Made by a program: the position numbers and the translations under genes. From Chiloscyllium plagiosum (Eukaryota): 64,000 nt of DNA. Location of the stretch: assembly GCF_004010195.1 (NCBI RefSeq), contig NC_057754.1, forward strand, positions 783,318 to 847,317, read 5' to 3'. This document shows positions 1 to 64,000 of the stretch, in pieces (position 1 is the first letter of the stretch; each line of letters begins with the position of its first letter). The notes below the pieces were generated by a model. It saw nothing but the letters and a program-made list of their open reading frames with translations. It had not been told where the DNA came from and searched no databases.

Positions 1-740
1 GTCGGTGCTGAGGGAGCGCCGCACTGTCAGAGAGTCAGTGCTGAGGGAGTGCCGCACGGTCGGAGGGTCAGCGCTGAGGGAGCGCCGCACTGTCAGAGAG
101 TCAGTGCTGAGGGAGTGCCGCACGGTCGGAGGGTCAGCGCTGAGGGAGCGCCGCACTGTCAGAGAGTCAGTGCTGAGGGAGTGCCGCACTGTCAGAGAGT
201 CGGTACTGAGGGAGCGCCGCACTGTCAGAGAGTCGGTGCTGAGGGAGCGCCGCACTGTCAGAGAGTCGGTGCTGAGGGAGCGCCGCACTGTCAGAGAGTC
301 GGTGCTGAGGGAGCGCCGCACTGTCAGAGGGTCGGTGCTGAGGGAGCTCCGCACTGTCAGATTCGGTGCTGAGGGAGTGCCGCACTGTCAGAGGGTCAGT
401 GCTGAGGGAGTGGGCACTGTCGGAGGGTCAGCGCTGAGGGAGTGCCGCACTGTCAGAGAGTCGGTGCTGAGGGAGCGCCGCACTGTCAGAGGGTCAGTAC
501 TGAGGGAGCGCCGCACTGTCAGAGGGTCGGTGCTGAGGGAGTGCTGCACTGTCGGAGAGTCGGTGCTGAGGGAGCACCGCAATGTCGGAGGATCAACTCT
601 GAGAGAGCGCAGCACTGGTGGAGGGTCGGCGCTGAGGGAGTGCTGCAGTGTCGGAGGGTCAGCGCTGAGGGAGTGCTGCAGTGTCGGAGGGTCAGTGCTG
701 AGGGAATGTTGCACTGCCGAAACGTCAGTGCTGAGGGAGA
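1..740 (+). repeat. 33-bp minisatellite (~22 units, runs off the window edge)
   Basis: Unit GTCRGTGCTGAGGGAGYGCCGCACTGTCAGAGA; the 33-bp period explains the 11-aa periodic ORFs. Confidence 0.95.
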
Positions 741-1269
741 TGAATGATCCCACAGCTGGTGTTGTGGGGTCTGGTATGGATGTGGTCATGTCTCTGCCAC
801 CCCCTCTACCCCCACCGCAACATGTAAACAGAATGGTAGTGATTATCATTTTTCTGTCTCTGTTGGATCTTGTGGTGTCATAACTGTCATATTTTGAGAA
901 ATGATGTATTTGGCTGCTAAGGTGCTTTGACGCCTCCTGTGGTGGTGAACTTTGGCGAAATACAGATGTTTTTTTCTCTGAAACTTTGCCTTATGTTGTG
1001 GAAACATCGAATGTGAGAATTTGAAAACATCAATTTGATAGCAAGGTGGAAAGATAACAGGAGGTGCTCTGGCCTGTAGAATATCCTGTGCATACAGCTA
1101 TTAATTTGGTGTTAAAGGAGTTGTCCGTTTTTCAGTCCCGTTAAGAGAACTCTGTGCGTCTGGTCACTTTTGATGTAGTGTCACACTTGTACTGACCACC
1201 TGTCTATTCGACAGTACTGATAGATAAATTTGTGGTACCTGAGAGAACTTGCTGTGATAACTACAATTC

Positions 1270-1730
1270 GACCAAAGCTCTGCTGTCCACAACGTCACTG
1301 ACTCACGTTCACCCAGTACGCCCCTGTGCTTACAGACTCACTTTAACACCCAGTGCAGACATGCTTCAATTTTCATTAGTGCATGAAATCATTCAAATCT
1401 CCTCCCCATCTCTGTAAACTCCTCCAGCCCCTATACCCCTCCCTATCTTTGTCATCCCTCCAATCTCTACACCATCTCCTTGTCTCTGTCACCTCCTCCA
1501 ATCCTGGCCTCTCCAGCATTTCCCAATTCCCATTGCTCCACTCTTTGGGGCTGTGCCTGGGGCCCTCAGGTCAGGAATTCTCTCAATAACTCTGAGCTCT
1601 TTGACCAGGCTTTTATGTCACCTGCCCCTTGTGTGGCTCTGGGTCAAAGCCACTCTGCTTGATGCTCCAGCGAAGTGCCTGAAGAGTTTTACTGTGTTGA
1701 AGGTATTAGACAAATACAGTCTCTTGTTGG
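1270..1730 (+). mobile_element. L2-type LINE 3' fragment
   Basis: Degenerate ...ctctttgaccaggctttt...gaagtgcctgaagagttttact...ttgttg tail resembling a shark L2 3' end; similar copy at ~15050-15390. Confidence 0.6.
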
Positions 1731-2279
1731 AATCTAAAATAAGGAATGCAGGTCAATGCCAACACAGTCGAAGGCCACTCGGCCCTCTTGGATTTGCCAA
1801 CTCTCCAGACGAAGGTGGTTGCTTTACAATGAGATTCAGTCAAACTATTGTGCTTGGAGTGTTGTTAACTGAGTCAAGGACTTATGTTTATATGGGCGAC
1901 TGTGGGGAGTTAGCTTTGGTGATGATTTGGTGCTGTGGGGAATCGGATGAAGTGCTGCTCCAGGTTTGCTAATTGCTGTGTATTGGAGGAATTTTTCCCT
2001 CCCTCACTGACTAGGATACTCTCCTATGGCCTGTGTCCCTCAGTCACAGGCTGCCCTCTCATACCTGTCTCGTGGACAGCATTTATTCTCAGGATGCTGT
2101 TAGACCAAGGCACTAGATAAATGCAATTCATTGTTATAATCTGAAATACGGAATGCAGATCAGTTACAGCAAGTATGAGGTCACTGTGCTAGTCTGTCAT
2201 TCATTTCCCAGCACGAAGCAGACTGGAACAGGAATGTTGGCCAGGTTAGAGAGTCAGGAGGCTCTGCAAGTGGCACTGC

Positions 2280-2440
2280 TGACACACTCACACAAATATA
2301 CAGACAGACAGACAGACAGACACACACACACACACACACACACTCTCTCTCTTACAGGCACACACAGGTACCTGCATGAACACACATGCATAGACATGCA
2401 GACACACACACACACATATATACAGGCACACACTTTCACC
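2280..2440. repeat. (CA)n/(CAGA)n microsatellite
   Basis: Directly visible. Confidence 0.9.
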
Positions 2441-3272
2441 CACAAATCCTCACTTCATTTCAACTGTTTTGCTTTCTCTTTGGCTCTGAACTCTCCGGAT
2501 CTCCTTTACCACTTTTAAAAGATGCTGTTAAGAGCAGGGGAGACCAGAACTGGGGGATATCAATCACAGGCAGTCCTGAATAAATCCAGTGCAGAATTCA
2601 GGAGAAACATCCTGGCCCCAGAGAGTGGGGAGAATATGTGATTTGCTCCCACAGGGAGGGCTCAAAGGGAATCATATCGATATGTTTTTTTTTTGGGGGG
2701 GTCAGCTGGATAAATGCATGAGGGAGCTAGAAATAGAAGGATAGGGGGTTGGGGGTTGATGGTGAGAGAGAGTAGGAGAGGCTTGTCTGAGCTGTTAGTC
2801 TAAATGGTGGTATGGGAGTCCAGGCTAGGTGATACATTGGGCAGTTTTGACAGAATATCAGCTATCCCTTCTCCTTCAAACATGCCATTCAATGCAAGGA
2901 GAAGCCTCAATGCAAGGAGAAAGGGTATCCAGTGATTTTGACAATAGGATCCATAGTTGCTCTTCTGCAAAGACAATGTGTCACAAAAACAGGAAGTTGG
3001 AAATGTCACTCACATTTCGAAACTCAATGAGAACAGATGTTAGTCGCAGACAATATGAACAGGTGCAGACATTCAGAAGAAGAGGAAAAATATACTACTC
3101 CCTCTGATTAGGTGAATCTCTCTGTGGCTCAGTGGGTAGCACTCTCTCTCACTCTCGCCTCTGACCCTGAAAGTTTTAGGTGAGAGCACACTTCAGAGAT
3201 TTAAACACAAAGCCAGTCCCAGCATTGCCCTGTTGGAGGGTCAGTACTAATGGAGCACCACACTGACATTTA

Positions 3273-4095
3273 ACAGCACAGAAAAGGCCCTTAAGTCCAT
3301 TGTGTTCTTGCTGGTCATCAATTCAAATCCTATTTCCCAGGGCTTGTTCCATAGGTGGTCAGCACTGCCCTTTCAACTGCTCATCTAAATACTTGTCTTG
3401 GGAGGGTTCACACCTCTAATATCCTTTTAAGCAGTGAGTTCCAGATACCACCTATCCTCTGGGTAAATAATTCTACCTCAAATATCCTCTGAACCTCCTG
3501 CTTCTTAGCTTAATACTGACCCCACTACTAAAGGGGGAATGTTTCTCCCTATTTACTCTGGTCTATACCTCTCAGAACTCTGTATACCTCAATCATCCCC
3601 CGTCCCCCGGCCAGCCTTCTCTGATCTGTAGAAAACAACCCCAGCTATCCAGTTTCTCTTCATCACTCAATCACTGCAGTCCAGGCAGCATCCTGGTGAA
3701 TTTCCTCTACTTCCTTCAGTGCAATCATATCCTTCCTATTGTACGGTGACCAGAACTACAGTATTCCAGCATTGGCCTAGTTAACTTCATAACCTCCCTG
3801 CTCTTGTATTCAATATCTTGATTAATAAAGGCAAGTGTGCCATATACCTTCTTAACCACCTTATACACTTGTCCTACTGCCTTCAAGGATCTGTGGATAC
3901 CAAGGTCTCTCTGATGCTCTGTACTTCCTAGGGTCTGCAAATTCAACATGTACTCTCTTGTCTTGTTAGTCCTCCCAAAATGCATTGCCTTGCAATTTTC
4001 AGGATTAAATTCTATTTGCCACTGTTCAGCTGATCTGACCAGCCAATCTATATTGTAGTCTGAGGCTTTCTTCCTTGCTATATTTACCATACCAT
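3273..4095 (-). mobile_element. CR1 LINE 3' fragment
   Basis: Minus-strand peptide WQIEFNPENCKAMHFGRTN...QRDLGIHRSLK...LAFINQDIEYKSREVM (CR1 ORF2 C-terminus). Confidence 0.85.
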
Positions 4096-4329
4096 TCATG
4101 TGAAAGGCACTTTGGGATATCCTAATCTGATGAGAGATAGAAACAGTTCTCTTTGTCTCACTGAGAATTGCATCCAAGTCTGTGAAATATTGACTCTGCG
4201 TTTTGCCAGGTTTCTGCAGACACTCTGGGGATTCTCGTTGTTCCCCCTTTTTCAGATTCTGGAGCAGATGAACTGAGATTACAGCTGGCAACAGTCTGGA
4301 ATCTGAAACATTCACAGCAATCTTCAGCC

Positions 4330-5530
4330 AGAATTGCCAAATGGATGATCCATCTCTGCCTCTTCCAGTTGTCCCAGCATTACAAATTCAGCCAATTTGA
4401 TTCACTCTGTGATATCGAGAAGCGGTTGGAGGCACTGGATACTGCAAAGTGTATGGGTCCTGACATTCTGATAATGGTATTGAAAAGTTGTGCTCCAGGA
4501 CATGCTGCTCCCCTAAACTTGTTCAGTACAGCTACAACACTTGCATCTACCTAATAATATAGAAATTTGCTCAGATATGTCCTTTACACAAAAAGCAGGA
4601 GAAATCCAACCTGGCCAATTACTGCCTCATCAGTCTGCTTTAGATCATCAATAAAATGATGGAAGATGTCACCAACAGTGCTATCAAGCAGCAACTGCTC
4701 AGCAATAACCCGTTCAGGGATGCCCAGTTTGGGTTCTACCAGGCCCACTCAGCTTCAGACCTCATGACAACCTTGGTTCAAAAATGGATAAAATAGTTGA
4801 ATTCCAGAGATGAGGTAAGAGTGACAGCCCTTGACAGCAAGGTTGCATTTGACTGAGTGCAGCATTAAGGAACCCTAACAAAACAGGAATTAATGGGTAT
4901 CAGGGAAAACTCTCCACTTGTTGGAGTCATACATGATACATAGGAGGGCGGTGGTGGTTGTGGAAGGTCAGTCATCTCAGCTCCAGGACATCTCTGCTGG
5001 AGTTCCTCAGGGGAGTGTCTTAAGCCCAACTACCTTCAGCTGCTTTGTAAACGATTCACCCTCTTATCATAAAGTCAGGAGTGGGGGTCTAACTGTTTTC
5101 CTTTAATATTCAATGATTTTGCCGTAACTGAGTCCCCACTATCAACATCCTGGTGGTTACCATTGACCAGAAACTCAAACAGACTCGTCACATAAACACA
5201 ATGGCTACAAAAACAGGTCTGAGGCAAGGAATAATATTGCAAGTAACTCACCTCCTGACTCCCAAAGCCTGTCCACCATCGACAAGGCACAAATCAGGAG
5301 TGTGATGGAATAATCCCCGCTTGCCTGGATCAGTGCAGCTCCAACAACACTAAAGAAACTTAAAACCATCCAGGACAAAGCAGCCTGCTCCCTCCATCAC
5401 TGACACTGAGTAGCCGCAGTATTACCATCTACAAGATACACTGCATGATTTCACCAAAGTTCCTTAGATAACCCTTTCTAAACCCATGACCACTATCACC
5501 TAGAAGGACAAGATATCTGCAGATATATGG
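4330..5530 (+). mobile_element. CR1-clade LINE, second family, degraded RT region and 3' end
   Basis: LDTAKCMGPD and [14 protein letters not shown] motifs; related pieces at 10800-11000(-), 13340-13585(-), 21985-22310(+), 59825-60225(+). Confidence 0.8.
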
Positions 5531-6664
5531 AAGGAAGTTACAGATATAGGGAGGGTCATGGGGGCTGGAGGAGGTTACAGAGATAGGGAGAGGTGTAGAA
5601 GACAGAGGAGATTCCAGAGAAACTGAGAAGAGGGGCTGGGGGAGATTACAGAGATACGGAGAGGTGTAGAAACTGGAGGAGATTACAGCGATAGTGAGTG
5701 TGTAGAGACTGAAGGAGGTTACAGCAATAGAGAGGAGGCCCAGAGGTAGGGAATAGGTAATGAGAGGTTTGAACAGAGAATGTTAAAATAGGCCACCCAG
5801 CCCTTTGAGTTTCCTCTACAATCACCCTGATAACTATTGGCTCCCGTTTTAGAGAAGCATTTCTCTCATTGTCTTAAAGTACTGAATGCGCCTGTCCTCA
5901 CCCCTCCCTGGGGAAGCGAGTTCCACAAAATAACAACCCTTCAAGTGATTAAAACACTTCCTGGCCTCCATCTTGACAGGGAAACTCCCCATTTTTAAAG
6001 TCCTCAGTTTTAGTCTCTCCCACAAAGGGAAACATCCTCTCAACATCCACCCTGTAATATTCCATCAGCATCTTTACACTTCAATAGGATCACCTCTCAT
6101 TTATTGATAACAGGCTGAACCTATTCAGACTCTCTGTCAAAACACACTTCTGCCCATCTCTTTCTCATCTTCTGCAAACTGCCCACTCGATATCTGTCTT
6201 TAACAACACTTGACAGTGAAGTTCAAAATGTTATAGAGGATTGTGTGACAAAACATACTCTGGTCAGCAGAGAGAGATGGTATTTATTAAATGTTTAAAC
6301 TCTTGTTACCGTGATTGAGGATCCAGATGCACCAGAATCATTCAATAGCGTGGAACACATCATGATATCTGAGAGAGTGCAGGCCCAGTTGTCCCTAGAA
6401 CTGGTTCGACAGCCTCACTCAAATCAATGGAGGCTACTCCTCTCTGTGTCCATTATTTAAGAAGCTATGGCCCTAACCCGTGTCACCTTTAATGTCAGTG
6501 CCTCACTCCTAATGTCCCTACAGTCAGTCCCACCTCTCACTTGGGCACTATTCCACAGCTGCCTTGGATACCCTTGTTACACAAGTGGGAGTTGGGCCAG
6601 CTGTTTGACTCCTGGAGGCATCACTTGCCATCCAGCACGACCCACGTTTCAACTGAGATTACCA

Positions 6665-6900
6665 GATTCTAGATTAGTGTGGTGCTGGAAAATTACAGCA
6701 GGCCAGGCAGCATCCAAGGAGCAGGAAAATCGACGTTTCGGGCAAAAGGAATGAAGGCAGGAAGCCTCTGGGATGGAGAGATAAATGGGAGGGGGATAGG
6801 GCTGGGGAGAAGGTAGCAAAGAGTACAATAAGTGGATGGGGGTGGGGATGAAGGTGATAGATCAGAGAGGAGGATGGAGCGGATAGGTGGGAAGGAAGCA
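6665..6900 (-). mobile_element. Penelope-derived pLTR fragment with partly deleted hammerhead
   Basis: gtggtgctggaaaa...ggcagcatccaaggagcaggaaaatcgacgtttcgggcaaaag, the same repeat as the ends of the 8579-9609 element. Confidence 0.75.
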
Positions 6901-7712
6901 GGAACCCTGGGCAGTGTTCTTACCCACCTGGTCCAATACTGTACCCAACTGAAGGGGAACTGAAGCTAACTGTGAGTCAGCCAGACAGCACAGAGAGTGA
7001 GCCAAACCCGGTATATTCAGATCATTGTAACCAACCACTGACAAGTGAGTGGGGTAGGCACAGTCCCCCTGAAGAAAGAACCCGTGTTTCTGTGGAGTCC
7101 TGAGACATTCCAATGCTGTTCCCAGCAACTTGAGGGGTTTTGCACTGAAGCCACTGTTGTCCTCGTGGAAATGCAACTGCTTGCTTGTGCACAGCAAGAT
7201 CGCACGGCCAGCTATATACGACTACCCAGATCATCTATTTTCAGCCCCAGGACACAGGGAGAGCTCTGTCCTGCACTACTTCCAGTTGTGCGGCTTTTTT
7301 AACCCACCGCCAACCTGCTACCTCACCCCGAGAGAAGCATTTATTCTGCCTGGAAGAGGATCCACTATAGCAGCTGCGTCGGTTCCTCTTTGCCACCATT
7401 ATTTTTGGAATCTAGCAAATTTAGATTGAATTGTCAACCCTGAAATGCTTCTCACAGGGTCAGTAAGCACCTGGGAGCCAGTTGTCCAAGCCTTTTGCAG
7501 CCTGCTCCTGAGTTGACTCTCAATGGACGATTGCCATGGCCTGGAGTCTGCTGCACAAGAGGCAGTGAGCAAGGTACAACCTCCCTAAGTCGAATAGCTA
7601 ACTGAGAGAATGCCCTCTATGTGTGGCTAGTCTGAAACCGCCAATTGAGAAGGAGAGAGTGAGGGGAGAGAGGATGAGAAGTTTTCTGCTGGTTCAGGGA
7701 CAATTTTTTTAA

Positions 7713-8038
7713 ATTAGATTACCTACAGTATGGAAACAGGCCCTTCGGTCCAACAAGTCCACACTGACCTTTCGAAGAGTAACCCACCCAGACCCATTCC
7801 CCTACCCTATATTTACCCCTAACTAATGCACCTAATACTATGGGTAATTTAGCATGACCAATTCATCTCACCTGCACATCTTTGGATTATGGGAGGAAAC
7901 CGGAGCACCCGGAGGAAACCCACGCAGGCACATGGAAAATGTGCAAACTCCACACAGACAGTTACCCGAGGCTGGAATCGAACCTGGTCCCGGATGCTGT
8001 GAGGCACCAGTGCTAACCACTGAGTCACCATGCCGCCC
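7713..8038 (-). mobile_element. HE1-type V-SINE
   Basis: Reverse complement of the tRNA-like head, V-domain (GGGTTTCCTCCGGGTGCTCCGGTTTCCTCCCA) and AATCT tail. Confidence 0.9.
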
Positions 8039-8578
8039 GTATCCGAGATGTTAGCTGGGAATTGTGGGCAGTATTACTCTGACTTGTTGTTTCTGTGTAT
8101 TTATGTGATCTTGACACACCAGCTGTCTCCCTGCTTCACAGCTTCTGCCCTATCAAATGGAGGTACCTCTACTGACCACTGGGCTGTGTCTGGTCAGAGA
8201 TGTACAGCACTAAAAAAGGCCCTTTGGCCCATTGTGGCTGTGCTGGTCAAGAACAACCACCTAATTAGAACTAGGGGGCAAAGCCTCAAAATAAGGGGGA
8301 GCAGATTTAGGACTGAGTTGAGGATCTTCACCCAAAATGTTGTGAATCTGTGGAATTTCCTGCCCAGTGAAGTAGTTGAGGCTACCTTGTTGAATGTTAA
8401 GGGCAAAGAGAGAGAAATTTTTAAACATTAAAGGCATTAAGGGTTATGGTGAGCAGGCAGGCAAATGAAGCTGAGTCCAGGCCAGATAGCCTACTCCTGC
8501 ACCTATTTCTTATGTTAATTATTTAATCCCAATTCCCAGTACTTGGTCCATAGCATTGTCTGCCTTAGTATTGCAAGT

Positions 8579-9609
8579 CGAAAAGTGTGATGCTGGAAAA
8601 ACGCAGCAGGTCAGGCAGCATCAGAGGAGGAGGAGAATTGACATAAGCCCTTCAGAAAGATATGTGGGTGGGAGAGCTGGAAGATAAATAGGAGGGTGGG
8701 GATGAGGTAGCTGGGAAGGTGATCGGTAGATACAAGTGGAGTGATGGTGATAGGTGAGAGGGGAGGGGGTTAGAGTGAATAGGTGGGAAGGAAGATGGAC
8801 ATGTAGGACAGTTCAAAAGGGTGGTGCTGAGTTGGAGGGTTGGATCTGGGATAAAGTGGGGGAGGGGAGATGAGGAAACTGCTGAAGTCAATATTGATGC
8901 TGTGTGGTTGGAGGATCCCAAGGCAGATGATGAGGCTTTCTTCCTCCGGGCATCGGGTAACTTGGATTTAGTGGCGAAGGAGGCCCAGGACTTGCATGTC
9001 CTTGACGGAGTGAGAGGGGGAGTTGGAGTGGTTGGCCACAGGGTGGTGTGGTTGTTTGGTGCGTGTGTCCCAAACATGTTCTCTGAAACATTCAATGAGT
9101 TGGCATCCTGTTTCCCCAATGTAGAGGAGACCACATCGAGAGCAACGGACACAGTACATGAGGTGTTTGGATGTGCAGGAAAATCTCTGCTGGATGTGGA
9201 AGGATCCTTTCAGGCCTTGGAAGGAGGTGAGGGTGGAGGTGTGGGCGCAGGTTTTACACGGTATTGACATCGACTTCACCAGTTCCATCTCCCCTCCCCC
9301 CAACTCATCCCAGATCCAATCCTCCAACTCGGCACTGCCCTTTTAAACTGTCCTACCTATCCATCTTCCTTCCCACCTATCTGCTCCACCCTCCCCTCCC
9401 CACTTGTATCTATATATCATTTTCCCAGCTACCTCAACCCCAACCCCACCCTCCAATTTATCCCTCAGCCCACATCTCCACCATTCCTGATGAAGGACTT
9501 ATGCCCGAAACGTTGATTCTCCTGCTCCTCGGATGCTGCCTGACCTGTTGTACTTTTCCACACCTTTTGACTCTGTTCTCCTGCATTTGCAGTCCTCACT
9601 TTCTCCTTC
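8579..9609 (-). mobile_element. Penelope-like element fragment (GIY-YIG endonuclease) with inverted pseudo-LTRs
   Basis: Minus-strand peptide FSCTSKHLMYCVRCSRCGLLYIGETGCQLIECFREH...HPVANHSNSPSH; termini 8580-8800 and 9340-9560 are inverted copies; interrupts an older CR1 tail. Confidence 0.88.
9483..9518 (+). ncRNA. Minimal type-I hammerhead ribozyme motif (core intact, one stem II mismatch)
   Basis: ATTC-CTGATGA-A-GGAC-TTAT-GCCC-GAAA-CG-TT-GATT. Confidence 0.7.
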
Positions 9610-10060
9610 TGCACATCTAAATACTTCTTCAATATTACAATATTCAATATTCCAAGGGTTTCTGTCTCTACCATCCTGACAGGCAATAACTTCCAGATTC
9701 CCACAACCCCCTGGATGAAAAGATTTGCCTTGCATCTCCACTAAATCTCCTGTCCCTTATCTTAAATCTGTGCCCCCCCCCCGATCATTGATCCTTCTAT
9801 CAAGGGAAAAATGTCTTCCTATCTACCTTACGTGTGCCTCCTCATACTTTTATCCATCTCAATCCTGTTCCCTGTCAAACTCCTCTGCTTTAAGGAAAAC
9901 AGCCATAGTCTGTCCAATCTCTCTTCCAAACTGAAACTTTCCAGACCAGGGGCAGCATCCTGGTAAATCTCTTCCTCACCCTCTCCAGTTCCTGCTTCCA
10001 GCCACATAGTGTTTTCTCTCTCTCAGTTTATCTCTGTCTTTCTCTCTCTCCAGCTCCCCT

Positions 10061-10223
10061 ATGGAGTCACCTCGCTGCAATCAATCATTTTCACATTCCT
10101 CTTTTAATCATTTGAAGATGTCTTATGTAAACTGGCTCCAGATCATAGCCGAAGAAACGTGCCAAGTCTCAAAACCCTCTCCACATCAAAAAGATTTCTC
10201 GTGGATTTTTGAATGTGACTCTG
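10061..10223 (+). CDS. EML3: Candidate upstream coding exon of EML3 (exon 10054-10223, ATG at 10061)
   Basis: Strong pyrimidine tract plus cag acceptor at 10051-10053. Frame is open from ATG (MESPRCNQ...FSWIFECDS) to a phase-1 donor CTG|gtgcgt at 10223/10224, compatible with the phase-1 exon at 20262. No strong homology support. Confidence 0.45.
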
Positions 10224-10509
10224 GTGCGTGCCCATGTACCTTTATGTGTCTATGTACACAAGTGGGGGAATGTGTTTGCCTGATGTACACAGTCAGTTCT
10301 GCTATAACATGTGTTTCTTCAACATGAATTAGCTTAAACACAATTGAAGAACTTAGACTGTTATTTGCAGTACGTGAACTTTCCTTACCTTTATATTGGC
10401 TATAACGTGATTCTGGACCCATTAGTTAAAATGGTGGCGCTATAGTACTATTTTCTCATAATGTGAGATCACACCAGAACCAAACTATTGCATTATATCA
10501 GAACTGACT

Positions 10510-10800
10510 ATATATGTATATGTATGTGTACACATGCCTAGGGTGCACCTGTGTGTTTCCATGCCCAAGTTCTTGCATGTGAGTGTACAAGTGATTCTGC
10601 ACCAGTATGTGAACCTGTGCATCTGTATATGTGCATGGTGTGTGCATGTGTGTGTATGCATACACTTGGGTGTATGTGTGCCTTGGTTCAGGTATGTGTC
10701 TACACACACCTGGGTAAATTTGTATATACATGTGCATTATGTGTATGAATTCCTGGGCACACATGTTTTTTTATGTGCCTGGGTGCACTGATGTACATGC
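10510..10800. repeat. Degenerate (TG)n/(TGTA)n microsatellite
   Basis: Directly visible. Confidence 0.85.
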
Positions 10801-11009
10801 GCCAATCAAGTGAGCTGTTTTCTTCTGGGTGGTTTTGAGCTTCTTGAATGTTGTTGGAGCTGTACCCAATGAAGCCAGTGGGGAGTATTCCGATACACTT
10901 CTGACTTGTGCCTTGTCGATGGTGGACAGGCTTTGGGAAGTCAGGAGGTGAATTACTTGCTGCAGGGTTCCCAGCGTCTGATCTGGTCTTGTAGCCATTA
11001 TACTTATAT

Positions 11010-13335
11010 AGAACATAGAACAGTACAGCACAGTACAGACCTTCCAACCCAGGATGCTGTGCTGAGCACTTATCTTAATCTAAGATCAACCTAACCTACA
11101 CACCCCACAATTTACTGCAGTCCATCTGCTTGTCTGGCAGTCACTTGAATGACACTAATGTCTCTGACTCTGCTACCACTGCTGGCACTGCATTCCATGC
11201 ACCCACCACTCTTTGCATAGAGGACCTACCTTTGACATCCCCCATACCTTCCTTCAATCACTTTAAAATTATGACCCCCATGACAGCCATTTCTACCCTG
11301 GGGACAAGTCTCTGGCTATCTATTCTATCTATGCCTCTCATTACCTTGTACACCTCTATCAGGTTACCTCCCTTCATTCTTCTCTCCAATGTGAAAAGCC
11401 CTAGCTCACTCAACCTCTCCTCATAAGACATGCTCTCCAACCCTGGCAGCATCCCGGTAAATATCCTCTGCACCCTCTCTAAAGCATCTACGTCCTTCCT
11501 ATAATGAGGTGACCAGAACTGGTCACAATATTCCAATATTATAGAGCTGCAGCACAACCTTGCGGCTTTTAAAGTCAATCCCCCTGTTAATGAAAGACAA
11601 AACACCATACACCTTCTTGACAACCCTATCAACTTGGGTGGCAACTTTGAGGGATCTATATATGTGGACCCACTGTTCCTCCACACTGCCAAGAATCCTG
11701 TCTTTAATCCTGTATTCAGCATTCAAATTCGACCTTCCAAAATGAATCACTTTGCATTTATCCACATTGAACTCCATCTGCCACTTCTCAGCTTAGCTGT
11801 GCCATCCTGTCAATGTCTTGTTGTAGCCTGCAACAGCCCTTGACACTACCTACAACGCCACTGACCTTTGTGGCATTGACAAACTTCCACTTCTTCATCC
11901 AAGTCACTTATAAAAACTATAAAGAGCAGAGGCCCAAGAACAGATCCCTGCGGGACACCACTGGTCACTGACCTCAGGCAGAATACTTTCCATGCACTAC
12001 CACTTGCTGTCTTCTTTTGGCCAGCCAATTCTGTATCCAGACAGCCAAATTATCCTGTATCCTATACCTCCTAACTTTCTGAATGAGCCTACTATGAGGA
12101 ACCTTATCAAATGAAATCCATATACACTACATCCACTCCTCAACCTTTATTAACTTGTCTCGTCACATCCTCAAATAACTCCATAAGTTGTGTGATTTTT
12201 AACTCAAATAACTCCATAAGTCTTGTGAGGCATGGCCTGCCCCTCACAAAGCTATGCTGACCATCTTTAATCAAGCTACGTTTTTCCAAATAGTCATAAA
12301 TCCTGTCTTGCAGAACCCTTTCCAGTACCTTGCTTACCACAGATGTAAGACTGACTGGTCTGTAATTCCCAGGGATTTCCCTATTCCCATTCTTGAACTG
12401 AGGAACAACATTCGACTCCCTCCAATCATCCGGTATTACTCCTGTGGAGAATAAGGATACAAAGGGCTTTTGCCCAAAACTTCGGTTTTCCTGCTCCTTG
12501 GATGCTGCCTGACCTGCTGTGCTTTCCCAGCACCACTCTAAACTTGACTCTGATCTCAAGTATCTGCAATCCTCAGTTTCGCCTATGCAAAGATCATTGC
12601 CAGAGGCGCAGCAATCTCATTCCTCGCTTCCCGTAGTAACTTTGGATATATCTGGTTTGGCCTTGGGGACTTATCTATCTTGATACGTCCCAGAATTTCC
12701 AGCAAATCCACTTCCTTAATATCAGTCTGTTCAAGCCTATTAACCTGGTCCATGTGTTCTCTCAATTAGCAAGGTTCCTCTCTTTCGTGAATACTTAAGC
12801 AAAAAACTCATTTAGGGTCTCCCACACCTTTTCAGACTCCAGACACAAGTTCCTTCACTATCCCTGATCGGCTCTACCCTCTCTCTGATCATTCTCTTAT
12901 TCCTCACGTTAAGTGTAGAACACCTTTGGGTTTTCCCTAATCCTTCCCGCCAAGGCCTTTACGTGCCCCCTCCTAGCTCTCCTCAGTCCATTTTTGAGTT
13001 CTTTCCTAGCTACCCTGTAATTCACTAAAGCTGTGCCAGATCCTCGCTTCCTCAACCTTAAGTAAGCTTCCTTCTTCCTCTTGACAAGAAGCTCCTCTTC
13101 TCTTGTCATCCAAGACTCCTTCACCTTACCATTCCTTGCCTGTCTCAGTGGGACAAAGGTATCCAACACTCGCAACAAGTGCTCCTTTAACAGTCTCCAC
13201 ATTTCTGTTGTGCATTTCCCATAGAACAAGTTGTTCCCAATTTATACTCCACAGCTCCTGTCTAATAGCAGTATAATTTCCTCTCCCCCAATTAAATACG
13301 TTCCCATACTGTCTGTTCCTATCCCTTTCCAAATC
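11010..13335 (-). mobile_element. CR1 LINE, 5'-truncated ~2.3 kb, nested in a second-family LINE and itself interrupted at ~12465-12583
   Basis: ORF2 peptides [48 protein letters not shown] tail at ~11010. Confidence 0.92.
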
Positions 13336-13603
13336 CTATATGGCTAGTCCAGTTCAGTTTCTGTTGAATGGTAACTTGCAGGATGTTGGTGAGGGATTCA
13401 GTGATGGTGATTACATTGAATTGTTGGAGATGATCATTGCCTGGCACTTGTCTGAATGTTGCTTGACATTTATCATCTCCAGCCTGGATTTATCCAGGTC
13501 TTGTTGCATTTGGACATCAACTGCTTCAGTATCAAACAAGTCACAAAAGGTGTTGTAAATGTGGAACTGTCAATGAACAAGTCCAAATGGGATGCAATTA
13601 AAG

Positions 13604-13870
13604 TGGATTAACGCCAGTACAGATACATTCAGTAACACAGGGCACTTGCGGGAGAGAGGGTGTTACTGAGTGACAGTGTGAGGGATCTGGATTAACATCA
13701 GTAGGATACAGTCAGTAACACACGGCACTGGGGTTGGGGAGAGAGGGGTTACTGAGTGTTAATGTGAGGAATCTGGATTAACGTCAGTAGCAATACAGTC
13801 AGTAACTCAGGGCACTGGGGGAGAGTGGTTACTGAGTGACCATGTGGGTTAAACTGTAACACAGGGCGCT
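13604..13870. repeat. 84-86-bp tandem repeat (~3 units) with internal inverted repeat
   Basis: Units start TGGATTAAC at 13604, 13688, 13774; each contains TCAGTAAC...GTTACTGA. Confidence 0.85.
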
Positions 13871-14809
13871 GAACAGCCTGGGTCACATTTGAAGTTTCTG
13901 CCCCGTTGTTCTGCCCACACCCCCCAGAGAAAATAGTTTCTCTCGATTGACCGTATTGAATCCTTGAATCAGTTTAAACATTGGTGAAAAATAGGCAAAT
14001 TCAAATCTTGAGTGATCTCTTGTTCTGGGGTAAAGGTGTTAAAGGTCATGGGACTGAGACAGACAAACAGAACAATCTCTTCCTGTTCCTAATCCAGGGA
14101 GATTAAGGGGCTGAATGGCCTGCTTCTGTAGCAGCCTATGTTGTCTGGGTTAGTGGCACTGCCAGTATGAAACGTGCTGGTGACGGGGGCTGTGACTGCT
14201 TTGGGCTCTGTTTGACTGGTACACAGGCTTGTTGCATCATGGCTTGCAGCACTTTGACCTGCAGCCAGCTGTTTGCTCAGATCCCAAGCGTGAAGATTCC
14301 AGGCAGAACAGTTCTTGGCAGCAGACACAGCTGTTTCTCTCAAGTTGTGTTCATTCCTGCCTCATTTCACTATGCTGCAGGGCCACATGCCAATAATCTT
14401 TCCCTCACACTCTTCCCTCGGGTCTGTGACCAATTGGGCCCCATGTGACTGATAGAGCTTTTCAACAAAAGGGCCTTCATGATGATCTCTAACACTGGCT
14501 AATTTCAGCTTTGGTTGTGTTGGAATCACAGATTGAGGTGCTCTGCCAACATTTCTACAGTTAATGCAAGAAACCAGACAGGATCTGACCTCCGAGTCCT
14601 GAGAATGAAAAATGAATCCTCTGGAGGTGGCTTTTGAAGATTTTTGAGTGTCTCATTCCATTTGCAGGAATTCCTATTTCTTTTTTGTGTTGGACGTGCT
14701 TGACTATGATTACCCTGGCATGTGTCAGTGTTGTAGGTTAGACTGACAAATTCATCTCTAAATGAAGAATGTGTATTCTCGAGCACCTTTCCCAATCTTA
14801 TTTGCAGTG

Positions 14810-15052
14810 AAGTCATCAGGCAGATTTTGGCAGCGAGTCATCACAAAACAACATTCCACAAACAACCAACAAGCCAGGAAGAGAAAAAGTTGTTTTGGTG
14901 ATAGCTGAGGGATAAATACAGAACCAGGACACCAGGGAGAACTGCCCTGTGCTCTTCTTCCAATATGACCATGAGAAAGGATGGCACCTCTGCCAGTGCA
15001 GCACTCCTTCAGCACTGACCCCCTGACAGTGCCCACTCCCTTAGCACTGACC
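14810..15052 (-). mobile_element. DeuSINE/SacSINE1-like fragment with ~2 minisatellite units
   Basis: Reverse complement of GTCAGTGCTGAAGGAGTGCTGCACTGGCAGAGGTGCCATCCTTTC...GGAAGAAGAGCACAGGGCAGTTCTCCCTGGTGTCCTGG. Confidence 0.75.
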
Positions 15053-16049
15053 CTACATCCTTCCCTATCTTTATAACCTCCTCCGGGCTCTCCATCCCTC
15101 CCCATCTCTGTAACCTTATCCAATTCCGACCTTTTGGGTAAAATCTGATTCCCATCGCTCCACCATTGGCGCCTGTATTTTCAGCAGCCTGGGGCCTGGA
15201 GTTTTCAGACGCTGGAATTCATTCTCTCCCTAAACCTCTAAACCTGTCAAGATACTTATAAAATTGACCTCTTTGGCCAGAAATGTAGTATCCTCTCCCT
15301 CTAATTCTGGCCTGATTTACCTCCTGTGAAGTGTCTGTGGATATTCCTGTGCATTACAGGTAGTGTGAAGACATGAAGGTTTGTTGGAATAGTTGGAGAT
15401 AGATGCCGGCAATTTTCTTAAAGAACTGGCAGCACCCAGTGTCCGCATGAGCTTGGTTGGTGTGTGTTAGTTTGCCTTTTCACTGTGGACAGTGAGTGGG
15501 CTGAAGCAAATGTACTAAATATGAAATGTTCTTCATTCTCAGCTCTCCTCCTCTGCAACCACATGTCTGCTGTTAACTAAGTGCTGACTGGTTTCTGCAG
15601 TCTGCCTGTCACTCCCCCACAGACCCCCTCTTTCAGCATCAGTCACAGCACAGAAGCATCCTGCTGAATGAACCAGTTCACCTTATGGTTCTTGTCCCGA
15701 TTCTCTTCAATTCACGTCCTTCTGGTGAACAACACTCCTGCTGCTGGGGACAGTCTCTCCCTCACTGACTCAATACAACAGCCCTTCTTGATTCTGAAGA
15801 CCTTGATTCAACCCCCCCCCCCCCCCCAACCCCCGAATGTTTCCTGCTCCCCCGAATCTGCTGGACAGCTTGTATTCATATAGTGCCTGTAAAATAGTAA
15901 GACCATTCACATGAGCAGTATGGGAGTATTGTCACTGAGCCAGGGGCGACCAGAACCCTGATCTTTAAGGAGTGTTGTAGAGGGGAGAGGTTAGAGGGAA
16001 TTCCAGAGCTTGAGATCACCCAGAGGAAGGCCTGTGGTGAAGTGACGGG

Positions 16050-16290
16050 ATTGGGAATTGAATTTATTGTCACGTGTACCGAGGCACAGTGAAAAGCTTT
16101 GTCTTGCGAGCGATGCAGGCAGATCACAGAGTTACGTTGCATAGATAAGTAAATAATAGGTAAACAGCAGCAAAATAAAAACACAGGTACAGGTGAATGT
16201 TAAGTCTGTGAATCCATTCAGTATTTTAACAACAATAGGGTAGAAACTGTTCAAAACCGGCTGGTGTGTGTGTTCAGGCTTCTGTACCTG
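16050..16290 (-). mobile_element. LINE 3' end (Rex1/Babar-like, tentative)
   Basis: Minus-strand ...aaagcttttcactgtgcctcggtacacgtgacaataaattcaattc tail; family assigned from memory. Confidence 0.5.
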
Positions 16291-17063
16291 AATAAGAGCA
16301 CTGAGGTGTTGTTGGGTTTTAGAGCTGGCTGTACATGTTCCAGAGATAAGGAAGTAGAATGAGGAATTGAGGGCTCTGCATGAAGTTGAGAGCTAAGCAG
16401 AGAGTGAAGTAGTGCAGCTGCATGGTCAGCGGAAGCAAGGTTCAGAGCGTGGGTTAGAATGAAGCGTGGTTTTGGTTATCGTGGTGACTGGGAGATTGTG
16501 GGGGAGCTAGTGATGAACTAACAGTTGCACGACAGTTTTCAGCTTCCTGCCTACAGGCCTCTTACAATGTGCATGGTTTGCCTGAAGTTTCACAGTGGCA
16601 TTGAAGGCAGCAAGCTCCAGGATTGCCCAACAAACAACATCAAGGAAAGCAAGTCTTGGAGCAGGGGCTGGTAAACAAAGTTAACCAGCGGTCAAATATT
16701 TGTGATACAATGAAGCAATTCAGTAGAAATAAAAGCAAGATGAATCATTCATTTTGGTTTTGCATAAGATCTGCAATAGATCTGACCGCCTGAGGATCAA
16801 ACCTAGGTGTGGGGCCCTGGGCAGTTAGTCAAGGAGGGTTTGAAAAATGCGAATGGGATATGCATCTTTCAATGGGAAGGGCTTTATTGGGAACAGTATT
16901 TTACTGCTCTAGCTAACACGAGCCAGTCAGGACCCAGATCCCTTGCTCAGTTCTCTACCTCTGGCTCCTCACTTTCACTCCCCCTCCTTTCTGAATCCCG
17001 TGATCAGTACATCATGGCTTTCAGCCGCAATATCTAATCCAGTGCTACCAAAGCTGATATAGT

Positions 17064-18775
17064 CAGAGCGCCGCAGTGTTGGCAGGTCAGTGCTGAGGGA
17101 GTGCTGCAGTGTTGGCAGGTTGGCGCTGAGGGAGCGTCGCACTGTGTCGGAGGATCGGCGCTGAGGTAGCACCGCACAGTATCGGAGGGTCAGCACTGAG
17201 GGAGCGTCCCACTGTGTCGGAGGGTCAACGCTGAGGGAGCATCCCACTGTGTCGGAGGGTCAGCGCAGAGGGGGCGTTGCACTGTGTCATAGTGTCAGCA
17301 CTGAGGGAGCGTTGCACTGTGTCAGAGGGTCAACGCTGAGGGAGCGTTGCACTGTGTCAGAGGGTCAGCGCTGAGGGAGCGTCGCACTGTGTCAGAGGGT
17401 CAGCACTGAGGGAGCGTCGCACTATGTCGGAAGGTCAGCACTGAGGGAGCGTCGCACTGTGTCCGAGGGCCAGTGCTGAGGGGCGTCGCACTGTGTCAGA
17501 GGGTGAGTGCTGAGGGAGTGCCATGCTGTGTCAGAGGGCCAGCGCTGAGGGAGTGCCACACTGTGTCAGAGGGTCAGTGCTAAAGGTGTGTCACACTGTG
17601 TCAGAGGGCCAGCACTGAGGGAGTATCGCAGTGTGTCAGAGGGTCAGCACTGAGGGAGCATCGCAGTGTGTCGGAGGGTCAGCGCAGAGGGGGCATCGCA
17701 GTGTGTCGGAGGGTCAGCGATGAGGGAGCGTCGCAGTGTGTCGGAGGGTCAGCGCAGAGGGGGCATCGCAGTGTGTCGGAGGGTCAGCGCTGAGGGAGCG
17801 TCGCAGTGTGTCGGAGGGTCAGCACTGAGGGAGCATCGCAGTGTGTCGGAGGGTCAGTACTGAGAGGGCATCACACTATGTTGGAGGGTCAGCGCAGAGG
17901 GGGCGTCGCACTGTATCAGAGGGTCAACGCTGAGGGAGCGTTGCACTGTGTCAGAGAGTCAGTGCTGAGGGAGCGTCGCAGTGTGTCGGAGTGTCAGTGC
18001 TGAGGGGGCATCGCACTGTGTCGGAGGGTCAGCGCAGAGGGAGCGTCGCAGTGTGTCGGAGGGTTGGTGCTGAGGGAGCGCCACGCTGTGTTGGAGGGTC
18101 AGCGCTGAGGAAGCACTGCACTGTGTCAGAGGGTCAGTGCAGAGGGAGTACTGCGCTGTGTTGGAAAGTCAGCGCTGAGGGAGCACCATGTTGGTGGGTC
18201 AGCGCTTACGGAGCACTGCACTATGTCAGAGGGTCAGTGCTAAAGGTGTGTCACACTGTGTCAGAGGATCAACACTGAGGGAGTATCGCAGTGTGTCAGA
18301 GGGTCAGTGCTAAGGGAGCATTGCAGTGTGTGAGGTCAGCACTGAGGGAGCATCGCAGTGTGTCAGAGGGTCAGTGCTGAGGGAGCATCGCAGTGTGTCA
18401 GAGGGTCAGCGCTGAGGGAGCACTGCAGTGTGTCGGAGGGTCAGCGCTGAGGGAGCACTACAGTGTGTCGGAGGGTCAGTGCTAAGGGAGCATCGCAGTG
18501 TGTCAGAGGGCCAGTGCTGACAGAGTGTAGCATTGTGTCAGGGGGTCAGCACTGACAGCGCCACACTGTGTCAGAGGGTCAGTGCTGAGGGAGCATCGCA
18601 CTGTGTTCGAGAGTCAGCACTGACGGAGCGCCACACTGCCAGAGGGGCAGTGCTGAGGGAGAGTCAAACTGTTGAAGGGTCAGCGCTGAAGAGCGCTGCA
18701 CTGTGTCAGAGGGTCAGCACTGACAGAACGCCACACTGTGTCAGCGGGTCAGCACTCAGGGAGCGCCGCACTGAT
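17064..18775 (+). repeat. 35-bp minisatellite (~49 units), variant of the 33-bp repeat
   Basis: Unit GGGTCAGCRCTGAGGGAGCRTCGCASTGTGTCRGA; carries an extra TG relative to the 1-740 array. Confidence 0.95.
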
Positions 18776-19065
18776 GGAGGTGCTGTCTTTTTGATGAGAT
18801 ATTAAACCAAGGACCTGCCTCCCCTCTGGGTTGGAGGAGGGGGGCATAGCATGGTGTAAAAGATCTCCTGGCCTCTACTGGAAAAAGTGCAGAGTGTTTT
18901 CTCTCCAGGGTCCTGGGGATCACTCGATCAACACCACTGAAAACATTATCTGGGTCATTCTTACATTGCTGTGTGGGTGCAAACTGACTGCTAGAATTCC
19001 TGCATTACAACAGTGACCACATTTCAAGAATGTTTTTCATTGATTATGAAATTCCTGAGGTTTTG
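18770..19065 (+). mobile_element. DeuSINE/SacSINE1-like Deu domain and tail, contiguous with the minisatellite
   Basis: GGAGGTGCTGTCTTTTTGATGAGATATTAAACCAAGG...AAAAGATC resembles the DeuSINE core; other copies ~19990-20215, ~40345-40640, head fragment ~3122-3265. Confidence 0.75.
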
Positions 19066-20261
19066 TATCAGCTGCTTACTGTCTACCCTAACTGGTAACT
19101 CACTGTGGCTGTCCTGCCAGCCTGTGTCACGTCGGGGGTGGGGCGAATGTACAGGGGAGTTCGAGAGCTGAGACAGCAAGGAATTAGTGGGTGGTTAGAA
19201 TTTGGGCATTGTCCAGACTGACAATCTTGACTTTGACTCTGTCCAGTCTTCACTGCAGAGGTGCCCTGAGAGTGACCATGAATGCCACAGGTACAGGGTG
19301 AAGGAGGGAGCTTGGATATCAGGCTTTGTCAGAGATGCACTATCTGAGCAATAGTCTCTCCATAACTGAGTGACGAGCTTTTTGAGAGCTGCCTGGACTT
19401 GTGCATTCTGTGTGTGGGTGTGGGAATGTTACTCTGAAATGTTACTGATTCCAGGGAAAGCATTCACTGTCTCCTTTCTTCATATTAAGCTCTCCATAAC
19501 AACCTTCTTTGCCTTGAGACTGTTCCACAGCAGGAGGACATTCAGCCCCTCAGGTCTGTTACACAGGAACAAGAATTAGGCCATTCGGCCCCTCCCTGAG
19601 CCTTTCCCACAGGAATGGGACAAGACCATTCAGCTCCTTCTCAAGCCTGTTCCCCAGTAGAAGGCTATTCAGCTTCCCAAGCCCCATCATTCACTCAGAT
19701 CATGGTTGATCTGTACCTTAACTCCATCTACCAGCCTTGGTCCCAATGACCATTGATCAATCTTAGTTTTAAGATTTTCAATTGACGTCCAGGTTTAAGA
19801 GTATTTTGTGTGTGTTTGGGAGAAGAGAGAGTGTGATAGTGAGTTCTGGATTTCCATTCCCCTGTGTGTGAAGAAATGCTTCCTGGTGTCATTATAGAAA
19901 GGGTTATCTCTGGTTGAAGGTTTTGCCGCCTTGGGCTGTGTTTTGATTGAAAGCTTAAAATGGAGCATGTGTCTGCCCTCTCAGGGGGCGGGGAGGTGGT
20001 GTGAAAGCTCCAATGCCACTATCAGAAGTAGAGCAGGGGGATCTGGAGCCAATATTAATCCCTCAACCAACATCACGATAAACAGATGATCTGGGTCATT
20101 CTCAGATTGCTGTGTGTGGGAGCTTGCTTTGTAAGTCAGCTGTTGTTTCCCCTACATTACCACAGTAACCTGGCAAAGAATAGTATGTTTTATTGGCTGC
20201 AGAGGGATATCGGGCTGGGTGAGATAGTGTGATGGTTAGTCTCTGATTGTCTCCCTGACAG

Positions 20262-20441
20262 AGGACAATGTGTCTGGAGTGAGTGAGTGGGATCACCAGG
20301 ACCACCGGCTTTCAGTGCTTGAACAGAGAGTCCAGCAGCAAGACGATGAGATTACACTGCTTAAATCCGCACTCGCTGATGCCCTCCGTCGCATCTGCTT
20401 CTACGACCAGCACTTCTCACTGCTGGAAGTCAACCAACCCG
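20262..20441 (+). CDS. EML3: EML3 exon: N-terminal trimerization coiled-coil
   Basis: ctgacag|AG GAC AAT...CCC G|gtatgt; (E)DNVSGVSEWDHQDHRLSVLEQRVQQQDDEITLLKSALADALRRI, the EML coiled-coil; 180 nt, phase 1-1. Confidence 0.93.
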
Positions 20442-20479
20442 GTATGTTCCCAATTCCCAATCTGCTTGCAGTATATTCC

Positions 20480-21500
20480 ATTACCCTGCTCATTCCCAGG
20501 CTTACTCCCCACACTCACCCAAGGCTGTGCTCATTCCTGGCCTCAGTCCATGCACTCAGCCCCAGACTTACTCCAGGCTCACTTCCTGCACTCATTTCCT
20601 GCACTCACCCCAAGGCTCACTCCCTGCACTCAGCCCCAGGCCCATTTCCTGTGCTCACTTCCTGCACTAACTTTTCACATTCACCCTTGGGCTCACTCTC
20701 AGGCTCATTCCCTGCACTCACCCCCCCCCCACTCACCCACAGGCTCACTCCCTGGGTTCACTCCTCACGCTCATTCTCTGCACTCAGTCCCAGGTTCAAT
20801 CCCTTCCCTTGCTCTCCACACTCGGGGCCCAAGCCTGCTCCCTGCACTCACTCCCTACACTTGCTCCCCAGCACATGTCCCTCCTATTGCTCCTTAGCCA
20901 CTTGCTTCCAAGCCTGCTCCCACTGTTTGCTCCCTCGGGCACTCTCTGGTGTGTACCTTCCTGCCTGTTCCCCAGTTTCTCCTCCAATTCACTCTCTGGC
21001 ACATGTCCACCACTCACTGTGTGCTGGCCTCCCTCAGTACCACAACCCGCGCTCTCCCCTTGCTGTCACCCCCAAGCTCTTCCCCTCCCCCCAGTCCCCC
21101 TTGTTTCCAGTCTGCTTCCCACACACACACACCTGCTCATTGCCTGTGTGCTGGTCCCATTGGTGCTCTCCCATCCTCTGGGAGGAGGAAGGGGAGAGGG
21201 TGGGGGAGGACTAACAAGAGGAAGAAGAGGAGGGTGCGTGGGTGGAGGAAGGGGAGACATAGGAGGGCTCAGTGTAAGGAGAAAAGAGGTGGAGGAGGGG
21301 ATAGCTGGAGTGGGAGGAGGAAAGGGCACAAGAGGGAGAGCCGCAGGAGATGGAAGAAAGGAAGAATGGGACTGAGGGGGAACGGGGGAGGAGTAGGAGT
21401 GTGGAAGAGGGAGAACTGCAGGAAGGGGAGCAGGAGGAGAAGAGAGTGGTGGAGGGAGGAGGAGGGGTTGCAGTGAGAGGGGTTGGGAGTGGGGTGAGAT
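20480..21500. repeat. Low-complexity tract: degenerate CACTCACCCCAGGCT-like repeats, then purine-rich run
   Basis: Directly visible; intronic. Confidence 0.7.
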
Positions 21501-21745
21501 CACTTTGGACAGTAACTCAACATAGTGAGGTGTGAGCTGTTTGGCAATGGGGTTGGATTGTTTATATAATAATTCATTTGGAGATTTGAATGTAGTTTCA
21601 GAACTGGGAAAAGAAAGAGGGAAGTTCAGGTTGAGTGCTTATCTTGAGACAAATATGTGAGAGAATTGTGTGATTATCTCTCTCTCTCTGTCTGTTTGTC
21701 TCTCTCTCCATCTGCCTGTCTCTCTCTCTTGCTCTGTCTCTTTAG

Positions 21746-21869
21746 GAAATCACAGTTTACTAAGTGCCTTCCCTACTCTGGGACCAACGGGGCGGTCCAG
21801 TGCGACAAGGACCCAGTCTTTGAGTTCAGCCTATGATTTACTGCGTCATAGTGGAGATACCAGTACAAG
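21746..21869 (+). CDS. EML3: EML3 exon: N-terminal disordered region
   Basis: Long CT tract, tttag|GA AAT...ACA AG|gtacaa; (G)NHSLLSAFPTLGPTGRSSATRTQSLSSAYDLLRHSGDTST; 124 nt, phase 1-2, bridges the neighbouring exons. Confidence 0.75.
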
Positions 21870-22587
21870 GTACAAATTGTCTTCTCATCTCTCTGTAACC
21901 TGTATCTTTGATTCAGCAAGGGCTGATTGCCAATTAGTCCAATCCACACAGTCCCAGTCACTCAATCAACTTTTTTCCAACTCACCTCCTGACTCCCCAA
22001 AGTCTGTCAATCACTGACAAGGCACAAGTCAGGAATGTGATGGAATACTCCACACTTGCCTGGATAAGTGCAGATCCAACTCAAGAAGCTTGACTCCATC
22101 CAGGACAAAGCAGCCCACTTGATGGGCACCATATTCACAAACATCCACCCACTCCACCACCGATGATCAGTAGCAGCAGTATGTGCCATCTACAGGATGC
22201 ACTGCAGCAACTCACCAAGGCTCCTCTGAAAACATCTTCCATGACTAGGACCATCATTGAGAAGGATGAGGACACAGATACATGGAAACACCATCCCTTG
22301 CTAGTTCCCCCACAGTAAATGAATTTAATAGATATGGACTCTGGGCTATCGAGGAGAGGGGTTAATGCCTTTATCGATCATTAATCCCTGCAGATGGTGT
22401 TGTATTGTTATTAGTCTAACTCCACTGCCCAGACAATCTTGGTCAATGAAATGTGCCCACTGGCCTACAGATAAAGAGAGGTTTCACTGACAGAGGTGGT
22501 GGTGGGCAGGGGGCCGGTGTGGGGACAGCTGTGAATTGTGACTGATTTGTGTATTTAATTTCTTTCTTTATCATGTACCATCTGCAG

Positions 22588-23724
22588 TTGTACACACACA
22601 AAGGAGAGAAAAGTCAAGGGGATTGAGGCATTACACCAAGCGCATGTACAACAGCCCAGGGGTCAGGCTGCACTGACAGTGCGTTCATGGCCCCAGGACT
22701 CAGAATCCACAGTCAGGCATTCACTAGCCCCTCAGTGCCTGTCCCACTGTCGACCTCATCCCTACCTGATCCAACCGCTTGCATCAGTCCAACAGTCTGC
22801 TGGAGACTACAAGCAACTGCTGTGCTGCCAGGAGAATGCAAAGAGCCCAGGAGCCTGGCCTCCTGCCCAGGCAACTCAACTTCCAAACAATGATGAACCC
22901 GGCTGGCAGCTTTGTGAAGGTGGCACCTTCCCAAACCACTCAGGTGAGCCTGGAGGTCAACCTCAGTTTGAGCCAAATGCCCAATGGCCTGCCAAGCTGT
23001 CCACATGCCACCTGAAGGATGAGTCGAGGCTCCAAAATGCAGAAACATATTCGTGTACACAAGGACAACATACATTTCCAGGAACGGAGACCAATGCTGC
23101 CCTGGAAACAGCCCTTGAGAATGCCCATCCTAACCCCCTACTGCCATCTCATGTGCCCGCCGCCCAGAATATCATTCAGCAATATTCTCAGTGTCCAACT
23201 GAAACTCAATCCAACAGAAGTCCAGACCAGCAGGATAAGCCTTCAAGACGGAGCCCAGATGAACAGGTTCTCTGTCCTGTGGCTTCTCTGGATATGTATG
23301 GGAGCCAACCTATAGCAGAGACCCTTCCTCAATCTCAGACCAGGCCAGAGGCAGCTCCTCTCGATGGATCCCTGAGCCAGCCAAGCAATGAAGTCCATGC
23401 AACAGCCATCAATGCAGATGTGTCTCACTGTCTACAACAAGAACACTCAACACCTCTAGCAGCCAGTCCTGATTCTGCTGAGGTTGTTCAAGCAGCTGAA
23501 GGATCTCCCTCAGCAGCCAGCCTTGATGCTTCTCAAACTTCATCTCAAACACAGAATGAGCCAGTAACCAAACTCCTGCCGTGCCTCCAGGAATGTCCGG
23601 ATGAGCTGACTTCTAAACCTCAGGGCCCTCATAGTGTGAGCCAAGCCAGCCAACAGAGTGTCAGGAATTGCGTCCCATCATCATCGCCTGTCGTGACCAA
23701 CTCTGCCCTCAATAAGAAAGTTCT
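22588..23724 (+). CDS. EML3: EML3 large low-complexity exon (379 codons, Q/S/P/E-rich)
   Basis: ctgcag|T TGT ACA...GTT CT|gtgcgt; stop-free over 1137 nt (same frame as ORF 22679-23740), non-repetitive, phase 2-2. Confidence 0.72.
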
Positions 23725-25499
23725 GTGCGTTGGATATTAGCTCTATTGTTGTCTTTGTGGGTCAGCTCTCTGGTACTGCTGGGTGATTGGAGGACTCCTG
23801 CCAAATCCCAACACCTCCCCCACCCCCGCACCGAAAAAATCCCAGGTCACTGTCACTCAGCAGTTTCAAATCTCCAAGCATTTATCTTTGCCTGAAAGTT
23901 TTCCTTTCATCTGTCAAAATGACTGAACCTTTTGCCCTATACTCTGCACAGCTGATTAACAACCATTTGCAATCTGGCATTGAGGGAGCTAAGATGGACC
24001 TGGGATAATCTAGTCGCAGTGTCTCCTGGATTGATTGCAGATCTGGTGCAGTAGGTTTTTGCATGTAGACTGTAATCAAGTGTGATCAATTGTTAATCAA
24101 AGCATCTCAGTGCTGGGTTAACACTTCATCTTTCGTGATCTGGCCCAGATGAAACGTGGAGGAAAAATCCCAATCTGGTTGCTAGCTCCATTTTTTAGAG
24201 CACAGAATAGCTGAACCAGTCACTCCTGAGCAAGGAAACTCATTGTATATGGGAGGGGGTGTTTTTTTGTTGAGATGGACAAGATACATAAATATACAAA
24301 TCAGAAGGTATATTCCACCACTTCAATCCACTTCAAGCTCATGTGTTTAGCAAGGGTTTGAGGTGTACCTTTAATTATTTTTATTCATTTATTCAAGGAA
24401 TCTGGGCAGCTTCACTGGCCAGACTCAGCATTTATTGCCCATGCCCCTGCAAAGAAGGCAATTACATGTCAACCACATTAGTGTGGGTCTGGAGTCACAG
24501 GTAGGCCAGACCAGATAAGGACTGTAGTTTTCCTCTCCTTAAAGGGCATTTGTGACCCAACTGGGTTTTTACAACAATTGTCTCCATGAGATTAATTTTA
24601 ATTTATTTTAGAGGGCTGGAGCTTAGGGCAGCAGGGAAAATGGGGATGTTTCACCATTGCCAGTCGAGTTGGGGACAGGAGATACGGACATTGAGAAATT
24701 ACTGACACCATATTCTTGGACTGACTGGTGCTGATAGACAGAAGGGAGAAAGATCTCTGATCTGCAACACTGATGTACCCTTATCCTTGCTCGGGTTGGG
24801 ACTAAACTGGAGAACCGGAAAGAGGAGTGAATATACTCGGAACAGAGTACACAGAACCCTGGCCCGGACAAAACAGTTGGCTAATTTGGAATGTTGGGAC
24901 GTCTCCCGCAGCTATGAATATTGTTTCTTACTAACTTTCTTCTAACCCCATTAAAATAGCAGCTGATTGAGGTGTGTGACTAATGCATGTCAAATTCCAA
25001 TCACTCCTTCTCAATGAAAACCTAATCAAATCCTGTCTGTGTTTGGGGAAAATGGAGTTACCTTAGCCTGAACTAACAGGGTCTAGTTTTCCGCTGCTTA
25101 CTTCAGGAGAGACTCTGATAGCGTCAAGGTATTATTACCACTTTGCGCAGAGGGCAGCTCCCTACTGTGTCTGAGCAGACAGCAGGGCAGGAGCCTGGCT
25201 TCATTTGGGCCAGGGCTGCTGAGAATGACTGACATCTGAAAGATCTTGGAAGGAGACTGCTGAAACCTCCATTCTCTACAAACCCAATATAATTCACTAA
25301 CATTCTGGGAAAGCTGCAGCTTCACATGCCATGAGATGGGGACATCACTCATGTTGTGTTGAGCTAGTTTCTCTGTATCCTAACCCTTGTAACCTGATTC
25401 TGGGTACCTAGCTTTGAATGCATTGCTCCCTTCCTGATTAACATCTCCCTCACCTTGCCTTTGATTTTAACTACAATTTTTAAAAAAATTTTTCTTTAG

Positions 25500-25631
25500 T
25501 TTAAGACGCTGCAGCACTTCAGATAAACTCGGAGCGCTGCGAGACAGGGCCACAGAGAATGGAAAACCCAAACTCGTAAGAAAATCCGCTTCCTCTCTGA
25601 ATCTGATGACTAAATCCAGGAATGTGGACAG
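25500..25631 (+). CDS. EML3: EML3 exon: basic region
   Basis: tttag|T TTA AGA...GAC AG|gttagt; LRRCSTSDKLGALRDRATENGKPKLVRKSASSLNLMTKSRNVD resembles human EML3 RRNSSS...KLSRKAISSANLL; 132 nt, phase 2-2. Confidence 0.88.
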
Positions 25632-26631
25632 GTTAGTGTATTAGATAGTTTCCCTTTTCTCTCACTCACTCTCCCTGGTCTCTAAACTCCCACTACTGCC
25701 CCCTCTGTGTATCTCTCTCTCTCTCTCTCTTTCTCTCTTTCTATAACTCATTCTCACACCCAATCTGTCTCATTCTCTTCTCCCTCTTTCTCTGCCTTCC
25801 CCTCTGACCTGCCTACCACCTGTCTCTTTCACAAACAAATTACCTCCTTCTGCCCAGTCTCCACTCTGGCTCCACACCATCTTCCCTGCCTCCCACTCCA
25901 GCCTGCCTGCCTGCCTCCTCTCTGCCCTCCCTCTGAAGGGAGTTGTGAGCCTGGATGATGATCCTGTTTGGAAGGGGTCAGATTCTAACCACAGCCGCCT
26001 CTGAAACAAATGAAAGGGTTTTTAAAAAAGTGATAAATGGTGATTGGTTTGGGGAAGAAAACCACCATTATTTCCTCACAGCTGCTAGTGAAGTAAATTC
26101 TTCAGCTTTTGGGAGTGAATGTGGACATGGCCTGAAGTGAAGACTATCAAGCTGTGGGGGTTTCTTTGGGAAAGTGTATTAACTTTGCAGAATAAATACC
26201 CCATTTAGAATGGACCTTTCAACAAGTATGTTCCTGAATTATTCAAGTTTTAATCTGATTTCTAATCTCAGACGGCAAGTGCCCTGAGCTGGATTCCCAC
26301 AGTACTGGATGTTTTTTGGTTTATACTCATGTCAGCCAATACAGTGGAAAGATATTTGATCCTGGGGCCATCAGACGAACACAATCCTGCCCCAGATACA
26401 ATATCATGTCAACGTGAGGCCTACCTGGGGGGGGTTGGATAATGATCTAGAGCCACAACCTTAGCTGGTTTCCTGCTATAGCCCCTGCCCGTCTTACTAA
26501 CTACCAACTATTGCTAGTATGCATTGTCAGTTGTGACTCAAGGAATCAGAGTTAATGCACTTGGAAAAAACTCTGTTTATCTGCATTTTCTGTGCATTAA
26601 CGAATTCTCCATCCACACCAATACAATACCC

Positions 26632-26920
26632 AGGTGGCACGGTGGCTCAGTGGTTAGCACTGCTGCCTCACAGCACCAGGGTCCTGGGTTTGATTCCTGT
26701 CTGTCTGTGTGGAGTTTGCACATTCTCCCTGTGTCTGATGCGCAGGTCAGGTGAATTGGTCATGCTAAATTGCCCACAGTGTTAGGTGCGTTAGTCAGGG
26801 GTAAATATAGGGTAGGGGAATGGGTTTGGGTGGGTTTTTCTTCGGAGGGGCGGTGTGGACTTGTTGGGCCGAAGGGCCTGTTTCCTTACTGTAGAGAATC
26901 TACAGAATCTAAACTAATCT
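26632..26920 (+). mobile_element. HE1-type V-SINE with 7-bp TSD
   Basis: tRNA-like head; internal deletion in the V-domain; AATACCC duplicated at 26625-26631 and 26921-26927. Confidence 0.9.
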
Positions 26921-26959
26921 AATACCCTGACTCTGCAAGCTTATGTGTTAACCTTTTAG

Positions 26960-28040
26960 AATCATGGGATTTTACAGTACAAAAGGAGGCCAATGACCCA
27001 TCATGTCTGCACTGGCTCCCGAAAGAGTTACCCAGCTAGTCCCATTCTCAAGCCCTATTTCTGCAACCTCTAACTAACTCACTTTCAAATATGTATCCAG
27101 CTCTCTTTTGAAACTGCTTATGGAATCCGTCTCTACTGTGCTCCCAGGCAGTGCATTCCAAATCCTAACAATTCCCGGAGTAAAGCAGTTTCTCCTCATT
27201 TCAGTCCTTGCTCTCTTGCTGACAGTCTTGAAATTGTGACCCCTAGTTACTGACATACCAATTAGTGGAAACAGAATATCCTTTCTTAGTCTGTCAAATT
27301 GTTCATAATTTTGAATACCTCAATAAGGTCAACTCTTAATCTTCTCTGCTCCATGAAGAATAAGCACAATTTCTCTCCAATCTCTTGTATCTAAAATCCC
27401 CATTCCTGGGATCATTCTAATAAGTCTTGTTTGCATTCTCTCCCAGGCTTAACATTTTTCTTTAAATAAAGTGCTCAGAGCTGAACACAATACTCAAAAT
27501 ATAGCTCTTTATCTATACAACATGCATAAATCTTCAAAAAACTCTTAATAAATTTGCCAAACACTATTTTCTTTTTGTTGATTCTATTGATCAGACTTTA
27601 ATTCTCTAAATACAATCAGTATGAATTTGGAGCAGGAGGAAGCCACTGAGCCCTCAAGCCTGAGCCCCATTCAATAAAATCATGGCTACCAACCCCTAAT
27701 AACATCTCATCACCTTGCTTAACAAGAATCTATCCACCTCTGCCTTAAAAATATTCAAAGGTTCTGCTTCCACTGCCTCTTGAGCAAGAGAGTTCCACAG
27801 ATACATGACAGAAAATATTTCTCCTCATTTTAGTTTTAAAGGGTGACCCCTGGTTCTAGACTCTCCACATCCACCCTGTTAAGATCCCTTGAGGTCTTAC
27901 GTGTTTCAAATAGTTGCCTCTTTCTCTTCTAAACTCCAATGGATACAAACCTAGCCTGTCCAACGTTTCCTCATAAGACAACCTGCCCGTCCCTGTTATT
28001 AGTTTGGTAAAACTTCTCTGAACTGCCTTCAACACATTTT
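26960..28040 (-). mobile_element. Two older CR1 3' fragments
   Basis: TRGHNFKT...EMRRNCFTPGIVRIWNALP peptide and CR1 3' UTR-like sequence. Confidence 0.75.
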
Positions 28041-28049
28041 AAAAAAAAC

Positions 28050-28406
28050 TTCATTCACACAATGAGGGTATCGCTGGCTAGGCCAGCATTTATTGCCCAA
28101 CTCTATTTGCCCATAGGGCAGTTCAGTGTCAACCACATTGTTGTGGGTCTGGAGTCACATGTAGGCCAGACCAGGTAAGGATGGCAATTTCCTTCCCTAA
28201 AGGACATTAGTGACCGAAATAGGTTTTTCCCCGACCATCAACAATGGAATCATGGTCATCATTAGACTCTTAATTCAGATATTTTCTTTATTAAAGTCAA
28301 ATTTAATCATCTGCCATGGTGGGATTTGAACCTGGGGTCACCACAATATTCCCTGGGTTTCTGGATGAACAGTCCAGTTATAATACCACAAGGCTATTGC
28401 ATCCCC
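28050..28406 (-). mobile_element. tRNA-derived SINE (third family)
   Basis: B-box-like GGTTCAAATCC on the minus strand at ~28322-28332; core gtgggtctggagtcacatgtaggccagacc shared with copies at ~24380-24610(-), 57825-58135(-), 58952-59150(+). Confidence 0.75.
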
Positions 28407-28537
28407 CGTTTATAACTACTACATTTTCTATTAGCTAACTAGTCTTTTATTCATGCCAATATGATTACCCCTGCACCATGAACTTTTATTTTTAGCAACA
28501 ACCTTTCAAATGCCCAGAAGTAGGTTCCTGATAACAT

Positions 28538-31290
28538 GTAGTTGTCATGGGGGACTTCAACTTTCCAAATATTGACTGGGATCACTACAGTACGAGTACT
28601 ATAGATGGGTCAGTTTTTGTCCAGTGTGTGCAGGAGGGCTGCCTGACACAGTATGTAGACAGGCCAACAAGGGGCAAAGCCACATTAGATTTGGTACTGG
28701 GTAATGAGCCTGGCCAGGTGTTAGACTTGGAAGTAGGTGAGCACTTTGGTGATAGCGATCACAATTCTGTTATGTTTACTTTAGTGATAGAAAGGGATAG
28801 GTGTACACCACTGGGCAAGAGTTACAGCTGGGGGAAAGGCAATTACGATGCGATTAGGCAAGATTTAGGAAACATAGGATGGGGAGGGAAACTGCAGGGG
28901 ATGGGCACATTAGAAATGTGGAGCTTATTCAAGGAAAAGCTTCTGACTGTCCTAGATAAGTATCTACCTGTCAGGCATGGAGGAAGCTGTAGAGCGCGGG
29001 AGCCGTGGTTTACGAAGGAAGTGGAATCTCTGGTCTAGAGGAAGAAGGCGGCTTATGTTAGGATGAGATGTGAAGGCTCAGTTAGGGCGCTTGAGGGTTA
29101 CAAGGTAGCCAGGAAAGACCTAAAGAGAGAGCTCAGAAGAGCTAGGAGGAGACATGAGAAGTTGTTGGCGGATAGGATCAGGGTAAGCCCTAAGGCTTTC
29201 TATAGGTATTTAAGGAATAAAAGAATGACGAGAGTAAGATTAGGGCCAATCAAGGATAGTAGTGGGAAGTTGTGTGTGGAGTCAGAGGAGATAGGGGAAG
29301 CACTAAACAAATATTTTTTGACAATATTCACTCTAGAAAACGACAATGTTGTCGAGGAGAATACTGAGATACAGGCTACTAGACTGGGGGTGGGATTGAG
29401 GTTCACAAGGAAGAGGTATTAGAAATCCTGCAGAGTGTGAAAATAGATAAGTCCTCTGGGCCAGATGGGATTTATCCTAGGATCCTCTGGGAAGCCAGGG
29501 AGGAGATCGTCGAGCCTTTGGCATTGGTCTTTAAATCATCATTGTCTACAGGAATAGTGCCAGAAGACTGGAGGGTAGCAAATGTGGTTCGCCTGTTCAA
29601 GAAGGGGAGTAGAAACAACACTGGTAATTTTAGACCAGTTGTTGGTAAAGTGTTGGAAAAGGTTATAAGAGATAGGATTTATAATCATCTAGAAAAGAAT
29701 AATTTGATAGGGATAGTCAGCATGGTTTTGTGAAGGATAGGTTGTGCCTCACAAACCTTATTGAGTTCTTTGAGAAGGTGACCAAACAGGTAGATGAGAG
29801 TAAACTGGTTAATGTAGTGTATATGGATTTCAGCAAGGCGTTCGATAAGTTTCCCCACAGTAGGCTATTGTACAAAATGCGGAAGATTGGGATTGTGGGA
29901 GATATAGCAGTTTGGATCAGTAATTGGCTCGCTGAAAGAAGACAGAGGGTGGTGGTTGATGGGAAATGTTCATCCTGGAGTCCAGTTACTAGTGGTGTAC
30001 CGCAAGGGTCGGTGTTGGGTCCACTAATGTTCGTCATTTTTATAAATGACCTGGATGAGGGCGTAGAAGGGTGGGTTAGTAAATTTGCAGACGACACTAA
30101 GGTCAGTGGAGTTGTGGATAGTGACGAAGCATGTTGTAGGTTACAGAGAGACATAGATAAGCTGCAGAGCTGGGCTGAGAGGTAGCAAATGGAGTTTAAT
30201 GCAGACAAGTGTGAGGTGATTCACTTTGGTCGGAGTAACTTGAATGCAAAGTACTGGGCAAATGGTAAGATTATTGGTAGTGTAGATGAGCAGAGAGATC
30301 TCGGTGTCCATGTACACAGATCCTTGAAAGTTGCCACCCAGGTTGACAGGGTTGTTAAGAAGGCATACAGTGTTTTAGCTTTTATTATTAGAGGGATCGA
30401 GTTCCGGAACCATGAGGTTATGCTAGAGCTGTACAAAACTTTGGTGCGGCTGCACTTGGAGTTTTGCGTACAGTTCTGGTCACTGCATTATAAGGAGGAT
30501 GTGGAAACTTTGGAAAAGGTACAGAGGAGATTTACTAGGATGCTGCCTGGTATGGAGGGGAGGTCTTATGAGGAAAGGCTGAGGGACTTGAGGCTGTTTT
30601 CGTTAGAGAGAAGAAGGTTGAGAGGTGACTTAATAGAGACATATAAGATAATCAGAGGGTTAGATAGGGTGGACAGGGAGAGCCTTTTTCCAAGTGTGGT
30701 GACGGCGAGCACGAGGGGGCATAGCTTTAAATTGAGGGGTGATAGATATAGGACAGATGTCAGAGGTAATTTCTTTACTCAGTAGTAAGGGTATGGAATG
30801 CTTTGCCTGCAACGGTAGTAGATTCGCCAACTTTAAGTACATTTAAGTCGTCATTGGACAAGCATATGGACGTACATGGAATGGTGTAGATTAGATGGGC
30901 TGCAGATTGTGGGCGGCACGGTGGCCCAGTGGTTAGCACTGCTGCCTCACAGCGCCTGTAGACCCGGGTTCAATTCCCGACTCAGGCGACTGACTGTGTG
31001 GAGTTTGCACATTCTCCCCGTGTCTGCGTGGGTTTCCTCCGGGTGCTCCGGTTTCCTCCCACAGTCCAAAGATGTGCGGGTCAGGTGAATTGGCCATGCT
31101 AAATTGCCCGTAGTGTTAGGTTAAAGGGGTAAAGGTAGGGGTATGGGTGGGTTGCGCTTCGGCGGGTCGGTGTGGACTTGTTGGGCCGAAGGGCCTGTTT
31201 CCACACTGTAAGTAATCTAATCTAATCTAAAAGGTCGGCGCAACATTGAGGGCCGAAGGGCCTGTACTGCGCTGTTATGTTCTATGCTAT
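28538..31290 (+). mobile_element. CR1 LINE, 5'-truncated ORF2 (end of endonuclease, RT, 3' UTR), relatively young
   Basis: [47 protein letters not shown]; few frameshifts or stops; TTCTATG tail. Confidence 0.95.
30911..31230 (+). mobile_element. Near-intact HE1 V-SINE nested in the CR1 3' UTR
   Basis: A box TGGCCCAGTGG, B box GGTTCAATTCC (30967-30977), full V-domain, many CpGs retained, (TAATC)3 tail. Confidence 0.95.
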
Positions 31291-31479
31291 CAGGTTAACT
31301 ACTCTGTCAGTCCTTATTTTCTCTCTTTCTGCCTTTCTGAATAGTCATGTTACATTTGCTAAATTCCAGTCACTGGGACTGTTCAGGAATCTGAGAAATT
31401 TTGAAAACGAGAAGCATAATATCCCTGTTGCTGCCTCTTTTCAAACATTAGGATGTAGGCCATAATGGCATGGGGACTT

Positions 31480-34476
31480 AGAATATAGAACATTCCAGCG
31501 CAGTACAGGCCCTTTGGCCCTCGATGTTGCACTGACCTGTGAAACCAATTTGAAGCCTATCTAATTTACACTATTCCATTTTCATCCACATGCCTATCCA
31601 ATGACCATTTAAATGCCCTTAAAGTCGGCACGTCCAACACCTGTGCAGGCAGGCCATTCCACATCCCTACTATTCTCTGAGTAAAGAAAGTACCTCTAAC
31701 ATCTGTCCTATATCTATCACCCCTCAATTTAAAGCTATGTACCCTCATGCTAGCCATCACCATCCGAGGAGAAAGGGTCTCACTGTCCACCCTATCTAAC
31801 CCTCTGATTATCTTCTATGTTTCAATTAAGTCATCTCTCAACCTTCTTCTCTCCAACCAAAACAGCCTCAAATCCCTCAGCCTTTCCTCATAAGACCTTC
31901 CCTCCAGACCAGGCAACATCCTAGTAAATCTCCTCTGAACTCTTTCCAAAGCTTCCACATCCTTCCTATAATGCGGTGACCAGAACTGTACGCAATACTC
32001 CAATGAGGCCGTACCAGAGTTTTATATAGCTGCAGCTTGACCTCATGGTTCCAAAACCCAATCTCTCCACTAATAAAAGCTAACACACCATATGCCTTCT
32101 TAACAGCCCTATCAAGCTGGATGACAAATTTGAGGGATCTATGTACATATACACAGAGATCTCTCTGCTCATCTACACTACCAAGAATCTTACCATTAGC
32201 CCAGTACTCCTTATTCCTGTTGCTCCTTCCAGAGTGAATCACCTCACACTTTTCTGCATAAAACTCCATTTGCCAACTCTCAGCCCAGCTCTGTAGCTTT
32301 TCTATGTCCCTCTTTAAGCCACAACATCCTTCAGCACTATCCACAACTCTACTGACCTTAGTGTCATTCACAAATTTACAAACCAATCCTTCTATGCCCT
32401 CATCTCGGTCATTTATAAAAATAACAAACAGCAATGGCCCCAAAACAGATACTTGCAATACACCATTAGTAACTCCAGGATGAACATTTCCCATCAACCA
32501 CCACCCTCTGTTTTCTTTCTGCTCGCCAATTTCTGATCCAAACCGCTAAATCACCCTCAATCCCATGCCTCCGTTATTATAAATCCTATATCTTATAACC
32601 TTTTTGAACACTTTACCTACAACTGAAGTAAGGCTCACTGGTCTATAATTAGCAGTGTTGTCTCTACTCCCCTTCTTGAACAAGGGGATAACATTTGCTA
32701 TCCTCCAGACCTCTGGCACTATTCCTGTAGACAATGACAACATAAAGATCAATCTCCTCCACTGCTTCGCAGAGAATCTTAGGATAAATCTCATCTGGCC
32801 CAGGGGACTTACCTATTTTCACACTTTCCAGAATTGCTAAAACTTCCTCTTTATGCACCTCAATCCCATCTACTCTAGCAGCCCGTATCTCAGTATTCAT
32901 CTTTTTCCAGTGTGAATACTGATGAAAAATATTCATTTAGCGCCTCCCCTATCTCCTCCGACTCCATGCACCGCTTCCCACTACTATCCTTGATTGGCCC
33001 AAATCTTTCTCTAGTCTTTCTTTTATTCCTGATAAACCTATAGAAAGCCTTAGGATGTTCCTTGATTCTATCTGCCAACAACTTCTCATGTTACCTCCTG
33101 GCTCTTCTTAGCTCTCTCTTTAGGTCTTTCCTGGCTAATTTGTAACTCTCAAGCGCTCTAACTGAGCCTTCACATCTCATCCTAACATAAGTCGTCTTTT
33201 TCCTCTTGACAAGAGCTTCAACTTTAGTAAACCACTGCTCCCTCGCTCAACAACTTTCTCCCTGCCTAACAGGTACATACTTATACAGGACACAAAGTAG
33301 CTGTTCCTTGAATAAACTCCACATTTCAATTGTGCCCATCCCCTGCAGTTTCCTTCCCCAAGCTATGCATCCTAAATCTTGCCTAATTGCATCATAATTG
33401 CCTTTCCCCCAACTATAACTCTTGCCCTGCAGTATATATCTATCACTTTTCATCACTAAAGTAAACATAACTGAATTGTGGTCACTACCACCAAAGTGCT
33501 CACATACCTCCAAATCTAACACCTGGCCTGGTTCATTACACAGTACCAAATTCAATGTGGCCTCGCCCTTTATTGGCCTGTCTACATACTGTGTCAGAAG
33601 ACCTTCCTGCACACAATTGACAAAAACTGATCCATCGAAAGAACTTGAACTATAGTATTCCCAGTCAATATTTGGAAAGTTGAAGTCCCCCATAACAACT
33701 ACCCTGTTACTCTCGCTCCTATCGAGAATCATCTTTGCGATCCTTTTCTCTACATCTCTGGAACTATTCGGAGGCCTCCAGAAAACTCCCAACAGGGTGA
33801 CCTCTCCTTTCCTGTTTCTAACCTTAGTAGATGAGTCCTCAAACGTCCTTTCTGCCCCCGTAATACTGTATTTGATTACTAATGCCACACCTCCTCCTCT
33901 TTTGGCATCTTCTCTGTTCTTACTGAAACATCTAAATCCCAGAACCTGCAACAACCATTCCTGTCCCTGCTTTATCCATGTCTCCGAAATGGCTACAACA
34001 TCGAAACCCCGGGTACCAACCCATGCTGCAAGTTCACCCACCTTATTCCAGATTCTGTCAGTGTTGAAATAGACAAACTTCAAACCAACTTCTTACTTGC
34101 CAGAGTCCCCTTGTGACCTTGAAACCTTATTTCTGACCTCACTACTCTCAACCACCTGTATACTGGAACTACAATTTAGGTTCCCATCCCCCTGCTGAAT
34201 TAGTTTAAACCCTCCCAAAGAGCATTAGCAAATTCCACCCCCAACCCCCCAGAATATTGGTATCCCTCTGGTTCAAGTGAAGACCATCCTGTTTGTAGAG
34301 TCCCACCTACTCCAGAAAGAGTCCCAATTATCGAGGACTCCAAAACGCTCCATCCTGCATCATCCCTGTAGCTACACGTTCAACTCCTCTCTCTCCCTAT
34401 TCCTCACCTCACTACCACGTGGCATGGGCAACAAACCAAAGGTAAATAACTCTGTTTGTTCTAACTCTAAGCTCCT
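31480..34476 (-). mobile_element. CR1 LINE of the same family: ORF1 C-terminus plus most of ORF2
   Basis: APE endonuclease (DVVAISETW, GGGVAL, RPPN, GDFNFP, SDH); RT with an internal deletion near 32575; esterase-like ORF1 end DGLHLNQR...FANALWEGLN at ~34200-34290; splits an older CR1 (ggggactt|gtcagc). Confidence 0.93.
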
Positions 34477-34574
34477 GTCAGCTTTTAATCTCTTACATTT
34501 ATCTAATATTTCTAATGTCAATGATTTAAAGTTCCTGACTCTCTTAGTCCCTTGGTTACCCCTACACCTGCTAT

Positions 34575-35010
34575 GTCATAGAGTCATACAGCACAGAAAT
34601 GGACCCTTCAGTCCAACCAGTCCGTGCTGACCATAATCCCAACTAGTCCCACCTGCCTGCACTTGGCCCATATCCCTCCAAGCATTTATTCGTGTATTTA
34701 TCTAAATGTCTTTAAACGTTGTACCGTACACGCATCCACCACTTCTCTGGAAGTTCATTCCACATACGAACCACTCTGTGCATAAAAAACAAAATGCTCC
34801 TTATGTCTTTTTAAAATCATTTTCCCCTCACCTTAAAAATGTGCCACCTAGTCTTGAAATCCCCCACCATAGGGAAAAGACACTTGTCATTCACCTTTTC
34901 TATAATCCTCATTATTTTATAAACCTCTATAAGGTCACCCCACAATGTCCTGCACTGAAGTGAAAAGGTCCCAGTCTATCCTGTCTCTCCTTATAACTCA
35001 AACCTTCCAC
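34575..35010 (-). mobile_element. CR1/HER1-like 3' end
   Basis: catagagtcatacagcacagaaatggacccttc...; same family at 48860-49395(-) and 63725-64000(-). Confidence 0.8.
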
Positions 35011-35156
35011 TCACATCCTTTGTGTTTTTGACTGTGAGTACAGATACAAGTTATTTGTTCAAGCTTTCTGCCATTTCCTCATTCCCCAGGATGATTTATC
35101 CTGCCTAAATGATTTGCTTGCTAATTCACTAAAAGAGTGTCTCTTCTTTCCTGTAG

Positions 35157-35185
35157 CCGAACCAAGGAGCTGATACAGAGTCCAG
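35157..35185 (+). CDS. EML3: EML3 microexon (29 nt)
   Basis: ctgtag|C CGA ACC AAG GAG CTG ATA CAG AGT CCA G|gtaatg; (S)RTKELIQSP; supplies the required phase 2-to-1 change. Confidence 0.8.
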
Positions 35186-35565
35186 GTAATGAATTGGAAA
35201 GTATCAGGGCACGCATATAACCTGCAAATGCACCAGCATCTGATATTGGCCCTCAGGGGATGGGAGGGACAGTGAAGTGAAAGAGTGCGGAGGAAGGTGA
35301 TGGGATCCATTCGACGTGTGACAGGGTTCAGGCGGAGGGTGACAGGAATGATGAGAGGCGATGAGTTTGAATGGTAATGGGGAGGGCAGTGGGTTTGGAT
35401 GATGATGGGGAGGGCAGTGGGTTTGGATGGTGATGGGGAGGTAGTCTTGTCTACATGTCATGTCTGGCCGAAAATTGTTGTAAATGCTTTAGCCTTGCCT
35501 TTTGCTTTGAATTGCCTTTGAAGCTGAGAAATAAACTCTTAAGCCTAACTGCTTTTCTGTTTCAG

Positions 35566-35598
35566 GTGCTGTTTCCCGACGTGGAGTCTACAATCAGG
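35566..35598 (+). CDS. EML3: EML3 microexon (33 nt)
   Basis: tttcag|GT GCT...CAG G|gtgagc; (G)AVSRRGVYNQ resembles human EML3 GPGSRRSNYNL; phase 1-1. Confidence 0.85.
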
Positions 35599-35689
35599 GT
35601 GAGCTTCCATCTTTCCTCATTGACCAGATATTGAAACAGATGACAAAAACAACAGTAACCCTCATTACAACCAAACATTAATCCTCAAA

Positions 35690-35995
35690 ACTCTCACTAA
35701 ACCTTGACACACTCACTAAACCCAAGAATTACCCTTGAAACACTCACCACCTCCGAGAACTACTCTCGAAAGATTCACTACCCCAAAAACTATCCTAAAA
35801 ACTCACGACCCCCAAGAATTACCTTCAAACAACTCACCATCTCCAAGAACTACCCTCAAAACACTCTCTACTCTCAGGAACTACCTTTGAAACACTCACT
35901 ACCCAGTAGAACTGCCCTCTAAATCCTCATTACTTCTGAGACACTCACAAGAACTACCTTCAAAACACTCACTACCTCCAAGCTGTACCCTCACT
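35690..35995. repeat. ~31-bp degenerate tandem repeat (~9 units)
   Basis: AACTACCCTYRAAACACTCACTACCTCCAAG-like units. Confidence 0.85.
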
Positions 35996-36220
35996 ATCTG
36001 GGTTTTACTGTATTGTTCATGGTCATTTTCCCTGATCCCAACCTAATATCAAATATTCATTGTGCCACGATGGTCTCTCAACTCTTGTACCCAGGTTTCT
36101 GTCCGGAGCACCATGAGCCCACTGAAATAAGGGAGGGAGGTGTGTAGGTGCCCAGATGGACATTCTCCTGCAGTCCTGCATTCTGCTTTATAATCTGTGC
36201 TCCTCCTTTCACTATTCCAG

Positions 36221-36344
36221 AGGGAATATCCATAAAAATGTTCCTCCGAGGGCGTCCAATCACCATGTATGTCCCATCCAAACTCCAGAATACGGAAGAT
36301 CTAAAGGCTGAGCTGCCAGTGGAGAAACTGAAACTGGACTGGGT
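36221..36344 (+). CDS. EML3: EML3 exon: HELP motif part 1
   Basis: ttccag|AG GGA ATA...TGG GT|gtatcc; EGISIKMFLRGRPITMYVPSKLQNTEDLKAELPVEKLKLDWV; 124 nt. Confidence 0.97.
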
Positions 36345-37194
36345 GTATCCTCTGATTTGGATAAGAGTCAATGGTGTCGCCGCCTCTCCCTTTTCCCATT
36401 TTCTCTGCTCACTCATTCTAACTTTTACCTATTGAACTCAATCATGTATAACAAAAAGCTCAAGGTAAGTTCCTAGCTTCCAGACTTCTGCTTCATATCA
36501 ATGTTGGGAACTGTTACTGTATCTCAGCCACTCAGTAACTCTCCCATATTTACTGCCTAGGGATCGTCAGTCTGTCCAGACCAAGAGAATGGGAGAGCCA
36601 GTTGACACCATCTAGGGATCGTCACTCTGTCTAGACCAAGGAGAATGGGACAGCCAGCTGACACTGTCACTCTGTGTAGATTGAGAGAGCAGGTCTGCTA
36701 GCTATAATTGTCTAGGGATTGTCTCTCTGTTTGGACCAAGAGAGCGGATCAGCCAACAACACTGATTAGGCATCATCACTCTGTTTAGACTGATTAGAAT
36801 GGGGCATTGTTACTCTGTCCAGACCAAGGAGAGTAGGGCAGTCAGCTGATACAGTCTAGACACTGTCAGTGTGTCTAGACCAAGATACTGGGGCAGCTAA
36901 CCACACCTGATGTAACAGATCTGTCCAGATAGAGGTTAGTGGCATCACTCAGTATAGACTTTGTCGGTCTGTCATGACAGAGTTTAGTAAGACATCCAGT
37001 TGTGTATGCACAGTCAGTCTATCTTGATGGAGGTCAGTAGGAAAGTTAGCTGACACTATTTAGATGATTTCAGTATCTAGAGGGTGGAGTGTGCTGGCCA
37101 TGTGATAGCACTTGGGAAGATTTATAAGCTGCGCAGGTTATGTTTTATTTATTAGCTTTCTCCAATCCATCCATCAGTCCTTAACCAGATCTAG
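36345..37194 (+). promoter_or_regulatory. U12-type (minor spliceosome) GT-AG intron
   Basis: 5' splice site GTATCCTC at 36345; branch site TCCTTAAC at 37178-37185, ~10 nt before acceptor tag (37192-37194); no pyrimidine tract between branch site and AG. Confidence 0.9.
36555..37085. repeat. ~55-bp degenerate tandem repeat inside the U12 intron
   Basis: CTAGGGATCGTCACTCTGTCYAGACCAAGRGAATGGGACAGCCAGCTGACAC-like units. Confidence 0.8.
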
Positions 37195-37344
37195 CTATGG
37201 TTACAGAGGACGGGACTCTCGCTACAACCTGCACTTGCTGTCTTCGGGTGAGATTGTCTATTTCATTGCCTGTGTCGTGGTTTTGTTCAACATCGAGGAG
37301 AGGGCACAACGTCACTATCTCAAACACACCGACTGTGTACGCTG
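37195..37344 (+). CDS. EML3: EML3 exon: HELP motif part 2
   Basis: YGYRGRDSRYNLHLLSSGEIVYFIACVVVLFNIEERAQRHYLKHTDCVR(C); donor gtgaga; 150 nt. Confidence 0.97.
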
Positions 37345-37956
37345 GTGAGAATGGGGAGCTGTTGGAGGGAATGGACTGAGTGAGAGGGCAGATAGTGGTG
37401 TGTGTGATCATGCACAATGGTTCTGGTGTATAATTTGAAGTCTGTGCAGTAGCACAGTCTCACATCAGGAGGTGGCAAATGATTGTGATGGGGGGGGAGG
37501 AAGGGGGCTTGCGTCAAGGAGGGCTGTGGCTCAGGATGGGAATTGGGTTGAGGACTTGGAGAGTCGAGGGGGTGAACGAATGGATGTGGAGGTAGTCTCT
37601 GCAGGACTAAGGTAGAGTTTTGGATGTGTCTGAGAGGGTGGGGGGAATAGGTCTGTTGCTGTACTCTGAGAGAAGGATTAGGGGAAATTCAATAGGCTGA
37701 GAGTAGCAGTGGGGGCAGAGGAAGCTGAAGGGAGTTTGGGCTGTCTGCAATCCAGGAAGAGACTTGGGATTCTTCAGGATGTTTCTGCAATCTGAAGTAT
37801 GATCGGAACTGAGGGGAAGGAGGATGGAATTGAGAGGTCTGAGAGCTATGAGGAGAGGTTGGAGTTTGGAGTGATGAGCGGTAGTGTGCAGTATATCAAT
37901 CAGATCTCGAGGATTTACTATATTCAGGATTAACAGACTGTGCTGTTTTTCACTAG

Positions 37957-38026
37957 TTTGGCTGTCCACCCGGATAAAGTGCGGATCGCATCAGGACAGG
38001 CAGCTGGAGTCGATAAGGATGGCAAG
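37957..38026 (+). CDS. EML3: EML3 WD40/TAPE exon
   Basis: LAVHPDKVRIASGQAAGVDKDGK; cactag / gtattg; 70 nt. Confidence 0.97.
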
Positions 38027-38489
38027 GTATTGAGTGAAGTCCCAATAGCCATTGAGGCCATGGGAAATGTGGGTTATGCTTCAGTCAGTGCAGGTTGTTC
38101 AGTTACTGTGAGTAGACAGTATCTCTCACCATCATCTCCAAACTGAAAATGGACATTTTATTCTCTGCCTTCACCCTCCACTGCTGTCTCTGGACAACTA
38201 CTGCTTTAAAACAGCCTGCAACATTTCAATCATCTTAACTTACACATAGTGATGCTGGAGCATGTTACAGTTCACACTTTGACACTTACTGTGGGGATGG
38301 AGCCTTTGGAGAGCAAGGAGGAGAGAAGCATAAAGAACAGGGGGAGAGAGACAGAATGAGCAAAAGAAAGTGGGGTAGTGAGTAAGAGATGCTGTGGCGA
38401 CTAGGACAACACTAGTGGAGTAGTGTATACCCCCCACACCTGTTCTATAGGACAGAGAACAAATCAGATGACATGGGCATGTAAAGTAA

Positions 38490-39468
38490 GCGGTCTTTAA
38501 TTGTGGGTGACTCTAATCTTTATGTAGATTGGGAAAATCAAATTGGCACAGGTAACCATGGGGAAGAATTTATAGAGTGTATTCCTTGAACAGTCTATTG
38601 TGAGTCCAACCAGGGATCAGACTGGATTGAGAATGTATAATGGGAGGAGAGTGTGAAGATGACAAAGATTTTCAGAGGGAGTTAGACAGGCTAACTGAGT
38701 GGACAGAAACTTGGTAGGTGCAATATAATGTGGGAAAATGAAAGATTCTGTACTTTGGCTGGAAGAATAGAGGAGCTGACCATTACTTAAGTAGAGAAAG
38801 ACTGTAGAAAGCTGCAGCACAGAGGATTTGAGAGTCCTTGCCCATGAATCACAAAAAGCTAGCATCCAGGCTCGTTGGGTACTAGGAAAAAGCAAATGGA
38901 ATGTTGGCCTCTAAAGGGAATAGAGTACAAAAGGGGGAAGTTTTGTGAAAACTATACAAAGCACTAGTCAGACTACAGTTGCAATATTGTAAACAGTTTT
39001 GGACCTGTTTTCTAAGAAAAGATATACTGGTATTGGAGACATTCTAGAGAAGGCTGTCTAGGCTGATACCATGAATGGAGGGGCTTTCTTATATTGAGAG
39101 GTTGAGTAGATTGACATTTAGAAGAATGAGAGGTAACTCTGTTGAAATATATAAGATTCTTAAGGGACTTGACAAGGTAGATTGTTTCCCCTTGTGAGGG
39201 TGTCTAGGGCTAGAGGGCATAATCTCAGAACAAGGTGTCACACATTTAAGACAGAGATGAGGAGGCATTTCTTCTCTGAGGGACATCAAGGTTGGGTCAT
39301 TAAATATGTTTAAGGTTGAAATAGTCTGATTTTTATTCAGAAAGGGAATCAAGGGTTATGGGGAAAAGGCAGGAAAGTGGAGTTGAATATTATCAGATCA
39401 GCCATGGAATGTGGAACAGCAGAGCAGACTTGATGGGCTAAATGGTCTATTTTTGCTCCAAAACTTTA
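38490..39468 (+). mobile_element. Old CR1 fragments
   Basis: Degenerate ORF2 C-terminus and 3' UTR (ctagagggcataatctcagaa...gagatgaggagg). Confidence 0.75.
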
Positions 39469-39650
39469 TGTGAGTGAGAGAGTGAGTGAGATGAGGGGAC
39501 TGGGGGTAATGAATGAGTAGGGTGAGAGGACTGGGGGGGACGTGAGAGTGAGGGGAGAGTACTGGGTGAAGGAGGAAGAATTGCGAGGCGGCTCTCCTTG
39601 GTCATGTTAAGATTGACTGACCGTGGTTGTTGTTGTGTTCCTTTTTGCAG

Positions 39651-39761
39651 CTCCTGTTACCTTGTGTCCACATCTGGGATTCAGTGACTTTACAAACACT
39701 GCAACACATTGGCCTAGGCAGCTTTGAGAGAGGGGTTGCTACACTCGCTTTCTCCAAGGCC
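39651..39761 (+). CDS. EML3: EML3 WD40/TAPE exon
   Basis: LLLPCVHIWDSVTLQTLQHIGLGSFERGVATLAFSKA; ttgcag / gtaagt; 111 nt. Confidence 0.97.
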
Positions 39762-40913
39762 GTAAGTCCATCACCGCATCCTCATATTCCCTTCTCTCCT
39801 GCTTCATCCCCTCCCCTCCTACTACATTTCTCATATTTCCCTCCCCTACTGTTTCATTCCCTCATAGTACCTCCCCTCCAACTCCATTTCTCACATTCCC
39901 TCTCTTCTTCCATTCCCTTACCTCTTACTCTATTCCTTCATGTTCCCTCCCCATCTCTTTCTTTCTCTCTCTCTGTTCTCTCCTCCTGTCCTCTGTGGAA
40001 GTTGCTAACTCTCTCATAAGTGTTTGCTGCTCTTTAACCTGCCTGTGATGTTTGGCACCAATCCACAGCCTTTCAAACATACAGTCTCTTTTGATCCAGT
40101 GATGAGGAATGTAGTGTTCCCCACTCAAACCTGCCATTTGGGGCAACACTTTGTTTTTCCACACTGTCCAAGTCCATTTTAAGATCCATTCCTCAGCTGG
40201 ATTGGGAACAATGTGTGATCTTTGCTAATCGATGTATAATATGGAATTTAGGAGGGGGATCTCTCTGAAGATTTCTCATTGTAACTGGTGTAGACATAGT
40301 TTGAAATTGAGTGCTGATGCATTCTGCAGTTTCCATACTCTCTCACTTTAGATGAACATTAAACCAAGAATCTGTCTGCCCTCTTGCAAGGTGGGGGGAG
40401 TGTAAAAGATCCCACGTCACTATTGGAAGAAGAGCGGGGTGAGTTCTCTGGGGTCTGCAGGCTGGTATTTATCCCTCAACAAACATCACTCTAAACAGAT
40501 GATCTGAGTCATCCTCATTGCTGTGTGTGGGAGCTTGTAGTATATAAAATCAGCTGTCGTGTCCCTATGTTACACCAGTATATTTCAAAAATACTTCAAT
40601 AATGGAAAAGCATTTGGGATATAATCTGAAGTGACAAAGCTCGTTACAGAATTTTCCTCCTCTTCTCTCACCTTCCCTCCCCTCTGCTTTCCCCCATCAT
40701 TCCCTCCTCTCTGAGTCCCTACATCACTCCCTTTACCTGTCACTCCATCCCTCTGCATCCTGTCATCACTCCCTAACCTTGTCACTGTCTCCCCTCTGTA
40801 ACTCCCAACTCCCAGTGTCCCCTTGTCACTCCCACCCTCCCTCAGACATCCTTTTCCTGAGAGGTTTCCTGCAGACCAGCCAGTGAGGCTTATGGTGCCG
40901 TTTGATTTTGCAG

Positions 40914-41009
40914 GATTCTGGTGCTTTTCTCTGTGTAGTTGATGATTCCACAGAACACATCATGTCCATCTGGGACTGTGCCAAGAGTACCAAGCAGGTG
41001 GAGATTAAG
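40914..41009 (+). CDS. EML3: EML3 WD40/TAPE exon
   Basis: DSGAFLCVVDDSTEHIMSIWDCAKSTKQVEIK; ttgcag / gtaggt; 96 nt. Confidence 0.97.
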
Positions 41010-42080
41010 GTAGGTATTTTAAACACTAGAGATGATGGGCATGGAGGCTGGGATGGGTTCTTGTAGTCAGCATAAGAGTAAACAGGTGAATTCCTTTGGG
41101 ATAGTGACTCTGTAGTGGAATGAACTATGCTTGCAGGGCTGATGTATCTCCAATATTAACCACAGAAGGTCATAGGGGTCCTGGAGCATATCTGTCAGGG
41201 GCTGCTCTGTAGCGTTGGAGGGTGCTCTGTTCTTGATCACTTTCTGTGAATCAGGGGCTTCATAAAGTGATCAACCCTAACCTAAATAATGGCTCGTGGA
41301 AATTCTGCTCAGCATGTGCATTGGGCAGGGTGCTGACTCAAATGGCCTCTGGCTACTCACCAAGTCAGAGCAATGCTGGAGTGGAGACAGGCCAATAGGA
41401 AACCTACCATTTGATGAGGGGATGAACCATGATTTAAAATGCTGTCTTCTACACAAACTTACTGTGGGGACATTGTTTAAGCTGTTCTGGCTCAGTGCAG
41501 GCTCTGATAGCTACTTCCCATTACAGAGCAGTGGTGATAGTTCCTTTAGCCAGGTTGTTTCCAGACACAGCTAAATATTACGAGGAGCTGAAGAGGGACA
41601 TGGAAATTAGGTCATGTTCATGTTCAAGGTGTGAAGGAGTTAATTGCCATCAGCAGTGTGAATAGGCATGGTTCTGGAATATTGAGGCCTCCCAGATGGA
41701 GTCGGGGCTTTCAGTCTGATTACTAGAATAGAAATCATGCTGAGTGAGTGAGAAACCCTTTCCACTAAACATAGGACATTGACTGAAGAGACCAGAGGGG
41801 GAAAGAGTATCACCTTTTTTGACACAATGTGTTTTGCGAATTGGAATACCCTGAAAGCAGATTCATTAGGAACTTTGAAGAGAGAATTACAGAAATAATG
41901 GAAAAGATATGTTTTCAGTACTATTAAGAAAGATTAAAGAGGTGTAGCCTTATTTGGGTAGTTCTAATGAAGAGCTAGCACAGACCCAGTAGGATGAATG
42001 GCCATCTGTACCGTAGAATGCTTATGGTCTTATGGAATTGATGTCAGATGCTAATCTCCACTGTGGTCTCACCCTGACAG

Positions 42081-42215
42081 ACAACCAATGAGGCAGTGTT
42101 CGAGGTAGAGTTTCACCCAACCGACAGCTCAAGTGTTGTCACCTGTGGCAAATCACATGTCTACTTCTGGACTTGGACTGGCTCCTGCCTCACCAAAAAG
42201 CAGGGCATCTTTGGG
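42081..42215 (+). CDS. EML3: EML3 WD40/TAPE exon
   Basis: TTNEAVFEVEFHPTDSSSVVTCGKSHVYFWTWTGSCLTKKQGIFG; tgacag / gtaagt; 135 nt. Confidence 0.97.
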
Positions 42216-42439
42216 GTAAGTTATGCTATACCACAGCCTGACTAACAGTTAGATATTCCCTATTGTGTCAGTGCATCAGACTGTACTCTCTAATGGTAAC
42301 ACCTGATTAATCAACCACTGTGCTCTGTACCAACTCTGTGCACTGAATTCAAACGGTACTCTTTAAACAGTCACTCTTTACTAACTGGCATTCTGTACTG
42401 GTGAGTTCAGACTACACTCTAAATGGTCACTCTGTAGCA

Positions 42440-45430
42440 GATGCCAAGATAAGGAATTTGTGGAATGTCTACAAGAGATTTTTTTTAAAGCAGACTGTGG
42501 TGGAACCCACCAGAGAACAAGCAATTCTGGATTAGACATGTGTAATGAGGCAAACGTGATTAGGGTGCTGAAGGTGAAGGAACCCTTAGAGGGCAGTGAT
42601 CATAATATGATAGGATTCACCCTACAGTTTGAGAGAGAGAAGCTGGAATCAAACCTGGGTTCCAGGTGCTGTGAGGCAGCAGTGCTAACCACTGAGCCAC
42701 TGTGCCATCTGTAGAATCTGTTAGAATTCTTTGAGGAGGTAACAAGCAAGTTAAACAAAGGAGATCCAATGGATGTGGTCTATTTGGATTTCCGAAAGGT
42801 CTTTGACAAAGTGCTGCACAGGAGGCTGCTAAGTAAAATAAGAGGTGGGAACAAGGTATTGGCATGGGATAGAGTATTGGCTGATTGGCAAAAGGCAGAG
42901 AGTGGCATTAAAGGGGTCATTTTCAGGATGGCAGCCAATGATGAGTTGATTCAGCAGGGCTTAGTATTGGAACCACAACTATTCACATTATACATTAACG
43001 ATCTAGATGAAGGAACTGAGGGCATTGTTGCTAAGTTGGAAAATGACACAAAGGTAGATGGAGGGGCAGGTTGTGTTGAGAAAGCAGGGCGGCTATTTGG
43101 ACATGGACTTGGACATGCAAGAAGAGTGGGCAAAGAAGTGGCAGATGTAATACAGTGTGGGAAAGTGTAAGGTTATGCACTTTGGTAGGAAGAATAGAGA
43201 TGTAGACTATATTCTAAATGGGGAAAGGCTTTGGAAATCCAAACCACAAATGGACTTGGGAGTCCTGGTTCAGGACTGTCTAAAGTTAACATACAGGTTC
43301 AGCTGGGGTTTAGGAGGTCAAATGCAACATTAACATTCTTTTCAAGAGGGCTAGAATACAGAGCAAGGATGTACTGCTGATGGCTGTGTAAAGCTGTGGT
43401 CAGACTGTATTTGTAAATATTGAGAGCAGTCTGGATGTAGGTTTGCTTGCTGAGCTGGAATATTCGTTTTTAGACATTTCGTCACTATACTAAGTAACAT
43501 CTTTAGTGAGCCTCTGAATGAAGCACTGGTGGTGTAGTCCTCTTTCTATTTATATGTTTGAGTTTCCTAGGGTTGGTGATGTCACTTCCTATGGTGACAT
43601 TATTCCCTATGGTGATATCATTTTCTGTTCTTTTTCTCAGGGGGTGGTAAGTAGAATCCAAGTCAATGTGTTTGTTGATAGATTTCTGGTTGGAATGCCA
43701 TGCTTCTAGGAATTCTCATGTGTGTCTCTGTTTGGCTTGTCCTAGAATGGATGTGTTGTCCCAGTCGAAGTGGTGTCTTTTGTCATTTGTATGTAAAGAT
43801 ACTAGTGAGAGAGGGTCATGTCGTTTTGTGGCTAGTTGATGTTCATGTATCCTGGTGGCTAGTTTTCTGCCTGTTTTGTTACTGTTCTTGCTAGGTATTT
43901 TGTAAATGACAGTAGTTTTGCTTGTTATTTGTACGAGGTCTTTCAAGTTCATTAGCTGCTGTTTTACTGTGTTGGTGGGTTTGTGGGCTACCATGATGCC
44001 AAGAGGTCTGAGTAGTCTGGCAGTCATTTCTGAGATGTATTTCATGTAGAGGAGAGTGGCTAGGGTTTCTGGGTGTGTTTTGTCTGCTTGTTTGGGTTTG
44101 TTGCTCAGAAATCAGCAGACTGTGTTCAATGGCACCAGTTCTTTTTGAATACATTGTATAGGTGATTTTCCTCTGCTCTTTGTAGTTCCTCAGTGCTGCA
44201 GTGTGTGGTGGCTCGTTGAAATAATGTTCTATTGCAGCTTCGTTTGTGGATGTTGGGATGATTGCTTCTGTAGTTCAATATTTTGTCCGTATGTGTTGTT
44301 TTCCTGTAGACACTGGTTTGAAGTTGCCCATTGGCTGTTTGCTCTACTGTGACATCTAGGAATGGCAGTTTGTTGTTGTTTTCCTCCTCTTTAGTGAATT
44401 TTATACCAGTAAGGGTATTAATGATGGTCTTGAAGGTTTCCTCTAATTCCTCTAACTCCTCTAACTAACATATAAATAGAAAGCGGGCTACACCACCAGT
44501 GCTTCATTCGGAGGCTCATTGAAAATGTTTCCTAGTATTGTGACGAAATGTCTGAAAACGAACCTTCAAGCTCAGCAAGCAAACCTACAGCCTGAACCTC
44601 AACCTGTGCTACAAATCTTCTCAAAACTCATTGAGAGCAGTTTTGGGCCACGTATCTCAGGAAACTGTGCTGGTATTGAAGAGTATGGCAAGAGGAGGCT
44701 TATAGGAGGGATGAAGGACTGGTCATAGAGGTATGGTTAAGGACTCTGGGTCTATACTCAGTGGAGTTTAGCAGGATGAGGGGCATCTGATTGAAACTTA
44801 GAGGCCTGAATAGAGTGGATGTGGAGAAGATGTATTAGTAGGACAGACTATGACCCAAGGGCACAGCCTTACAATGAAGGAATGACCCTTTACAACTGAG
44901 CTCAGGAGGAATTTCTTCAGCTGGAGTGGTCAATCTGTGGAACTCATTACCACAGAAGGTTGTGGTGGCCTGGTTATCGAGTGTATTTGAGAGAGAGATA
45001 AATAGGTTCTTGATTAGTAATTGTATCAAGGGTTAAGGAGAGAAGGCAGGAGAATGGGGTTGAGAAACCTATCAGCCATGATTAAAGGCAGAGGAGACTT
45101 GATAGGCCCTATAGCCTAATTCTTCACCTTTACCTAATGGTCTTATAGGAGAGAGTGGGACCAGAGGGCAAAATCTCAGAGTAAGGGATCACCAACCAAG
45201 GACAGAGATGAGGAGGATTCCCCCACTCCGAGTGTTTGGATCTGTGGAATTCTTTACCATGGAGCCTGAGTCCTTGAGGATATTCAAGGAAGAGATAGAC
45301 AGATGTTTAATCAGTAAGAGAATCAAAGGTTATGGTGATAAGACAGGAAAATAGGACTTGAGGATTTTAAGATCAGTCACTGTCTCATTGAATGGCAGAG
45401 TATATTAGTCTACTGTTACTTCTACATCTT
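42440..45430 (+). mobile_element. Old CR1 fragments, interrupted by a Penelope element and an HE1 fragment
   Basis: MDVVYLDFRKVFDKVLHRRLL, LFTLYINDLDEG; the ...YCEQFW-like segment is split at 43430/44641. Confidence 0.85.
43431..44629 (-). mobile_element. Penelope-like element (second family) with inverted pLTRs and 12-bp TSD
   Basis: GIY-YIG peptide VIYKIPSKN...TGRKLATRIHEHQLA...HHFDWDNTSIL; 43431-43560 and 44467-44592 are inverted copies; ATTGAGAGCAGT at 43419-43430 and 44630-44641. Confidence 0.92.
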
Positions 45431-45663
45431 ATCCTCTAATATTCGATGCTGTGACCATGCTGCAAATTATTTTAGTTCATACCACCCTCTTTTGTTGAAT
45501 AGTTTCTGTAACCCATGGGCTGCCCTGCCTCAGCTGTGAGAAACCGGAAAGCTGGTGAAGCGACAAAGTGATATAGTGAGGAGAACTGACCTTCTGTTGG
45601 TGATAATACAGTGACAGGAAGCGCAAATTTGCAGCTGAATTTGTTTCCTCTTTCATTTTACAG

Positions 45664-45802
45664 AAATACAAGAAACCCAAATTTATTCAGTGTTTTGTGT
45701 TCCTGAGAAATGGGGATGTGCTGACTGGCGACTCAGAGGGAAATATCCTCCTATGGGGTAAAGCAGCTGCAGACATCAAGACATTGGGCAAAGGAGCCAA
45801 AG
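45664..45802 (+). CDS. EML3: EML3 WD40/TAPE exon
   Basis: KYKKPKFIQCFVFLRNGDVLTGDSEGNILLWGKAAADIKTLGKGAK; ttacag / gtactt; 139 nt. Confidence 0.97.
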
Positions 45803-46075
45803 GTACTTGTCAGCCGTCTCTACCACTAGGGCTTGCCCTGGTTTCTGTAAGGGACATGAACATAAACTACTACTCACTGACTTGTCAGAAGTGAAACAAG
45901 CACGCTCTCCACAAATAATGGCAAGAATGTGTGTTTTACATATAGCAAGGTTTCAAGCAGCAGGATGCAGTGAGTAGTTTGCTTACATCTGTGGAAGGCA
46001 TCTCTCACTTGGTGTGGAATCAGCTGGTGTGGTTAAGATGTTATATTTTATATTATAATTATCTCAGTCAGCTTT

Positions 46076-46412
46076 CATAGCATCCCTACACTGTAGAAGC
46101 AGGCCACTCGGCCCATTGAGTCCACATCATCTCTTCAAACAGCATCTGACCCGGACCCATCCCCGACACTATCCCTCTAACTGCATTTCCCATGGTTAAT
46201 CCACCTAGCCTGCAGAACCCTGGGCCCAAAGGGCAATTTAACATCGCCAGTTCACCTAACCTGCACAACTTTGGACTGCGAAAGGAATCAGATCACTCTG
46301 GGAAATCCCATGCAAACACGGGGAGATCATGCAAACTCCACACAGACAATCACTGGAGGTGGCGCTGTGAGGCAGCAGTGCTAATCACTGACACACTGTG
46401 CTACTGCCACCC
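46076..46412 (-). mobile_element. HE1-type V-SINE (older)
   Basis: gcaaactccacacagaca...gctgtgaggcagcagtgcta reverse-complement signature. Confidence 0.85.
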
Positions 46413-46825
46413 CCCTCCCCCCTCCCCCACAAAGGTTGTGGATTCAAGGCTCACTCTGGAGACATGAATACAAAATCTGGACTGACAGATCCCTGCACTG
46501 TCGGATAGTCAGTGCTGAGGGAGTGCCACACTGTCAGAGAGTCAGTACTGAAGGAGCGCTGCACTGTTGGAGGTTTAGCGCTGAGACAGCACCATACTGT
46601 CAGAGGGTCAGTGCTGAGATAGAACTGCAGTGTCAGAAAGTCAGCAATAAAGGAGCTCCACGCTGTCGGATGGTCTCTATTGCATGATCAGAGGTACTGT
46701 GTTTCAGATGAAACATTAATTTCAGACCCCATTGTCCTCTTGGGTAGGTGTAAAATGTTCCAGAGCCACCACTGGGAGAAGAGCACGAGGTATCTCTCCA
46801 GTGTTCTGGGCCAATATTTTTATGC

Positions 46826-47164
46826 CAGTGGTTAGCACTGCTGCCTCACAGCGCCAGGGACCCGGTTTCGAATCCAGCCTTGGGCGACTGTCTGTGTGGA
46901 GTTCGCACATTCTCCCTGTGTCTGCATGGGTTTCCTCCGGGTACTACGTTTCCTGCCACAAGCCAAAGATGTGCAGGCTAGGTGAATTGGCCATGCTAAC
47001 TGTCCACAGTGTTCAGGAATGTGTAGGTTAGGTGTATTAGTCAGGAGCAATGTAAAGTAATAGGGTAGGGGAATGGGTCTGGGTGGGTTACTCTTCGGAG
47101 GGTTGATGTGGACATGTTGGGTCAAATGGCCTGTTTCCACACTGTAGGGATTCTATTCTATTCT
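46826..47164 (+). mobile_element. HE1-type V-SINE nested in the DeuSINE
   Basis: cagtggttagcactgctgcctcacagcgcc...gggtttcctccgggt...ccacactgtagggattctattctattct. Confidence 0.9.
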
Positions 47165-47192
47165 TAGCAAACATCACCAAATCAACAGACCA

Positions 47193-47421
47193 AATGAAAC
47201 AAAAACTGAAGTTGCTGGAAAAGCTCAGCAGGTCTGGCAGCATCTGTGAAAAGAAATCAGAGTTAACGTTTCGGGTCCAGTGACCCTTCCTCAGAACTGT
47301 ACTGAGGAGGGGTCACTGGACCTGAAGAGTTAGCTGATTTCTCTTCATAGACACTGACAGACCTGCTGAGTTTTTCCAGCAGTTTCTGATTTACAGCATC
47401 TGCAGTTCTTTTTGTTTTCAG
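47193..47421. mobile_element. Palindromic non-autonomous Penelope-type element with back-to-back hammerheads; TSD CAGACCA
   Basis: Arms 47210-47297 and 47301-47385 are reverse complements; CAGACCA at 47186-47192 and 47422-47428. Confidence 0.85.
47261..47298 (-). ncRNA. Minimal type-I hammerhead ribozyme motif, intact
   Basis: Minus strand: AGTT-CTGAGGA-A-GGGTC-ACTG-GACCC-GAAA-CG-TT-AACT (4-bp stem I, 5-bp stem II, palindromic ACGT stem III). Confidence 0.82.
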
Positions 47422-47637
47422 CAGACCATCTGATCTGTTACACGGCTGACTGTGGAGCTTGCTGTGTACAAACTGGTTGCCGCGTTTCCTACATTGTAGT
47501 AGTGACACCGTTTCCAAAGTAAATCATTGTTTGTAAAGGGCTTTAGTTTGTACAGAAAGGTTGAGAGTTGCTGGAAGAAATTGGAGTTTCAATGAACATG
47601 TCACAGGAGTCTCTTAAATTCTCTGGTGCTGTTTCAG

Positions 47638-47789
47638 AAACTTATCAGATTGCCAAACAAACAAAGGCCCACGAGGGCAGTATTTTCACCCTCTGCATCA
47701 TGAGAGATGGCACGCTGCTCAGTGGAGGAGGGAAGGACCGCAAAATCATCCACTGGAACCTGAGCCTTACAACAGATCAAGAAACTGAG
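47638..47789 (+). CDS. EML3: EML3 WD40/TAPE exon
   Basis: (E)TYQIAKQTKAHEGSIFTLCIMRDGTLLSGGGKDRKIIHWNLSLTTDQETE; tttcag / gtgagg; 152 nt. Confidence 0.97.
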
Positions 47790-48011
47790 GTGAGGCAGAC
47801 ATGCATTATTAAAATGTGAGGAGGAGAGAACACCAGCAAGTGGAGGGAATGAGGGAGTGGCTGAAGGAAGGGGCAAGTGAGGGATGAAACCGAAGTGAAG
47901 TGGATATGGTGAACTTCGTGATTAAACTGAAGAAGCACTTCATTATTGTTGAGGTTATTATTTGGATTGCCTTAAGTTGTGAAAGAATATCAAAGCTGCT
48001 TTGTATTGTAG

Positions 48012-48137
48012 ATCCCCGAGCGATTTGGTGCTGTGCGTACTATTGTGGAAGGACAAGCGGACGATCTCCTAATCGGAACCACACGGAATGCCATCCTGAG
48101 GGGCAGCTTTACTGAACCCTTTACTCCCATCGTGCAG
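48012..48137 (+). CDS. EML3: EML3 WD40/TAPE exon
   Basis: IPERFGAVRTIVEGQADDLLIGTTRNAILRGSFTEPFTPIVQ; ttgtag / gtcagt; 126 nt. Confidence 0.97.
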
Positions 48138-48333
48138 GTCAGTGCAGAACAATAGGAGTCTGGCTCATCCCCCCACTCCTTCAAAACTTGGGGGTGATCA
48201 TTTTTGTTGTATGCAGGATATTAAGAACAACAGAGCCAAGGTTAGCGAAGGGAGCTAAGGTACAGATTGACCTATGAGTTAACTGTTATGGAGAGGTTTT
48301 TCCATGTGGTTATGCTTTGTGGTTCACTTGCAG

Positions 48334-48465
48334 GGTCACACAGATGAACTGTGGGGATTGGCCACGCACCCATTCCAAGATCTTTTCCTGACATGTGCAC
48401 ACGACAAGCAGGTGTGTCTGTGGAATCAGGAGCAGCATATGCTGGAATGGAGTAAAACGCTGGAG
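48334..48465 (+). CDS. EML3: EML3 WD40/TAPE exon
   Basis: GHTDELWGLATHPFQDLFLTCAHDKQVCLWNQEQHMLEWSKTLE; ttgcag / gtgaga; 132 nt. Confidence 0.97.
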
Positions 48466-48570
48466 GTGAGAGGGAAAACCTTGCACACTGACTCTTGAGT
48501 GAAAGTTCCTTGACCTACAATGAGAGGAGGGGGGACCTTTCATCACACCAGAGTCTGGCTATTGTCCCTG

Positions 48571-48709
48571 GAGAAAGTGAGGGCTGCAGATGCTGGAGAT
48601 CAGAGCTGAAAATGTGTTGCTGGAAAAGCGCAGCAGGTCAGGCAGCATCCAAGGAACAGGAGAATCGACGTTTCGGGCATATGCCTTTCTTCAGGAATCA
48701 ATTCTGAAT
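48571..48709 (-). mobile_element. Short Penelope-derived insertion with hammerhead and 17-bp TSD
   Basis: TCTGGCTATTGTCCCTG at 48554-48570 and 48710-48726; minus strand 48663-48698 ATTC-CTGAAGA-A-AGGC-ATAT-GCCC-GAAA-CG-TC-GATT. Confidence 0.9.
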
Positions 48710-49759
48710 TCTGGCTATTGTCCCTGCCTGGAAAACACTTCCTGGGAAGTACTGCTCCCCTCTACCTCAGTTTAAGGGCAATTGGGGATGGGCAACAAAA
48801 GTTGACCCAGTCAGTGACGTTCACATTCCAGGAGGGAATAAAGGAAAGGTTTATGTCAAAAAGTTATACAGCATGGAAACAGACCCTTTGGTTCAATCAG
48901 TCAATGCCAACCATGTTCTCAAACTAAACCAGTGCCACCTGTCTGCACTTGGCTCCTATTCCTCCAAACTTTTCCTATTCATGAACTTATCCAAATGTCT
49001 TTTAAATGTTGTAACTGTACCCACATGCACCATTTTCTCTGGGAGTTCATTCCACATGTGAAAGAGTTGCCCCCTCATGTGCTTTTTAGATCTTTCTCCC
49101 CTCACCATAAAAATATACCCCCTAGTTTTCAACTCCCCCGCCCTAGGGAAAAGACCCTTGTCATTACCTTATCTAAATCCCTCATGATTTTATAAACCTC
49201 AATAAGATCACCCTTCAACCTCCTATGCACCAGTTTAAAAAAAAGTCCCAGTCTCTCTCGTCTACTTTTTTATATCTTATATATCTTTTATATCTTAACC
49301 CTTCCATTTCTGGCAACCTCCTGGTAAATCTTTTCTGAACTCTGTCCAGTTTAATAATATCCTTCCTATAATAGGGCGACCAGAACTGCACATAGTATGT
49401 GTTTCTATCACTCCTGCCCGCTGCCCTATTACAAGAATGATCCTTTTGTTCTTTCCTCAATCTCCAGCCCACACATTCTGTGTCTGCAACTGCCTGACCC
49501 ATTTAAACCTCCAACCACTTCAAGTTCTGATCAAAGGTTCTGACCATTAATTCTGTTCTTCCCCTTTCAGACTGCCCCTGTGCACGCGCTCTCTCTTCTC
49601 TCTCCCCCCCCCACTCCCCTCCCCACTCCCCTCCTTTCTGTCTCTCATTTTCTCCTTTATCATAAGCAGGAATCCTGGACTCAGTTTCTAACATTCCTTA
49701 TCCAAAAGCTGAGAGGCGATTTAAGCAGCAGTCATGCTAATTACAGCATTGAATAACAG

Positions 49760-49975
49760 CAAAATATTGTCAATACTGGAAATCCCAAACGTAAACAGAA
49801 TGTTGGAAAAACTCAGCAGGTCTGGCAGCATCTATGGAGAGAGAAAAACAGAGTTAATGTTTCAAGTCCTGTATGACTGTTCCTTAGGATAGTTCTGAAG
49901 AGTCATGTCAACTCAAAATGTGAACGTATTCTCTCTCTACTGCTGAGTTTCTCCAGCATTCTCTGTGTTTGTTTC
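49760..49975. mobile_element. Older palindromic Penelope-type element, degenerate hammerheads
   Basis: ggaaaaactcagcaggtctggcagcatct...ctgctgagtttctccagca inverted arms, similar to 47193-47421. Confidence 0.75.
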
Positions 49976-50652
49976 TTATTCTGGCACAACCGAGCTGGCA
50001 TTGAACCTGCTCCCTGGTGGGTGTCCTTCTCCAGGTTATGTCAATTGCCTGACTGATCAGAGATTGGGATAGTGCTGAGAAGAAAGCCGCCAGACTTGCT
50101 CTGGCTACCGTTTCTGTGGGTAACCTCACAACAGGATGCATGCTCCCTCTTGTGGTAGAATTGTTACAGAACGGAGGGAGGCCATTTAATCCATCATGTT
50201 TGTGCCAGTCGGCCTAAGGATCAATTCAGGTAGTGCCCCCCCTTCCCATCCTTCTCCTCAAGTACCCCTCTTCAGAAATTTAGAATGTTTCCAGAAAGAG
50301 GCTAGTTTGTCCAGCATGGCCAAGAAACAAGCCACTTTGTCAAAACTATTTCCCAGCACTTGGTTCGTGTCATGGATGCTACAGTCCTGAGTTTCCACTA
50401 TTCAAATTACGTAGAGCACTGAATGAATTTTTCCCTAAAGGCTGCCCAAATGCTTGGCAAAATTCAAGGGGTGATCAGTTGAAGAAGTAGCACTATCCTG
50501 ATAGGTAGAATGGACAGATTTGACAAAGAGCTATTCCACCAATGAAAGGTTGGCTCTCACTGCACTTTGAAAGTATTTAAATATGTATTTAGGGACATGG
50601 TGAGGCTCCTACTGCATGGCCTGTACATTTAATAGTTTCACTAATTCCCCAG

Positions 50653-50720
50653 GAGACTGGACTGTGTGCTGATTTCCACTGCAGTGGCACCGTGGTGGCT
50701 GTTGGGCTGCAGACAGGCAG
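50653..50720 (+). CDS. EML3: EML3 WD40/TAPE exon
   Basis: ETGLCADFHCSGTVVAVGLQTG(R); ccccag / gtaact; 68 nt. Confidence 0.96.
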
Positions 50721-50764
50721 GTAACTACCACATTTTACTATCTGCTTATTTTCAACCCATCTCA

Positions 50765-52860
50765 CTGCACCAATGGACATCAGAAGATCATGCATTCTGA
50801 TGACGGGCCTCAATGTGCAGAAGACAATTTTAAAGTTTATGAATGACATGAAATTTAAAGCATTGGAAATAGTGAGGAGGACAGTGACAAGTTGGTGGAG
50901 TGGGTGGATGTGTGACATGTGGAATTCAATATCCAGAGGTGTGGGGTGATGCATTTTATATACACTTCAACTCAGTATAGGAACAGGCCCTTTGGCCCAC
51001 CAAGTCTGCACCAGTTCCTAGTCCTTATTTGTACCTGCTACTTATTGCCTATGCACAGTTTCTATCCCTCTGTTTGTCTACTGTTCATGTGTCTATCAAA
51101 GTACACTTTAAACATTGATAATATGCCTGCTTCCACCACCACCACTGGCAGTGCGTTCCAGACACCCACCCCGCATGTCTCCCCTAAACCTTCTCCTTCT
51201 CACCTTGAACCTGTGCCCTCTTGTAGTTGACCTTTCTATCCTGGGGAAAAAGCCTTTGACTATCTAACCTATCTATGCTCCTCATAATTTTGTAGACCTC
51301 TATCAGGCTCAGACTCCATCTTTCCAGTGAAAACAATCCAAGTTTATCCAAACTCTCCTCATAATTAAAACCATCCAGACCAGGCAACATTCTGATAAAC
51401 CTTCTCTGCGTTCTCTCCAAGGTATCCTGTTGGTAGGGTGACAACCAGAACTGCACAAAATATTCCAAATGTGGCTTAACAGAAGTTTTGTACAGCAATA
51501 ACATAATTTGCTGACTTTTATAGTTGATGCCCTTGCCAATGAAGGCAAGTGTGCTGTATGCTTTCATAACCACCTTATCCAGCAGTTGCCACTTTCAGGG
51601 ATCTGTGGACATGTTTGCCCAATGTCAATGCTCCAAAGTGTTCTGCCATATATTGTGTAATTTACACCTGAATTTGATCTTCCAAAATGCATCACCTCAC
51701 ATTTGTCCAAATTAAACTCCATCTACTGTTTTTCTGCCCAAGTCTACAATCTATCTATATCCCACAGTATCCTTTGACAATCCTCCTGATTATCTGCAAC
51801 TCCACCAATTTTGATATTAATCAGACCACCTACTTTTTTGCACCAGATCATTTATATATATTACAAACAACAAAGGTCCCAGCACTGACCCTACTGTCTT
51901 GTCTACCTTTAATGAATTTAAAGACACCCACCACTTCCTCCTTCATTATGTTGTGGAGGTACCAGTGTTGGACTGGGGTGGACAAAGTTAAAAATCACAC
52001 AACACCAGCTTCCTGATGAAGGAGCCAAAAGCTAGTATTTCCAGGTAGAGCTGTTGGACTATAACCTGGTGTTGTGTGATTTTAACTTCATTATGTTGAT
52101 CTGACTTTGGTAGAAAGAACTTTGAAAGACAATACATTAGGAGATACAATTCTAAAAAGGGGTGCTGGAGCAGAGGGACTTGGCTGTATATGTGCACAGA
52201 TCATCAAAGGTAGCAGAACTGATAGGGAGAGCAGTTGATAATAGAGTATCCTCAGCATTACTAATAGGAGCATAGAGTTCAAGATCCGGTAATGCTGAAC
52301 TTGTATAAGACACTTGTTAGACCTCAATTGGAGTATTGTGTACAGCTCTGGGTGCTACATTATGAGATGGATGTGTACACTTTGGAGAAAGGGTGGAAGA
52401 GATTTACAAGAATGGTTCAACGAATGAGAAACTTCAGCTATATATGTAGACAGGAGAGGTTGGTTCTCCTTGGAGAGAAGAAGGCTAAGAGGAGATCTGA
52501 TAGGGGTTTTCAAAATTATGAAGGAACTGAATAGAGTAGATGGGGGAAAAAGTGTTCCTGTTAGTAAAAGGAACAGGGGACAGACACTTAAAATGATTTG
52601 CAAAAGAAGCAAATGTGCTGAGGGGAAAAAGAAACACTTTTTTGCACAAGTGGTTAAGGTCCGGAATACACTGCCCGGAAGTGTGGTGAAGGTAGGTATA
52701 ATTGAGGCATTCAAGAGGGCATTGGACACTTAAATAAAAACAATGTAAAACGAATAAGGGAAAGTTAGGAGGATGGGACTAAGTCATGATGTTTGTTTGT
52801 TGGAGAGCCAGTGCAGACACAGTGGGCCAAATGGCAGCCTTCTATGCCTTGACATTTCTG
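50765..52860. mobile_element. Plus-strand CR1 3' fragment split by a minus-strand CR1 (~50960-51895) and a short element
   Basis: MEFNIQRCGVMHF ... [17 protein letters not shown] on +; KPHLEYFVQFWLSPY on -. Confidence 0.85.
51954..52085. mobile_element. Short Penelope-type element (AGCT hammerhead family), 13-bp TSD
   Basis: CTTCATTATGTTG at 51941-51953 and 52086-52098; CTGATGAAGGAGC...AAAGCTAG with stem II deleted. Confidence 0.8.
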
Positions 52861-53126
52861 TAACTCTGAATGAGGTAGTGATGGCTTTCAGTGACATTAA
52901 CTATTGAAAGGTGGGAAAACTCTGAGATGTATTCTCAGCACAATTCCCTCTGTCCCCATTATTAGGTCTGAATACTTTCAATGCTGGATCAATATGTTCT
53001 TTGTGGAATGATTATAAATCTCATTACACTGAAACAAGAAATTGTGACACACACTTTTCCTCTCTGTCCTGACCCCCATTTCTCTAGTTGCAAATGATTT
53101 TTTGTGGGTTTTTTTCTCCCCCACAG

Positions 53127-53215
53127 GTGGGTAGTTCTGGATTGTGAAACACAGGATCTGGTTTCCAGTACTGTCGATGGAAATGAGCAGCTCTCGGTGG
53201 TGCGCTATTCCCCAG
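53127..53215 (+). CDS. EML3: EML3 WD40/TAPE exon
   Basis: WVVLDCETQDLVSSTVDGNEQLSVVRYSP; ccacag / gtaatc; 89 nt. Confidence 0.97.
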
Positions 53216-53629
53216 GTAATCTCACATTGTGAACTGTCACTCACACCAACTGGCATTCTCAGATATTGCAAGCTTGCTGAGTGGTAGCAGCCCTGCCCTC
53301 CCCATGAACCTGGGAGCTTCGAGCAGTCTTGGTGAATTGATTTTCAGTAACAGCGAGCAGTAGGCTCACCGATGGAGAGGACAGGAGGATTTAGCATAGT
53401 TAACCAGTGTCCCTCAGGATCATTTTTAGTCAATCTACCAAGCATTCTCGCCTTCATATGTGAGCCTGTGCAGTCAATGTGTTTTGTCATGGAGAGGTGG
53501 TAGCATGGATATTGCAGCCAAGCCAACACAAAGCTGGATGCGGTTGAGTAGGCACCCAGCTCATCACCATCGACAAGCCCTCCCAAAAACCAGTTATTGC
53601 ATGTGCATTAATTTTTTATATTCCAACAG

Positions 53630-53727
53630 ATGGTAATTTCTTGGCAATAGGATCACATGACAACTACATTTACCTCTACACTGTCAGCGAGAATGGTCGG
53701 AAGTATAACCGGTTTGGCAGGTGCATG
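53630..53727 (+). CDS. EML3: EML3 WD40/TAPE exon
   Basis: (D)GNFLAIGSHDNYIYLYTVSENGRKYNRFGRCM; caacag / gtaaga; 98 nt. Confidence 0.97.
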
Positions 53728-54508
53728 GTAAGAACATCAATTTATATTAAACTTGAAATGTTCTGATGGTCCTTCCTTTTCCTAATCTATTTTTTAGCTC
53801 TTTCCCTGTCCACTGTTTGGGAAACAATGGGTCTACTTAGAGCAGCAAAGCCATTTCTAATGTCTTCCTGTGATAAGCCCAGGAATAGTGCTCTCATCTT
53901 TTATCCTACATTTCCCTCCCGCTATTGCCACTTCCTAGATTGGGATCTGATCTGCTTCAATTCACCATTCCATTTCCGCTTTTCCTCACCTTGTCCGTCT
54001 CACTGTTCACCAAAGGCAGTTCAAGTTACCCTTCTATGGGCATGTTGAGGGTCTGGCATCTTGCCCAAGAGATCATCCTTCCATGTGTAAGGCTAGGTAG
54101 TAAAATGATAATAACCAGGAGACAGGCAGCAGAAGATGATCTCCTACTCAATATTGTAATTCACAACAACATGTGAGGGTATGTGTGTATAGAATATACA
54201 TGTCGTGTATTTCATGTAGGTGAATGTCCCAAGCCTCTTCATTGTCAACATTTCATTGACAAAGCTGCAAATATCATGCAAACAGTTTTTAAGAGTAGAT
54301 GATCAAAAACTTAGTAAACAGGTTATGAGGACCATCATAAAGTTTTTAAGTCCTGATGTGGGCCTGGCTCCTGAACTAACATTCATGACACATGGTCCAC
54401 AGAGACTATGTTGAAGTGTTAAGTTCTGCATTGAATAAGTGTGTGATGGTTGGTGTTATTTTTGATGATGACTCACTATAACCCCATACCTTTCTTGCTT
54501 ATACTTAG

Positions 54509-54596
54509 GGTCATTCGAGCTTCATCACTCACCTGGACTGGTCTCAAGACAGCCACTTCATCATGTCCAATTCTGGAGACTATGAGATCCTCTACT
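54509..54596 (+). CDS. EML3: EML3 WD40/TAPE exon
   Basis: GHSSFITHLDWSQDSHFIMSNSGDYEILY; acttag / gtaagt; 88 nt. Confidence 0.97.
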
Positions 54597-55156
54597 GTAA
54601 GTAGAGAAGTTTCCAGATCATCTAGGTTTTTCCCAAAACCAGCACTGCAATGCCCTCAAACCCATGTTATAAAGGAGGGCATGGCTTTCTTTATGGTTTG
54701 GTGGCAGCAGTAATGGTGCTAAGCTGGGCCTTGGTACCTCTAGTTGGGGTGCGGAGGAAGATTTGGTGGGGCATTCTGCTTTTGGTCTAGTTGTATGTCA
54801 CGGATATGAGATGAGACCGGCCTTGAGCCCAGTCAGTTCACTTTCTGTCATACCTCTGAGGAATCAATATCATCAAAGGAGATGGAAACACTTACTAGAT
54901 TTGGGATGATCTCCTGTGTATGAGGTCTGTATCTCAGTGAGTCAGTGGACTGTCTATGTGGTAAGTAGTGAAGACATTATTATTTAGTCTGTAGTTTGTA
55001 ACTCACAATTGATGAAGGGGCTTTGCTGTCCTTCGTCTCTGTGATATCAGCAGATTTCCATCAAACCTGACTGGAAAGAAAAAGGAAAACAATGTCTGTT
55101 TGAACAGGCAGTAACTCCAAGTAATTTATTCTTGGTATTGGCATTCTGTTTTACAG

Positions 55157-55255
55157 GGGACATCGGGGCAGGATGTAAACTACTCAGAAATCGTTATGAG
55201 TGCAAGGATCTGGAGTGGGTCTCATATACCTGTGTCTTGGGATTCCATGTTTTTG
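55157..55255 (+). CDS. EML3: EML3 WD40/TAPE exon
   Basis: (W)DIGAGCKLLRNRYECKDLEWVSYTCVLGFHVF; ttacag / gtaagg; 99 nt. Confidence 0.97.
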
Positions 55256-55544
55256 GTAAGGATGATAGTCTTGGACAGTGGTGGGAGCAATGGGAGAGGG
55301 TTTAAAGAAATGCATGAGAATTCTATAGTCAGTGGATGGGGTGAAGAATATGTGAGGGCTATAAGAACACCTCCCTCATGAAGCAGGGACATATCTCAGT
55401 GCTGGGGTGAATCTAACACGAAATTAACCAGCTCTGACTTTAGACTGCCCAAGTCATTAGGTTGGGCAGCTCCTAGGTGGGCTTCTAAAGCCAATGCTCT
55501 GCAATGAAGATGATTTCACAATGGACTGTTACAATCAAGTGCTT

Positions 55545-55935
55545 AGGACATGGGACTTTGGAGTAGAAGTAGGCCCCTCCAGCCTGCTCCCCAATTCAAT
55601 AAGATTGTGGCTGATCTGCTTGTGGTCTTAACTCCACTTTCCTGTCTATCCATCTCACCAGTCTGCTCAGGATTTTACTGTTTCAATAAGATCATGTCTT
55701 GTTCTTCTAAACTCTAACATCCAACCCACTTAAGCTTTCATCTGAAAAGTAGACTTTCATCTGAGGAATGAATCAAGTGAACAATTGCTGAACTGCTTCT
55801 GATGCAGTTATGTCCTTTTCCAAACAAGGAAACCAAAACAATGCATAGTACTCCAGACGTGGTCTCACCAACACCTTAGACAACTGCTCTAAGCATTCCT
55901 ATTTTTATATTCATTTCCCCTAGCAATAAATGTAA
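55545..55935 (-). mobile_element. Old CR1 3' fragment
   Basis: ggagtagaagtaggcc...tagtactccagacgtggtctcacc reverse-complement signature. Confidence 0.7.
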
Positions 55936-56296
55936 CTAGTACAGATTCACTTCTCCCTTACACTGGCAAATTTAAACCTCCCGAAGAAAAAGTGCAGAGA
56001 ATATTTACTAGACAAACTAGAGATGGGAGACTTTAGTTAATGTGGAGAAATTGGAAAGTGAGACCATGACCAGTGGGGGAGGAGACCTGAAGGGCCAAAT
56101 AGCCTGCCCATGCTGCTATAACTATGGGAAAAGGAGAGGGGTAAAGAGAGATTGGTAATCATTGGAGAGATCGTTTAAAAAGCTGGCACAGGCACAATGA
56201 TGTTATGAATTCCAACAGCCTTTCTCCTTACTGCGAACTGTCAAGCAGTTTGAATAACACTGGGAGCTTTTTTTTTTGCTTTTTGTCTTGCTGCAG

Positions 56297-56427
56297 GGGT
56301 CTGGCCAGATGGTTCTGATGGGACAGACATTAATGCACTGTGCCGCTCTCACAATGAGCGCACAGTGGCTGTGGCTGACGATTTCTGCAAAGTTCATCTC
56401 TTTCAGTATCCATGTGCGAAACCTAAG
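56297..56427 (+). CDS. EML3: EML3 WD40/TAPE exon
   Basis: (G)VWPDGSDGTDINALCRSHNERTVAVADDFCKVHLFQYPCAKPK; ctgcag / gtcagt; 131 nt. Confidence 0.97.
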
Positions 56428-56444
56428 GTCAGTCAGTGTTGATG

Positions 56445-56672
56445 AGAGAAATAAAAAGAGAAATTGCTGGAAAAACTCAGCAGGTCTGGCAGTATCTGTA
56501 GAAAGGAATTAGTGTTTATGTTTCAGGTCCAGTGACTTTTCTTCAGTATGTGGGGTTCTGATGAAGGATCGCTGGACCCAAAACATTAACTCTGATTTCT
56601 GTCCACAGATGCTGTCAAACTTGTTGAGTTTTCTAATTTCCAGCATCCACAGTGCTTTCGGTTCTTTTTGTT
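56445..56672. mobile_element. Palindromic Penelope-type element ~20 nt after an exon donor
   Basis: Same family as 47193; + arm GTT-CTGATGA-A-GGATC-GCTG-GACCC-AAAA-CA-TT-AAC (G12 mutated). Confidence 0.8.
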
Positions 56673-58466
56673 CAGTTGTGGTGAGTGTTTCTTTGCAATT
56701 TCAGCATCACAAAACACTGGGTGGATCCCCCCAACCAGATCCCAAACTGCTTCATCCTTCCTCCAGATCACAGCTGATTTATGACTCAACATCACTTGAC
56801 TTTGCTTCATAATCTTCTAATGGCCCTTGTCTATCAAAAATCAGTGATGAAAATACCCAAAGCCTTTTGGAGTCCAGAAGTTCTAGACTTTCAAAACTAT
56901 TTATGAGAGAGAGGTTTGTTCCGTGATTTCTCTAGAACGCTAATTGATGAGAACAAGCACCCAGTATGACGCTTTCATCCTGTCAATGTGAGAGCAGGAC
57001 AGATCATTTCAAGAATGAGATAGCCAAGCACGGAAGGGTTTAGTGGACTAATGGCACAACATTGTTGAGTATTAGGATCCGCACCATCCATCTCTCTCTT
57101 GCTCTCTGTCTGTCTGCATACAGAGAGTCTGTGTGGGAAGAAGCCAGTTGGCAGTGATATTCATGCAGGCTACTGCCCAAAAGCAGCGCCTGCCACACGC
57201 AGAATTGAGAAAGAGCCAGAAAGGGAAATGTTTGGATGACCACAGAAGATGCCTTTCCTGTTTTGCTTATGTGGTGGAAACAGATTTTAATCCAGGTGCT
57301 GTGAGGAGATGCCTGAGGTGTCCTTCCACATATTAACCAAAGCAGCTTTGTAAAGGGAAGTGGGTACCCAATTCACATTCACCCACTGTCCCACCCCGCC
57401 CTCCACTACAGCCACCATTGGGCACCAGTACTGTGTAACAAACAGCAGGGACAGATAGCACTGCAATAGGGTTGGACTGTGACGCCTTCCAATGTTGAAT
57501 AAGGGTCTGGGTCTGTACATATCAAATGGTACTGGATATTAAAGGTACCATGGGTGGCCAGTTCCTGTGCAACTGTGCCAGGGTCAGAACGGAGCCTTTG
57601 AGAAGCAGAATAAAAAGCTGCATTGAAACATTACAAACCACTTCTCTTCTGTGGCTGGATGCACTATAATGATCACTGTGATCATTTCTGAGCCGTGTGG
57701 GGAAAGGCAGACAGCAGCCTGGGCTATTTAAATACAGGCATAGAGTAGAAAAGCCAGAATTTATGTTAAGCCTTTCTAAGTCACTGTATTAGACTTCAGT
57801 GAGAGTATTGGATCTAAAATTTTGTTCATTATTCATTGAGTGTTTATGACTAGGCCCACCCCTTAAGAATAACCACATTGCTTTGGGTATGGAGTCACAG
57901 GTAGACCAGACTGGATAAGGACAGCAGATTTCATTCCTTCAAAGACATTAGTGACACCAGGGTTTTACGTCAATTCACCCTGGTTACATGCTAACCATTA
58001 GATCAGTTTTTAACATTACACAATTTTGTTGAATTCAAATTTTACCAGCTGGGATTTTAATCTCTGCCCCCCAGAATACAACCAAGGTCTCTGGATTACT
58101 AGTCCAGTGACATTAATACCACGCTGCCACTTCTCAATTCTGGACCCCACCCTTTTGGTAGGATTTTGAAACTTCAGAGGGTACGGAGGAAATCTGTTAA
58201 AATAGGACCACGGTTGAAAGATTTTTATGAATGTGGAAAGACCAGAGAAGTGGAATTGTTCTCCTTAAAGCACAGAGAGTTAAATGGGAGATCTGACCAA
58301 TGCTACACTGGAATACATTTCTTAATTTCCATCAACAAGTTGATTTGGTTTTAATGTAACTGCATTTGGTGCCTGCAGAGGGTAGTACTGAGCTTCTCCC
58401 TTATTCCTAACACTGCCCCACGCAGGCACTCTGTGTTATTACTGTGTTTTGGCCTGGTTACCTAAT

Positions 58467-58563
58467 TCTGGATCAGTGGTGCTGGAAGAGCACAGCAGTT
58501 CAGGCAGCATCCAAGGAGCTTCGAAATCGACGTTTCGGGCAAAAGCCCTTCGTCAGGAATAAA
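58467..58563 (-). mobile_element. ~100-bp Penelope-derived insertion, TSD ACCTAAT
   Basis: ACCTAAT at 58460-58466 and 58564-58570; CpGs retained. Confidence 0.88.
58525..58560 (-). ncRNA. Minimal type-I hammerhead ribozyme motif, intact core and stem II
   Basis: Minus strand: ATTC-CTGACGA-A-GGGC-TTTT-GCCC-GAAA-CG-TC-GATT; GUC cleavage triplet ending at 58529. Confidence 0.8.
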
Positions 58564-58742
58564 ACCTAATGTCTTGGCTTCCTGGACAGGATATTCGGTT
58601 GCAATAAGCCAGTTTGGATGTCACTATTTTATGTGACATAGGGAAGTTGTTGTTAGTGAAATGTGACTCATCCAGAACTACCTGTATTGATATGGTACCT
58701 GATAATGCAGCACAGTGTTCCAATGTGCTGGATATAAAAGGA

Positions 58743-58941
58743 CAATGTGGAGGAGCCAGTGTTGGACTGGTGTGGACAAAGTTAAAAATCACATAACACC
58801 AGATTATAGCCCAACAGGTTTATTTGGAAGCACTAGCTTTTGGAACGCTATCCTTCGTCTGATGAAGGAGCAGCACTCCAAAAGCTAGTGCTTCTAAATA
58901 AACCTTTTGGATTATAACCCTGGTGTTGTGTGATTTTTCAC
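58743..58941. mobile_element. Palindromic Penelope-type element (AGCT hammerhead family)
   Basis: Inverted arms aaaaatcac...cactagcttt / aaagctagtg...gtgattttt; CTGATGA-A-GGAGC-AGC-ACTCC-AAAA-GC-TA at 58859-58887; imperfect TSD GATATAAA(A)GGA. Confidence 0.82.
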
Positions 58942-59433
58942 GATATAAAGGAAGGCATAGGTGTAGTGATGTCACTAACTGATCCTCTAGGGACATGACC
59001 GGTGATAAAATCTGAATTCAGCAAACAAAGTCTAGTCAAAAACCCATCTGTGTCATTAATGCCCTTTAGGGAAGTAAACTGCCATTCTTACATGGTCTAG
59101 GCGATAATGTGACTCCAGACCCACCCTTGACTCTTAAGGGCACTCTGAAATGGCCTGGCAAGACAGTTAGTTGCATCTAAACGTTACAGATATTCAATAA
59201 AAGCAATGGAATTAAATGGACCATGATTCATAAACCAAGGTGCTGGAAATAACACCATAGTCTTGTCAACCCTGTATTTATGCACAACATAAACAGCACT
59301 GCACCCATTTCAACATAACAAAATAGGTGACAGCCATTCTCTGGTTTATTTCTCAGGACATGCCTCGACCAATGAAAGTCATGTGCCTTGTTTAAAATTT
59401 AAACAAAGCTTGGCAGTTAACTGGTAATCATCA

Positions 59434-59607
59434 TTCGAGATTGTGGTGCTGGAAAAGCACAGCAGGTTAGGCAGGATCTAAGGAGGAGGAGAGTCGACAT
59501 TACAGGCAAAAGCTCTTCTTCAGGATGGCTCCTCAGATGCTGCTGTTGTGCTGTTGTGCTTTTCCAGCACCACACTCTCGACTCTAATCTGCAGTCCTCA
59601 CTTTCAC
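59434..59607. mobile_element. Short inverted Penelope-derived insertion
   Basis: gtggtgctggaaaagcac / gtgctttccagcaccac arms; CTGG(T/C)AATCATCA duplicated at 59421-59433 and 59608-59620. Confidence 0.8.
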
Positions 59608-60225
59608 CTGGCAATCATCAGTAACTAGTGCATTTTACAAGCAACATCCCTACCAATCAGAGTCCACTTTATCAACTAATCAGCACTCTCCTCTTATACA
59701 ATAAATATTATTTTTCCCATTTCATTGGTTTACTTGGGATTGGTCCTGATGAGCACAAGATGAAAAACTTTGAGAAAAGTATATTTTTCAGCAATACTAA
59801 CATTCTGTTCTACCAAACAGCTATTTGAGTGACCTGCTCAGTGATGCTCTGTTTGGGTTCTGTCAGAGCCACACACCTCATTTGTAGCCTTGGCTGAAAC
59901 ATTATCAATAGAGCTAAACTTTAGACATGAGGTGGTAGTGACTGTCCTTGTGTTTGACCAAGTCTTTCATTAAGGAACACAATAAAAATTGGAGTCAGTG
60001 GGAATCAGGGGAAAATTTTCTGCTGGTTGTAGTCATACTTGGCATAAAGAAAGATGGTTGTGGTTTTTTGGACATCAGTCATCTCAGCTCCAGGACATCT
60101 GCACAGATGTTCCTCAGGGTACTGTCCTAGACCCAACCATCTTCAGTTGCTTCATTAGTAATCTTGCTGATGATTGCTGGTAATTGGCAAATAACGTGCA
60201 CTATGCAAGTGCCAGACATGACTGT

Positions 60226-60460
60226 TTAGCTCAGTTGGCCAGGTGGCTCAGTTGTTGGACAGCTGGTTTGTAATGTAGAGTGATGCCAGAAGAGTGGGTT
60301 CAATTCCTGCACTGACTGAAATCATCATGAAGATCCACCTTCTCAATCTCGCTCCTCAACTGAGGCATGGTGACCCTCAGGTTAAAATCACCACCAGTAG
60401 TTTCTCTTTAATAAGAGAGCAGTCCTATGATCATCTGGAACTGTGGCAGCTTGACTTTAA
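60226..60460 (+). mobile_element. tRNA-derived SINE (fourth family)
   Basis: A-box-like TAGCTCAGTTGG and B-box-like GGTTCAATTCC; not a complete cloverleaf. Confidence 0.6.
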
Positions 60461-60735
60461 ATGTACTTGCCTAACGAGGACCATTTCAGAAGACTGCAAG
60501 TGGTGCCACCTTGTCGATTAAAACGACCTCAGTGAGACAAAATTAATGTTCCCAAGGAGCCCCGAGCATTATACCTTCTTTACTGTTCTTTTGAACAAAT
60601 CTGTGCAGTAACATCCAGCTCTCTGAATTAATGAGAATCAAGGAATATCAGTTAAGGTCCTACACTCTGAACTGTTACTGGAAAATTTCCAAACATGTGA
60701 AGACTCTAAGTTTCTTAAATTTTCTTTGTTTGTAG

Positions 60736-60939
60736 GCACCCAGCCATGTATATGGTGGACATGGCAGTCATGTGACTAATGTCCGTTTCACACACAGTGA
60801 CACTCACCTGATTTCAACAGGGGGCAAGGACACAACTGTGATGCAGTGGCGCATGATGAACAGCAGCCTTGAACGCAGCACTTCCATCTCATCCACTTCT
60901 GTCTCCTCGCTGGACATCCCTTCAGGAGGCAATGTTTGA
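60736..60939 (+). CDS. EML3: EML3 last coding exon
   Basis: ttgtag|APSHVYGGHGSHVTNVRFTHSDTHLISTGGKDTTVMQWRMMNSSLERSTSISSTSVSSLDIPSGGNV-TGA (60937-60939). Confidence 0.96.
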   Translation, partial: APSHVYGGHGSHVTNVRFTHSDTHLISTGGKDTTVMQWRMMNSSLERSTSISSTSVSSLDIPSGGNV

Positions 60940-62129
60940 AGTGTTTAATTGGTAGACTCTCTCTGTCTGTTATTTGCCCCTGCCCTTTCAGAAAGTCAAA
61001 GGTAATTGGACTGAGAGGTTCATAGTATAGATACAAGTTGAGATGAGATGTTTCTTCATGAGGACCATTCTGAGATTATGTAAATACTGTGCACACTTTT
61101 CTCAGCTGCCCAATTCTTTACATTCTCATTTGCCCCTATTACTGAGCAATGATGGGAGTGGGGGATAACCCTGATACTGGATATAAATTTTAAAAGTTGA
61201 TTTGTTTTGAATAGATAGGGTAAGTTGAAGTTTAGTCGGACTGTCAATGTTCAATTGTAGAATTGCTGGGGAGGTTTATAAGGATATCCTGCAGTAAAAT
61301 GGGAGACTTGGGATTGTTGAGTCTTTGTTGATATATGTAGGAGTTTTAAATTTAGTATGCAGAAGTGGGAGAGGCTCAGTGTGAGGCAATGGAATTATAA
61401 AATGATGGGAAATGGAATTTGATTGTGTGTAAGGAGGGCTTGATATATAATGGATATTGCAGTGAATACGAAGGTGGCTTTTGTTTTGCACAGTTGGGAG
61501 GCAAGCCTGTGTGTTTGCATCTCATATTGAACAACTCTTATTAACCTCACATTAAGAAGCAGGATGGAGTGTGTCACAGTGATGGGACAGGAAAGTTTAT
61601 TCAGTGTAGCTCATACACTGTGGATAAGTGCAGAGCAGTGGTCAGTTATCAGGGGCAGATTTGGTCAACAAAATGGAGGGAAAAAAAATCAATCTTTTGC
61701 AGATTTTGTCCTTGTAGTTTTGCTTTTAAAGTCTGTGAAGTAACTGTGGACAAATGGACAAATAAGCAAGAAAGTTACTGCTAGTCCTCTGCCACGCACT
61801 GGGTGCTACAGTTAGGGCGCAACCAGTCCAATCCTCCCCAACTCACTGATTTTGCCGTGCAGGTCATTGGCAGCTCTGTGGGGAGATCCATCTTTACATT
61901 CTAACAGTCATTGGTACTGCAACTCTATCTGATAACTTTCCTGTATTTCATTTTCAAAAGTAGTAGTCCTCATTTGTCTTTTATAGACGTTGTCTTCTTG
62001 GGAAGACTTGAACATTATGAAAATTAAATAATTGAAGCCAAATGTTGTCACAAGGACCAAGGCACCTTACTCACAGACTAGATGATTGTAAACAGTTTTG
62101 AACTGTACAGAAATGTATTTTTTCTTTGA

Positions 62130-62135
62130 AATAAA
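62130..62135 (+). terminator. Probable polyadenylation signal of EML3 (3' UTR ~1.2 kb)
   Basis: AATAAA preceded by two TGTA motifs and a T-run, followed by TG-rich sequence; ATTAAA also at 62023-62028. Confidence 0.65.
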
Positions 62136-62479
62136 GCCCAAATTTAACAATATGTTTAACTGTTCACCAATATTTAAACTGATCTGCACAACAGGATTGG
62201 TAATGTGGTTTCCTTGAGTTTCACTTATCTTCTACTTATTTAGCTGCAAAGCCAGTCCTGGTAGAAGCATGAGGAGACCATTCAACTCTTGTTCCACTAT
62301 TCAACTAACTCATGGCAGATCTGCTTCTTCACTTATCCAGTTACCATATCCTTTTGTCCTGCACCGTTATTGCTTTTGACACTTAATTTCTCCTGCTTCC
62401 CACACAGTCCACAGACTTTCCCATGTGTTCTTATTCGCATCAACTGCCCCACCATCACCACTCCCTCCTATTCACTGCT

Positions 62480-62870
62480 AAACAGGAGTCCTCAGCTCTG
62501 GGCCTACCACAACCATGACCTGCTGCTGCCACCACCTCACAACAACCACGAGTCCTCAGCTCTGGGCCTCACCGATAACAAAGAATCCCCTGCTCCAGCC
62601 TACCACAACTAGGAGCTGCCGCCACTGTCTCATTAATAACCAGGAGACCCTGGTTCCGGGTCTACCACAACCTGGAGCTGCCATCACGGTCTTACCGATA
62701 ATCAAGAGGCCCAGAACTAGGGTCTGTCACAATCAAGAACTACTGCTGCCACCTCACCAATAACAAGGAGATGACAGCTCTAAGCCTACCACAACCAGGA
62801 GGTGCTGCCACTGTCTTACCGATATCCAGAGCGAGAACCCATAATTCTACTGCATTCAGGAGACCCTGGC
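62480..62870. repeat. ~60-bp degenerate tandem repeat (~6-7 units) downstream of the gene
   Basis: GGAG...GCTCTGGGCCTACCACAACCAGGAGCTGCTGCCAC...AATAACAA-like units. Confidence 0.8.
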
Positions 62871-64000
62871 TCCACTGCAGCCACCACCTCATTCCAGGGC
62901 ATATTGGTGCAATTAGACTGTGATCTGGACACATATACTTGCTCTGTGACCTCTGCTACCAAAGGGTTTCAGTGACGGAACACAATGTTGTCCCTGCACT
63001 GATTTTTACAGAAGATTGTAGAACATTAATTTGGTCCATAGGCTTGGTGCTGCCGTTTACGTTCCACATGAGCTGCCTCTTACCTCTAGTCCATCTAATT
63101 GTGTTTCAGTATATCCTTTCTTTCGCCCCACGTGTTTATCTAGCTTCCTCTTTCAATACCTCAACACTTTTCACCTCAACCCATCCCTATGGTCCCGAGT
63201 CCACGTTCTCCTCACTCTCTGGGGAGTTTCTCTTGAATTCCCCATTAGATTTATTGTTATTAATCATACTTTATATTTATGGCTCTTATTTGGTTCACTC
63301 CCATAAGGGGAAACATCTTCTCTATGCTGTCCATTCTAAAACTCTACCCAATTAGTCCCACTCTACCCCACTTTAGCTAACCCCTATAAATTTCTCTTTT
63401 TCAAATCTTTATTTATCCATTCAGATTGCCCATTTGAAATTTACTAATGAATATGCTTCCTCTGCCTTTTCAGGTAATGTGCATTCCAAATTACAACAAC
63501 TCACAGAGTTGGAAAAAGTTTGTGTTTTCCCTCTGCATCTTACATTCCAGATTTTTCTCACTAGGGATCTGTGGGAAAGACCTTTCCAATAGTACTGCCA
63601 TCAAAGAGCTTCAGCCAAAAGCAAATATAAGCAACACTAGAGGGAGGAGTTTCACATAGCAGATATACCCAGCGTTACTTAACTGCATAAAAATATGTAT
63701 ATAGAATCTGTTATTAGCCCAGTTATAGAGTCATAGAGATGTACAGCATGGAAACAGACCCTTTGGTCCAACTCGTCCATGCCAACCAGATATCCTAACC
63801 TAAGCTAGTCCCATTTTCCAGCACTTGGCCCATATCCTTCTAAATCCTTCCTATTCATATACCTATCCAGATGCCTCTGAAATGTTGTAATTGTACCAGC
63901 CTCCATCACTTCCATACATGCATCACCCTCTGCGTGAAAAGGTTGCCCCTTCGATCCTTTAAAATTTTTCCCCTCTCACTTTAAATCTATACCCCCACTC

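Follow-up and report, generated by a model that had tools for sequence, protein, structure and literature searches.

Penelope elements are the closest retroelement relatives of telomerase, and the repeats described here bear on how Penelope-like elements (PLEs) are copied: from a sense or an antisense template, from linear or circular RNA, and with what role for the ribozyme. In retroviruses, by comparison, the first cDNA is a short, tRNA-primed strong-stop DNA that ends at the cap. Cervera and de la Pena (2014) called the roughly 4,000 minimal hammerheads of coelacanth and 9,000 of Xenopus remarkable (PMC4209133), and non-LTR retrozymes reach up to 120,000 copies in axolotl (PMC7229834; bioRxiv 10.64898/2026.07.22.740005). 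For an anole PLE protein, initiation in vitro is internal and occurs at two sites, both strands are extended and cleavage is not needed (PMC11167929). A rotifer pseudo-LTR (pLTR) contains a TATA box and an initiator, Inr (PMC3846280), and in L1 insertions an extra G derives from the mRNA cap (PMC11702581).

We examined a window of 64,000 nucleotides from Chiloscyllium plagiosum that contains an EML-family gene on the + strand (PF23409, E 3.8e-09). An earlier note, made from the sequence alone, had read the hammerhead-bearing repeats of this gene as non-autonomous, ribozyme-processed units of 100-230 bp.

Results

Judged by their sequence, the motifs are minimal type-I hammerheads of the Penelope kind, as the note had recognised. 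The core bases, stem II with its G-C closing pair, the palindromic stem III and stem I are all present (most A copies have a single U-U in stem I), and the stem I, II and III sequences differ among families A, B, C and D and rarer variants while pairing is kept, so that the covariation between families claimed earlier holds. When eight natural copies were folded freely, none reached the full dimeric active fold and one (A2) formed pairs via its palindrome. The hammerhead would probably act in the master RNA only, as a protein-assisted dimer; scattered copies would decay neutrally, most of them inert, and those in the introns of the host gene are probably inert. An Rfam scan of the window returned no matches at gathering thresholds, a scan that is uninformative for minimal motifs.

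Twelve insertions with about 20 arms in all lie in the window, and eight of the 12 are inverted pairs (Table 1). The 14 motifs listed earlier all lie on repeat copies of the four types described, only two of them are intact and 10 have lost or changed core bases; they are 14 motifs, not 14 elements. A strict descriptor is passed by two motifs (58556- and 47294-), against 0-1 in each of 20 shuffles. Median arm lengths (A 116, B 98, C 109 and D 231 nt) fit the proposed unit size, which two arms of 0.7 and 1.0 kb, both encoding Penelope protein, exceed. Many units had been described as flanked by target site duplications (TSDs); in the window a TSD of at least 10 nt was detected at 5 of the 12 insertions.

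Table 1. Repeat arms and inverted pairs in the window, with the state of their hammerheads
Feature	Position	Strand	Description
Family A single arm	6661..6898	-	3' UTR and decayed hammerhead, core deleted (CTGANGA missing at 6730); short 3' end; TSD sought, none found
Family A long arm, tail-less	8583..9258	-	GIY-YIG coding end 9210-8839 (tblastn 59% identity, E 1.9e-39); blastn 69% to L244; hammerhead region partly deleted
Inverted partner of 8583..9258, with tail	9257..9607	+	Hammerhead at 9487, all core bases kept, one stem II mismatch
Family A single arm with tail	12462..12589	+	Begins at +6, CTGANGA missing (12465); within LINE fragment
Family D long arm, ~1 kb, no tail	43430..44448	-	Broken Penelope coding end, GIY-YIG at 43961-43623 (tblastn 69%, E 1.2e-47); TATA-like box; hammerhead 43506 (G5>A, CUGA altered)
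Family D inverted partner with tail	44463..44630	+	Decayed hammerhead at 44519 (CUGA altered); pair 43430-44630 flanked by 14-nt TSD
Family B arm	47169..47308	-	Fully intact minimal hammerhead by strict descriptor and pairing; C3 at 47294, predicted cut 3' of U at 47265
Family B inverted partner with tail	47299..47418	+	Hammerhead 47302, GAAA broken
Family A2 single arm with tail	48570..48699	-	Motif 48694-, all core bases kept, one stem II mismatch (G10.1>A); 17-nt TSD; starts at A(-4) = 48698, preceding G (48699) is C in long copies
Old family B variant, inverted pair	49772..49975	.	Decayed hammerheads 49887- and 49895+ (G12>A at 49895); right end approximate
Family C inverted pair	51948..52089	.	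Tail arm (-) 51948-52011; short arm (+) 52006-52089, stem II deleted, G12>A at 52013; 13-nt TSD
Family B inverted pair	56447..56690	.	Hammerheads 56546- and 56558+ (G12>A at 56558), both decayed; right end approximate
Family A1 single arm, no tail	58464..58563	-	Fully intact minimal hammerhead; start ~7 nt ahead of core; C3 at 58556, predicted cut 3' of C at 58529
Family C inverted pair	58745..58941	.	Tail arm (-) 58745-58865; short arm (+) 58858-58941, G12>A (58859); ~10-nt TSD
Family A inverted pair	59430..59609	.	Short arm (-) to 59525, GAAA broken (59523); tail arm (+) 59528-59609 starts beyond ribozyme; 13-nt TSD

On the evidence of the adjoining coding sequence, the repeats are pseudo-LTR ends of Penelope-like elements of a known kind, from at least four families. 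In longer copies of A, B, C and D a GIY-YIG or C-terminal coding end lies directly upstream of the motif in the sense direction, which agrees with the proposal that Penelope RT/GIY-YIG mobilises them. The short units are continuous with this coding sequence in the longer copies of all four families, also inside the window, and subfamily-specific loops are common to short and long copies; both points argue against units of their own, whether SINE-like or retrozyme-like. Two family A loci have the order RT, GIY-YIG, hammerhead (L244, with a 13-nt TSD, and L243), and L194 carries two hammerheads 3,463 nt apart with an assembly gap between them. Mini-copies with an internal deletion have two hammerheads about 270-450 nt apart, with breakpoints that vary by locus. 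Pfam matches to RVT_1 and GIY-YIG are weak, under the curated cut-offs; Atlas neighbours bear PF26215/PF01541, and a PDB sequence search with the RT piece gave no meaningful match. A Cys-rich linker ahead of the endonuclease is present in A (Neptune-like) and absent in D (Poseidon-like), labels that rest on motifs and not on an RT tree. Among 10 + 15 extended loci we found no intact ORF, the long copies being broken or entering assembly gaps. Apparent long open frames were mostly gap runs.

These elements are extremely abundant, as had been expected from the window. We counted at least 55,000 exact motif matches genome-wide, with zero for the reversed-pattern controls in each genome-wide count. 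The 1,144,786 bases sampled contain 70 strict motifs, whereas each of five shuffles gave 1-3. Extrapolated to the genome, the sample points to some 200,000 strict motifs and to about 0.9 million element pieces. The density of element pieces is about one per 4 kb, and at least 4.3% of the sampled DNA consists of Penelope elements. The number of minimal hammerheads is far above published figures for other vertebrates, which were obtained with different descriptors. Of 313 arms (A 181, B 62, C 47, D 23), only 11 have a same-strand neighbour within 1 kb, and the tandem repeats of the window include no head-to-tail hammerhead arrays.

Where do the copies begin? The 5' end falls between -15 and +9 in 89 of 181 A arms, 29 of 62 B arms, 23 of 47 C arms and 4 of 23 D arms. 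The pile-up in A2 and B is at the first base of the ribozyme, A(-4), which is also the first base of stem I and is initiator-like, and TATA-like boxes lie 27-32 nt ahead of the start in B, C and A2 (the box of A1 is weak). Since short copies start downstream of the TATA-like box, they are without it, which, like the loops held in common with long copies, argues against a SINE-like lineage with an internal promoter. D has no 5' pile-up: about 90 of 100 matches listed continue to -23. Copies that cross the ORF start also stop at -4 to -12 of their own 5' repeat (6 of 9 read out).

The base before these starts is often a G that long copies do not encode. We counted it by hand on the first 100 matches listed in C1 (C1-C2 for B), a non-random set in which the first-letter filter favours long copies. 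Among the 100 matches listed for A2 the preceding base is G in 24, A in 5, T in 4 and C in 67, so that G accounts for 24 of 33 non-C rows (p 2e-8), and the control at the next inward base (G 10, T 37, C 53, again among matches listed) has no G excess. Among the matches listed, G occupies 15 of 32 non-C rows in B (p 0.008) and 10 of 19 at two positions in C (p 0.011), where the marked ends at -8 and -6 are CA steps 32-34 nt behind the TATA box. A1 has no G excess among its matches listed (4 of 21 non-T rows; 4 of 17, p 0.77, once four long variants are set aside), and roughly 70 of 100 run on beyond -11. Of 20 G copies that we fetched, none runs on into element sequence; in 7 the G is supplied by neither the target nor the partner arm, and in the other 13 it might equally derive from the target (6), from the partner arm (3) or from filler (4). 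Several loop-II subfamilies contain G-starts. About 43 of the 100 A2 matches listed also extend beyond the proposed start, so a second route is needed.

In contigs with two other organism labels, loose ends taken against a reference that has C at -5 are most frequent at -4, the last letter of their consensus being G; of 6 listed joints at -4, 5 end in G. An earlier loose-end peak at -4, obtained with A1 as reference, was discarded as evidence because other subfamilies diverge from A1 exactly at -5. Reads of a raw poly(A) single-cell run (X21) came from both strands and their ends did not pile up; this is uninformative for expression and cleavage, and run X22 gave none. In openly searchable text we found no cap-derived G, strong-stop products or shark minimal-hammerhead counts; supplements may list shark PLE families.

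At the other end the copies are just as regular. In A, B, C and D the 3' ends are bimodal, at two positions 30-40 nt apart, so that the last segment is an optional tail (in family A the ends lie about 60 or 100 nt past the cleavage site). Short inverted pairs account for 124 of the 313 arms, and of these 62 pairs 58 have exactly one tail, none has two and four have none. In the 58, the tail arm reaches less far 5' than its partner in 31, further in 14 and equally far in 13. Many pair junctions are near-perfect palindromes. TSDs of at least 10 nt, mostly 14-17 nt, flank 42 of 60 inverted pairs against 8 of 225 controls; 24 of 180 single arms have a detectable TSD. A short partner arm lies beside 15 of 179 single copies against 7 of 179 controls, a weak signal. 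We also considered the cleavage site as a copy boundary and rejected it: 7 of 181 family A arms have a 5' end at +25 to +30, with no peak. Together with the scarcity of same-strand neighbours, this speaks against ribozyme-processed units.

Discussion

Our preferred reading, which we hold to be probable, is that these repeats are the pseudo-LTR ends of at least four PLE families with a hammerhead, and that the short ones are run-off (strong-stop-like) cDNAs of the 5' end of a capped RNA, not a mobile family of their own. Pol II would transcribe a long copy from the TATA-like box and initiator; in A2 and B the first base of the RNA would be A(-4), in C either A(-8) or A(-6). The RT/GIY-YIG protein would make staggered nicks in AT-rich DNA, and, by analogy with the anole protein, both target 3'-OH ends would prime reverse transcription internally, at about +125 and +90 and thus some 130 and 95 nt from the capped 5' end. 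Each cDNA would run to the end of the RNA and copy the cap as an extra C; two cDNA ends, or a cDNA end and the target, would then be joined head-to-head via microhomology. Read-through RNAs, or a jump to the 3' repeat copy of the RNA, would account for longer arms.

The alternative that deserves most weight, though we think it unlikely, is ordinary 5' truncation, in which reverse transcription from the 3' repeat of a long RNA stops after the folded or protein-bound ribozyme and adds an untemplated C. The A and B pile-up does fall at the 5' edge of stem I, roughly half of all copies extend past it, and heavy 5' truncation is a known PLE trait (PMC8557442). A stop of this kind does not sit well with the G-marked ends of C, which lie outside its 3-bp stem I, 32-34 nt behind the TATA box, with D, whose ribozyme is of the same kind yet has no nearby pile-up, or with the loss of the G excess one base inward. 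Discrete SINE-like masters of 100-230 nt, starting with an encoded G and copied by PLE proteins acting in trans, would also fit the seemingly fixed 5' and 3' ends, the TSDs and the very large number of copies; PLEs are known to have non-autonomous derivatives (PMC8557442; bioRxiv 10.64898/2026.07.22.740005), and the mini-copies with two hammerheads could be mobilised in this way. We regard such masters as improbable, because G-starts span subfamilies and differ in position between families, diagnostic loops are common to short and long copies, the short units are without a TATA-like box, and mini-copy breakpoints vary from locus to locus. The short units moreover end at the initiation sites, and the anole protein requires RNA beyond them (PMC11167929).

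Two further routes seem very improbable to us. A single cDNA that primes itself or folds back, perhaps on an antisense template (PMC3846280), would yield inverted pairs with near-perfect palindromic junctions; here, either arm of a pair may extend further 5', the G is at the sense 5' end, and fold-back alone leaves the one +90 and one +125 end per pair unexplained. Marginally the least credible is hammerhead cleavage and ligation to a circular RNA that is then reverse transcribed, a model proposed for PLEs (PMC4209133) that the conserved cores and stems would fit, circles having been demonstrated for canonical retrozymes (PMC7229834). A circle has no capped end, tandem units are predicted where direct neighbours are rare, and ends do not cluster at the cut site. 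The cap-like G before the ribozyme and the single tail per pair instead favour a linear, capped sense RNA primed twice.

More tentatively, and with rather less confidence than in run-off copying itself, PLEs may transpose in an LTR-like manner without true LTRs, by way of two strong-stop cDNAs and a jump from cap to 3' repeat. The pseudo-LTR would be ordered as promoter, cap site with ribozyme, and priming sites; a protein dimer would prime both nicks near the capped 5' end, one per fixed site, and full-length or partial-tandem copies would arise only after a cDNA jumps from the cap to the 3' repeat of the RNA. The hammerhead, the first 30 nt of the RNA, would be the shared repeat that pairs or trims both ends. 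If this is true, the genome holds hundreds of thousands of frozen strong-stop intermediates, short pieces that annotation tools would label SINEs or MITEs. The fixed-base G and the tail rule name exact bases at which Penelope copying can be tested.

The metazoan PLE hammerheads of PMC4209133 share with ours CUGANGA, one bulged base before stem II, G10.1-C11.1, a palindromic 4-nt stem III and a short stem I, and they too form several families per genome, mostly dispersed as single or opposite-strand motifs. The scale differs (here at least 55,000 exact and about 200,000 extrapolated, with other descriptors), as does the mechanism suggested there, cleavage and circular templates, whereas ends here point to linear capped RNA. 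Like the Neptune and Penelope/Poseidon EN+ clades (PMC8557442, PMC3846280), these elements have RT with a C-terminal GIY-YIG, partial tandems, inverted pLTRs, a tail on one end and TATA + Inr in the pLTR; those studies favour self-priming and interpret the short copies as solo pLTRs or as products of 5' truncation. Non-LTR retrozymes (PMC7229834; bioRxiv 10.64898/2026.07.22.740005) are likewise short, non-coding and PLE-related with a type-I hammerhead, but they form head-to-tail tandem arrays giving circular RNAs, while the repeats here are dispersed, head-to-head and continuous with PLE coding sequence.

PAc, the Anolis Poseidon, has two RT start sites past the hammerhead with an optional 30-40 nt tail, AT-rich targets, extension of both strands and no reads ending at the cut site, all as here (PMC11167929). 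The 5'-end pile-up, cap-derived G and one-tail-per-pair rule are not described for PAc in the available part of that report, and the Poseidon-type family here (D) is the one without a pile-up. L1 (PMC11702581) shares the cap-derived extra G at the 5' junction and, in twin-primed insertions, TSDs of 12-18 nt and the joining of two primed cDNAs through microhomology; it differs in that here there is no poly(A) priming and both cDNAs copy one 5' stretch from two fixed internal sites. Set beside retroviral strong-stop DNA, the primer here would be target DNA and not a tRNA.

Hammerhead motifs in the window and in the genome

All 14 motif coordinates reported in the earlier note fall on genuine repeat copies; as hammerheads, two of them are intact and two more have a complete core with one mismatch in stem II, and the other ten are defective in the core. 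With a strict descriptor (CTGANGA, an optional bulge, stem II of at least 4 bp, GAAA-NN-T-H) we find two motifs in the window, compared with 0-1 across 20 shuffles. In 120 evenly spaced 10-kb stretches of the 3.56-Gb source assembly (1,144,786 non-N bases) the same descriptor finds 70, compared with 1-3 per shuffle in five shuffles, and in 59 of these 70 the GAAA is followed by CGT, by CpG-decay forms of CGT, or by GCT. For the four hammerhead-bearing repeat families, exact genome-wide matches number 49,325 (A), 104 (B), 4,873 (C) and 812 (D), with none for the reversed control of each. BLAST with natural references identifies 313 arms (single oriented copies) in the sample (A 181, B 62, C 47, D 23), which occupy 4.3% of it. 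Scaled up to the roughly 3.4 Gb of non-gap sequence, these densities imply about 200,000 strict motifs (range roughly 160,000-260,000); the corresponding figure for arms is about 0.9 million, or one every 3.7 kb.

The repeats and Penelope coding sequence

The motif of each of the four families is preceded, in longer copies, by a GIY-YIG C-terminus in sense orientation at a distance of 80-500 nt. Two such ends occur in the window (see table), and because one is part of a 1-kb arm, the motifs at 43470 and 44520 belong to the two arms of a single 1.2-kb insertion, which has a 14-nt target duplication (TSD). A natural 2.6-kb copy elsewhere (L244, TSD 13 nt) runs from reverse transcriptase (RT) through GIY-YIG to the hammerhead. 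At locus L194 two repeats lie 3,463 nt apart with an assembly gap between them, and the reading frame continues through the 5' ribozyme and its tail, the optional 30-40 nt 3' extension of an arm. Pfam matches (RVT_1, E 6e-6; GIY-YIG, E 3e-4 to 6e-4) all fall below the curated cut-offs; among Atlas neighbours, PF26215 and PF01541 are found in 18-55% of members. None of 25 extended loci holds an intact ORF. We conclude that the repeats are almost certainly the ends of Penelope-like elements (PLEs). The separate family of short, non-autonomous, retrozyme- or SINE-like elements proposed earlier is not supported. Every loop II subfamily holds both long and short copies.

A Cys-rich linker is present in family A and missing in family D, which, without it, presumably resembles Poseidon. 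The linker is given as a mark of Neptune in the available text of PMC8557442. Nine loci (L104, L106, L107, L109, L117, L119, L121, L126 and L129) hold internally deleted copies of subfamily A1 in which the ORF start is fused to the 3' repeat at locus-specific breakpoints; these are candidate trans-mobilised mini-elements.

Hammerhead structure

As had been claimed from the sequence alone, the stems vary between families with pairing retained, and in natural copies this holds for stems I-III. Stem II is GGGC/GCCC in A, GGGUC/GACCC in B, GGAGC/GCUCC in C and GUUACC/GGUGAC in D, and stem III is ACGU or AGCU. Stem I, of 3-4 bp, is family-specific in sequence with its pairing kept: in family A, AUUC faces GAUU with one U-U, or GAAU in one subfamily, and further pairs are AGUU/AACU, CAC/GUG and UCA/UGA. 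This structure agrees with the minimal PLE hammerhead in the accessible part of PMC4209133. An Rfam scan of the window returned no match, and free folding gave the full dimeric active fold in none of 8 copies; excerpts of PMC4209133 and PMC11167929 describe PLE hammerhead activity as weak or protein-assisted. Genomic copies have decayed inside each family, chiefly at CpG, and conservation therefore mirrors the master elements and not the dispersed copies. Additional Poseidon-type variants, outside these four families and distinct from them in the sequence of both stem II and stem I, occur in L146 (about 2787, +), L195 (about 7062, +) and L261 (521, +).

One tail per inverted pair

We number positions from the C of CUGANGA as 0, with negative values upstream. 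The 3' ends of arms are bimodal, at about +90 and +125 in family A and at comparable pairs of positions in B, C and D, and correspond to the PLE tail, which the available text of PMC11167929 attributes to two internal RT start sites. Head-to-head arrangement with a partner of the same family involves 124 of the 313 arms, and in these 62 inverted pairs exactly one tail is present in 58, none in 4 and two in 0 (p 1e-13 against an expectation of one half). Four longer pairs (L295, L266, L188, L161) have the same one-tail pattern. Tails at one of the two ends have been described before in qualitative terms (PMC8557442 and PMC3846280, both in part). The tail arm reaches less far 5' than its partner in 31 pairs, further in 14 and equally far in 13. 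TSDs of at least 10 nt flank 42/60 pairs and 24/180 single arms, compared with 8/225 shifted controls, and are mostly 14-17 nt long and 67% A+T; a wider search assigns candidate TSDs to 31 of 77 young single A arms, some of which lie far off and are probably chance matches. Tandem arrangement is rare, with a same-strand neighbour within 1 kb for only 11/313 arms.

A small number of inverted junctions in subfamily A2 are found in identical form at many loci and are set by microhomologies of 2-3 nt internal to the ribozyme. PLE pieces of one family also often lie within or adjoining those of another (L009, L236, L319 and others), which suggests nested targeting of AT-rich repeat sequence.

5' ends and an extra G

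Many 5' ends lie between -15 and +9 (A 89/181, B 29/62, C 23/47, D 4/23), and only 7/181 family A arms end at +25 to +30, around the predicted cut after +27. We counted bases at 5' joints by hand in 100 listed matches per family, which are the first on contig C1 (C1-C2 for family B) and not a random draw. In A2, 19,039 matches extend to -4, and at -5 the 100 listed have C 67, G 24, A 5 and T 4. Long copies have C, and in the listed non-C copies the bases further upstream are unrelated. The share of G among non-C copies exceeds the expected 0.26 (p 2e-8; 6e-8 without one duplicated flank). One base inward, the listed rows of 6,245 matches give G 10, T 37 and C 53 (Fisher p 4e-8 for the difference in G, with T 38 used), a control itself shaped by junction microhomology. 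In several rows of this inward listing, an additional T accompanies the G ahead of the start. At -5, about 43 of the 100 listed A2 rows extend to -11.

Listed family B matches have G 15, T 10, A 7 and C 68, and G makes up 14/27 of the non-C after removal of five mutated long copies. In listed family C rows, G precedes A(-8) in 6/11 and A(-6) in 4/8, both without three mutated long rows that bring the total to 10/22. A1 has no G excess among the matches listed (4/21 non-T rows), about 70/100 of which run on, and D has no pile-up, about 90/100 listed rows extending to -23.

Of the 24 listed A2 copies with G, we fetched 20 with their flanks, and none continues into element sequence. The G matches neither target nor partner arm in seven; it matches the target in six, within a microhomology of 1-4 nt, matches the partner arm in three and ends filler in four. 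Window copy 48694 has the same G start. Contigs carrying the labels of two other organisms (sequencing runs X16 and X5) have their biggest listed 5' class in loose ends before -4 (94 and 55 contigs), with a consensus that ends in G among the rows listed; X16 joints landing on -4 are G-terminal in 5/6 listed. In the raw RNA run X21 the corresponding consensus among the rows listed ends in T, and run X2 has no loose end at -4 among its listed rows.

A proposed run-off model

A(-4), the first base of stem I, lies in TCATTC in A2 and TCAGTT in B, contexts that we take to be initiator-like. TATA-like boxes lie upstream at 27 nt (B, locus L018), 32 nt (C) and about 32 nt (A2, weaker), and at -48 in family D; two long copies checked, one B and one D, have none. 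TATA plus Inr has been noted in a pseudo-LTR (pLTR) of rotifer Penelope (PMC3846280), and PMC2377424 describes an internal promoter for D. virilis. PMC11702581 interprets an extra G at the 5' junctions of full-length L1 copies as the copied mRNA cap. Among 15 loci picked for the ORF start, nine are readable, of which six stop at -4 to -12 of the 5' repeat and three run on.

We lean towards a mechanism in which short copies are cDNAs ending at the capped 5' end of element RNA. On this account, the simplest one, transcription would start immediately ahead of the ribozyme, the two target nicks would prime internally at +125 and +90, and the cDNAs would run off at the cap and be joined via microhomology. 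The ribozyme would most likely serve to pair or cut the two repeats of the master RNA with the help of protein.

Other features of the window

The host gene is of the EML family, on the + strand. Penelope arm 12462 sits within one of the LINE fragments, which are presumably CR1/L2-like, and the minisatellite units also occur singly elsewhere. Outside the window, the translation of a stretch in L200 (- strand, 5619-6395 counted thereon) looks like part of a reverse transcriptase of retroviral or LTR type.

Features of the window
Feature	Position	Strand	Remarks
Strict hammerhead motifs	58556, 47294	-	
GIY-YIG end	9210-8839	-	upstream of family A motif
GIY-YIG end	43961-43623	-	part of 1-kb arm 43430-44448
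Exon-like EML-family stretches	20240-20440, 39621-39800	+	coiled-coil segment, first beta-propeller match (PF23409)
Large LINE fragments, partly inverted	11166-13294, 28538-33702, on to 34092		AP endonuclease and RT domains
GC-rich minisatellite arrays	1-739, 17123-18773, 46496-46644		related 33- and 35-bp units; 22, 48, 4 copies
Dispersed ~320 bp repeat	7709-8038, 26631-26917, 30911-31230, 46077-46404, 46823-47164	both	at least 5 copies; probably a SINE
Stop-free frame, 393 aa	22559-23740	+	Gln/Ser/Pro-rich, outside repeats; possibly a large host-gene exon

Relation to known systems

Earlier publications already cover minimal hammerheads in the pLTRs of PLEs, as well as dispersed and inverted copies, tails, and initiation at internal sites. 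Tandem retrozymes are linked to pLTRs in the available text of 10.64898/2026.07.22.740005, which samples one chondrichthyan, and canonical retrozymes reach as many as 120,000 copies in the axolotl (PMC7229834, in part); the accessible parts of PMC6155905 and PMC4350176 add nothing on sharks. No mention of a cap-like G, of strong-stop products, or of the one-tail rule in the form of a count turned up in our search, with most subscription papers, Repbase, Dfam and supplements outside it. The mechanistic signature of a 5' G together with one tail per pair may be new and can be tested directly.

Follow-up and report, generated by a model that had tools for sequence, protein, structure and literature searches.

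A short head-to-head Penelope-like fold-back with one intact-looking hammerhead in an intron of an EML-like gene: a probable by-product of integration

Introduction

Insertions of endonuclease-bearing Penelope-like elements (EN+ PLEs) have been described with an inverted pLTR, a 31-bp tail, TSDs of 8–10 bp, and head-to-head palindromes (PMC3846280). The elements have internal TATA-less promoters with an initiator (PMC2377424), and in Drosophila an intron ends at helix I of the hammerhead and transcription starts 46 nt ahead of that intron (PMC2377424; PMC4209133). Dual minimal hammerheads lying on opposite strands, 100–700 bp apart, were reported in 2014 and noted in Schistosoma (PMC4209133); sharks are not named in the available text of that paper. 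In vitro work on Poseidon of Anolis indicated that both target strands are cut and extended, that two internal start sites for reverse transcription bound the tail, that the enzyme is predicted to act as a dimer, and that uncleaved RNA serves as the template (PMC11167929). As far as the available text of each goes, both PMC3846280 and PMC11167929 leave open how inverted ends are formed. Non-LTR retrozymes have also been reported in one chondrichthyan (bioRxiv 10.64898/2026.07.22.740005).

We analyzed a 64,000-nucleotide stretch of the Chiloscyllium plagiosum genome, referred to here as the window, in which a unit of this kind lies at 47193–47421. It resembles the complex insertions of EN+ PLEs (PMC3846280; PMC8557442 Fig. 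2) in having inverted, 5′-truncated pLTR ends placed head to head, a palindromic junction, and an arm length that varies between copies. Those insertions have a tail of 30–40 bp and a short TSD; here there is a 34-nt tail at one end and a 7-bp TSD. Unlike them, the present unit has no ORF or direct pLTR, its arms are only 106–123 nt long, and in most arms the sequence begins at the hammerhead's 5′ edge. The motif itself is like the minimal hammerheads of PLEs in its 4-bp helix I, the unpaired base between positions 9 and 10.1, the G10.1–C11.1 pair, and the palindromic positions 15.2–16.2 with no helix III (PMC4209133). It differs from the motifs described in the available part of that paper in that helix II is 5 bp here and 7–8 bp there, and from the dual motifs in that the two copies are adjacent, with cores 8 nt apart. 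As with Poseidon in vitro, two 3′ ends differing by the tail are seen and the whole uncleaved hammerhead was copied; PMC11167929, in its available text, is silent on the 5′ junction and on inversions, and the sister family B found here has a CxxCxxC linker of the Neptune type.

The unit shares with non-LTR retrozymes a non-coding sequence, a PLE derivation, and a type I hammerhead (bioRxiv 10.64898/2026.07.22.740005). Retrozymes form head-to-tail tandems that allow cleavage as a dimer, whereas the head-to-head arrangement here prevents it. We considered classification as a non-LTR retrozyme and rejected it: such an element has at least two head-to-tail units with complete hammerheads, and this locus has one intact motif. 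The anatomy is thus already in print, and the locus is a real but ordinary example of it; as a single locus it carries little weight, being one among very many such stubs. Searches of the literature outside subscription journals, Repbase/Dfam, and supplements gave no account of such short fold-backs in sharks or of arms that end at the transcription start.

Structure of the element

The initial annotation had described an insertion of about 230 bp with the TSD CAGACCA. The element was found as 229 bp between exact 7-bp duplicates, CAGACCA at 47186–47192 and again at 47422–47428 (plus strand), which sit precisely at its two ends; exact repeats of at least 7 occurred in 6% of 3000 random window pairs of equal search size. 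Arm 1 (47193–47298, minus strand) is a short pLTR end of a Penelope-like element without a tail. It starts 4 nt ahead of the hammerhead core, and its sequence is close to the family majority. Arm 2 (47299–47387, plus strand) mirrors this pLTR end; its hammerhead is decayed, and about 10 nt have been lost ahead of the 34-nt tail (47388–47421, plus strand). The two arms are therefore unequal, the minus arm lacking the tail that the plus arm carries. In aligned contigs the sequence of this tail is the main loose end of family copies past 47196.

The arms differ at 17 of 95 aligned columns and by a 2-nt gap. The long inverted repeat proposed earlier is present, but its center is not at 47299: the fold-back axis is a single unpaired T at 47298, where the 5′ ends of both arms meet head to head. 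Minimum free energies for the two strands were −138.7 and −128.8 kcal/mol, each for one hairpin (z = −16.4 and −14.9), and for each strand none of 200 shuffles was equally stable. The predicted hairpin has 92 pairs, with a longest unbroken helix of 29 bp, and in the fold the outer ends are able to pair over about 10 bp. Folding of both strands thus supports the earlier suggestion that a transcript would form a long hairpin.

Hammerhead motifs

A strict motif scan located a minimal type I hammerhead on the minus strand at 47261–47298. It reads AGTT-CTGAGGA-A-GGGTC-ACTG-GACCC-GAAA-CG-TT-AACT, and the core CUGANGA...GAAA...UH and stems I and II are intact in the minus arm only. Stem I is formed by 47298–47295 and 47264–47261, followed by CUGAGGA (47294–47288), the unpaired A at 47287, stem II (47286–47282 with 47277–47273), and GAAA (47272–47269); a palindromic ACGU takes the place of stem III, and H17 is at 47265, with the predicted cleavage site directly after it. 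The letters are as originally read, and the motif was the sole strict match on both strands of the 64 kb, with no match in any of 10 shuffled sequences. In a relaxed scan the other match with zero mismatches was at 58556, 11 kb away. The Rfam search gave two matches with E values up to 1, neither of them a ribozyme, and no hammerhead match at the element, as expected for a motif without stem III. Both CpG sites of the minus arm are retained along with its core, each CpG position having been lost in 30–37% of the aligned copies.

Alignment of the arms confirmed that the plus-arm copy is damaged. Its core has lesions at 47327 and 47328 and its stem I at 47301 and 47333, in addition to the 2-nt gap.

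With respect to strand, the two hammerheads with no core mismatch in the relaxed scan (47294 and 58556, both minus) are antisense to the host gene described below. The plus-strand arms within the gene (47302, 49893, 56558, and 58859) are broken; in two the lesion is at the CpG preceding GAAA. The plus-strand motif at 9487 has an intact core. These numbers are too small to call selection.

Related copies in the window

The window contains seven fold-backs belonging to three families. Family A comprises the element itself, an older fold-back at 49762–49985 in which both hammerheads have decayed and the tail is on the left arm, and one at 56445–56680 with a central spacer of about 5 nt and the tail on the right arm. 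Family C is represented at 51954–52085 (very unequal arms, 13-bp TSD, left-arm tail) and at 58739–58941 (center within the core, 8-bp TSD, left-arm tail). Family B, which is 72% identical to family A over 87 nt (E = 1.8e-5), has a fold-back at 59434–59612 in which the right arm starts downstream of the hammerhead (8-bp TSD, right-arm tail), and a much longer one at 8587–9600. Four solo copies of family B, at 6.7, 12.5, 48.6, and 58.5 kb, were also found. The fold-backs noted earlier at 49760, 56445, and 58743 do exist; the last belongs to another sequence family, BLAST from the 47193–47421 element giving no match at 58743. Those at 8587–9600, 51954–52085, and 59434–59612 are additional to that list.

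The fold-back at 8587–9600 repeats the geometry of the unit at 47.2 kb, its unequal arms measuring about 670 and 340 nt. A broken frame on the minus arm includes a CxxCxxC linker and a YIGET motif; the top Atlas cluster for this frame scored 0.96, and GIY-YIG is found in 18% of the members of that cluster. Pfam gave no family for the 96-aa GIY-YIG-like fragment, which by its CxxCxxC linker resembles the Neptune type. The plus arm holds a 3′ UTR, a tail, and the hammerhead at 9487, which has one stem II mismatch. No ORF of family A itself was seen in the 64-kb window, so that the protein link runs through family B, and no RT domain was seen in the families of the window. The loose end past 47299 in aligned copies resembles the family B 3′ UTR at 15 of 18 letters.

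Read by eye, the tail was on exactly one arm in all seven fold-backs, an outcome of 1 in 128 if arms took the tail independently at even odds, and both arms always belonged to a single family. Ten insertions were examined for TSDs, the copy at 6.7 kb lying outside this set: six had exact TSDs, of 7, 7, 8, 8, 13, and 17 bp, and the other four (8.6, 12.5, 49.8, and 56.4 kb) had no clear one. The centers varied, from a shared base (47.2 kb) through a direct join (49.8 kb) and a spacer of about 5 nt (56.4 kb) to a center inside the core (58.7 kb); the second arm starts 37 nt downstream at 59.4 kb and 61 nt downstream at 52.0 kb, and the arms at 8.6 kb are long.

Two of the solo family B copies deserve description. 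The copy at 48571–48709 has a 17-bp TSD and an apparent 9-nt inverted mini-arm at its 5′ end, which looks like an aborted second arm. The copy at 58467–58563 has a 7-bp TSD, the intact core on the minus strand, and three extra T residues before its start, and it lacks a tail.

Family copies in sequencing runs

Four sequencing runs were aligned to the stretch at 80% likeness, standing in for an alignment of genome-wide copies. From genomic run X1, 77,450 contigs aligned, many of them matching just a 30-nt word common to family B. The last arm 1 bin was covered to a depth of 580,293, the center bin to 62,560, and the first arm 2 bin to 3,404, a drop of about 170-fold from the first arm to the second. 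Counted by site, depth fell from 304,132 at 47290 to 4,080 at 47301, or 1.3%. At 47296–47299, 4,106 contigs left the alignment with mixed flanks (agreement 0.33–0.43). About 110 contigs were counted at 47301, and 7 of the 8 pieces listed crossed the center, with 0, 1, 4, 5, 5, 5, and 18 gap letters. Among the joints listed (15 out of 466, along with 24 out of 920 loose ends), those running from arm to arm fell at many places. Because assembly graphs collapse young perfect palindromes and the aligner favors the better-kept arm, the depth drop overstates the rarity of fold-backs. Even so, fold-backs are a minority of the family copies, and their joints are variable.

Since most of the aligned family copies stop at the center, the palindrome is made anew each time. 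The question raised at the outset, whether the center is fixed or variable, is thus answered in favor of variable, both by the fold-backs of the window and by the copies ending at the center. These results support the conclusion that the palindrome is re-created at each insertion and is a by-product rather than a mobile unit or a MITE. We rejected a MITE on its structure as well: the TSD is not fixed and short, the terminal inverted repeats are not symmetric, and no one full-length structure recurs. The TSDs ranged from 7 to 17 bp and the tail was one-sided.

No empty site was found among the 15 of 466 joints listed, and the left junction had no coverage. The right junction was present in X1, which may be the source sample, and in run X5, with one difference in each. 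In run X15, which has another organism label, the exon next to the element was covered and the intron flanks were not.

Origin of the palindrome

We conclude, with a probability of roughly 0.87, that the element is a dead-on-arrival insertion of an endonuclease-bearing Penelope-like retroelement and that its palindrome is a by-product of integration. The proposal that it is an inverted-pLTR product of Penelope integration is upheld by the one-sided tail in all seven fold-backs and by the variable TSDs and centers. In the sequence of events that we favor, a GIY-YIG domain would have cut both intron strands with a 7-nt stagger, the TSD being observed and the enzyme inferred. Reverse transcriptase would then have copied only the last 105–135 nt of the pLTR inward from each side, one copy beginning at the near and the other at the far internal start site, which would leave the tail on a single arm. 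The two short copies would have been joined at their 5′ ends. Here the pattern is what we observed; the copying steps are modeled on the in vitro work in PMC11167929. Because both arms hold a whole hammerhead, the templates would have been uncleaved RNA.

The decay of the arms is uneven. With majority letters taken from the aligned contigs, 11 of 14 assignable arm differences lay on the plus arm (two-sided P = 0.057), the count leaving out the center column, one column at the edge of the deletion, and one swamped by family B reads. Four of the 11 changes on the plus arm (47299–47392) were A to G; we rejected these as ADAR marks, since they are too few to set apart from ordinary transitions. 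Such uneven decay sits poorly with a single event from one template, and two templates, later conversion, or chance could account for it.

Other explanations were weighed against this origin. The uneven decay (11 vs. 3) might instead mean that the arms are two separate insertions, a younger solo copy having entered at the 5′ edge of an older one, or that one arm was converted later. PLEs are said to insert beside earlier copies (PMC6765202, in its available text), and the arms are hardly more similar to each other (0.80) than arm 1 is to the arm at 56.4 kb (0.79). Against this, a single TSD surrounds the whole unit and none lies inside it, each unit holds one family in 7 of 7 cases even though three families are mixed in the window, the arms have two minority-leaning letters in common (47290/47306 and 47249/47345), and the asymmetry of decay is not significant; we consider two events improbable. 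Slightly less probable still, and largely refuted, is movement of the entire palindrome as a fixed non-autonomous unit, whether MITE-like or a palindromic mini-PLE. The pairing of the outer ends over about 10 bp, the center-crossing pieces in X1 (two of the seven with 0 or 1 gap letters), the roughly 110 contigs at 47301, and the centers of the three family A units, which fall within a few bases of one another, would all suit such a unit. It is contradicted by ends that are unequal, with a tail on one arm; by TSDs of 7–17 bp; by the family A tails, one of which is on the left and two on the right; by the fall in X1 depth to 1.3% between 47290 and 47301; and by the 4–18 gap letters in the other five spanning pieces, along with the scatter of the joints listed.

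A different alternative concerns the step that makes the inversion rather than the identity of the element. The inverted arm may have arisen by self-priming on an antisense template (PMC3846280, in its available part), both arms being copied within the same event, and we regard this as a possibility of some substance, well short of an even chance. It would account for the head-to-head orientation, the near-perfect palindrome at the junction, and the single family on both arms, and it agrees with the solo copy at 48.7 kb, whose 5′ end has a 9-nt mini-arm. Self-priming alone leaves unexplained the restriction of the tail to a single arm in 7 of 7 fold-backs, and also the central spacers and unequal starts. 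Finally, the locus might have been co-opted, the minus hammerhead cleaving an antisense RNA or the hairpin regulating the host pre-mRNA through editing or small RNAs. The core and both CpG sites have survived where 30–37% of aligned copies lost each, and a hairpin of 92 pairs with a 29-bp unbroken helix lies inside an expressed gene. By computation the motif is unable to fold in its context, however, and even alone the double hammerhead is the less stable form (−16.1 vs. −24.0); several like hairpins occur in the same gene, and among thousands of copies some would be expected to retain an intact core. Co-option therefore seems very unlikely.

5′ edges of the arms

The 5′ starts of 18 arms and solo copies in the window were taken from BLAST, except that one arm whose 5′ end lay outside its BLAST match (the right arm at 49 kb) was placed by eye. 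Twelve fell between −6 and +2 of the first base of the core, one was at +6, two were further downstream, and three were long; if truncation were uniform over 250 nt, about 0.65 of the 18 starts would be expected in this 9-nt interval. Two sources of such ends were considered and rejected. Ribozyme cleavage would act about 30 nt further 3′, and a 3′ splice site would require an AG, which is present in family A and absent in family B, and the arms include the AG.

At −4 in the long family B copy is the A of CCATTCC. For family A, the loose-end consensus past 47299 was TCAGTTC at the same place, as had been predicted beforehand (agreement 0.43–0.5). The initiator pattern is YYANWYY, which occurs at 1.2% of window positions and fits both sequences. 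The fit is weak, because the letters of stem I are given and just two pyrimidines are new.

We tentatively suggest, as one reading with well under an even chance, that the short arms are run-off cDNAs reaching the 5′ end of the RNA and that transcription starts at the A four bases before the core. A dimeric RT–endonuclease would prime on both strands of the target with sense RNA as the template, its two subunits occupying one internal start site each, and the products would be joined. If this is true, stem I begins at the cap, and no antisense template is needed to explain together why the 5′ edge is fixed, the tail one-sided, and the geometry head-to-head. The thousands of stubs would then be a genomic read-out of the unsolved second-strand step in Penelope integration. 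The tight 5′ edge and the one-sided tail together offer a cheap genome-scale test of how inverted ends form.

Hammerhead folding and activity

We computed the share of molecules that would adopt the hammerhead fold, taken as stems I and II paired around an open core. This share was 0.1 when the motif was folded by itself, 0.03 when the arm was, and 7.7e-25 in the entire element. In folds of growing transcript prefixes the site was already paired when it emerged. In a minus-strand transcript the antisense arm comes first, so that the hairpin would outcompete the hammerhead and bury the motif; by these calculations the native transcript is unable to adopt the hammerhead fold. A nested double-hammerhead form scored −16.1, the best two-strand fold −24.0, and two monomers −18.0. 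In the available text of PMC4209133, minimal motifs did not cleave as single units and cleaved little as dimers, and by analogy the minus-arm hammerhead would require a dimer partner. The Anolis motif cleaved only with protein and was dispensable for insertion (PMC11167929, in its available text).

The host pre-mRNA carries the broken plus arm in sense. The claim that a transcript from either strand carries one hammerhead is thus not borne out: the plus core is broken, and the minus motif is predicted to be buried. The minus-arm hammerhead is intact in sequence and, in the model, cannot fold within the hairpin, and it has no tandem partner. Since the plus ribozyme is broken and the minus one is predicted to be unfoldable and without such a partner, the ribozyme stub at this locus is probably inactive, and the locus today is most likely an inert intronic hairpin. 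When a unit is head to head, a hammerhead that looks intact should not be taken for an active one, because its own mirror silences it.

RNA run X21, of which about 2 in 100 was covered, gave 1586 aligned reads, 6 of them at 99% or higher, and an exon depth of at most 2. There was no pile-up of molecule ends in this run, the library and depth being too weak to show cleavage, and at 80% likeness other copies mask editing in it. Use of the predicted hairpin by ADAR or Dicer is possible, and it could be edited as could any intronic inverted repeat.

Host gene and neighboring sequence

The element lies in an intron of a plus-strand gene encoding an EML-like WD40 protein, ahead of the exon at 47638–47789, which has AG/GT borders. 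The best PDB match of this exon was EML1 (4ci8, E = 7.7e-15), and in run X5 contig depth was 936 in the exon vs. 6 in the intron. A coiled-coil exon at 20240–20440 resembles the N-terminus of an EML-like gene (weak Pfam coiled-coil match); if it is that N-terminus, the gene spans at least 20–58 kb on the plus strand.

Two SINE-like repeat copies in opposite orientation, at 46238–46393 and 46823–47165, are presumably of the shark HE1/V-SINE type. The second ends in ATTCT repeats 30 bp ahead of the element, and the pair is a second possible double-stranded region in the same intron. An inverted pair unrelated to families A–C lies at 31232–31538, its 54-nt arms 89% identical and 199 nt apart. Broken LINE-type frames with endonuclease and reverse transcriptase fragments, which we take to be CR1-like, are found in introns at 11258–12616, 28535–34092, and 42715–43170. 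An array of units of about 35 nt, in both orientations, occupies 17300–18750.
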